In this document: piece after piece, positions 1-34,948 of the stretch | How the letters are laid out: each line of letters opens with the position of its first letter | Position numbering within the stretch: the first letter of the stretch is position 1 | From: Octopus sinensis | Lineage: Eukaryota | Direction: 5' to 3' | DNA: 34,948 nt | NCBI RefSeq assembly: GCF_006345805.1 | Contig: NW_021831661.1 | Coordinates: 1-34,948 of the forward strand | Position numbers and translations under genes: made by a program | Notes under the pieces: model-generated | The model's input: the letters and a program-made list of their open reading frames with translations, nothing else | Database searches by the model: none | What the model was told of the DNA's origin: nothing

Positions 1-513
1 TTGTTATTTTCTGGGTTTAAATGTGATGTCTTTAATGAGATTGGTAAGATCTTGTTCGAAATTATCTAAGTTACGCTTACGAAGTGCATATATAACGTTT
101 GTCTCTTAGTCTGCGAATTATCTTACATTCAAAAACATATAATACGTATGTATATATTGGTATATTGAAATGGGAAAAAATGTATATATGTATATTTGTG
201 CGTATATGTATGTATGCATATAAATATGTTCGTTACCAATATGTATGAAGAATAATATTGACATAACTATAATAACTCTATGATATATTGATAAACCGAT
301 ATTGATTGTAAAATTAATATACTTATATCTTTCATAAACATCTTTTTATATATTATATTATATTCTATATTTTATTTTTCATATACTATCAGTTGTAAAT
401 AGCAGAATGCACCTAATCTAATATTAATAATAATAATATTAGTAATAACTGAGTATTATATGTACTTATGGATGTAGATGTGTATGTATGTTTCAGTATA
501 TATTATATATATA

Positions 514-642
514 GAGTGGATGTATACTCACAACATGAGGGGTAAACAGCGGTGGTGTAATTCCCCTACGGGTGAGTCACGTTATGTTGACAGTATGCAA
601 CCACTCCTTCGCTCCACCACCGCTCATGTCTCTTTGAGACAT
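514..642. other. Putative structured RNA element (long stem, pseudoknot and terminal hairpin)
   Basis: Pairings read by eye: 514-528/592-606, 531-538/582-589, GGGG 539-542/CCCC 563-566, loop AGCGGTGGTG 548-557/CACCACCGCT 615-624 (pseudoknot), hairpin ATGTCTC 626-632/GAGACAT 636-642. GC-rich island in AT-rich DNA. Confidence 0.45.
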
Positions 643-681
643 TTAGAAATTTAATATTTCCAATTTATATATATGTATGTC

Positions 682-720
<39 letters not shown>

Positions 721-722
<2 letters not shown>

Positions 723-1173
723 TCGTTACTTGTTTCAGTCATTTGACTGCGGCCATGCCGATGGACCGCCTTTAATCGAGCAACTCGACCCCGGACTTAT
801 TCTTTGTAAGCCCAGTACTTATTAGATCGGTCTATTTTGCCGAACCGCTAAGTGAGGGGACATAAACACACGAGTATCGGTTGTCAAGCGATGTTGGGGG
901 ACAAACGCAGACATACAAACACACGCGCACACAAACACACACACACATACACATATATATATATTATATTATATATATATATAATATATATATTATATAT
1001 ATATATATATACATATATACGTCGGGCTTTTTTCAGTTTCCATCTACCAAATACACTCACAAGGTTTTGGTCGGCCCGAGGCGATTGTAGAAGATACTTC
1101 CCCAAGGTGCCACGCAGTGGGACTGACCCGGAACCATGTGGTTGGTAAACAAGCTACTTACCCCACAGCCACT
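721..1173 (-). mobile_element. tRNA-derived SINE (family A) with internal (TA)/(TG) microsatellite and CR1-like 3' tail
   Basis: Minus strand starts AGTGGCTGTGGGGTAAG (A-box-like), then GGTTCCGGGTCAGTCCCACTGCGTGGCACC (B-box region), and ends GGCATGGCCGCAGTCAAATGACTGAAACAAGTAA. Decayed copies occur elsewhere in the window. Confidence 0.85.
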
Positions 1174-1239
1174 ATATATATATAATTATGTATAACCATA
1201 TATGTATGTATATATATATATAGACACACATATATATAT

Positions 1240-1272
<33 letters not shown>

Positions 1273-1329
1273 TCAAATGTGTGTATTTTGTTTATTTTAA
1301 ATTCATATTTGTATTTATTATTGTACATG

Positions 1330-1457
1330 ATAATCTCTGAGGAAACCTGGAGATATATACAAGTTCCTCATTTTCATCTGCCTATTACCTAATACACTTG
1401 ATTAATAAAGGCAGAATGAGATACTTTTATCTATGGGCTGAAACAGCTGCAAGTTAT
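1330..1457 (+). ncRNA. Degenerate minimal hammerhead ribozyme (PLE pLTR type)
   Basis: CTGAGGA 1337-1343, long imperfect stem II, GAAA 1440-1443, palindromic CAGCTG 1444-1449, CA instead of UH, weak stem I. Confidence 0.5.
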
Positions 1458-1557
1458 TTTACTAATTTATATTCATGTTGTTCAATAATTACTTGTATCC
1501 TTTTCTTATATGCTATATGTAAGTATGTTATTATAATTATGTATGTTATTATAATTA

Positions 1558-4500
1558 GTCTAGTGTTCGATTCGACACTCTTCCAGCAGCTCCTGCAACC
1601 AAGCTGGTGCCAAACGTAATGCTCTGCACTCCTTTGGACTATGTCAGCAAGGTCGAGAGAGGAATCCTGACGATTGGGCAACCAGGATTTTCATATTTCT
1701 AGCCCAGGCCTGCGCAAAACTGGAGAGGACACATCAGTGCTGCTGTAAAAAGTGGCAGAAATAACACGGGAGGTAACAGTCACGAGTGATAAGTCCATTC
1801 AGATTGGCGTAAGATATGGAAGCCACGGGACACCTCTGACGGTGGGGTGGACCTCCATGTCCCATTGGTTAGCTACTGCCTACCTGAAGCTAGGCAGCTC
1901 CCAGTTAATAAGTTGCTGACTCGCCACAGGCCGCCTGTTTCATTGGGTTCTTGGAGCTAAGAGTTTCACTTGAAAAACGGCCTGCAACCTCTGCACCAGG
2001 CAAACAACTAAAAGACAAGAAACCACCAGTCCTGCGGTTAGCAAGCTGGAATGTCAGGACCATGTGCCCTGGAATATCTGATGACCTACTCAGGGTTGAA
2101 GACACAAGAAAGACAGCCATCATTGACCGTGAACTAGAGAGGCTTAACATAGACATTGCTGGGTTGCAGGAGCCAAGACTCCCCTCAAACGGGAAAGTCA
2201 AAGAACAGGATTTCACCTTCTACTGAGCATCTATGCTCCCACTCTCTACGGGTCAGAGGAGACCAAGGACCAGTTCTACAAAGATCTCAACTGTGTCATT
2301 TAAAATATACCAACAAATGAAAACATCTACCTTCTGGGAGATTTTAACGCTCGCGTTGGATCTGACCATGATTCGTGGCCCATTTGTGTTGGATACACTG
2401 ATATTGGCAACATGAATGACAATGGTCAGAGACTACTAGAAATTTGCACATACCAAAACCTGTGCATCACCAACACATTCTTCGCCAACAAGACATCCCA
2501 CAAGGCATCTTGGAGACATTCAAGATCTCACCACTGGCATCAGCTGAATCTCATCATCGCACGAAGATCCTTTCTGAATTCTGTTCAACTGACCCGTAGT
2601 TACCACAGCGCAGATTGTGTCACACAGATCACTCACTAATTAGAAGGAGGGTGAGGATCCTGCCTAAAAAAGTCCATCACTCCAAGAAAATGTGCCGACC
2701 ACGCATTAACACTGCCAGAACCTCGGACCCTACACTGCGAAAATGTTTTGCTGTTTCTATCAAGGTTGCCCTCAGTAGCTGCCCAACCTCCTCTGCTGAA
2801 AGTAGGTGGAATTATATCAGGAAAGCTTTGTATACCACATCAATAGATACTTTCGGCATGAGAGAAAGGCAAAATCCAGATTAGTTCAGTGCTGGGCTCT
2901 CAGCTGGGAACAGTTATCGAAGCAAAGCGTGCAGCTCTGATGCAATACAAGAGTGATTCTTCTACAAAATCACTCGAAGAACTTAGAAAGGCAAGAAATA
3001 TAACCCAACTGACAGCCAGACACTGTGCAAATAGGTATTGGCAGAAAATCTGTCAGAGTATCCAGTCAGCTACTGACAGTGGCGATACCTGGTTTGAAGA
3101 AGGCCCTCGGTCCATCCGCAACTAGTCAGCCCCTCTGAAATCAACTACTGGAGATCTCATCAAGGACCAAAGGAAGCAAATGGATAGATGGGTTGAGTAC
3201 TACCAGGATCTCTACTCACGGGAGACCACGGTAGCTGAGACTGCAATCGAGAGTGTCAAGATCTTGCAAGTCATGTGCGAACTTGACAGTCCGCCATCTA
3301 TAGAAGAGCTATAGACGCCCTAGCAAGGGTATTGACACCTTAGCAAGTAGCAAGTCTCCGGGAAATGACGACATCCTCTCAGAGATCATCAAAGCCGGAA
3401 AAACCACAATCCTGCTTCGGTTACCCTCAGAGCTTCTGTGTCTGTGCTGGGAAGACGGTACAGTCCCTCCGGATATGCGGGATGCTAACATCCTTACGCT
3501 TTACAAAAACAAATGTGACTGTGGTGATTGTAACAATTACCATGGAATATCTCTTCTACGCACTGTTGGAAAGACTTTTGCTCGTGTTATCCTGTCCAGG
3601 CTACAACTCCTTGCTTCTCGAATTTATCCGAAATCGCAGTGTGGCTTTAGAAGAAGCATATCAACTATTGAAATGATATTCTCCATACGCCAACTCCAGA
3701 AGTCCAGAGAGCAGAAAATGCCATTATATAAGGCCTTCATTGATCTGACAATGGACTTTGACTTTGTAAGTAGAAAAGGCCTCTTCATCCTGCTCCTAAA
3801 AATCGGATGTCCACCAAAGCTGCTGAGGATTATCAAATCTTTCCATGATGATATGCAAGGCACCACACAGCACAATGGATCATCAGCCGCCTTCCAAATA
3901 AAAAACGGGGTAAAGCAAGGTTGTGTCCTTTTTCCTACATTATTTGGCACCTTCTCGATGCTGCTCTCACATGCCTTTCAGACATCAGATGATGGAGTGT
4001 TTCTGCAGAGTAGAAGTGACGGGAAGCTGTTCAATCTCTCGCGCCTGCGTGGCAAGACTAAAATCAGAAACGTCCTGATCAGGGAGATGCTATTTGCTGA
4101 TGATGCCGCTCTAGTATCACACACAGAAGAAGCATGTAACGACTTTGGCTTAGCTATCAGCCTTAAGAAGATCAACATCATGGGTCAGGCTACATTGGAC
4201 ATCACAAACATATATATTGGAGATTACAGATTACAGGAGGGGGAGAAGTTTACCTATCTCGGATCTACCGTCACCTACAACCTATCCCTTGACGCTGAGC
4301 TCAATATATGCATTGGCGAGGCAGCTTCTGTGATGGCCCAACTCTCCAAACGGGCATGGGACAACAATAAGCTGACCAAGAACACAAGAATGAAGATTTA
4401 ACAGGCATATGTACTTAGCCCTCTACTATATGAAAGTGAGACTTGGACGACATACACACGCCAAGAGCGTCGCCTAAATATCTTTCAGATGCGCTGCCTC

Positions 4501-5074
4501 CGGAAAATCCGTTGCATCAAATGGCAGAATTATGTTCCCAACAAAGATGTCCTCAGGCAAGCAGGAATACCAAGCATGTTTGCACTCCTCACACAAAGAC
4601 GTATGAGATGTCTTGGAAATGTTAGCCGTATGGAAGATGGCAGAATCCCCAAGGACATACTCTACGGAGAGCTTGCTAGGGGCACTAGGTCTGTGGGAAG
4701 ACCGTTCTTACGATTCAAGGATGATTACCAAAGGGACATGAAAGCCTACAACATCAATATTAGCTACTGGGAAGCAGTTGCCAGCAACCGTGGACTTTGG
4801 CGACGTACCGTAAAAGAGGGAACACAAAGGAGTGACATAGAGAGAAAGGAGAAATGGAAAGACAAGAAAAGACGTCAACAAGAAACTATGACATTACAAC
4901 CACTCAGGAAAAGTCTTAGCTACATCTGCGGTGCCTGCCGGAGGGAGTGTCTGTCCAGGATAGGACTACACAGCCACAGCAGGAGATGTATTAGGATATG
5001 AAATGTAAAAGCCGGACTAGATTATTTTATGCGCAACTCCATTGTCTCCCGACACAAAAATGATGCCAACAACA
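1558..5074 (+). mobile_element. RTE-clade LINE, near full length, inactivated
   Basis: APE endonuclease motifs (LASWNVRTM, IAGLQE, GDFNARVG), RT (GVKQGCVL, MLFADDAAL), C-terminal zinc finger (CGACRRECLSRIGLHSH), short (CAA)n tail, and 10-bp TSD ATTATAATTA at 1548-1557 and 5075-5084. Confidence 0.93.
1951..5001 (+). pseudogene. RTE APE-RT polyprotein, disrupted by stops, frameshifts and a deletion near 2226
   Basis: ORF pieces 1951-2226, 2412-2639, 2615-2884, 2889-3125, 3475-4401 and 4489-5001 are collinear parts of one RTE ORF. Confidence 0.9.
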
Positions 5075-5167
5075 ATTATAATTATCAGTGTAACAAATAA
5101 ATAAGTAAATATTTTAATGTCCTAAAGTTGATGAACCAACTATTGTTCTCCTCCATTTTCTTACTTG

Positions 5168-5212
<45 letters not shown>

Positions 5213-5318
5213 TGTATGTATATATATATGAGGGGGAAAACTATAGGAAAATTTGTTGTTCACAATGCACCACAATTTGAAAAACTTGTAATTGGTTTTA
5301 AATAATCTTATTTACATA

Positions 5319-5423
5319 CATACCAAACTAGTTTCAACAATATTTTTGATTTATTAATGGCAAAAATTTAAAATAATGAACGAGAAAAAACATGTTTCAA
5401 TGTTTACAAGTTTCAGTGATATG
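5319..5423 (-). ncRNA. Degenerate hammerhead-like motif near the 3' end of an unclassified minus-strand element (~5230-6120)
   Basis: Minus strand: CATATCA-CTGAAAC...TGTT-GAAA-CTAG-TT-TGGTATG. 7-bp stem I and palindromic helix III, but damaged core. Confidence 0.4.
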
Positions 5424-6130
5424 AAATATGATTTAAATATTCATAACATTCAATAATATAAAAGATGTGGAACATCTTGTTTGAATGCATAAAATTCAAA
5501 AGATCGATTAGAAATGTGTATCATCAGAGTTTCGGCCATACAGGGTAAAGAAGGAGGAAAACAAGGGAGAAACTGAGATAGTGGAAAAAAGGAAATCTTT
5601 GAGCACAATCCCTGTGAATCATTTTCCGTCGTGTGCAAGGACTTTGCTTGTAACGGCGTTTTTTGGAATTGGATGTATTTACAATTTTTTCCGTGAACCG
5701 ATCTGATATTTGCTTCATTGAATTATAGGTGACGTCTAATTTTTCTGGTGGGCAAGGTTGTGGTTCTGCCTGATGGGCTTCCCTGTGGGGACGGGCATAA
5801 GCCATTCCAGTTGGTTTGATTGTCTTAAAGCGTTCGGTTCTGATCAGATGTAAAATTTCAATGATTTATGTGACATCAGCAACTGGTGTTTATATGGTGG
5901 TATTGTATGGCGATTTGGATTTGCTATTTCGAAACCCGCGTTGAAGACTGGTACTAAATATTTTTGAATTATGTCTGTTGTATCTCGTTTTTTATTGTGG
6001 AAAAATTGTTTCTTTTCCTTTTTCTGTTTAGTGTTTAAACAGAGGTGAATAAGAGAGAATGAATTAAACGATATTCTTTATTCTATAACACTACCATTGT
6101 ATATTGTTCAGATGATGTAATTAATATATA

Positions 6131-6417
6131 GCGCATGACTCAGTGGTTAGAGCGTGGAGCTTACAATCGTGAGGTTGTGGGTTCGAATCCCAACCCAGGC
6201 TGTGTGTTGTGTTCTTGAGCAAGACAGGTGTAGAAATGAATTGCGACGTCACAGGTTCCAAGTTGTATCGGCAGTTGCCTCTCCCTTATATAGAGATGTG
6301 AGGCCGGTATGCATGGGCGACTGCTGATCTTCCATAAACAAACTTGCCCGGACTTGTGCCTGGGAGGGTAACTTTCTAGGTGCAATCCCACGGTCAGTCA
6401 TGACCGACGGGGGTCTC
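6131..6417 (+). mobile_element. tRNA-derived SINE (family B)
   Basis: A-box-like TGACTCAGTGG and B-box GGTTCGAATCC in a tRNA-like head, followed by a non-tRNA body (TGTTCTTGAGCAAGAC...). Confidence 0.8.
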
Positions 6418-6661
6418 AGCTCAATCCTTACCATCTATCGTAGGTGTAAAATATGCTTTTAGGTGAGTATTTCAATAAGTTCTACGTTAGATCATACTAT
6501 CATTTCACAGACACATGTTCCACCTTTGATGAATGGCAGTGATCACACAAGATATTAACCATATCATCTCATCAATGAACTACGGGTGTGATGTATAGAC
6601 ACAATTGCAGGGATATGGAATAAAGAATGTCGTTGAAACCATTCGCTTAGTCCTCATCAGC

Positions 6662-6835
6662 TATGTATGTATGTATGTATGTATGTATGTATGTATGTAT
6701 GTATGTATGTATGTATGTATGTATGTATGAATGTATGTATGTATGTATGTATGTATGTATGTATGTATGTATGTGTGTATGAATGTATGTATGTATGTAT
6801 GTATGTATGTATGTATGTATGTATGTATGTATGTG
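6662..6835. repeat. (ATGT)n microsatellite
   Basis: Directly visible tetranucleotide array. Confidence 0.97.
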
Positions 6836-6850
6836 TGTGCCTCTCTTTCC

Positions 6851-7070
6851 TCTTTTACTTGTTTCAGCAACTCGACTGCTTTGCAGCAGGAGAATCACCT
6901 TGAAGTATGAAATTCGAACCCTGGTACTTACCCTGTCGACCGCTTATGCGAAATCCCTAACTGACGAGGAATTAAACGCACTAACCTAAGTTGTGAAGAA
7001 GTAGTGAGTACAAACATAGAGACTAAGTCACACTCACACACACTCGCACACATATGTATATGATATAATT
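6851..7070 (-). mobile_element. Old 3' fragment of SINE family A
   Basis: CTTTTACTTGTTTCAG... aligns loosely with 721-920. Confidence 0.55.
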
Positions 7071-7084
7071 ACATATATATATGA

Positions 7085-7530
7085 AAGAGTTAGGACTCTA
7101 GTCCATGGAGCGAAAACCGGAGAGGTATGTAGTGATATGTGTGGAAGTTACTAGGGAAGCTGGTATCAAACTTTGGAATTCAGAATTATACCAGACCTCG
7201 AATTGGACGTCACTGCACTGTTCCAAAAGTCCCGGGGTCTCATTTAATATTAGGAGAATGTACTGCAATAGTTTGAGGTTCAAGTGCTCACCGATTTTTC
7301 ACGCCTTGCCAACACATCTGAGGAGTGGGTGTAGATGTTACAACATACAACTTGACCTCTTGCTATCCAAGTGAACCAATATCAGGGCAGGAAACTCAAA
7401 AGACTGCAGCGGTAGTGAACTCCGGCCAATCTCATAAACTCGGCCAGTCATTCGAAAATTATTTACATTGGTGGGGCCCCAGCATCGAAACAGCCTCAGG
7501 GTTAAAACATATAAAAGAATAAAAGAATAT
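7085..7530 (+). mobile_element. CR1/L2-type LINE, short 3' fragment
   Basis: Translates to LGL*SMERKPERYVVIC...NSLRFKCSPIFHALP...LDLLL, resembling the C-terminus of the CR1 ORF at 26873-27412. Ends in (TAAAAGAA)2. Confidence 0.75.
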
Positions 7531-7536
7531 ATATAT

Positions 7537-8257
7537 ATATGAATGAAGGTTTGAAAATGCAATTTTAAAAGATGTTTATTTACTTGACCGGTTTCACTCT
7601 TTTAGAAAAAGATTGTCAGAAGTAACATGTAAAAGCTTTGTTGTGTTTGGTACTGATTGTCTACAATACATACACACATTCCTTGATAAAGCATTGAACA
7701 TTTAGGTTGTATATAAATGAACAATGAGGGAGATATGTTTAGTTTGAACTGACCTGATTCACCATACTATCGTAAAAGCTTTTACGATAATATGGTGAAT
7801 CAGGTCAGTTCAAGCTAAACATAGCTCCCTCATTGTACATTTATATACTACCAAAATGTAACCTTTTTGAACTTATAATTTTCTGTGTGTATATATACAG
7901 ATACAATACCAATTTTCCTCTGAACTTTTTAATAATTCTTTCTGTAAGCTGCTTTTAACATTCTATTTTTATTATCAAAGAATGTATATATGTATTGTAA
8001 TCTTTTGTACCCAATATTTTAATGAACTTGTCAAATTTCTTTTATATTTTCACAAGATTTTCCCTTGTAACTGTGTTTAACATATTCTTATTATTATCAA
8101 AGTATGTATATATGTATTGTAATATTTTGTGACAACCAGTACCTAACACAACAAAGATTTTACATGTTGCTTTTGACAATTCTTTCTAAATAAGTGAAAC
8201 CGGTCAAGTAAATAAAGATTTTTTAACATTGCATTTTCAAACCTTTTTTCATATATA
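7537..8257. repeat. Fold-back palindromic element with a degenerate hammerhead in each arm
   Basis: Zero-spacer centre AAAAG|CTTTT at 7778/7779. Inner arms ~7701-7778 and 7779-7856 differ at about 6 positions. Outer arms ~7537-7690 match ~8090-8257. The right arm contains ~120-bp tandem copies. Hammerhead motifs at 7580-7625 (-) and 8167-8211 (+). Confidence 0.85.
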
Positions 8258-8281
8258 TTTCCACTCGTGCGGTACTTTACA

Positions 8282-8328
8282 ACTCGAAACATTACGTACG
8301 ACAGTGGTTCGTACGTAATGTTTCGAGT
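8282..8328. repeat. Perfect 20-bp inverted repeat with 7-nt loop
   Basis: ACTCGAAACATTACGTACGA-CAGTGGT-TCGTACGTAATGTTTCGAGT. Confidence 0.95.
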
Positions 8329-8790
8329 GTATGGGCGCACGAATAAATCACAGCTTAATCAAGACCATGTTCATAATTTTTTCCGCCATCCTCGGTATTG
8401 TGCATTGGGAGCTTTTTCAGGGAGGACGTTTGGGGAAAATGACCGGATCTGGATTCGCGAAATATTGAATTCTTCACGACAACAATGCACCTATCACCTC
8501 AATCGTAAGTTTCTTGCCAAAAACAACATGCTATCGCATCCGCACATGCCCTATTCGCGTGATTTACCACCTGCTGACTTGCATCCGTTCCTCAAGATGA
8601 CAAATCAGCTCAGAGGTCGAGATCAAGAGCAAACTTAACATCATTGTCGAAATCAAGAGGTCCTCGACTCGCCTATGGAAAACTACGTCCAGGCCGGATT
8701 TCAAAAGTGTCAGAAAAGCTGGGGCAGTTGTATTATTGCTCAGGTAACATAAGTTACTTTTATTAAACATAGCTCGTTCAGAAAATTTAT
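8309..8790 (+). mobile_element. Mariner transposon deletion derivative (copy 1)
   Basis: Fragments translate to IKTMFIIFF, HDNNAP, FLAKNNM and PHMPYSRDLPPAD (mariner YSPDLAP motif). Confidence 0.8.
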
Positions 8791-8796
8791 ATATAC

Positions 8797-8928
8797 GACG
8801 GGTTTCCTTCAGTTACCGTGTACCCAATTAATTAACATACACGGGTTTGTTCGGTTGGAGAGCAGAGTACACGCAGAAGGACTGAATACAGAAGCAAAAT
8901 TCTTATCACACAGCAATGCCAACGCCTA
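8797..8928 (-). mobile_element. Internally deleted 5' part of SINE family A
   Basis: GACGGGTTTCCTTCAGTTACCG...CACGCAGAAGGACTGAA...ACGCCTA is homologous to 1020-1173. Confidence 0.65.
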
Positions 8929-9201
8929 AGCATATGCACACACAACCACACACACACACACACACACATACACAATACACACACACACGTATGACGGAAA
9001 TGGAAAATGGATTTTACGAGATTCGTTAATCATTACTGCCGTTTCAACCCGTCTTCAATCGGCCCCTCACGGATGAGATAATGGTCGAGTGGCCGCGGTG
9101 CATCTTTCTTTGCAGATGTTTCTCATCAGTTGATATTTCAAAAAGTACTCTGCTCAATAAGCTCGGTTTCACTTGGTTCGATTTTAAAGTATTTCGTTAC
9201 T

Positions 9202-9227
9202 TAATAATAATAATAATAATAATAATA

Positions 9228-9264
<37 letters not shown>

Positions 9265-9445
9265 TTTAGTACGAATAAGGTGAAGAAGGAGAAGAAAAAG
9301 AAGAAGAAGAAAAAGAAGAAGAAAAAAGAAGAAGAAGAAGAAGAAGAAAAAGAAGAAGAAGAAAAAAGAAAAGAAGGAGAAGAAGAAGAACAACAACAAC
9401 AACAGCAACAACAAAAACAACGACAACAACAACAATAATAACAAC
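9202..9445. repeat. Compound (AAT)n/(GAA)n/(CAA)n microsatellite
   Basis: Directly visible. Confidence 0.95.
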
Positions 9446-9607
9446 GAAGAAGTCAGTGATGAAGAAAAAGTAATATAAGTAGCAAAAAAACAGACAAGAT
9501 GGACAAGCAAAACAATAACAAGAAAATTGGGAATGAGGATAGAAATGATAATAAAAATATATCAACATAAGTAAAATTATCAGACATACACACAGACACA
9601 AACGTAC

Positions 9608-9737
9608 GAGGGACACAGCAGACGTTGTTTTATGTTGTGGACGACTAGCTACATTAACATCCTTCCTAAAGAAATTGAAATGGCATATGCAGCCATCACA
9701 CTGGACAGTTTGACCAAATTGCCCCAGCTGTAGCTCA
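9608..9737 (-). CDS. Candidate host-gene exon (130 bp), product unknown
   Basis: Non-repetitive island with acceptor TTTTCTATTTGTACAG and donor CTC|GTACGT. One open frame (ELQLGQFGQTVQCDGCICHF...SAVSL) and one frame ending in a hydrophobic tail (SYSWGNLVKLSSVMAAYAISISLGRMLM*). Confidence 0.4.
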
Positions 9738-10659
9738 CTGTACAAATAGAAAATGACGACTACCAACTTCAACAGGTCATGTAATTGTAGAGTTTAAAAT
9801 AACTCATATTATTGAATCAGTATCTCAAAAGAGTGAGGATGAATATATTTCTATACTTTCTTCTCTTGAAGTGAGTATAACTCTGCATAAATATATATTT
9901 CATAATATACCCACCTATAGACACAAATGCAAACATAGATATTCACGTACAATCGTACACTCATACACAAAATGTTAGACAGTTAGGCAGACATACAGAC
10001 ACAAACACTCATAGACACCTAACATAGACACATAGACACACTCTAACATGAAAATAGTAGCAGAACATTAGTTAGAGATAGAGAGAGAAAAAGGAAGATG
10101 AGAAGACATTAAGTTCCTAGAAAAAATTCATAAATAAAATAATATAAAAAAACTTAAGCAACTTACATTTTCTGTAAACTTGGAAGATTCTGAAAGGATC
10201 CTTGTGGGATGGTTGAGATCTTATTCCTATTGAGATCTCTGAAACATAAAACACAGTTCAAAAGAAAGAGTATTAAAAAGATTTCTTATAAAATATTAAA
10301 TCTTGTATCTTTAGAATCATATTAATAAAAAGAGGATGATGAAGAAGAAAATGGCCGCGATGATGTTGTTGATGATGTGGAGGATGAGGATTGCGATGTT
10401 GATTGTAAATGTTGTAATAATGACGGTGAGAAGGAAAAATGATGATGATTATTATCGAAAAGGATGACAAACGCTACCGATTAATTGGTGATGACGACGT
10501 TGATTATTATGAGTTTCATAACGAAGGTGATGATGATTCTGCATGCTAGAAATAGCAGAGTAAATGAGGGAAGGAAATAGTTATGATGACATGATAAATT
10601 ATAACGATTAGTGAATACGAAAATATGATTAGCAGAAGGACTATGAATATGATAGCGCT

Positions 10660-10676
10660 GAAGATGATACTGATGA

Positions 10677-10716
<40 letters not shown>

Positions 10717-10728
10717 GATGATGACGAC

Positions 10729-10762
<34 letters not shown>

Positions 10763-10832
10763 GTGATGACGATGATGATGATGATGACGATGATGACGAT
10801 GGTGACGATGATGATGGTGACGATGATGATGA
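10660..10832. repeat. (GAT)n microsatellite
   Basis: Directly visible. Confidence 0.96.
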
Positions 10833-11240
10833 AAGATGCGATAAAAAATTAGAAATTGAAAAGATTAACGAAAAAGGTGAAGGAAAATAAATCATAGAAC
10901 GGATAAATAGAGAGAGAAGAAGAAGAAGAAGCGAAAATGATTCATGAAGAGAGGAGAAAGCAGTTGATTAAAAGCAGAAGAACCAGAATATGATGAACAA
11001 GATGAATGTAGAGAAAAAGTTGTGAAGAAGACGATAAATGCAGGAAAAGAAGATATATTAAGACAAGAAAAATGACGTGGAATATCAGAATGGGGAAACA
11101 AGTGGGAATAAAAGAATATTAATACAAATACTGTACTCACACATCAAACAAACGCAAACATATATTTATATACATATATACACATTTATGTATTTGTCTT
11201 GCAAGAACTTTTATGTGAAATCGTGTGTTGAAACATATAT

Positions 11241-11717
11241 TTGTTGTATTTAGGAATGGTCATTTTGTCAGTTTAGCCTATAAAACACACGCACTATATA
11301 TTTGGTATTACTTTGCTTCAGCGTTATTTAATTTTACATTAATCTTAATCTTATTTCGGCCAGAGTTCTTTCGTCACACACCTGTGACCTCATCAGTGGT
11401 CCTTTGCTTTCTTCTTTCATGTTTGTGTGTCTCTCCTTACTAACGGTCAGCCATTTTGTATTTTGTATTTCTATTGTATGTGTTTTCATTTGCGCATTGA
11501 TATACCTCTATATTTGTCTATGTTTAGTTAGAGTGTGTGTGTGTCGGGTGGAGGGAATGTCTGTAATATTTATATCTACTGTTTATATACGTTCGAAAGA
11601 ACTCTAGCCGAAATAAGATTAAGATTAACGTCAAAAATAAATAACACTGAAGCAAAGTAACACCAAATATATAGTGCGTGTGTTTTTATTGACTAAACTG
11701 GCTATATGACCATTCCT

Positions 11718-11727
<10 letters not shown>
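11241..11727. repeat. Inverted-repeat element (~133-bp arms, ~220-bp spacer) containing a hammerhead
   Basis: 11241-11373 is approximately the reverse complement of 11595-11727. Confidence 0.85.
11358..11402 (-). ncRNA. Minimal hammerhead ribozyme
   Basis: Minus strand: GGACCA-CTGATGA-G-GTCACA(GGTG)TGTGAC-GAAA-GAAC-TC-TGGCC. Core intact, 6-bp stem II after one extra G, bulged stem I. Confidence 0.65.
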
Positions 11728-11794
<67 letters not shown>

Positions 11795-12105
11795 CTGTGT
11801 GTGTACATGCACACATCCACCTATATATACCTTATCAAACCCTGATGTATAAACGCACACACTGACTTCCAGGCCACACATATATTCCCACTTTCTTACA
11901 CACAGGCAAACACAAATTGCAAGACAATATGAATTGTAGAAGAATGAGGGTAAATAAAGAAGATAAGAGAGACATTTAGTTTGTGGAAATGACATTGAAT
12001 GACATATCGTGATCTTATTATGAAGAAGATGACTAACATAAGAGAAAGTCTCCCGTCCCTAAGCCCTAGACCATCACCTAATCACCCTTATCCGTCTTGT
12101 TGCTT

Positions 12106-12216
12106 AACAACAACAACAACAGCAGCCGCAGTTGTAGTAGTAGTAGTATAGTAGTAGTAGTAGTAGTAGTAGTAGTAGAAGAAGAAGAAGAAGAAGAAGA
12201 AGAAGAAGAAGAAGAA

Positions 12217-12261
<45 letters not shown>

Positions 12262-12292
12262 AATGATGATAAGCAACAACAACAGCAACAAC
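12106..12292. repeat. Compound (CAA)(TAG)(GAA)(GAT)(CAA) microsatellite
   Basis: Directly visible. Confidence 0.96.
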
Positions 12293-12475
12293 ATTAAAAC
12301 AACAATAAGAGAAGTGGCAGAAAATGTAGGAGCTGAAGAAAAGAATGATGTAAAAAATAAGGAGGAAACGAAGGAGTCTGTCATGAAGAAAACTTAAATA
12401 TAATATTTCTGATCTTATAATAATTCTGCTTGTCATTATGTTAATTAGTCCGTCGGTAACGCTTTCTCGTGATTA

Positions 12476-12899
12476 GAGAAAAAGAGGGAGAACGAAAAAG
12501 AACGAAAGAGAAATATCCAAGACCTGAGGTAGAAGGAACGTGACTGTAATGCTTCACGTGATTAGTTGAATGGAATGAGAGACCAAGAGAAAGAAAAAGG
12601 AATGAGAAAACGAAAGTAAGTTGAAGAGTGGAGCAGAAAAAGAGGGAGAGGGAGAAAAAGGAGAGGTAAAAAACCGAGGGAGAAAAAGAGGGAGAACGAA
12701 AAAGAACGAAAGAGAAATATCCAAGACCTGAGGTAGAAGGAACGTGACTGTAATGCTTCACGTGATTAGTTGAATGGAATGAGAGACCAAGAGAAAGAAA
12801 AAGGAATGAGAAAACGAAAGTAAGTTGAAGAGTGGAGCAGAAAAAGAGGGAGAGGGAGAAAAGGGAGAGGTAAAAAACCGAGGGAGAAAAAGAGGGAGA
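12476..12899. repeat. Tandem duplication of a 204-bp purine-rich unit (2.1 copies)
   Basis: Units start at 12476, 12680 and 12884 and are nearly identical. Confidence 0.95.
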
Positions 12900-13262
12900 G
12901 GACATTGTGGTAGGGGGAACGTAATATTTATTACGTGATGAAAAAGTTAGTTCAAGGTCATGATATTGAGGAGGGTTACGAATATAATTTTAGCAGAACG
13001 GTGATGTTCTGATGGTGAGATTAAAGGAAGCCAGATAGGTAGATAAATAGATAGATAGATAAACTGAGAAAATGAGAGAAAGGGGGAGTGAGAGACGGTG
13101 GTAGTTGTGGTAGTGTTTGTGGTGGAAGTGGTGATGATGAGTGCATAATGCAAAGTAACTTTTTAATTGAACTAAGTATTTTATATCCCCTATCACTTAA
13201 CACATGCTCATAAATATTCACACTTATTTACAGTGTCATATGTACCCACACACACACATATA

Positions 13263-13305
<43 letters not shown>

Positions 13306-13559
13306 CATATATATATATATTACAATTCAAGAAATATACACATTATAATTAAAATATATATATTTCAATTAAAATAAAGGTGGACACACAGTAAATTCCA
13401 TCTCTACAAGATCCCGGTTGATGTTTTTACTGCTTCTCATACATTCTGCCGTTGGTGGTGCTTCTGCTACGGCGAGATGGAAATTCGCAGTTTACGGTTA
13501 TTTGATCCTTGTTCCAATGCTGTGCTTATGAAATAAGCAAATTACAAAACTTGACTGAA

Positions 13560-14306
13560 CAATGGATAGATAAAGAAGATTAGAAGCTACTCGCCAGAGG
13601 GTTAGGCACTATAGGCAGCGTATAAGAGAAGAACAGCGGTAAGAAACCAGAGAAAGGGACAAATGGTACCAACAGATTTGACAATCTGCAATAAATGAAG
13701 AGGAACGCAAGGCACAATTGTAGTGAGAGAGAATGGAAGACAAAGGTAGAAGACAGGATGAGGAAGAACAAACACAGTACAAGGAACAACAAAGATTGAT
13801 ATTTCTGCGGAGAATGGAAAACATGAAAGATATGCAGCGTGCGCAGTATCAGGACCAGCAAAAAAGCGTAATGTAACAGAGAAGGGAGAATATGGATGAT
13901 TTGGAAAGGGCTGCTTGTCTCCAAGGTCAAACAAAGAGACATCAAGATGGAGTTGCAAGTATGAATGCTGAACAGGCGTTACGTTTGCGAGATGAACAGG
14001 TGCAACGAAAGCGTGAAGGAAGACATGGACTACCACTGAACAGACACAATAATCCTAAACGAACCTATCGTATTGGTGATATGTACTTATATTGCGAGTA
14101 TTGTGGAGCACTGAACTTTAAATATGAAAACTTCATGTTCAGTCACAATAATAAAGTGAATTTTCCTCCACTGCAACTAAAACCTCAGACATTGAAGCGT
14201 TTGTCTGAGAAAATTACATCAGCAATTACAACTGCATACCTTCCTTTACGTCATTTGGTGTGAAACTCTGTGTGCCACAGGGAAGAGGTCTACATTGTTT
14301 CTGTAT
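13560..14306 (+). mobile_element. Helitron RepHel N-terminal relic
   Basis: Charged R/E-rich N-terminus, then IGDMYLYCEYCGALNFKYE...KVNFPPL and, after a frameshift, NYNCIPSFTSFGV...QGRGLHCFCI, matching the Helitron N-terminal Zn-finger/YNSxFAFxS-GxGPYxFxI pattern. Confidence 0.75.
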
Positions 14307-14468
14307 TGTTGTGGAAGGATTCCGACCACCTTCCAATTGACTAAACGCGAACTGACACATTCCTATTAAATAGACAACTGTCGAGTCTTCAGCAATTAAT
14401 TGGTAAATAGTTCACCGTGAGCCATTGACAGAGAGCGTTGGGTAATCGATTCGCGTCGTGTAAACACT
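14307..14468 (+). repeat. 5' LTR (recognisable part)
   Basis: TGTTGTGGAAGGATTCCGACCACCTTCCAATTGACTAAA...GCGTCGTGTAAA matches 18373-18557. Confidence 0.8.
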
Positions 14469-17400
14469 TTCTTTCCCCCTGATTCCTTAAATCATACGTT
14501 CCAAACCAAGTTTGCGTTGGATGTTTAAATTTGTTTGGGATGGGTATGAAACCAAAGAAAAATCGTTTAAGATAGAAGGCTTAATGGCATCTGTGGTGCA
14601 GTTGCAACAGCAACAATAGTAACAACAAGAGCAACTATAAAAGCAACAACAACAAAACCAATAGTTGCTGGAATTAATGTTAAAGAAGTCTAAAAATACT
14701 TCAGGCGTGAACTTGCCAGACAGCGTAGCAAACTCTAGTGAAGTATTCAGTTATAATCCAGAGGAAGGGATTACCTTCTCTGCATAATTTCGAAGATACG
14801 AAGAAATTCTCAAAGAAGAATTTAAAAATTGATCTGAGAGGAAAAATAGTACGACTACATTGTAAGACAGGTATCCCTTGGCAAATACAAAAAAATATAG
14901 TAATTATATTCTGCCGAAGAAGTCAGGTGAGATTTGTTTTAATAAAAACTATTAACCTATTATCAAATGATTTAGAACTGGACGAAAATTAACTCTACAG
15001 ACAGAAGCAGAAGAATGCTAGGAAATACGACGCAGAAAAAAAAGAAGAAAAAGATTGATCGCATATTCCAGTGTCTCCACCGTAACGGACAAGAAATAAG
15101 ACAAAAAATGTCAAGAAGGAGTCCATGTTGTGGTCTACATTTTAAAAGTAATTGCCCTTTAAAATCCAAAAACGAAATTTTATCAAAACGTTACAGTGAA
15201 AGAAGTTATCTGCTAAATACTTGAGGACAGTTTTTACATTTTGTCCAATAACATGAAGATTTCGTCACCTGTGCAGAGGATGTTAACGGAAAGTGTAAAA
15301 AATTCAAATCATATGAATGAAGATGATGTTCAAATGCATATTTCTTGTTTAAGGCCTAACTGCAAGCAAAGATGGAGATATATGTTCACGGATGTCAACA
15401 AAATTAGAACTGGACAAAAAGTAACTCTACAGGCAGAAGCAGAAGAATGTCAGGAAAGACGACGCAGAAAAAAATGAAGAAAACGACGCACAAAAAGAAA
15501 TTGAACAAAAAGATTGCTCTCATATTCCAGTGTCTCCACCGTAACAGATAAGAAATAAGAGAAACAAATGTGAAGATCGAATCCATGTTGTGGGTGCGGT
15601 GGTCAACATTTTAAAAGTAATTGCCCGTTTAAAAATATAAAAGGCGTCAAATGTGGCAAGAGAGAGATCATAAAAAAATCTCACTGTAGAACAAACCTGG
15701 AAAACAGTTCAACAGAAAGAAAACACGAAAACAGGTTATCGGTGACCAAAAAACGAACAGCCTCAAAGGAAATTTGTGGACGTAAAGTTGCAACTAGATA
15801 AGGGCAGTGATAATTAACACAGATACATAGAAAAAAAAACAGAAGACCTAGATTAAAAGACATTTCGAAAATTGCAGGTGGTATTTCAGGAAAATAATTA
15901 CATTTTAATGGCGTAATGATAAATCACGTTCCATTTCGTGGGAAAACCTTAAAAACCAAAGATTTTGTGTTGAATAATATCCCAAATTTATTCGGAACAC
16001 TGAATAGAATTGTTTAACTTATGGGAACTCCCCATAAATCTTTTCAGTAAAAATGTGAATGGTTTTCTTGCCAATACAAATGAATCGTCGGACGATTTGT
16101 AAAAATAATTTTAAAAGATTTTTCCTGAAGTTCTCTCTGATAAATTAGATCTCAGCATCACAACGAAAACGAAGTTCCAAGTAAAAGTAAATGCCAAACC
16201 GGTATTTAAATATAAACGAACTGTAACTTTTGCATCGTTGGAACAGATAAACTTTTGCAGCGTTAGAAACAAATAAACAAAATCAGAGTGTATGCTGATT
16301 TTTTCCACTCGTTTAAATGAGTGTCTTAAAACGTTCCACTATCCGCTACCTACCCTGGGGGATATATTTGCAAAATTAGACGGTGGCAAGGTATTTTCTT
16401 AATTGGATCTCTCTGACGCGTACCTACATATTAGCGTAGACGATGAATGCTATAAATACCTAAAAAATTAACGCACATATATATATACAACAGGTTACTG
16501 TATGCCTTTATGTCACACCGGCGATTTTTCAAAATATTATGGATGCAGTGTTAGCGGATAGTGAATATGCATTTCCATATCTGGATGATATACTCATTGA
16601 AAGCGAATCACGGGATCAACATGTAGATCACATAATATATATGTTCGAAAAAATTAGGGATTACAGTGAAAAAGAAAGCGTGAATCTTCTTCTTAACGAA
16701 AATAAAATTGGACAAACAATTGAAAGAAATGGACGAGGACCAGATCCGTTGAGGGCAGACGCAATTAAATACATGCCCCCCTCCGACAAATATAAGGACC
16801 TTACATGATTGCTTTGGAGACAGGCAAATTATTACCAAAATTATATTCTAAATATTCAGAGGGTAAGTGTTACAGTAGATTATGTATTTAAAAAATGTCA
16901 ATTGAAATTGCTCTGAAAATTGTCAAAGGGAATTCGACGAAATTTTAAAATATTAACATCTGATTTGTTGTTAGCACGCTTCGATTCTGTAGCGGAGAAT
17001 TTTGTAACTTCAGATGCCTCTGAATACTGAATCGGTGCAGTAATGCCACATAAATAAAAAGATGGTAACATGAAGGCGGTGGTTCATGATATCAGCAGAA
17101 AATATTACAGCCAAATCAAAAAAGAAGCTCATGTAATTATTTATGCCGTAAAAAATTGCATAGATTTTTACACGGCAGAAGTTTTTGAATACAGACAGAT
17201 CATCGTCCGTATTATCAGTATATGAGTAAAAGAAATAAATGTCTAGCCGTACTGCTAATAGGCTGCAGCGCTGGGGTACTGTATTATTAAACTATGAATT
17301 TAAGATAGAGTATATGCCATCTAAAAAATTAGGACACGCTAATTGTTTATCATGACCGATTTCAGAAAATGCTGAAGCATTTGAAGATACCGTGTTTGCT

Positions 17401-18372
17401 ACTTTGCGAGCGGAAAATGAAATTAAAAGCAAATTGTATAACTCAATGCGTGGACTGCTATTTACGTTACAGGACATAAAATTACAATTGGGAAACGATA
17501 TATTCATTAAAAAATGAAAGAAATGCAGAAGTGTTAAAGAGATGAAAAATATTCGAGCCTATCACAAGGTGTGACAATGTGCTGATGTATGCACAAAGAG
17601 TCGTGGTGCCAACCACACTACAAAAGCAATTACTAAAGGAATTTTATATTGTGTCAAAGGGATTTCGATAATGAAATCGTTAATGAGAAGTTAGGTATAC
17701 TGGCCAACAACGGACTGTAACATTGAAGATATAGTGATAGTATGCAATACGCTGTTCTCTAGCTCCAAATACACCCGTCACAAAATGGCACCCGTGGCTA
17801 AAATCACTTAAGGTTTCATATCACTTTGTTGTGGGGGACTGTTTTTCAACGTGGTCTGAAGTGCATAAATGTAGAAAGCCGACATCTCTGGTTACAGAGA
17901 TATTTGATGTTTGTTAGAATAATCAGATCCATCTTTGATCAGCCGATACCGAGTGAAAATATTAAAAAAGGAACAATATTTCAAAATTCTTCAAGTTAGG
18001 AGACAAAGTTTTTTAGAAAACCTATACATAGAGTAAATAAGGCTGGGAGGATGGTACAATTATTAAATAAATTGCAAGAATGATATTCCTGGTAAAAGGT
18101 GAAACAAATTTCGAACATAAAAGACTTATTAACCAACTTAAAACCTGATTCAAGGAAAAATCAGAGAAAAGAAGTGAATTTCTCATGAAAGTATTGCACG
18201 ACACGTTTGAGGTACCAACACAGAAACAATTTGTAATTACACGTTCTAGCACCAGAAAACGAAACGAATGGAACACAAGAATTGAGCCCTAAGCATAAGA
18301 GATATTAAAACTCAGAGCGATTTTTATTCTCAAGTGGAGAATTTAGGGGAGACTAATTCTATAAAGGGGAGA

Positions 18373-18580
18373 TGCTGTGGAAAGATTCTGACAACCTTCC
18401 AAGTGACTAAAAGTGATCTGACACATTTCCATTACATGGAGAACTGTCTAGTCGTAAGGAATTGATTGTGAACAATTGATTGGTAAGCATTTCCCTATGA
18501 TCCGTTGGCAGAGAGCGTCGAGTCTCATGTAATAGTGATCGTATTGCGTCGTGTAAATAGCTTCGTTAAATTATATATTC
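18373..18580 (+). repeat. 3' LTR
   Basis: Follows the PPT and is homologous to 14307-14468. Its 3' end is uncertain and merges into Helitron sequence. Confidence 0.8.
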
Positions 18581-18685
18581 AGACTTCCACACTGCCATAT
18601 GCTCGTAAACAAAGTGAAGATCAGAGATGATATAGACAGAATGGTAACAGCAGAAATTTATGATTCAAATGATGGTCCCAAATGA
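18581..18685 (+). mobile_element. Helitron Rep (HUH) fragment
   Basis: Translates RLPHCHMLVNKVKIRDDIDRMVTAEIYDSNDGPK*, matching Rep motif 2 (GLPHxH) and the downstream DIDxxIxAEIPD motif. Confidence 0.75.
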
Positions 18686-18688
18686 AGC

Positions 18689-20090
18689 CTTAGAGTTACT
18701 TGACATAAACTTAATTTTATTGGAATTGACTTCAGATACAATAACCTTGTTATTGATATTTCTAGAGGGTTGGATGTTATTAGCTAAATTAATGTTAGTA
18801 TTAGTAAGTGTATACAAAGCGAATGAAGGCGGATAACCCTTATTTAATCCCCTATTATCGATCTAAAAGTAAATATAACACCTTCAACGTAATTACACTA
18901 TGAATACAAGTAAATATATTTGGTTAATAATTCCTTACGGAGACAAATTAAATCTAATCTCCCACTGCTGTTTCGTCAAGCTATTGCTAGGAATTTTCCA
19001 AACAATTCTAGATATTACTCTATAATCAATTCACATAAGGTTAGGATAGGTTTTTCAAACACAAATAATCACTTGCAAATTATATCTTCTCATAATAACA
19101 AACTGTTAAATATTAATACACTTACTAATACTAACATTAATTTAGCTAATAACATCCAACCCTCTAGAAATATCAATAACAAGGTTATTGTATCTAAAGT
19201 CAATTCCAATAAAATTAAGTTTATGTCAAGTAACTCTAAGATTAAAAATTCTATATACCAGTGTATAATCAGTACTCGTAATAAAGTACGATTTTACATT
19301 GGAAGCACATCGTTAGAGTTATCTAAAAGAATTTCTATCCATTACTCAACGTTTAGGGATAGAAATAAACGGAATAGTACCGGTCTCAGCAAACTGATTT
19401 GGGATTTAAAAGACCACAATGAACAATTTCATTTAGAATGATTGATCCTCTCAATTTCGATACCATATAACAAAGGCAAGAAATTCTGTCTTCTCTGCAA
19501 TTCTGAGCTATTTTTCATTATTTTTTCTAAAAATACTCTAGTAAACACGGTTATAGAACGAGCATGCAGATGTAAGCATTGGCAAAAACATACATTTAGT
19601 GCATATAAGTAGTCTCTATCATTATATATAATTTAAATTTTAATTTCCTTTATCTTTAACATTCGCTATTAATATCCCTACTCTTTCTGTTAGCTACTTA
19701 TGACGTTATATCATATAGCGTTTTTTTAAACAATGTTAATAGCGTTCTGTCTATCGCTATAACAAATCCATCATGTTTTGCTAAAATGTCTTATTGACGA
19801 GTTTCGTTTTTTTCACTTTCCTGAGGAGAAGATTGCATTGTTTATACCATTTATTCTTTTGAATAGTATCAGTGGAATTTTCGAAACATGTGTCGAAAGT
19901 AAAAATATTTGATTACACATGCGTTAACTCCATTTTTTATTCATATTATTCAAAATATTCAACGTAAACATGAAGTTTCTACCTTTATAAACAAGGAGTT
20001 ACAACACCTTTACTTGTGAGATTTTTGCTGCCCTGGTAACTATTTATTTATTTTCTCCGTGTTAATTGTTAACAAGGTAAAATTACACTC

Positions 20091-20095
<5 letters not shown>
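18689..20095 (+). mobile_element. Penelope-like element, 5'-truncated, GIY-YIG part plus pLTR (possibly Hydra clade)
   Basis: ORF 18920-19441 plus in-frame continuation past TGA to 19612: SIYQC...FYIGST, STGLSKLIW, FCLLCNSE, CRCKH. Hammerhead in the 3' region. Inverted 125-bp 5' segment. Ends at (TA)n. Confidence 0.85.
19815..19900 (+). ncRNA. Minimal type-I hammerhead ribozyme, intact core
   Basis: ACTTTC-CTGAGGA-GAAGATTGCATTG...CAGTGGAATTTTC-GAAA-CATGTG-TC^GAAAGT. Perfect 6-bp stem I, ~12-bp stem II, GUC cleavage triplet (cut after 19894). Confidence 0.85.
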
Positions 20096-20146
<51 letters not shown>

Positions 20147-20188
20147 TATAATATATATATATATACATATAACTAAGTTCAGCAAAAA

Positions 20189-20274
20189 TTGGCTGATGAG
20201 TACTCTGCATCTTAAATCTGTTTTAATACTTACAACATTTAATAAAATGATGTAGTACGAAACGATCGTACCAA
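20189..20274 (+). ncRNA. Minimal type-I hammerhead ribozyme, intact core
   Basis: TTGG-CTGATGA-GTACT...AGTAC-GAAA-CGATCG-TA^CCAA. Palindromic helix III, GUA triplet (cut after 20270). Confidence 0.85.
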
Positions 20275-20608
20275 ATTACCGGTGTCATACTTGGTGCTTA
20301 TTTTGAGTATATATAATTATAATTAAATCCTTAAATCCTTAAAAATGTTTTTGCATGAGTAATCATTTTTCTCTCCTCCCTGTTTTCTTCTTTCTTTTCT
20401 CCTACTTTCTTTTCCCTCTAAGCAGTTATGAAAGCGAAAGCTCATTAGGTCGCTTTCTCTAAAGAGGAACGCAAAATTTCCACGTTCATATTTGAATCTT
20501 TTTCATGTCTGCAGTCTTATTTGTATTTTATTCGTTCCCCAACTAGATGGCAATATAACAACATGCCAGATGACACTCGAAATTTTTAGTCACACACAAC
20601 TTTATCGA

Positions 20609-20710
20609 TGTGCCTGATGGGATCCAGACTGATCGATGCAGCACAACACGTTGAACAGAGTCCCACACATAAAGGACAATAGCAAGACGGGTCGAAACGA
20701 TCGTTGTACA
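20609..20710 (+). ncRNA. Minimal hammerhead with one core substitution (A9G)
   Basis: TGTGC-CTGATGG-GATCC...GGGTC-GAAA-CGATCG-TT-GTACA. Confidence 0.65.
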
Positions 20711-20790
20711 GAATAAAATTAATACCAGATCCATCACTTCGTTACTTAATATAATTATATATACACAAATACATACAAATAAACAAACAG

Positions 20791-20881
<91 letters not shown>

Positions 20882-20959
20882 CTCTTTTTGTTCCACGTCT
20901 TCACGTTGTTGTTGTTTTTGTGCTTTCTTGTTTGGATTAACTATATATATATATATATG

Positions 20960-22730
20960 TAGGTGGGCTGGCCTGTGAAACCCATCGACAAAGCAATTTT
21001 CTAGACATCTTACTGAAACCCTTGCTGAAATACATCAAATTTTTCATTAGGGAAAAAACAATTAATGAAGAGGCAATATTGGTTTCCCTCGATGTTATCA
21101 ATCTTTACACCAACATCTCCCATGACTTTGGAAAAAAGCAATTAAATTCTGGTTGGAAAAGTACTCCCGGAATGCATAAGCTAGATGTTTATAATGAAAT
21201 CCTGAACATTTATACTTCAGAACAATTATTTCCTATTTGATGACACATACTATCATCAGAAATGCGGAAGTGCGATGGGGACGAAAGCAGCTCCGGTTCT
21301 TGCGAACCTAATAATGGGTTATTTTGAATTCACCTTATATGAAGAATCACTTCAGAAATATTGTTAACCATTTTACCTCTACATAAGAGAAAATTGGAAG
21401 AGATACCAAGATGACTGCTTTATCATCTGGAGGGAGAACATCGACAAACTCTTGGATTTCAAATCAACACTAAATGACATAAATAGTAACATTCAATTCA
21501 CAATGGAATATAACAAAGAATATCTCCCATTTTTAGACGTCATGATAAGAAAAGTTAACAATGAAATCATAACTGACATTTATTATAAACCAACTGATTC
21601 AAAACTATATCTTCTGAATTAGACACGAAAACACTAAGAACAAGAAAACATAACACCACAACTCAACTCAAAACATTACTATTTATATCAACACACAACC
21701 ACAGAAACAGTAAAGCATTCAACACTATTTGCAAATTCTTCCTTTGCTTAATAGAGATCCAAAAATGAACGACATCCTGAAAACAGAAACTCATCAAATG
21801 CAAACAGCAAGACAAATCGCTAAAGAGACTACTAACAAATGCAAAGCTTTACACAACAACCACGAAACCACCGGTTGAAAAATGTGGACGCCCAACTGTG
21901 GAAACTGCCCCAACCTGCTTCAAGGCTCGGATTTCCTTTTCAAACAAGGAGAGAGGTTCAAAATTAAAACTAGTTTCACTTGTGCCTCTGAGAACCTAAT
22001 TTATTTAATAACATGCTCGGTTTGCGGACACCACTATAGTGGACAAACGAGTATGACCTTGAGAAAGAGAACCACTCAACATAAAAATCAAATCCGTTTC
22101 CCGGAATACTGAAAATTCCTCTCAGTGAACATATAGAAAAATGTGCTGGTAACATCAAACCAAATTTCACTGTCTTACCTTTTTACCAGTGAAAAGATGC
22201 AATCTCTCAACTAGAGCGTTTAGATAAAGAAACTTTTTTCATTGAAAAATACAAAACTCATCTTAATATCCACGCATAACCAACGTGTATCTTTTTACAC
22301 ATTTCAATTTATGATAACATTACAGTACATAAATCCCCTACTAAACAAGGTTTTTGAAACTTGTGTCTGTCAGTACGCATATATAAATCCCCACCTATTA
22401 CCTAAAGCTGAACTGTTATCTCCCTTACCTACAACAATAACAATAATAACGGCAACCAATTACCGCCCTTTATTTACCTACTTGTGAAGTCATTCTCTCG
22501 TGAATTTCTTCACACACAATATGGACAAAATTTCTTCTTAAAAAAATATATATTCAAATAAGTAAAACATAATATCATGAATAGCGATATCGAAACCGGT
22601 CGAAATATTAAAAATTATATTAAAACTATGTAAGTGTTCGTATTTTCCTTTTTTAATTTCTCAAATAAATTACAACTCACAACGTGGGGATAAGCGGTAT
22701 TCCTCTTTTCTGTTTCTACAACTACTAATA
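20960..22730 (+). mobile_element. Penelope-like element (Neptune-like), decayed RT plus GIY-YIG
   Basis: RT: LVSLDVINLYTNI, CGSAMGTKAAPVLANLIMG, WKRYQDDCFIIW, LPFLDV, YYKPTD. CGRPxCxxC-type Cys linker (frameshifted). EN: NLIYLITCSVCGHHYSGQT. Partial hammerhead GAAACCGGTC at 22592-22601. Confidence 0.9.
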
Positions 22731-22746
22731 TAAATATACATTTCTC

Positions 22747-22830
22747 TCTATATATAAAACTGAGAATGCGTGTCTATCTGTCTGTGTGTTTCCCTAAACT
22801 TGAGAACTACACAACCAATTTCATTCAAAC
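22747..22830 (+). mobile_element. Possible Helitron 5'-end fragment
   Basis: TCTATATATAAAACTG...GTCTATCTGTCTG...ACTACACAACCAATTTCATTCAAA resembles non-autonomous Helitron 5' termini as I recall them. Confidence 0.4.
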
Positions 22831-22859
22831 GTGGGGATAATCGAAGTTCTTCTTATCTG

Positions 22860-22871
22860 TTACTACTACAG

Positions 22872-22925
<54 letters not shown>

Positions 22926-22943
22926 ATTCTAATACTACTACTA
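22860..22943. repeat. (CTA)n microsatellite
   Basis: Directly visible. Confidence 0.95.
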
Positions 22944-23114
22944 ACCTATTTATATAGGTTATGAGAGGTAATGGTGTCAAGGAGACCCAAATGTGTCAGG
23001 TAATGATGAGTAAGTGCTATGGACAGACTATAGTTAAGCTCCAGGTTCGGTGATTATGCAAATGAGGAGTCAAACGTAGGTCATATATTAACATGCATAT
23101 ATATAAAATTAACA

Positions 23115-23381
23115 GAATGAAATTAAGATCCAAGACTGTGGAAGATTTCAGGACATTTCTAGAGAGAATACTTTACAGCTGTTTCCGGGATATTTATGTA
23201 TCTCTTCATCGGAGACGGTGCGAGAAAATGATTAAGCAATAGATATTCTAGAATAACTATTGGTTAACCATTCTCTCACACCGTCATCGATGAAAGAATA
23301 TATAAATATCCATGGAACCGCTAAAAGACCTCTCTATAAATGCTCTGAAATCTTTCACAGCATTGGACTTTTATTTCATTC
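23115..23381. repeat. Old fold-back palindrome with a degenerate hammerhead in each arm
   Basis: Zero-spacer centre TATTCT|AGAATA at 23249/23250 with diverged arms. Minus strand of the left arm reads CCGATGA...GAAA-CAGCTG-TA; the right arm reads TCGATGA...GAAC-CGC-TA. Confidence 0.75.
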
Positions 23382-23527
23382 AGATATATATATATATATA
23401 TATATACATACATACCAATACATATATATATATATATATATAATATATATGTACGTATAAGTGCAAATGTATGTGGCTATCTATGATTGTTTACGAATTT
23501 CATTTTCAAATTTCTCAATCTCGAATT

Positions 23528-24509
23528 ATAGGTTGTCCATAAAAAGTGGACCTGGATTCCGTAAAGCAATTTTTCTTTATGAAATAGACATTTTCTAGTT
23601 TATCGGCCAGAGAAACAATAGAATTACCCGATCAACGACAAGTATTACTGCTAGTATATATATATATATATAATTTCACGGACAAACTCTATAGCGCGCC
23701 GACGGTTGGATGCACACGATTGAATGCACGGTGACAGCGAGCAGTGACCTTCATGGAGTAGTATGCTGAGTAACATCGATGTGTATACTTCACACGATGT
23801 GGAATTTGTATTTTCGTGATGACGTGTATGAATAGGACGTGTATGGAAGAATGAACCAACATGAAATTTTACGTAAAAATTGGGAGGTCTGCTATAGAGA
23901 GATGGAGCATGCTTCGGCAAGCTTCTAGCGATGAGACAATGGGTCGTACATAATGTTTCAAGTTCACAGGTGTACGAGAGAATGACAGCTTAATCAAGAG
24001 CATTTTCAATATTTTTTCTACATCGTTGGTATTGTGCATTGAGAATTCGACCCCCAAGTCCAAAAGAGGGATCAACAGCGATATTTTAGGGCTTTTCAAG
24101 GATGACATTCGAGAAAACTGACTGGATTTGTGGTACGCGAATTATTGGATTTTTCACAACGACAATGTACTCTGTCACCACACTCGTGGGTTTCGTGCCA
24201 AAAGCAACATGCTATCGCTTCTGTACATGTCCTTTTTGCCAGATTCAGCACCTGGTGACTTCCATCTCTTCCCCAAGATGAAAATACGGTTCAAAGATCG
24301 AGATCAATAGGAATTTTAACACCGTTGTTGAGATCAAGACGTCTTCAAGAGGCCGGATACCAAAAGTGTCAAGAAAGCTGGATCGGGTGTATTCGAAAAG
24401 CTTTGCGGTGTATTCCTGCACAAGGTGACTTTACCGAAGGAGATGAAGTTAATATAAGTTAGTGTTATTAAATATAACTCATCCAGGAACATTACGATGC
24501 CACTTTGTA
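23528..24509 (+). mobile_element. Mariner transposon deletion derivative (copy 2)
   Basis: N-terminal KFYVKIG and MGRT*CFK, then WIFHNDNVLCH and PDSAPGDFHLFPKMK. Weak terminal inverted similarity (CCTGGA/TCCAGG). Confidence 0.8.
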
Positions 24510-24516
24510 TGTATAC

Positions 24517-24637
24517 GATGGGTTTCTTTTAGTTACCGTGAACAAATATACACGAGTTTGTTGTGCTGTAAGCCAGAGTACACGCAGTGGGACTGAATAC
24601 AGTAGAAAATATTATATCACATTCATGCCAACGCCTA
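24517..24637 (-). mobile_element. Internally deleted 5' part of SINE family A
   Basis: Homologous to 8797-8928 and appears to share its deletions. Confidence 0.65.
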
Positions 24638-24660
24638 ATCGTATGTACATATATATATAT

Positions 24661-25310
24661 ATACAGGTTGCAACACGAAATTGCCTCCATTACCTGTTTA
24701 ATTTCGCGCATGCGCATTCTTTGTTTTTGACTTTTGTCGACCACTCAGTATAGTATGATCAGTTGGGTACCGTCTGTGAGAAAAACAGCACCATGGCGTA
24801 ATTCACTCTGCCAGAAATTTTGGAAACGACATGCTGTACTGCTTGGCATCCGTGCCGAAAGATCTAATATGAACATTTCAGAGTGTTTGGGTGTCAGTCT
24901 GAGGAATGTGCAATCCAAGGACATGTACTCCGACTGATAAAAATCAAACATCAAGTCAACATTATGGTGTTTGGAGTGATCACTGGTGATGGTGACATTA
25001 TGCATTCATTCACGGATTAGACTCAATATGGAGGGCTACATCAAGTGCCTGGAGAAGGTAGTGCATCCCTGGAGCAAAGGGATAGCTGATGGAAGATCCT
25101 ATCTCTGGCAGCAAGACTCTGTACCATGCCATACCAACAGGAGATCCCAGCCATGGCTGTCAGACAAAATTCGCGACCACATCACCTCTAAAATCACGCC
25201 ATATAACTCCCTAGACTGGAACCCCCTTGATTATTATGCGTGGGGCGCAGTCGACTGAGAGGTCAGCAAAACCCCTTGTAGCATCAAAGATAAACTGAAT
25301 GCAAGGATTA
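24661..25310 (+). mobile_element. Tc1/mariner-superfamily DD37D (maT-like) transposon relic
   Basis: IMVFGVITGDG and WQQDSVPCH...NSLDWNPLDY, with 37 residues between the second and third catalytic Asp. Confidence 0.8.
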
Positions 25311-25323
25311 TATATATATATAC

Positions 25324-25934
25324 CTGACTCGTGGCCGTGGTACGTAAAATACTCCAATGTGACCGTACGACAGGCACCCATGCCAACCCCCTTTGCTTGT
25401 GAAGACATGTTGGGGCAAGCGAAATCGAAATAGAATTGAACCAGCCAGGATCCCTGGTCTGGTGGTACGTAAAAAGCACTATCCGACTCGTGGCCGTGGC
25501 ACGTAAAATACTCCAATGCGACCGTACGACAGGCACCCATGCCAACCCCCTTTGCTTGTGAAGACATGTTGGGGCAAGCGAAATCGAAATCGAATTGAAC
25601 CAGCCAGGATCCCTGGTCTGGTGGTACGTAAAAGGCACTATCCGACTCGTGGCCGATGCCAGCACCGCTTCGACTGGCTTCCGTGACGGTGGCACATAAA
25701 ATACACCAATCTGACCGTGGCCGTTGCCAGCCTCGCCTGGCACCTGTGCAGGTGGCACGTAAAAAGCACCCACTACACTCACGGAGTGGTTGGCGTTAGG
25801 AAGGGCATCCAGCTGTAGAAACATTGCCAGATTAGACTGGAGCCTGGTGCAGCCTTCTGGCTTCCCAGAACCCCGGTCGAACCGTCCAACCCATGCTAGC
25901 ATGGAGAACGGACGTTAAACGATGATGATGATGA
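25324..25934 (+). mobile_element. Non-autonomous retroposon (family C) with internal 159-bp tandem duplication and (GAT)n tail
   Basis: Units start at 25326, 25485 and 25644. Conserved block GGAGTGGTTGGCGTTAGGAAGGGCATCCAGCTGTAGAAAC. 3' end CATGCTAGCATGG...(GAT)n. A second copy lies at 29584-30368. Confidence 0.8.
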
Positions 25935-26761
25935 TATGTACATACATACAGAAATGCATACACTATATATACACTATATAAATACGGGTGAATGTGGTTT
26001 TTATGTGTTTTTAGAGCTACGAGACTCTGAAACTTTGCGTCCTCGAGTAAAACGAATTTGACTTTTGAAATCCGATTTCCAAGGTAAACATCGTCCATAA
26101 AATATAATAAATATCATAATCCTCCACGTGAAATAACCCAACTTTGAGATCTCAACCTCCCACTCTATATCTTTCACTACCCATGTATCTTATATTAGCC
26201 ATACTATTTGATGCTCTCTCTCTCTCTCTCATCTCTCTCTCTCGGCTCGCTCTCTCTCTCTCTCTCTCTCTGTGAATTAAAAACCAATCATTGCTTTCAT
26301 TTTGTTTAAAATCTCTCCAACTTCTACTTATGATACAGTGTTCACACACAACACTTAGCTTCCAAATCTTGTTTTCTGGGTAAAAATGATAAAACTTCGA
26401 ACCTCTGATGTGTTTTCTAAACTTTTTCTCGAATAAACGAATAGATTTCAAAATTTCCACATACTTTTCAAATTTCAAATTCTGTGACACAAATCGAAAA
26501 GTTCGCTCTCTAATTGCTTATTTCTTTTCATTTCTCATAGTAAACCTTCTCACACATTATGAAAGTTTACCGCTCACACTAAGTGCATGTCGTGTTCCCA
26601 ATGTGTGTCGTGTTCCTAATACATATATATAGGTGTGTCTGTGCGAGTGCCATTGTGTCTGCGTGTGTGGATGTAAGAATGAGTGCGTATTTTTGTGCGT
26701 TATTGTGTGTATACCTATGAGCATAAGAATTATATTCATATACTTAAATATATATATATAT

Positions 26762-29096
26762 AAAACTTAGATAAAACTTAGATATGTTTCGACCAGAGAT
26801 TGGTCCAGCCATGTCTAACTTAATAGCACCACCTGATAGGATTATTCGAATCCTGTTTAAGTCAAGTTTTGTTCAAGTAGTGAGTTCTTGTTGGGTGAGT
26901 TGTATCCAGTTTTGTTCAAGTAGTGAGTTCTTGTTGGGTGAGTTGTATCCAATTATGGGTGGCTTATCTGGTATTCTTTGAAGGAATCTATCCAGACTCT
27001 GTTTGAAGTTGATGGGATCCTTTTCCTCTTTGATCTCCCTCGGGACAATGTTAAATAGGGCAGGGCCTGTTGAGGAAAAGAAATTATGTTGCAGTGTACA
27101 TGTATGTTGTGATCTTGAATTTGGCAGGGGACGTATAGCCCGTGGTCCAAGTCTCGGATGGACCTTGAAGCTAATGTTTAGGTCGTTTGGGCAAAGTTGG
27201 CGGTATATTTTCCACATCGTACAAATGATGTACCGCTCACGGCGACGCTGGAGGGAGTAAAGTTTCAAGGCTTTAAGGCGATCCCAATAGTCCGAGCAGC
27301 ATGCCTTCAATTTGTTTAGTGAGAGCCCTCTGGGGTGACTCAATTCTGGAGATGTTGTGTCTTGTGCGAGGAGACCACAGTGGGCAGCAGTATTCAAGGT
27401 GTGGCCGTACAAAGGATGAAAAAAGTGGTATGATGAACACTTGTTCTCTGGACCGGAAAGTCCTTAAGATCCAGGAACTCATCCTACGAGCTGTATCGAC
27501 CTTCTTGTTGATGTGTGCACTCCAACTGAGATCGTCATCAACAATTACACACCAGGTCTCTGATATTGTTAGAGGCTGTGAGCGGTTCCCCTGAAGGAAG
27601 AGAGTATGGTTGTTTTAGTGAGGAGTTTCTTCCAAAATGCATCAGCTCAAATTTTCCCTCATTCAGTTGCATTTTGTTTCTGTCTGCCCATTGACTCACA
27701 GCATATAGGTCAGACTGGAGTTGAGTTCGGTCTGCTTCTTCATTGACGATTTGCTGGAGCTTAGTGTCATCAGCGAATATTTTCACTTTGCAGTGATGTA
27801 CGACACTGGAAAGGTCGTTTACATAATTATGAAGAGTAGCGGACCCAAAACAGTTCCCTGGGGAACACCGCTGGTGACTTTTGCTCGGTTTGAGTGGACT
27901 CCATCAACTACAACATGTTGTGTTCTATTCGCTAGGAAATACTGAATCCAGTGTAGAACTTTTCCACGGATTCCACATTTGCCAATTTTGAGAGTAGGAT
28001 GTTATGGTCTACCCTGTCGAACGCTTTACTGAAGTCAAGGTATATGACGTCAGAGTTCGAACCTGTTCCCAAGGCTTTGAGTACATCTTCAATGTGGTGT
28101 AAGAGCTGTGTTAGACAGTCCCTGCCACAGCGAAGCCATGCTGATTTGAATTTAGGAGTTTGTGGGTCTCCAGGAAGCCAGCTATCCTTGATCTTAACAC
28201 TCTTCAAACACTTTAATGATGGGGAGGTGAGTGAGATTGGGCGATAGTTGACTGCGAGGGATCTGTTTCCCTGTTTGAAAACCGGGATGACCGACTGGAA
28301 TAGAACATTTTCGGTATATAACCTGCGTCTAACGAGTTTCCTCCAGAGGTTGGTCAGAGGGACTGCAAGTTGATCTACATTCCTTCAGAGACTGGCGGGA
28401 AATCTATCAGGGCCTACAGCAGAGTAATGTTTGACCTCATTTATTGCTGCTACGATGTCGGTGGCAGTGAAGGTTATGTCTGCGATTTTGTGTTGGGAGT
28501 CAGCTTCGTTCGTTTCCCTCACATCACAATATCAGTGGGAACACTGAAGACAGAGCAATATTGTTTCTGCAGTATTTCTGCCATTTCTTTAGCATCGTGT
28601 TGGGGAATGCCGTTTCATCAATCAATGGCCCAATAGGTGAGACAAGTGGTTCTATGCTTATTTGCATAAGAATAGAACACTTTTGGGTTCTGTTTGATGT
28701 TTTTGATTACCCATTGTTCCTCCACAGCTCTTTGATTTTCAATGGAGGTTTTCATGTTAGTCTGCAGATGAAGTTTTTCCAGCTCTAGTCTTTTCATTGT
28801 TGTTGAATGTGGATGTTGCGTGTGGGAATATTTTAATTGGTTGATTTTTTTGTTGAGTCTTTTGATGCGCCTGATGAGTGTTTTTTTCTTTTTAGGGAGC
28901 CGGTTTCTGTTTTGTTAGTAGATTTCTTGGGAGCGTGTTTAGAGCATGTGTCGGTGACAAGGTTTCAAAGTGCTGCCACGCTGTCTCAATATGAGGGGAA
29001 TTGAGAGTAAAAGACCAGTCGATGGAAGACAGATCCTTTCTGATTGTTCCCCAGTCCGCTTTGTGGAAATTTATGTTGTCAAATGGGTGCCATGGA

Positions 29097-29098
<2 letters not shown>
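26762..29098 (-). mobile_element. CR1/L2-type LINE, 5'-truncated, decayed
   Basis: FHKADW tether, NYRPISLTS, IYLDFSKAFDRVDH, GVPQGTVLGPLLF, KIFADDTKL, PHLEYCCPLWSP, SLQRRRER. Tail (ATCTAAGTTTT)2. ~42-bp tandem duplication at 26866-26950. Confidence 0.92.
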
Positions 29099-29138
<40 letters not shown>

Positions 29139-29186
29139 TATATAATATATATATATTATATTAGATATATATATTAGATATGTATA

Positions 29187-29236
<50 letters not shown>

Positions 29237-29293
29237 AATTAAGAGTTTAATATAAACGTCTTCATTTATGTTGTAAATTTATTTATGCTATTT

Positions 29294-29403
29294 AGACCTG
29301 AAGAGTAGCTATGTATCATTGGATCGAAGAAATATTAATTTTTCAGATAATCAATTTTGATAATGTCGATATTACTATATCGTCACGAAATGCGCCTCGT
29401 CGA
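29294..29403 (+). ncRNA. Minimal hammerhead ribozyme, core intact, stems eroded
   Basis: AGAC-CTGAAGA-GT...AC-GAAA-TGCGCC-TC-GTC, inside an AT-rich unit bounded by (TA)n (~29235-29530). Confidence 0.6.
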
Positions 29404-29525
29404 TTTTATGTGCATTATTTATTATAGTATGATTTAGCATATAATTAATTATATATTCCTATTTATATTTTATTATAGATAATATCTTTCATTCTTGATT
29501 GAATTACTTTATGGAGGTCTGTCTC

Positions 29526-29579
<54 letters not shown>

Positions 29580-29583
29580 TATA

Positions 29584-30368
29584 TCATCATCATCATCATC
29601 ATCATCACATTTAGCGTCCGTTTTCCATGCTAGCATGGGTTGGACGGTTCAACTGGGGTCTGGGGAGCCCGAAGGCTGCACAGGCCAGTCAGATCTGGCA
29701 GTGTTTCTACAGCTGGATCCCTTCCTAACGCCAACCACTCCGAGAGTGTAGTGGGTGATTTTATGTGCCACCGACACAGGTGCCAGACGAGGCTGCGAAC
29801 GGCCACGCTCGGATGGTGTTTTTATGTGCCACCGACACAGGTGCCAGACGAGGCTGGCAGACGGCCACGCTCGGATGGTGTTTTTATGTGCCACCGACAC
29901 AGGTGCCAGACGAGGCTGGCGAACGGCCACGCTGGATGGTGTTTTTATGTGCCACCGACACAGGTGCCAGACGAGGCTGGCAGACGGCCACGCTCGGATG
30001 GTGTTTTTATGTGCCACCGACACAGGTGCCAGACGAGGCTGGCGGACGGCCACGATCGGATGGTGTTTGTTACGTCCCCAAAGCACGGAGGCCAGTCTAT
30101 GCGGTACTGGCTACGGCCCGTTCGGATGATTTTCTTGTGTGCCACCGGCACTGGTACCACAAAGATGCAAATTCCATTTATGTTCATCTATTTTGATTTG
30201 TTTTGATTTGATTTGATTTTCACTTGCCTCAACAGGTCTTCACAAGTGTCACAAGAAGGAAGGTATGCACAGGTGGACTGACTACGTCCCAGGTAGGGGC
30301 CACGGGTTATGGCCTGACTAGTCTTGCCGGTCTTCGGATGGTGTTTTTATGTGCCACCGACACAGATG
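29584..30368 (-). mobile_element. Family C retroposon with internal ~61-bp minisatellite
   Basis: Reverse-complement match to 25680-25934 including the (GAT)n tail. Five ~60-62-bp units at 29759-30066. Confidence 0.82.
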
Positions 30369-30396
30369 CATACATATATGTGTGTGTGTAAACACA

Positions 30397-30454
<58 letters not shown>

Positions 30455-30601
30455 TTGAGTAGTTGAATGAATTATCTTATTAAGGATAATTCGAAAGATA
30501 ACCGATACCAGGGTAGCAAATTCACATCAGAAAGAACACGGTTGAAGCTACGTCCGTAGGGTATAGACTACGTGCTTTCGTGCTGAAGTTGTATGTTTAT
30601 T

Positions 30602-30724
30602 TTAAAAATATATAAGTATATGGAAGAATGGAGTTGAACGACTGGTTAACAAGTATCCTTTATTCTCGACGTATGTTGAACCTGTCGTTCAACTCCATTC
30701 TTTCATATACTTATATATTTTTAA
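30602..30724. repeat. Hairpin with ~50-bp arms and ~22-nt spacer
   Basis: Perfect core GAATGGAGTTGAACGAC/GTCGTTCAACTCCATTC, extending outward to TTAAAAATATATAAGTATATG/CATATACTTATATATTTTTAA. Confidence 0.9.
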
Positions 30725-30961
30725 TATATGTATATATATATATACATGCACACGTATGTCCATGCATACCAGTATATATCATATATATATACTCACACAC
30801 ATACATATATATATAGAGAGAATATTATCTTCCAATTATTCAAGTCATTAATCAGCGACCATCCTGGCAACCCTCCTAGAAGTTATTTTATTCGAATATA
30901 TTCTCCACAGTATTTAAATTTTGAAAGTCTGTTACTTATTATATCGTTTCCTTTGAGGAAC

Positions 30962-31205
30962 TGTTAAGTTACGGGGACGGAATAGCTCCAGAGACTAATA
31001 CAACCACAATGATTAAAGCTCACACACACACATACACCCATGTATATATGTAAATACATAAGACAGGCCTCTTTCAGTTTCTGACAACAAAATCGACTCA
31101 CGGCACGAGTATATAGAATTGGACACTTGGTGAAGGCAGCACGTATTAACACTGACCCCTACTCCACGTGGTTTGAAATCAAGCTTCTTATCACGCAGAC
31201 ACGAC
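30962..31205 (-). mobile_element. Highly decayed SINE family A copy
   Basis: TAAGTTACGGGGAC, CTCTTTCAGTTTC, GACACTTG and AAGCTTCTTATCAC blocks occur in the same order as in 845-1173. Confidence 0.55.
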
Positions 31206-31257
31206 TTTGACTTTATAAACACATACACTTATATAGATATACACATAAATATATTTA

Positions 31258-31307
<50 letters not shown>

Positions 31308-31692
31308 ATACATATATATATATGTATTGTACGCTCAAGTGGTCACACCTGTTTTATCCTGCTTTAAACACCTACACATTGGAATTACTACTTCCTGGAC
31401 TTTCTGCACCTCTCCGATTCTACATATCAGCACTCTACCCGATTGGCCCTGAATATACTTATGGATTTCACGTGATTCATCTGTTAATGAAAAATCCCTC
31501 CAATACACTACAACTTTTAATCCTTTTTGAACTTCTGTTTATTTCCTCATTTTCTTTATTTTGAAGATCGTAAGCTCGAAACTTAAAGCCCTTTCTCACT
31601 TTTCGGAGTGTCAAACTAATACACACATTGTTCATATATCTCTGTTCGTCTTTTGTTTTTCTGTAAATTTCATCTTTGTTTATATATGTATA

Positions 31693-31698
31693 TAGATA

Positions 31699-31774
<76 letters not shown>

Positions 31775-31802
31775 GTAGGTAGATAGATAGATAGATAGAT
31801 AT

Positions 31803-31855
<53 letters not shown>

Positions 31856-31874
31856 AAGATAGGTAGATAGATAT

Positions 31875-31939
<65 letters not shown>

Positions 31940-31940
31940 A
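31693..31940. repeat. (GATA)n microsatellite
   Basis: Directly visible. Confidence 0.97.
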
Positions 31941-32080
31941 TAAACACAGTGTACATTTAAACACATAAGAAGTATCCGTCATAGGATTCCCTGAACGCTA
32001 GAAGGAACAGCTAAAATCCAAACCGCTATTAGGGATAATAATCGAAGGGAATGAAAATTATAAAACATTTACCTCTATCT

Positions 32081-32150
32081 CCTAGACAACGGATTCAAAC
32101 ATTCTTTTAGCAAATAAAATTATATGCTAGGCGAAGTCTTCATCAGCAGG
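32081..32150 (-). ncRNA. Degenerate minimal hammerhead
   Basis: Minus strand: CCTG-CTGATGA-AGACTTC...GAATGTTT-GAAT-CCGTTG-TC-TAGG. Stems I and II pair; GAAA has become GAAT. Confidence 0.55.
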
Positions 32151-32336
32151 TACGCCTAGATTAAAACATATATGCATGAGGCAATCCAGCTTTTGCCTCT
32201 TATGTGATACCTCTTATGTGTTTAAATATGTACACTGCATTTATATGATATATATAGTCTATTGACATTTTTTTTACACGTTAGGCCACTGGTAGTAAAC
32301 ATTCTAAGCTTTTTTATTACCCTGTTATTGTTAATT

Positions 32337-32469
<133 letters not shown>

Positions 32470-34898
32470 CATGTTTCTTTATTAGCCACACAGAGCTGCA
32501 CACAGACGTGAAAGATTACAAGGTAAAGAGAGCTTTCTTTTTTAGGAATTAAGGTAGGGTAGGTTTTCGATAAAAAGTAATCGTAAAAGAGAATAAAGAC
32601 AAAGAAAAAAAGGAAAAGAAACAAAAGAAAAAATCGATCAATATGGATTGTGTATCACAGTGTCATGATGTAAGGTGTAAAGGGGGAAGCAGATAAGTTT
32701 TATTCGTGGGAATAAAAGCCTACGGAAAAGACCACGGTAACCTCGGTCAATATTGTTACATGTTACCACATTTGTTTTCAAGTAACCCTCACTTTTGATT
32801 TCCAGTTTCATAGGATTATGCTCAAGCTGGCTTCGTTTTTCATACGAGCCATCCTTGTTACATTCACCCATCTTTTTAAAACATTCGCTAGACAAAACTT
32901 GCCTCTCTACTCTCTCTCTTTCCTTTTCAAATGATACTTGAAGATGTTGATGACCAGAGAGGAAAGTGTTTGTCTCCAATACTTTCAGACGCGTCCACCA
33001 GTTACATTATTTTGCCATATGATGGAAGTAGCTCTTCCTTCCTGTTTGAAGGGAGGAGGCGTGACAATATTGACGATAGACTCGGCTGATAAATCGACTC
33101 GTCCCACACGTGACAGCAGTTGTTCGACATAAGCCCACAGGTCGGAAATGGTTGGATAGTACACGAGAGTGAGCAGAACAGTTTCGTCGCTCTGACCGCA
33201 TCACGGGCAGGTCGGCCCCGTGTTCCTCGAACCGTGTCTGTAGAGCTTATCCCGAAGAAGTAGCGCTTCTCGGTAGCACTGCCAGGCCAGGGATCTCTGG
33301 AGGTTGTCAATTGGCCCTGGCCCGAAAGTCGTCCTGAACATGCGGGTCACGTATTCCTCGTCGACGTCCAGGTTCGCCCCGAGCTCGTCGTCGTACCTAC
33401 CCTCCACTAATCCCCTATAGAATGCTTGGGTTGTGGTGAAGTCACTCATGGTCGACCCGGGACGGCATAGTTGCTTGACAGCAACGCGACACTGGCGGTG
33501 CCATTCGCTCTTTCTCGGCCTCTTTTTGATCCACGACTGCAGTTCGGTCATGGAGGCGAGTTGCCGAAAGCGTGCCTCAGAAACAGCGACCACACCTGTT
33601 CACCGTCGTCTACATAGACCCTGAGATGTCGCAGTCTAAGCGAGTGTCTGTGCATCATCAAACACGGCATGCCCAGTCCTCCTTTTAACGGGTGTTGACT
33701 GCAAATGGATCGCCTGACCATCGGGACGCATCCTTTCCACAAGACGCGAAAGAGAATACGCTCTAGATTGGTGATGGTAGGGTCGGGACAAGGCACGACG
33801 GTCAGACGGTAGTAGATGACGTACGCGATGTACGAGTTGGCCACCTCCACCCAAACTTTTAAGGTTTTTCTTCTCGGCCCATTGCCGGGCGAGAGTGACC
33901 ACCCTACTCATTATCTCGTTCTAGCTCTTCTCCATTTGGAGGTCCGGAACAACCAGACCCCGAAAAACTCGACCGGACAGTCGGTCCAGCGTCCCACGAC
34001 GGAGGTGCTGGTGGACGGCATGGGCTTGCTCCTCCAGGTACCGAGTCGCAAACCCACTTGTTTTTCCCGGTTGATTTTCGCTCCTGTCAGTATCGATGGT
34101 CTACCCTATCCAAAGCTTTCGATTGATCCAAATTGATCAGCGCCCCACCCATGCCAGGTTTCTTAACTACCCTGTCTATGATGTAGCACATCAGGTGTAG
34201 GTTGTCATTGATGCTCCGGCCCGGCACGGCGCATGTTTGCGCCTTGTCGACCAGTTTCTCGATAACAAGCGCCAAGCACGTTGCTAACACGTTGAACAAA
34301 ATTTTCAAGTGATGGGCCTAAAGTTATCTATTACATTCCCCTTGTTTAGATCTTTCTTCAGCAGAGTTACGGCTCCTCGGATAACAAAACCAGGAATGCT
34401 CCCGTTTTGCTACCAGTTGCAGTACACCGCTGCCAAGACGTCTCCAAACAAGTCTGGCATACAACTGTAAAGCTCGTAGGGTAGACCAACCAAACCCGGC
34501 GACTTGTCACTCGAGCATTCTGCGATCGCGTCCCGCACTTCCGCCGCCTTGATGTCACCTTCGCAGCGCCCTGCCTCTCTTGTCGAGAGTCGTGGTATGC
34601 TGTGTAGGTAGGCACTGAAGTCCACCCTACGCTCTTGCCTGCCACTCGTCCCGAACAGTCGGGCAAAATGCCGTTGGAAAGCGTCACACATTTTACTTGA
34701 CTCGAGCAATTCGCGCCCCTGTTCATCTACGAGAGATTGAATTGTGGGTTTATTGCCCTGTTGCGCCTCTGCCACCCGGGCTTCCCTCGCGGCTCTAACA
34801 CCTTCGTTCCTTAGAGCACGCACCCTAGCTGTGACAACACACCCTTCGTGTTTCGCGTTGAAGTGTTGGTCGGGAGCCAACACGCCGCCAAAACGTCG
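32470..34898 (-). mobile_element. L1/Tx1-clade LINE, 5'-truncated, with RT-core deletion
   Basis: KSPGLVGLPYELY, GRSINDNL, LDQSKALDRVDHRY, deletion near 34087 jumping to TGAKIN, then KGGLGMP and the CP*CG zinc-knuckle region. AATAAA just before the 3' end. GC-rich relative to the host. Confidence 0.88.

Positions 34899-34948
<50 letters not shown>
34899..34948. repeat. (GATA)n microsatellite at the LINE 5' junction
   Basis: Directly visible and runs to the window edge. Confidence 0.97.

Follow-up and report, generated by a model that had tools for sequence, protein, structure and literature searches.

The foldable segment at 514-664 of an Octopus sinensis contig is probably the truncated end of a retrotransposon with an inverted duplicate

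The segment 514-664 of Octopus sinensis contig NW_021831661.1 (positions 1 to 34,948; this whole stretch of 34,948 nucleotides is called the window here) probably represents an octopus retrotransposon end that was truncated, an ordinary repeat insertion and not a new ribozyme. The reading that we favour, at slightly better than even probability, is a small head-to-head insertion in a TA tract, probably of a Penelope-like element (PLE). It would consist of a 5'-truncated element 3' end and a 25-nt inverted copy of part of it, the helices of the repeat family likely being a recognition or start signal for the reverse transcriptase (RT). A repeat family, an inverted copy, TA runs at both outer ends, outlier letters in the window copy and a deleted form are observed; the element class, the strand, the order of events and RT binding are inferred.

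The preliminary description had drawn a pseudoknotted RNA-like structure at 514-642, whose helices were located in the sequence (Table 1). The outer stem of about 23 bp (514-538/582-606) pairs at 22 of 25 positions, with 20 Watson-Crick and two G-U pairs (523-597 and 537-583) and mismatches at 520, 529 and 530. It had been called G-U-compatible, which holds for the existence of the two G-U pairs, but 523-597 is private to the window copy. The inner GGGG (539-542) and CCCC (563-566) lie where they had been placed, the 10-nt complement downstream of the loop is exact, and 626-632/636-642 pairs fully as the 7-bp hairpin, with the start of the (TA)n tract about 22 nt further on. Position 628 of this hairpin varies in 12-39% of depth, while its partner 640 is absent among the 40 of 122 variant rows listed. 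The position of the structure had been likened to that of the hammerheads in other units; this likeness is loose, the structure ending about 22 nt before the TA run as against 114-276 nt for the cores of those units.

Table 1. Coordinates of the segment, its helices and its flanks in the window
Feature	Positions	Strand	Basis or remark
TA-rich run, likely left half of the microsatellite target	498..513	.	sequence
Outer stem, 5' arm (582-606 copied in inverse orientation)	514..538	-	20 of 25 Watson-Crick in the window copy; abuts the TA run with its outer end
Piece of a highly repeated family, putative retroelement 3' end, 5'-truncated here	539..664	+	variant contigs, piece starts
GGGG/CCCC stem (539-542 / 563-566), extendable by 538-567	539..566	+	putative pseudoknot, crossing with the 10-bp helix
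10-bp helix, 5' strand	548..557	+	closes the predicted nested fold of 539-664, both strands
10-bp helix, 3' strand, AC-rich	615..624	+	exact reverse complement of 548-557
Hairpin A (562-565/570-573)	562..573	+	majority letters pair over 4 bp, the window copy over 3 bp; competes with GGGG/CCCC
Hairpin B (573-579/588-594)	573..594	+	perfect 7 bp with majority letters, 4 of 7 in the window copy; rival pairing to the outer stem
Hairpin C, perfect 7 bp	626..642	+	loop position 634 variable
AU-rich terminal hairpin	643..663	.	8 bp including G-U on minus; 5 bp on plus
(TA)n tract, likely right half of the target	666..721	.	sequence
Decayed Hydra-like PLE ORF N-terminus, runs off the left edge	7..178	-	profile search; part of the same low-copy composite

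The helices exceed chance modestly. Folding of 505-650 gives z values of -2.68 on the plus strand and -1.71 on the minus strand, with 3 and 10 of 200 shuffles equally good, while 539-664 alone reaches -4.0 on minus (0 of 200 shuffles) and -2.5 on plus (1 of 200). Perfect helices of at least 10 bp are found in 43 of 5000 shuffles of 514-642 and in 91 of 20000 shuffles of 539-664, and the combination of such a helix with a separate 7-bp hairpin in 2 of 20000 shuffles of the latter. A crossing 4-bp helix made of GC pairs only occurs in 9 of the 91 shuffles that already hold a 10-bp helix, so that the pseudoknot crossing weighs little as evidence.

The folding programs used deal with nested structures only, pseudoknots being outside their models. 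In these models the GGGG/CCCC pairing has a probability of 0.37 in 505-664 and of 0.0 in 539-664 alone. Without the 5' arm, 539-664 is predicted to fold in a nested manner on both strands, with the 10-bp helix at a probability of 0.86-1.0. When the majority letters of the family are used, hairpins B and A form 7 of 7 and 4 of 4 Watson-Crick pairs, respectively, and the 10-bp helix is able to enclose both without any crossing. The structure proper to the family is likely a nested 10-bp helix that closes two hairpins and is followed by the 7-bp hairpin. The structure drawn earlier does not look like that of the family: its 5' arm was seen in no more than a composite of low copy number, and competing hairpins arise with the majority letters. 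No variant of the letters of 548-557, 615-624 or GGGG/CCCC is found among the 40 of 122 variant rows listed, so the pseudoknot is neither broken nor supported by covariation; the check for compensatory changes in the crossing helices used variant letters that came from contig comparison, unlinked to one another.

Family members were sought in contigs of 4 of 24 public runs (X1, X3, X4 and X11, from three studies, with organism labels A, B, C and D), which were aligned to 1-664 at 80% likeness; the counts given rest on 40 of 122 variant rows and on 32 of 19641 pieces. The segment is not single-copy, 539-664 being multi-copy in the contigs of all four runs compared. Many variant contigs are found across 539-664 in each run, and in the rows listed variant letters at single positions are carried by 23-76 distinct contigs per run (23-32 for the non-window letters at 573-575 and 46-76 for those at 607-608). 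The window copy stands apart from the other copies. At 573-575 it differs from 95-99% of the depth in all four runs, and other letters account for 97-99.8% of depth at 597, 607 and 608. Its letters at 573-575 form a small palindrome and look like the outcome of a single template-switch event.

Two layers can be distinguished in these contigs, a low-copy composite covering about 7-565 at high identity, bridged by contigs 425-531 and 434-565, and a far more diverse family covering about 539-664. Eleven of the 32 listed pieces (of 19641) enter 539-664 and 10 of these 11 start at 538-578; the majority of listed pieces end near 538-556 through the end of the contig. Record 13 of X11 continues past 539 with 106 further letters that have no likeness to the window. 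Summed contig depth, which is not copy number and provides a hint only, rises 5-16x from 553-575 to 622-644, and at 534 it amounts to only 0-11% of that at 553-575; the zero cover of X4 at 534 is a hole that carries no evidential weight. One X1 contig is likewise AT-rich immediately after 664, hinting that this position may be the natural end of the family. A search for a second copy in the window gave a best local alignment score of 41, as compared to 37-51 in 60 shuffles, and the look-alike at 22675-22705 was rejected, lying outside the top six local alignments. Exact probes of 18-19 nt found 2 viral and 14 metagenome matches, all due to chance and with unlike flanks, and longer exact probes had 0 matches in the contigs from metagenomes, genomes and viruses.

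The 5' arm of the outer stem is not family-wide, and among the pieces listed a single composite of low copy number carries it. It is continuous into the core in one listed piece (X11 record 12, 434-565), and the X11 depth at 534 (33.1) comes wholly from that single contig. Position 528 is joined to 618 across a 3-letter repeat in two contigs of X1 and one of X3. A form of the composite without 529-617 therefore exists, in which the pseudoknot core is gone and the sequence from 618 onward is retained. The sequence 512-538 is complementary to the majority letters at 23 of 27 positions, those at 597, 607 and 608 being the ones that improve the outer stem. Such an improvement fits an inverted copy of the ancestral sequence, but fits a true RNA stem equally. 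The majority letters that follow 606 (607-609) give a 3-nt match to the TA run 498-513. The long outer stem is likely the product of a local inverted duplication, that is a DNA by-product; fold-back repair would give the same inverted-copy picture as PLE insertion.

The insertion that we favour would start with the element endonuclease nicking the (TA)n target. The nicked end would prime reverse transcription near 664 and synthesis would halt early. A second copy or fold-back synthesis would then add 582-606 in inverted orientation, and the inverted copy would join the target through a 3-nt microhomology of TA type (majority letters 607-609). In this scheme the last ~50-125 nt would be an RNA signal that is bound by the RT and used as start, and not a ribozyme.

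Several traits of PLE insertions are recognized here. The sections of PMC8557442 used describe PLE insertions in which the 5' end often bears a 5'-truncated copy in inverted orientation and the tail is often confined to one of the two ends; (TA)n is given there as the favoured target of Naiad and Hydra elements. TA runs are found at 498-513 and 666-721, and 514-538 is such an inverted copy when compared to 582-606. The likeness to the PLE ends reported in those sections, including Hydra, Naiad and Neptune (PMC8557442), lies in (TA)n on both sides, a head-to-head inverted copy and unequal sides, and PLE remnants adjoin 514-664. The differences are that the piece of 126 nt lacks a hammerhead and that the putative tail, the direct copy 607-664 that continues beyond the end of the inverted copy, is ~58 nt. 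Two points count against our reading: this tail is longer than the 30-40 bp given in the same source, and 607-664 is the most widely covered part of the family whereas a tail should be optional. The parent element, which was not found, may be a PLE or another LINE that targets (TA)n, probably a Penelope-like one. The earlier proposal of a retroelement end in a PLE-rich stretch is most likely right. Its extension to a PLE lineage lacking hammerheads does not follow, because the family piece has only 126 nt and in the neighbouring units the hammerheads are 114-276 nt away from the ends.

For the Poseidon PLE, the portion of PMC11167929 consulted describes in vitro nicking of AT-rich DNA and reverse transcription starting inside an AC-rich stem-loop, hammerhead cleavage being dispensable. 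The stems near the end of 539-664 are AC-rich, as in the Poseidon PAc stem-loop for RT initiation (PMC11167929). The sense strand of the family is uncertain because the minus strand folds better and carries the Hydra-like ORF remnant; the plus strand is held to be the sense strand with a modest preference.

An RT ORF had been suggested as something to look for upstream. A PLE ORF remnant is indeed near, but it is Hydra-like, lies on the minus strand and is directed away from the structure. When the N-termini of 54 Hydra-like PLE proteins are used as a profile, the best match of the window is at 75->7 (16.1 bits, i-E 4e-4), with weak collinear matches at 178->86 and 124->80; the next site scores 2.8 bits and 20 shuffles reach at most 10.6 bits. 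The 33-aa minus-strand peptide alone had only five matches, to repetitive unrelated proteins, and a PLE fragment close by shares 77% identity with an Octopus sinensis protein across one third of its length. The remnant at 7-178 is at most a candidate parent of 539-664. The Hydra-like N-terminus at 7-220(-) apparently misses ~65 nt between two motifs, an arrangement common to contigs of three runs, and the composite therefore looks non-autonomous or segmentally duplicated.

The suggestion that the structure might be a ribozyme found no backing in motif searches of both strands, which gave no sign of catalysis. The whole-window search detected no Rfam 15 family at 514-642 up to E 5, which agrees with the earlier assumption that no known family applies, and on 500-666 the best matches had E values of 7.6 and 8.8. 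As had been described, the segment is devoid of a hammerhead core: CUGANGA is absent from both strands of 480-700 even when one mismatch is allowed, and GAAA occurs only at 646(+), 660(-) and 494(-), outside the junction, so hammerheads were rejected. A hammerhead combines CUGANGA, or the U3-A8 variant of this core, with GAAA at a three-way junction. The reported misfit to the HDV fold was also borne out, with no convincing P1 (6-7 bp ending in G-U), P1.1, P4 or catalytic junction. On the plus strand there is an HDV-like P2-P3-L3 register with 548-556, P3 at 557-559/567-569 and a 7-nt pyrimidine-rich loop at 560-566. The descriptor is loose and has low weight, yielding 126 overlapping matches on plus and 103 on minus, and its P1 requires the private letters of the window copy, three G-U pairs and one mismatch. 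The HDV consensus has conserved L3 residues and a catalytic C in J4/2. Compared to this consensus, the loop and the segment before 616 do not have the conserved catalytic residues in the sequence from 539 on. In twister ribozymes the L4 motif pairs with the GA-GGG strand; a GAGGG is present at 537, yet there is no L4 motif and no Rfam match, and twister was discarded.

Other known RNAs and elements were likewise dismissed. ARAGORN predicted 0 genes and the Rfam search no tRNA family, and a tRNA or the head of a tRNA-derived SINE was rejected. A SECIS fit was rejected, and a by-eye candidate for a decayed hammerhead at 276-302(+) was unsupported. The LTR, PBS and PPT of Helenus/Ajax TRIMs, in the features given in the part of PMC10886601 used, were not seen by eye. 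The minus strand has, by eye, an A-box-like stretch at 620-610 and a splice-donor-like hexamer at 531-526.

Known retroelement ends provide partial parallels. The 3' UTR of A-clade R2 elements, as presented in the portion of PMC12180492 consulted, resembles 539-664 in that a stem comes after a possible pseudoknot at the extreme 3' end of the element. It differs in length (65 nt versus ~105 nt here), linker (6 nt versus 1 nt) and target (rDNA versus (TA)n), and the pseudoknot of 539-664 is without covariation support and in competition with hairpin A. HDV-like ribozymes of R2, RTE and L1Tc share the P2-P3-L3-like register on plus, but they sit at element 5' ends in the accounts taken from PMC6765202, while 539-664 is a putative 3' end. 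Several cores of the minimal hammerhead type of PLE pLTRs (described in the excerpt used of PMC4209133) lie elsewhere in the window and none in 480-700. The octopus Naiad ends in the files seen of PMC8557442 differ from 539-664 by eye, and six probes run against the Naiad, Chlamys and Hydra files of that paper found only GC-rich chance matches. The 3' ends of Naiad_Obim and Naiad_Ovul in the supplement of PMC8557442, as far as viewed, have a GC-rich segment in which a pseudoknotted, permuted hammerhead-like fold is possible by eye, and Naiad_Ovul is listed there as HHR_half_core. By eye, these Naiad ends, unrelated in sequence to 539-664, would be the stronger candidate if a PLE ribozyme of non-canonical type is sought.

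Other explanations of the segment were weighed against the favoured PLE-type insertion. It is doubtful, though it deserves some attention, that 539-664 is the 3' UTR end of a Dong/R4-type LINE, which has a restriction-like endonuclease, or of a SINE borrowing it, the GGGG/CCCC stem and the 10-bp helix then being a real pseudoknot that with hairpin C would make an RT-bound pseudoknot-hinge-stem; the inverted arm is still treated as a by-product. Dong/R4 elements target microsatellites, and overlapping inverted duplicates are not known to be typical of Dong/R4-type LINEs. The two crossing helices have no variants among the rows listed, the order of pseudoknot, short linker, stem and short tail is that of avian/turtle R2 3' UTRs in the extract of PMC12180492, and Dong/R4 contributes the most recently active LINE insertions of O. 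vulgaris (1129, from the part of PMC13282606 used). The same CCCC is however taken by hairpin A of the majority sequence, a crossing GC helix arises by chance in about 1 in 10 cases, an ORF link is missing, and the overlapping inverted duplicate is typical of PLEs in the sections used of PMC8557442. A conserved 3' pseudoknot-plus-stem, or one that alternates with the nested fold as a switch, acting as RT-binding/initiation module of a microsatellite-targeting PLE, or else a non-hammerhead ribozyme, is unlikely and has no positive support. More improbable is a minus-strand RNA in which 664->539, two hairpins and a cloverleaf-like domain, would belong to a Hydra-like PLE as its structured leader or as part of its pLTR, 538->514 being its tail and the outer stem a real RT-initiation stem. 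The better folding on minus (z -4.0), the G-U of the terminal hairpin that exists on this strand only, the 628 variant that would form a G-U on it, the Hydra-like ORF remnant at least 330 nt downstream and the contigs bridging 425-531 and 434-565 all agree with it. The tail of a family should nevertheless show many independent flanks, while no flank of the arm other than that of the composite was seen; neither ARAGORN nor Rfam identifies the cloverleaf as a tRNA, and no hammerhead is found although Hydra pLTRs reportedly always carry a canonical one (consulted part of PMC8557442).

The segment might also derive from a DNA element that is non-autonomous (Helentron/HINE-like or MITE) and of which it would be one end, with 548-557/615-624 as subterminal inverted repeats and hairpin C as terminal DNA stem-loop, which is very improbable. 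Helentron/HINE ends have subterminal inverted repeats, a 3' stem-loop, a TT target and an autonomous Rep/Hel partner. Short inverted repeats with a hairpin ~20 nt from the end in AT-rich DNA would suit such an end, as would the widest coverage of its end-most part, but a second end, a transposase or a helicase was not seen, and TA runs at both outer ends together with an inverted truncated copy fit PLE-type insertion better. The least probable of these explanations is a self-cleaving ribozyme that replaces the hammerhead in a PLE lineage, either a deviant HDV-like one whose P1 5' strand, upstream of 539, was lost, or a new class. It would make use of the plus-strand register (548-556 then 557-569) and of the frequent presence of ribozymes at retroelement ends (PMC6765202, in the part used). 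It is opposed by the looseness of the descriptor and the makeup of its P1 (private letters, three G-U, one mismatch), by the absence of the catalytic residues of the HDV consensus and of such a match in Rfam to E 10, and by the existence of the composite form without 529-617.

The notion of an undescribed structured RNA is upheld in so far as no Rfam match and no description of the 539-664 end were found in the literature searched; curated octopus repeat libraries may already catalogue the family. Its most striking stem is likely explained by inverted duplication. Probes against supplements of PMC8557442, PMC13282606, PMC8967140 and PMC9115989 (files 1-4 of 8) found nothing relevant, and sequence probes in paper text only two unrelated papers. 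On the reading favoured here, the case is a caution that inverted copies generated by insertion mimic long RNA stems. The end of the family nevertheless shows more structure than expected by chance, and its copies are very numerous. The choice of RNA start site by PLEs is documented in one in-vitro system in the portion consulted of PMC11167929, and a high-copy cephalopod family is therefore good material for covariation and TPRT tests. If true, a 3' pseudoknot-plus-stem module or a non-hammerhead ribozyme would be a first for the PLE group, with a counterpart in A-clade R2 3' ends.

Several PLE remnants occur in the window, and their hammerhead-like cores are situated 114-276 nt ahead of TA runs. 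At 18600-20090(+) lies the C-terminal half of a Hydra-like PLE (88.6 bits), with a hammerhead-like core at 19821 and a 125-nt internal inverted duplication (18689-18813/19116-19240, 99%). Hammerhead-like cores with an unusually long stem II are found at 20193-20290 and 20608-20711(+), the latter scoring 20.3 bits to Hammerhead_1 where the gathering score of 34 is not reached, and a third core at 29298. A decayed PLE of a different clade, with RT and GIY-YIG, occupies 20960-22750(+) and shows by eye a degenerate minimal hammerhead at ~22575-22605 and a possible splice donor at ~22630.

Further repeats are present. A near full-length decayed RTE-like LINE at 1560-5075(+) has a GC-rich 5' leader, which by eye could presumably hold an HDV-like ribozyme, for which Rfam gave no match. 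By eye, and beside (GATA)n, there are putative remnants of an LTR retrotransposon at ~14300-18600(+), a CR1-like LINE at ~26700-29090(-) and an L1/Tx1-like LINE at ~32500-34900(-). A related repeat is found in opposite orientations at 29543-30159 and 25326-25984, with internal tandem units of 62 bp and 159 bp. Long palindromes at 7698-7859, 23097-23399 and 30598-30728 are 77-93% complementary and probably MITE-like or inverted PLE ends; the one at 7698-7859 has a below-threshold match to a miRNA model.

Follow-up and report, generated by a model that had tools for sequence, protein, structure and literature searches.

In a 34,948-nt stretch of the Octopus sinensis genome (hereafter the window), 12 repeat families of high copy number carry hammerhead ribozyme motifs at their 3′ ends. 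We traced seven of these families to the coding sequence of Penelope-like elements (PLEs). We hold with considerable confidence that the short units bearing these motifs are likely 5′-truncated by-products of PLE insertion and that their ribozymes are predicted to cleave only as dimers. Judged from sequence, the motifs are real hammerhead-ribozyme sequences, most of them decayed in the window.

Hammerhead motifs in the window

Motifs are present at the originally predicted positions, which mark the ends of stem I arms. A strict descriptor (core YYGANRA, helix II of up to 140 nt, GAAA, a self-complementary helix III, UH and stem I) recovered three intact motifs (11396 on the minus strand, 19821 and 20193 on the plus strand), and a relaxed one, with one core mismatch allowed and lower stem thresholds, recovered five. 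The shuffling control that had been proposed bears these counts out: local dinucleotide shuffles gave 0 matches in 15 of 15 at the strict setting and a mean of 0.05 (maximum 1, n = 20) at the relaxed setting. Three of the 14 window copies are intact canonical hammerheads, and each of the other 11 is missing something its family has: a core base, the cleavage triplet or a stem. Rfam reports no hammerhead in the window (0 of 31 matches at E ≤ 1).

The view of the window as a dense field of ribozymes is overstated. Relaxed matches occur at ∼4 times the random-genome density (5 in the 35-kb window vs. 14 in 400 kb; Poisson p = 0.008, uncorrected and for a window that had been picked rather than drawn at random), intact cores number 3 vs. 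12 in 400 kb (p = 0.09), and (TA)8+ tracts are at the genome average (5.7 vs. 6.1 per 10 kb). Genome-wide, the core C3UGANG8A...GAAA...UH has 54,677 matches against 6,450 for the reversed pattern, with some sites counted twice, and the genome holds roughly 100,000 hammerhead motifs in all. As first noted, the window motifs are mutually unrelated in sequence apart from two mirrored pairs, except that 20193 and 20614 share 12 nt around the palindrome; they form 12 families, and the 11 searched by sequence have 135–2,408 genomic candidates each.

Motif architecture

Type I hammerheads of the PLE pseudo-LTR kind, in many families and with a self-complementary helix III, had been proposed, and this is supported. 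The accompanying description of them as minimal, with a CUGANGA core, does not fit: many sites have other cores and most are not minimal. Helix II arms of 42–96 nt occur at six sites (1337, 19821, 20193, 20614, 29298, and 32146), which are therefore not minimal. The family 1337 hammerhead (1330..1457, plus; 422 candidates) has a CUGAYGA core, a 96-nt helix II arm and helix III CAGCUG; its window copy has C in place of U16.1 and a weaker base of helix II, and is likely dead. Family 19821 (19815..19900, plus; 2,408 candidates) is young (96–98% identity) and intact here, with core CUGAGGA, a 55-nt arm, helix III CAUGUG, and a 3′ end at (TA)n at 20098. Also intact is the family 20193 copy (20189..20274, plus; CUGAUGA, 59-nt arm, helix III CGAUCG; 1,374 candidates). 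Family 20614 (20609..20710, plus; 73-nt arm; 285 candidates) is old (75–83% identity), and its window copy has A9 changed to G. At 29294..29402 (plus; family 29298, 135 candidates) the core is CUGAAGA, the arm 82 nt, and the family helix III CGCGCG reads UGCGCC in the window. Family 32146 (32081..32150, minus; 1,006 candidates) combines a 42-nt helix II and a family helix III of CCAUGG with the core UUGAUGA (12 of 17 aligned copies), a U3-G8 wobble in most copies; the 3′ half of the window copy has decayed.

Other families also depart from the CUGANGA core. Family 5335 (5321..5362, minus; helix III CUAG; 779 candidates) has UUGAUAA, a U3-A8 core, in 8 of 12 aligned copies, and its window copy has G5 changed to A. 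Family 7595/8196 (helix III CCGG, a U-U at the helix II base; 1,580 candidates) has the U3-A8 core UUGACAA in 41 of 43 aligned copies; an inverted 5′-truncated partner with a C3-A8 mismatch (7580..7625, minus) is paired with a direct copy that keeps the U3-A8 core and has a weakened helix II (8167..8211, plus). The U4C core CCGAUGA, found in 25 of 28 aligned copies of family 23185 (23170..23216, minus; helix III CAGCUG, A-G at the helix II base; 1,439 candidates), accompanies a broken stem I in the window copy, which has a decayed mirrored partner at 23283..23327 (plus). The very small hammerhead of family 22592 (22572..22606, plus; 1,285 candidates) has an A3-U8 core, AUGAAUA, in 28 of 31 aligned copies, a 2-bp helix II and helix III CCGG, with one change each in helix II and stem I of the window copy. 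The family 11396 copy (11358..11402, minus; 1,624 candidates) is intact, compact and CUGAUGA, with helix III GAAC and an extra G before a 6-bp helix II.

Only family 31560 has the minimal PLE form (GAAA-CG-UH, compact helix II), the others having 4–6-nt palindromes. Its window copy (31558..31588, plus; family ending GAAA-CG-UA) had been called a scrap, and it is indeed a decayed, true minimal hammerhead; 22592, given the same label, is a complete variant hammerhead. We rejected the GAAA at ∼30565 as a hammerhead. It lies in a PLE-like 3′ end (30455..30680, minus) that is truncated inside its family's ribozyme at ∼30662–30678 and retains only the ribozyme's last bases.

In five of six families, the long helix II arms of dispersed copies are more stable on folding than shuffles (z −2.8 to −4.9; −1.8 in the sixth), while the window copies, taken singly, show no such advantage (z +0.7 to −1.8, 13 of 13). 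In two-strand folding, helix III pairs between strands in 8 of 10 cases, and a full double-hammerhead fold is predicted for two families, A3-U8 and 32146. Any palindrome would be expected to give a negative dimer energy.

Connection to PLE coding sequence

Two broken PLE ORFs lie in the window. The 3′ part of a Penelope/Poseidon-type ORF (18812..19612, plus) has a GIY-YIG end and a stop at 19610–19612, with a short inverted piece directly upstream; the fragment itself has no Pfam match, and its relative L121 falls in Atlas clusters with HTH_animal/GIY-YIG (score 0.96–0.97). A Neptune-type ORF (20959..22280, plus) with RT, a Cys-rich linker and GIY-YIG matches the intact 781-aa ORF of L290 (tblastn E 1e-65), and Pfam recognizes RVT_1 and GIY-YIG on the intact relatives L288 and L290. 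The Cys-rich linker we take to be a Neptune motif, and clade names here rest on such motifs, not on a tree. Elsewhere in the genome, intact 775–781-aa RT and GIY-YIG ORFs are followed by the same kinds of hammerhead, with U3-A8 (L287, L290) or U4C (L288) cores. With regard to partial tandem source copies (pLTR-ORF-pLTR), long-ORF loci have a hammerhead downstream in five of six cases and upstream in none of six (exact patterns only), and short direct repeats occur at L071/L072 and L119/L120.

The claim that only two motifs are attached to PLE coding sequence is correct for the window, but longer genomic copies raise the total to seven of 12 families. The 22592 hammerhead lies ∼300 nt downstream of the Neptune ORF, and 11 of 30 copies of its family have Neptune coding sequence upstream (L274 not counted). 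Families 20193, 29298, 23185, 11396, and 5335 look non-coding in the window, and their longer copies run into PLE GIY-YIG coding sequence. The 5335 copy is the 3′ end of a Neptune-type PLE: locus L327, collinear with the window over 435–471 nt upstream, carries RT/EN, and L324 and L333 are also coding. Two independent copies of family 11396 (L241, L207) have a GIY-YIG ORF followed by the hammerhead, and a single copy of 23185 (L472), the sole link for that family, has the ORF, a ∼1-kb UTR and then the hammerhead. The 20193 and 29298 copies are 3′ ends of Poseidon-type PLEs, truncated in the former, with 3′ UTRs of roughly 0.9 kb and >1 kb, respectively (29298 ORF-linked copies: L509, L497, and L514). 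We found no link to a PLE ORF for families 1337, 7595/8196, 31560, and 32146, and no firm one for 20614.

Variation of the 3-8 base pair

The 3-8 pair of the catalytic core is C-G, U-A, A-U, or G-C. U3-A8 has 12,468 pattern matches in the genome and A3-U8, which includes 22592, has 1,539. In a cluster test with positions 3, 4, 7, and 8 unconstrained, the 3-8 pair is Watson-Crick in 18 of 20 multi-copy clusters (12 C-G, 5 U-A, and 1 A-U) and U-G and C-A in one cluster each, with 0 matches in shuffles; G5, A6, A9, and GAAA were fixed by the search, so their presence is not independent evidence. Family 22592 has 413 exact motifs (control 0); of the first 100 of 406 matches in this family, 96 are A-U and none C-G. 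One lineage switches between A-U and G-C with few mismatched intermediates (76 A-U, 19 G-C, and 5 mismatched among the first 100 of 168 matches). The Fisher p of 4e-16 overstates this switch, which may go back to a single ancestral event that was then amplified repeatedly.

A natural A3-U8 or G3-C8 hammerhead was not found in the accessible literature, whose coverage is incomplete, two key papers lying outside it. We tentatively suggest, at slightly less than even confidence, that the PLEs here carry the first natural hammerheads to use all four Watson-Crick 3-8 pairs, with A3-U8 families of a thousand copies and sister families with G3-C8 among ∼100,000 motifs that are for the most part unannotated. 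The swapped-core hammerheads (A-U, G-C, and U-A) are predicted still to cut RNA as dimers.

Anatomy and proposed origin of the repeat units

Each searched family has a fixed 3′ end abutting (TA)n, often with two end points ∼45–100 nt apart, while 5′ ends are ragged and not unit-length, with no fixed 5′ end in the nine families measured. Among 161 dispersed copies (five pairs of loci overlap), 128 have (TA)4 within 300 nt downstream vs. a background of 21%, confirming the suspected link to (TA)n; 45 have an inverted upstream partner and 9 a direct repeat within ∼1.5 kb. Candidate counts fall upstream of the ribozyme in families 20193 (1,374 to 285) and 29298 (135 to 25), as truncation predicts. 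The upstream query finds more candidates than the ribozyme query for 23185 (2,232 vs. 1,439) and 32146 (3,111 vs. 1,006), which misfits simple truncation decay; the queries differ in length and divergence. Variable 5′ truncation, an inverted partner, an optional 3′ tail, and microsatellite targets, all traits of EN+ PLEs, are found here.

Going by PLE biology (PMC11167929, PMC8557442), the endonuclease would nick AT-rich DNA, and reverse transcription would begin downstream of the ribozyme, at either of two sites, and in most cases end early. Most stubs keep the ribozyme because it lies only ∼25–250 nt from the 3′ end. Where source elements are transcribed through tandem copies, two hammerheads could join through their palindromic helix III and cleave after the UH triplet, perhaps with the aid of PLE protein. 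Selection on source elements may have kept the core geometry, leaving the 3-8 pair free to take all four Watson-Crick forms, and solo copies, such as most in the window, likely decay neutrally. For a lizard PLE, insertion in vitro went ahead without ribozyme cleavage, and RNA ends at the cut site were not found (PMC11167929).

Alternative explanations

Some families (7595/8196, 32146, and 1337) could be true non-autonomous PLE derivatives, ORF-less units with their own ribozyme that are mobilized in trans by PLE proteins, which seems to us rather unlikely. Upstream of family 7595/8196, non-coding family sequence extends for at least 1.3 kb without reaching an ORF, 32146 has very abundant upstream sequence with internal repeats, and non-autonomous PLE derivatives are described (PMC8557442; preprint 10.64898/2026.07.22.740005); an Octopus vulgaris annotation gives 893 recently active ‘unclassified SINE’ families (PMC13282606), which might include such putative units. 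However, three equally non-coding-looking families reached an ORF after a ∼1-kb walk upstream, so long UTRs are normal here, and the lack of a fixed 5′ end in all nine families measured argues the same way. It is very improbable that the units are non-LTR retrozymes replicating via small circular RNAs, and for these families that reading is already in large part refuted. In its favor are type I hammerheads whose helix III is weak and a proposed origin of retrozymes from pLTRs (10.64898/2026.07.22.740005), but retrozymes form head-to-tail arrays of 150–450-nt units (PMC7229834), whereas no motif in the window lies within any of its 51 tandem-repeat rows and nearby direct repeats are rare (9 of 161). 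With ragged 5′ ends and seven of 12 families traced to PLE coding sequence, the population of non-autonomous ribozyme retroelements originally suggested is therefore not supported, and solo pLTRs, read as 5′-truncated PLE 3′ ends, are the better of the two alternatives then offered.

Even as PLE ends, the variant-core motifs (A3-U8, G3-C8, U4C, and U3-G8) might be catalytically dead or vestigial and kept only as protein-binding or dimerizing structures, an explanation we find doubtful. PLE hammerheads cleave weakly (PMC4209133), insertion proceeds in vitro without cleavage and a G3-C8 swap is only a partial rescue (PMC11167929), U4C considerably lowers activity in vitro (PMC3088659), and the A3-U8 family, with a helix II of only 2 bp, has no stable monomer fold. 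Against this, the 3-8 pair forms part of the active-site conformation (PMC3884650) and is kept as a Watson-Crick pair across independent families. We consider it extremely unlikely that the window is a ribozyme-rich locus set apart by a function of its own: motif density is ∼4 times the genome average and the block recurs on at least 10 contigs, but 11 of 14 copies are damaged, orientations are mixed, the recurrence reflects segmental duplication (common flanks at 83–100% identity), and random 10-kb stretches reach 2–4 relaxed matches. Truncated PLE 3′ ends remain our preferred explanation for the window motifs.

Comparison with known systems

Lunse et al. (2017) reportedly placed hammerheads in the pseudo-LTRs of Penelope-like elements. 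The PLE hammerheads of Cervera and de la Pena (2014, PMC4209133) likewise have type I topology and a short palindromic helix III; a genome holds many divergent families of them, and most motifs stand singly and come from truncated PLEs. Pairs on opposite strands lie 100–700 bp apart, and an extra base before helix II and the U3-A8 variant (∼1,300 in Schistosoma) are also shared. Unlike them, the octopus has helix II arms of 42–97 nt and families fixed for A3-U8, G3-C8, and U4C cores, and roughly 100,000 motifs vs. about 2,000–9,000 per genome, numbers not strictly comparable because the descriptors differ. EN+ PLEs of the Neptune and Penelope/Poseidon clades (PMC8557442; PMC11167929) similarly have a single ORF with RT and C-terminal GIY-YIG, inverted 5′-truncated partners, an optional 3′ tail, and AT-rich/microsatellite insertion; their tails are 30–40 nt vs. 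∼45–100 nt here, 3′ UTRs of up to at least 1 kb set the octopus elements apart, and in a lizard element the ORF start overlaps the ribozyme. Non-LTR retrozymes (PMC7229834; bioRxiv 10.64898/2026.07.22.740005) are also non-coding units with a type I hammerhead and can reach very high copy numbers (up to 120,000 in axolotl), but the units here lack tandem arrays and a unit length, their partners are inverted rather than direct, and seven of 12 families are continuous with PLE ORFs. U3-A8 covariation, U4C, a U10.1-U11.1 mismatch and a 2-bp helix II are rare natural variants in the accessible part of Perreault et al. (2011, PMC3088659), where A3-U8 and G3-C8 are absent; in the octopus the variants listed there are fixed in families whose copies number from hundreds to thousands. 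Hammerheads of this general kind are known, while core covariation on this scale and long arms of helix II appear undescribed in the accessible literature.

Implications

PLE hammerheads are poor cleavers; in one test cleavage depended on the element's protein, and insertion in vitro did not require the ribozyme. If the motifs cleave, the 3-8 covariation would argue on genetic grounds that PLE source elements depend on an active ribozyme in vivo, even though insertion in vitro can do without it. With its dozens of independent families, its source elements that are young and intact, and its natural compensatory swaps in the active-site pair, this genome offers a ready comparative set for asking what selection maintains. 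Standard CUGANGA descriptors and Rfam overlook a large share of these motifs, as the U3-A8 matches alone indicate, and the motif offers a handle for classing short unclassified repeats as PLE ends.

Hammerhead motifs in the window and in the genome

We identified 14 hammerhead motif copies from 12 families in the window, and one further element end that is truncated within its ribozyme. The original prediction had placed such motifs from the sequence alone, and its positions proved accurate, coinciding with stem I ends. Most copies (11 of 14) are damaged relative to their own family, and in six of the 14 the helix II arm measures 42-96 nt. A short-loop canonical regular expression misses motifs, since most copies have a long helix II arm or a variant core, and only one of its seven window matches is real. 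A descriptor permitting a long helix II found three intact motifs in the window, rising to five once one core mismatch and lower thresholds were permitted. The shuffle control proposed alongside the prediction supports these detections, with no matches in 15 of 15 shuffles and a maximum of one in 20 shuffles. In dispersed copies, the long helix II arms form long imperfect hairpins; z-scores lie between -2.8 and -4.9 for five of the six families, with -1.8 for the remaining one. When 13 motifs were folded as single strands, no z-score was significant, and none of the 31 matches at E<=1 in an Rfam scan of the window belongs to a hammerhead family. We rejected a hammerhead reading of the GAAA near 30565 after family comparison. 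The sequence at 31560 was rejected as coding sequence of a Penelope-like element (PLE) and aligns with a minimal-hammerhead family.

Forty random 10-kb genome stretches yielded 12 intact-core and 14-19 relaxed matches (shuffles: 0). Extrapolation from this small sample gives about 30-48 motifs per Mb and a genome total of roughly 100,000. Whole-genome pattern counts are of the same order: 54,677 matches for the canonical short-helix pattern (6,450 for the control, some sites being counted twice), 12,468 for the U3-A8 pattern (control, 236) and 1,539 for the A3-U8 pattern (control, 164). The description of the window as a dense field is overstated: motif density is about fourfold above the genome average (p=0.008, uncorrected for how the window was chosen; p=0.09 for intact cores). 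The density of (TA)n in the window is average.

The window is one entire contig of 34,948 bases (G000:C8132) in the 2.72-Gb genome and consists mainly of microsatellites and broken mobile elements; we saw no host gene within it. In every family search, near-identical matches turned up on C29 and on further small contigs. Window copies occur on contigs C8948, C8530, C4530, C4529, C3035, C1519, C6116, C13339 and C9938 of the same genome, and on C29 at 2.2-3.0 Mb and 9.1 Mb, with 83-100% identity at the sites searched. Since these matches share flanks, sequence comparison indicates that the window belongs to a large segmental duplication present in many copies. Such duplicates were excluded from the measurements of family anatomy and are still included in the alignments for families 1337, 7595, 23185 and 20193 (families are named by window position).

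Among other elements, a broken LINE with endonuclease-like and reverse transcriptase (RT) segments occupies 1900-5001 on the plus strand (Pfam RVT_1, E 3e-16); we take it to be RTE-like by its motifs. The ORF list contains two candidate broken LINE-like RT regions on the minus strand (26870-28914 and 33000-34700) and, together with the sequence, points to candidate decayed RT and RNase H-like segments of LTR-retrotransposon type on the plus strand (16460-18600). Tandem repeats of 62, 159 and 204 nt (29754-30068, 25326-25655 and 12476-12899, respectively) contain no hammerheads, and the first two sit in a common SINE-like repeat found also at two other loci (L263 and L264). A plus-strand stretch at 6135-6230, in which tRNA-like promoter boxes can be read, is likely the head of a tRNA-derived SINE.

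Core variants and the 3-8 base pair

The base pair between core positions 3 and 8 covaries. When all 520 loci were scanned without bias, 20 multi-copy clusters emerged, comprising 12 with C-G, five with U-A and one each with A-U, U-G and C-A (shuffles: 0); U4C occurs in four of the 20, and 12 of 18 singletons have a Watson-Crick 3-8 pair. The motif at 22592, which the original prediction had set aside as a scrap, is in fact a complete hammerhead with a 5-bp stem I, an AUGAAUA core, a 2-bp helix II and a palindromic helix III. Its core is found in 28 of 31 aligned family copies, and the genome contains 413 exact motifs of this family. With positions 3 and 8 left free, the first 100 of 406 matches included 96 A-U and no C-G pairs. 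Two-strand folding of a natural copy predicts a double-hammerhead fold.

Counts show no enrichment of the G3-C8 pattern (187 matches vs. 389 for the reversed control). The case for it rests on recurring family motifs in the match list and on one lineage in which the first 100 of 168 matches divide into 76 A-U, 19 G-C and five mismatched; this A-U/G-C split may reflect a single ancestral switch. At the level of pattern, stems aside, eight near-identical G3-C8-type matches lie within 330 kb at G000:C4:78.7-79.06 Mb, likely through local duplication. In the 11396 family (L230-L255), A9 is changed to C (CUGAUGC) in 10 of 33 copies, apparently a subfamily that spread with the altered core base.

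Earlier reports already describe natural U3-A8 hammerheads (PMC3088659; PMC4209133), as well as U4C, a U-U base in helix II and a 2-bp helix II in nature (PMC3088659), and present G3-C8 as an engineered swap with partial rescue (PMC11167929; PMC3884650). We found no report of a natural A3-U8 or G3-C8 hammerhead in the main texts of the literature searched, and no study there of these motifs in octopus or other cephalopods. Natural A3-U8 and G3-C8 cores may be new.

Repeat anatomy and links to Penelope-like elements

Searches with eleven families returned 135 to 2,408 candidates per family, as lower bounds. The nine families measured share fixed 3' ends, often at two points separated by about 45-100 nt, and ragged 5' ends. 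A (TA)4 tract follows within 300 nt in 128 of the 161 dispersed copies, against 21% in the background; an inverted partner lies upstream of 45 copies, and a direct repeat accompanies nine. Inverted 5'-truncated copies, an optional tail, and a bias towards microsatellites are PLE features described by Craig et al. (PMC8557442); Frangieh et al. (PMC11167929) attribute the tail to two reverse-transcription start sites. A near-perfect 86-nt hairpin at 7736-7821, with a mir-944-like score below threshold, was rejected as a microRNA, being the point where the inverted copy of the 7595/8196 family meets the direct one.

The original prediction had suggested that the motifs might represent a population of non-autonomous ribozyme retroelements. 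The ragged 5' ends and the continuity with PLE ORFs in seven of 12 families leave this mostly unsupported. Cervera and de la Pena (PMC4209133) already ascribed most single motifs to truncated PLEs. Broken PLE ORFs precede 19821 and 22592 in the window. Walking upstream joined 20193 and 29298 to Poseidon-type GIY-YIG ends, and linked 5335 to Neptune-type RT/endonuclease through three copies, 11396 to PLE coding sequence through two (L241 and L207) and 23185 through one (L472). No ORF link was made for the other five families (1337, 7595/8196, 20614, 31560 and 32146); among these, the upstream walk covered 7595/8196, where it crossed at least 1.3 kb of non-coding family sequence and reached no ORF. 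Upstream queries for 23185 and 32146 gave more candidates than ribozyme queries, which counts against a simple truncation picture. BLASTX matches upstream of four loci (L075, L052, L158 and L220) lie a long way from the ribozyme or outside family sequence, and we did not accept them as links.

Potential source elements are also encoded in this genome. Among the 5,029 candidates from a search with a GIY-YIG profile are uninterrupted ORFs 775-883 aa long; both long ORFs tested matched RVT_1 and GIY-YIG. At five of six long-ORF loci a hammerhead lies 0.5-1.15 kb downstream of the ORF, with U3-A8, U4C or canonical cores. Two GIY-YIG matches (L265 and L266) are presumably exons of a host SLX1-type nuclease and not PLEs. 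The upstream region of the 7595/8196 family in one copy (L447, G000:C13339:2082-2631) has an internal segment of about 123 nt in five tandem repeats, the ribozyme not included.

Proposed mechanism and significance

We propose that the PLE endonuclease would nick (TA)n and that reverse transcription would begin a little downstream of the ribozyme and in most cases abort. The stubs left behind would carry the ribozyme and would sometimes have an inverted partner. Cleavage is predicted to need two hammerheads that pair through helix III, such as tandem transcripts of source elements would offer, and may be assisted by protein; inverted partners lie on opposite strands and could not provide a single transcript with its second ribozyme. 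Assembled contigs from four sequencing runs cover 18700-20090, with no common start or end among those listed; such contigs are silent on transcript ends, strand and level.

The hammerhead motifs are a real feature of this genome and belong to a known kind of system, for which cleavage is predicted. What may be new is the covariation of the core pair, the long helix II arms and the scale, and these are worth a bench test.

Follow-up and report, generated by a model that had tools for sequence, protein, structure and literature searches.

The element at positions 7533 to 8284 of the window (here the whole 34,948-nt stretch of Octopus sinensis DNA under study, contig NW_021831661.1 of assembly GCF_006345805.1) is very probably a head-to-head pair of 5'-truncated pLTRs, or ends, of a Penelope-like element (PLE), and we consider it likely that it represents a non-coding, 5'-truncated PLE insertion whose second arm was produced when the new strand folded back on a short self-complementary site and was copied. 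The PLE-type origin, which the initial annotation had already proposed, is well supported by a one-sided tail, (TA)n ends, a type I hammerhead with a palindromic stem III and the head-to-head layout. Inverted pairs of tailed pLTRs and hammerheads on opposite strands are already in print, and the structure as such is ordinary.

The palindrome is centred at 7778/7779 and has no spacer, exactly as first described. Its core is a perfect 22-bp palindrome (7768..7789, 11 bp on each side) that constitutes the head-to-head junction; around it the inner arms (7698-7778 and 7779-7859) are identical in 75 of 81 columns, and the outer arms (7533-7661 and 8131-8258) in 115 of 129. Over the 237 aligned positions the arms show 22 differences (~9%), which, together with a short-read contig across the centre, rule out an assembly artefact. 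The palindrome is asymmetric: the left arm (7533..7778, minus strand, 246 bp) is an inverted short-form pLTR without a tail, and the right arm (7779..8258, plus strand, 480 bp) is a direct, long-form pLTR, beyond which the element extends rightwards up to 8284. Two stretches of the right arm are missing from the left arm, which retains between them a 28-bp piece of the tandem unit (7662-7689) flanked by two short-form junctions with a short filler (7662..7697, minus strand). With polarity taken from the hammerhead strand, the head-to-head order of an inverted 5'-truncated copy is present. No ORF lies within the element, as expected for a truncated copy.

The right arm also carries two diverged units of ~123 bp (7887..8131, plus strand). 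They correspond to one duplication with a period of 123, in which 7943-8008 and 8066-8130 are 86% alike (score 102, against 31.6 +/- 5.5 in shuffled sequence, with none of 300 shuffles reaching the observed score). A third unit was not significant (9-16 of 300 shuffles), and the 123-bp array is absent from the TRF listing. The claim of ~120-bp tandem units restricted to the right arm thus holds for a single 123-bp duplication, but not for a third unit, and the left arm does keep its 28-bp piece. The 123-bp units contain no hammerhead, each strand of the element having one motif, and their number varies within the family, as joints that skip 123 and others that go back 246 indicate.

The two ends of the element differ. 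On the left, the end of an unrelated high-copy repeat (7505..7526; loose ends before 7505 in 4/4 runs, 60-152 contigs), probably SINE-like, is followed by a (TA)7 run (7527..7540) that forms the left junction and is the likely target site, the ends of the family leading into (TA)n. The left arm ends there without a tail. On the right, 26 of the ~35 nt of a PLE tail are retained (8259..8284, plus strand; record 15 of run X11 covers 8104-8284), and contigs that leave the element at 8284 continue with nine further shared letters and then with (TA)n in 4/4 runs (53, 40, 22 and 16 contigs). The tail is therefore present at one end only, and an AT run is the sole sequence common to both ends, the right boundary being cut and the left end lying within (TA)n. 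The TSDs of PLEs vary and within microsatellites often defy reading; none was read for this element. The right flank (8300..8940, plus strand) is a decayed repeat 68-78% like 23935-24649 and presumably mariner-like, by a motif alone; Pfam gave no match in its ORF. A fold-back of 20 bp with a 7-nt loop (8282..8328) stands exactly at the right junction; it has the sequence of the neighbouring repeat, is missing from that repeat's second copy near 23935, and may be a repair scar or an insertion by-product. Two further arrangements were seen among the contigs: one, a multi-copy contig present in both X1 and X11, has position 7449 of the left-flank repeat followed, after 8 other letters, by the tail-less end at 7541; the other, a contig of run X3, carries two 3' ends of the family tail to tail within one TA run (8258 and 7527).

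The initial annotation had placed hammerhead relics at 7580..7625 (minus strand) and 8167..8211 (plus strand), and this is where both motifs stand. Each has a 6-bp stem I, the core (C/T)TGACAA, GAAA and a palindromic stem III, ACCGGT, with GUC sites at 7586 (minus) and 8205 (plus). The left motif has a 6-bp stem II and a core in which C3 is opposite A8; the right motif has an intact U3-A8 core and a weak stem II. Scanning the window with a descriptor returned three matches with a stem I of at least 5 bp, two of which are the element's motifs, and the same descriptor found a mean of 0.2 matches in the shuffled window (20 shuffles). Rfam hammerhead models had no match in the window or in 8150-8230; since Rfam also misses a canonical-core motif near 11,390, this blank is weak evidence. 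The Rfam match to mir-944 at 7736-7821 was rejected, being far under the gathering score and reflecting the hairpin. An exact 23-nt search of viral contigs returned 0 matches, and 32 metagenome loci with the bare core pattern were set aside as chance (stem I of 0-3 bp; neither blastn against the element nor tblastn against the PLE pieces of the window gave a match).

The contigs allow the state of the core in the family to be read directly. Position 7619 is G>A in ~100% of contig depth in 4/4 runs, the family retains U3 at this position in 65-91 contigs per run, the consensus of loose ends at 7602 gives the same hammerhead core, and core position 8 has no variant among the 40 of 102 letter rows listed. 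The other letter at 7619 in ~100% of the depth means that the family core is U3 with A8, and that the C3-A8 break is private to the left copy; paired positions 3 and 8 and an intact core are thus found in the right copy and in the family, and are absent from the left copy. Calling the motifs relics was consequently half right, in that the left copy has its own broken core whereas U3-A8 is the family state and not decay; an origin of the core by CpG decay of CUGACGA was likewise dropped, as the family has U3 with A8. In both copies stem II opens with U-U instead of G10.1-C11.1. U3-A8 and a U10.1-U11.1 opening are described as natural, tolerated hammerhead variants (PMC3088659), and the U3-A8 core has been reported as a PLE hammerhead variant (PMC4209133). 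The hammerhead of the family, judged by its sequence, may be functional.

To place the element within its family, we used contigs from 4 of 20 runs containing family sequence (none of the 20 listed as RNA), aligned to 7300-8300 at 80% likeness (2,478-8,863 contigs per run, flanks included). The evidence is that of the rows listed (40 of 102 for letters, 15 of 75 for joints, 32 of 21,155 for pieces), and contrary cases may lie outside them. The PLE family is high-copy in the octopus genome: summed contig depth on the arms, which is not a copy number, is thousands-fold above that of single-locus joints. From the centre to the hammerhead end, summed depth rises steeply (from 13,000 to 212,000 in X1 and from 2,200 to 316,000 in X3), which is weak evidence because contig depth cannot rank parts of the element. 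The centre at 7778/7779 recurs: record 18 of X3 spans it by 55 and 81 nt on either side with 13 other letters, and record 4 of X1 also crosses it, by 20 nt. A second head-to-head junction exists elsewhere, from 7627 to 8072 (in X1, one among the 15 of 75 joints listed), and shows that such junctions are variable in the family. Opposite-strand joints at 7593/8222 and 7634/8158, on the other hand, are read as switches between the two arms and not as fold-backs.

The junction of the short arm is not private to this copy either. It is present in record 3 of X1 (7649-7777, depth 227, 8 other letters) and in rows at 7688-7694 of X3 (depth 117) and X11 (depth 5), and a second version occurs in X1 and X3 (depth 65 and 61). 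One of these versions, not both, could be the orthologous locus. The short-form joints listed are 7859-7969 and 7695/7969, and no X4 contig crosses the short-arm junction among the matches listed. Both arm forms, short and long, hence occur in other copies of the family, and the difference between the arms at 7599/8192 is a major family polymorphism. Among the papers covered, few of which are subscription titles, searches on Penelope twin priming, cephalopod editing repeats and octopus Penelope hammerheads brought up none that deals with the family or with two-RNA priming; the family may have a name in Repbase or Dfam, and it or its hammerhead may appear in the supplements of PMC4209133, PMC8557442 or PMC13282606.

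How could such a pair arise? PLE insertions are described as 5'-truncated, with an adjacent inverted 5'-truncated copy, a 30-40 bp tail and microsatellite targets (PMC8557442); the inverted copy is also described in PMC3846280, where palindromes at PLE inverted junctions are read as self-priming with template jumps, a published hypothesis. Given a PLE pLTR pair, we lean towards a fold-back on a single template. The PLE endonuclease would have nicked the (TA)n run, the long-form pLTR would have been reverse-transcribed from the tail inwards, and the new strand would have primed itself at the central palindrome; copying back outwards with two template jumps would then have given the short arm, ending without a tail. 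The founder palindrome would later have been copied a few times by segmental duplication or re-transposition, a step postulated from the shared short-arm junction and the shared centre. Later changes would have broken the left hammerhead core and cost the element its right boundary, which disappeared in the neighbouring repeat. Of the snap-back self-priming during PLE-type reverse transcription suggested at the outset, the PLE origin is upheld; the self-priming is not a new idea (PMC3846280) and would have to accommodate arms that are two forms, each found in other copies, which takes a round of later copying on top of a single snap-back. Only the shared short-arm junction is left unexplained by a lone snap-back; founder copying, two-RNA priming and conversion of an arm would each explain it, and founder copying is the explanation we prefer. 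If the arms began identical, they have accumulated ~0.05 substitutions per site each, and the palindrome would, as a rough estimate, date from a little after the peak reported for O. vulgaris at 18 My (distance 0.065; PMC13282606).

A different route, which we regard as a tentative possibility, is that a PLE protein dimer primed both strands of the (TA)n run from two RNAs, a tail-less short one and a tailed long one, with the cDNAs annealing at the centre and being filled in. This would account directly for arms of two forms that each occur in other copies, for their differing at the polymorphic 7599/8192 and at a shared 1-nt gap, and equally for a zero-spacer junction. It would also fit the anole PLE protein, a predicted dimer that in vitro cleaves both strands and extends them, starting at two sites bounding the tail (PMC11167929). 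However, a single diagnostic transition among 14 outer-arm differences could be chance, inner and outer arms show no difference in divergence (Fisher p 0.62), and both short-form contigs that cross the centre continue as its mirror, like a copied founder. The route to tandem and inverted PLE insertions is stated to be unresolved in PMC8557442, and arms of distinguishable forms offer a computational test of self-priming against two-RNA priming; should the latter be true, octopus genomes, dense in such pairs, would hold a record of how inverted PLE insertions form.

It is unlikely that the family instead exists mainly as the whole palindrome, moving as a fixed, non-autonomous unit. The same centre in X3 record 18 and X1 record 4 would agree with this, as would depths of 227, 117 and 61-65 at the short junction against ~30-45 for single-locus joints; nevertheless, little of the family depth extends to the centre or to the short junction, another head-to-head junction exists, and one of the contigs sharing the centre could be the orthologous locus. 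A recurring centre, moreover, needs no mobile unit, since a fixed palindrome at the 5' end of PLE pLTRs is known (PMC3846280). We hold it very unlikely that the element began as a symmetric fold-back of two short arms, the right one having been overwritten from a long-form copy through gene conversion or break repair: the long form is far more abundant and the 20-bp fold-back at the right junction is of a repair type, but one arm would have to gain 250 bp, and no copy with two short arms was seen among the contig pieces listed. Finally, a MITE or foldback DNA transposon with long TIRs and TA insertion, carrying an incidental or captured hammerhead, is highly improbable despite the long inverted repeats, the TA at both ends, the lack of an ORF and the higher depth towards the ends, being largely refuted by the tail, which is found at a single end and is followed by (TA)n instead of symmetric fixed termini, and running counter to the compensated hammerhead core kept by the family and to junctions that vary. 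The initial annotation had named DNA-transposon ends with an unconserved hammerhead core as the signature that would speak against its reading; we looked for it and found neither part.

The window as a whole is AT-rich animal DNA rich in microsatellites and decayed repeats. Within it we found 8 non-microsatellite inverted pairs of at least 40 bp within 2 kb, comprising 2 that belong to the element, 1 that is the 20-bp fold-back at the right junction and 5 elsewhere. With these five outside the element, inverted PLE relics are common in the window, which has at least three further PLE-like ones. At 23079-23416 lies a zero-spacer palindrome of another family, whose arms, 78% alike, meet at 23249/23250; its hammerhead-like motifs, found on both strands, face outwards, and (TA)n stands at its right end. 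At 18689-20094 lies a PLE ORF relic with a GIY-YIG C-terminus that terminates at (TA)n and has a 99% inverted copy of 125 bp at its 5' side (18689-19240). Its GIY-YIG match in Pfam has an E-value of 5e-4, below the cut-off; it is 30% identical over 93% to an RT-endonuclease protein, its Atlas neighbours carry GIY-YIG at 0.92, and RT motifs were read by eye in its homologue P0002. The ORF at 18914-19438 has a 77% match to an Octopus sinensis protein over a third of its length. The third relic, at 11190-11734, is an inverted pair (11242-11726) 90% alike; near 11,390 its minus strand has the canonical hammerhead core CUGAUGA, and the left arm alone is extended by ~40 nt.

Further features of the window were noted. 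Near 19820-19898 the PLE ORF relic has a hammerhead-like motif whose stem II is long; its ORF has an asparagine-rich stretch, as reported for rotifer PLEs, and a short piece of PLE-type RT is found at 20941 (20941-21240). Short inverted pairs beside microsatellites at 30598-30728 and 31938-32246, the two less clear of the five, are likely PLE ends. Hammerhead-like motifs also occur at 29235-29530, flanked on either side by (TA)n and accompanied by a short inverted end, and at 22577-22601, with a paired A3-U8 core and a weak stem I. Near-perfect tandem duplications at 12476-12899, 25326-25655 and 29754-30068 (periods 204, 159 and 62/123) are recent or assembly-related. Decayed LINE-type ORFs with endonuclease and RT pieces are among 1912-5001, 26873-28384 and 33002-34726.

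As for the RNA, the predicted fold of 7530-8284 reaches -313.6 kcal/mol, a value as low as which was found in none of 20 shuffles (z -32). A read-through RNA of either strand is predicted to form one long hairpin in which the hammerhead is paired base for base with its antisense, and the motif is likewise absent from the predicted folds of RNAs that start at the centre. The earlier picture of a hairpin ending in a ribozyme thus keeps its long hairpin, as a prediction, but misleads as to the motif, which is paired with its own antisense. For read-through RNA the prediction is that the duplex locks up both motifs and keeps them from being active, and this copy, with one sense hammerhead per strand, no partner for a dimer and both motifs buried in the modelled fold, is likely inert. 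Minimal PLE hammerheads are described as cleaving weakly and needing a tandem partner (PMC4209133), and hammerhead cleavage as dispensable for PLE insertion in vitro (PMC11167929).

By analogy, a role as a source of dsRNA for editing or siRNA is plausible: fly siRNAs match inverted Penelope regions (PMC3681739), and heavy editing of Penelope is reported from a lizard (PMC5625713). The element itself, with arms 9% diverged, stays below the near-perfect dsRNA threshold given in PMC5625713 (95% over 40 bp), which we applied in an ungapped version to 50-mers of the window. The 242 non-microsatellite 50-mers that pass it all lie in the three other inverted relics, two of which bear clear PLE marks, and TA microsatellites add 216 for a total of 458. 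Octopus is credited with an exceptionally high genomic dsRNA potential in the available part of PMC5625713, where no repeat is named as its cause. Should the two-RNA reading be true, PLE fold-backs might be a main source of this unusually high dsRNA load, a generalization for which one 35-kb window is insufficient.

Among known systems, the closest are the EN+ PLE insertion units (as described in PMC8557442 and PMC3846280), which share the head-to-head pair, the junction palindrome, the tail at one end, the (TA)n target and the 5' truncation; the octopus element differs in having no ORF and in that its arms are two structural forms. No RT or endonuclease ORF is tied to the family, and the choice of clade among Neptune, Nematis and Poseidon depends on an ORF; Naiad is unlikely, as Naiads are without canonical hammerheads. 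PLE pLTRs carry type I hammerheads with a palindromic stem III and opposite-strand pairs 100-700 bp apart, and the U3-A8 hammerhead of Schistosoma mansoni Cercyon shares the type, the palindromic stem III and opposite-strand motifs within 700 bp (PMC4209133). Compared with the minimal PLE hammerheads of the same source, however, the octopus stem II opens with U-U and not G10.1-C11.1, and the motif has a small stem III instead of the zero-loop form. Non-LTR retrozymes, as presented in bioRxiv 10.64898/2026.07.22.740005, are likewise non-coding, pLTR-related and equipped with a type I hammerhead, but consist of at least two head-to-tail tandem units with a complete hammerhead in each, whereas the 123-bp octopus units have none and its motifs are inverted, which places the element outside that definition. 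The palindromic Harbinger repeat of Xenopus tropicalis, an ADAR target (PMC5625713), similarly folds on itself and would yield dsRNA without a neighbour; it is, however, a DNA transposon whose consensus is itself palindromic and whose editing has been measured, whereas the octopus element is a retroelement by-product whose arms are 9% apart.
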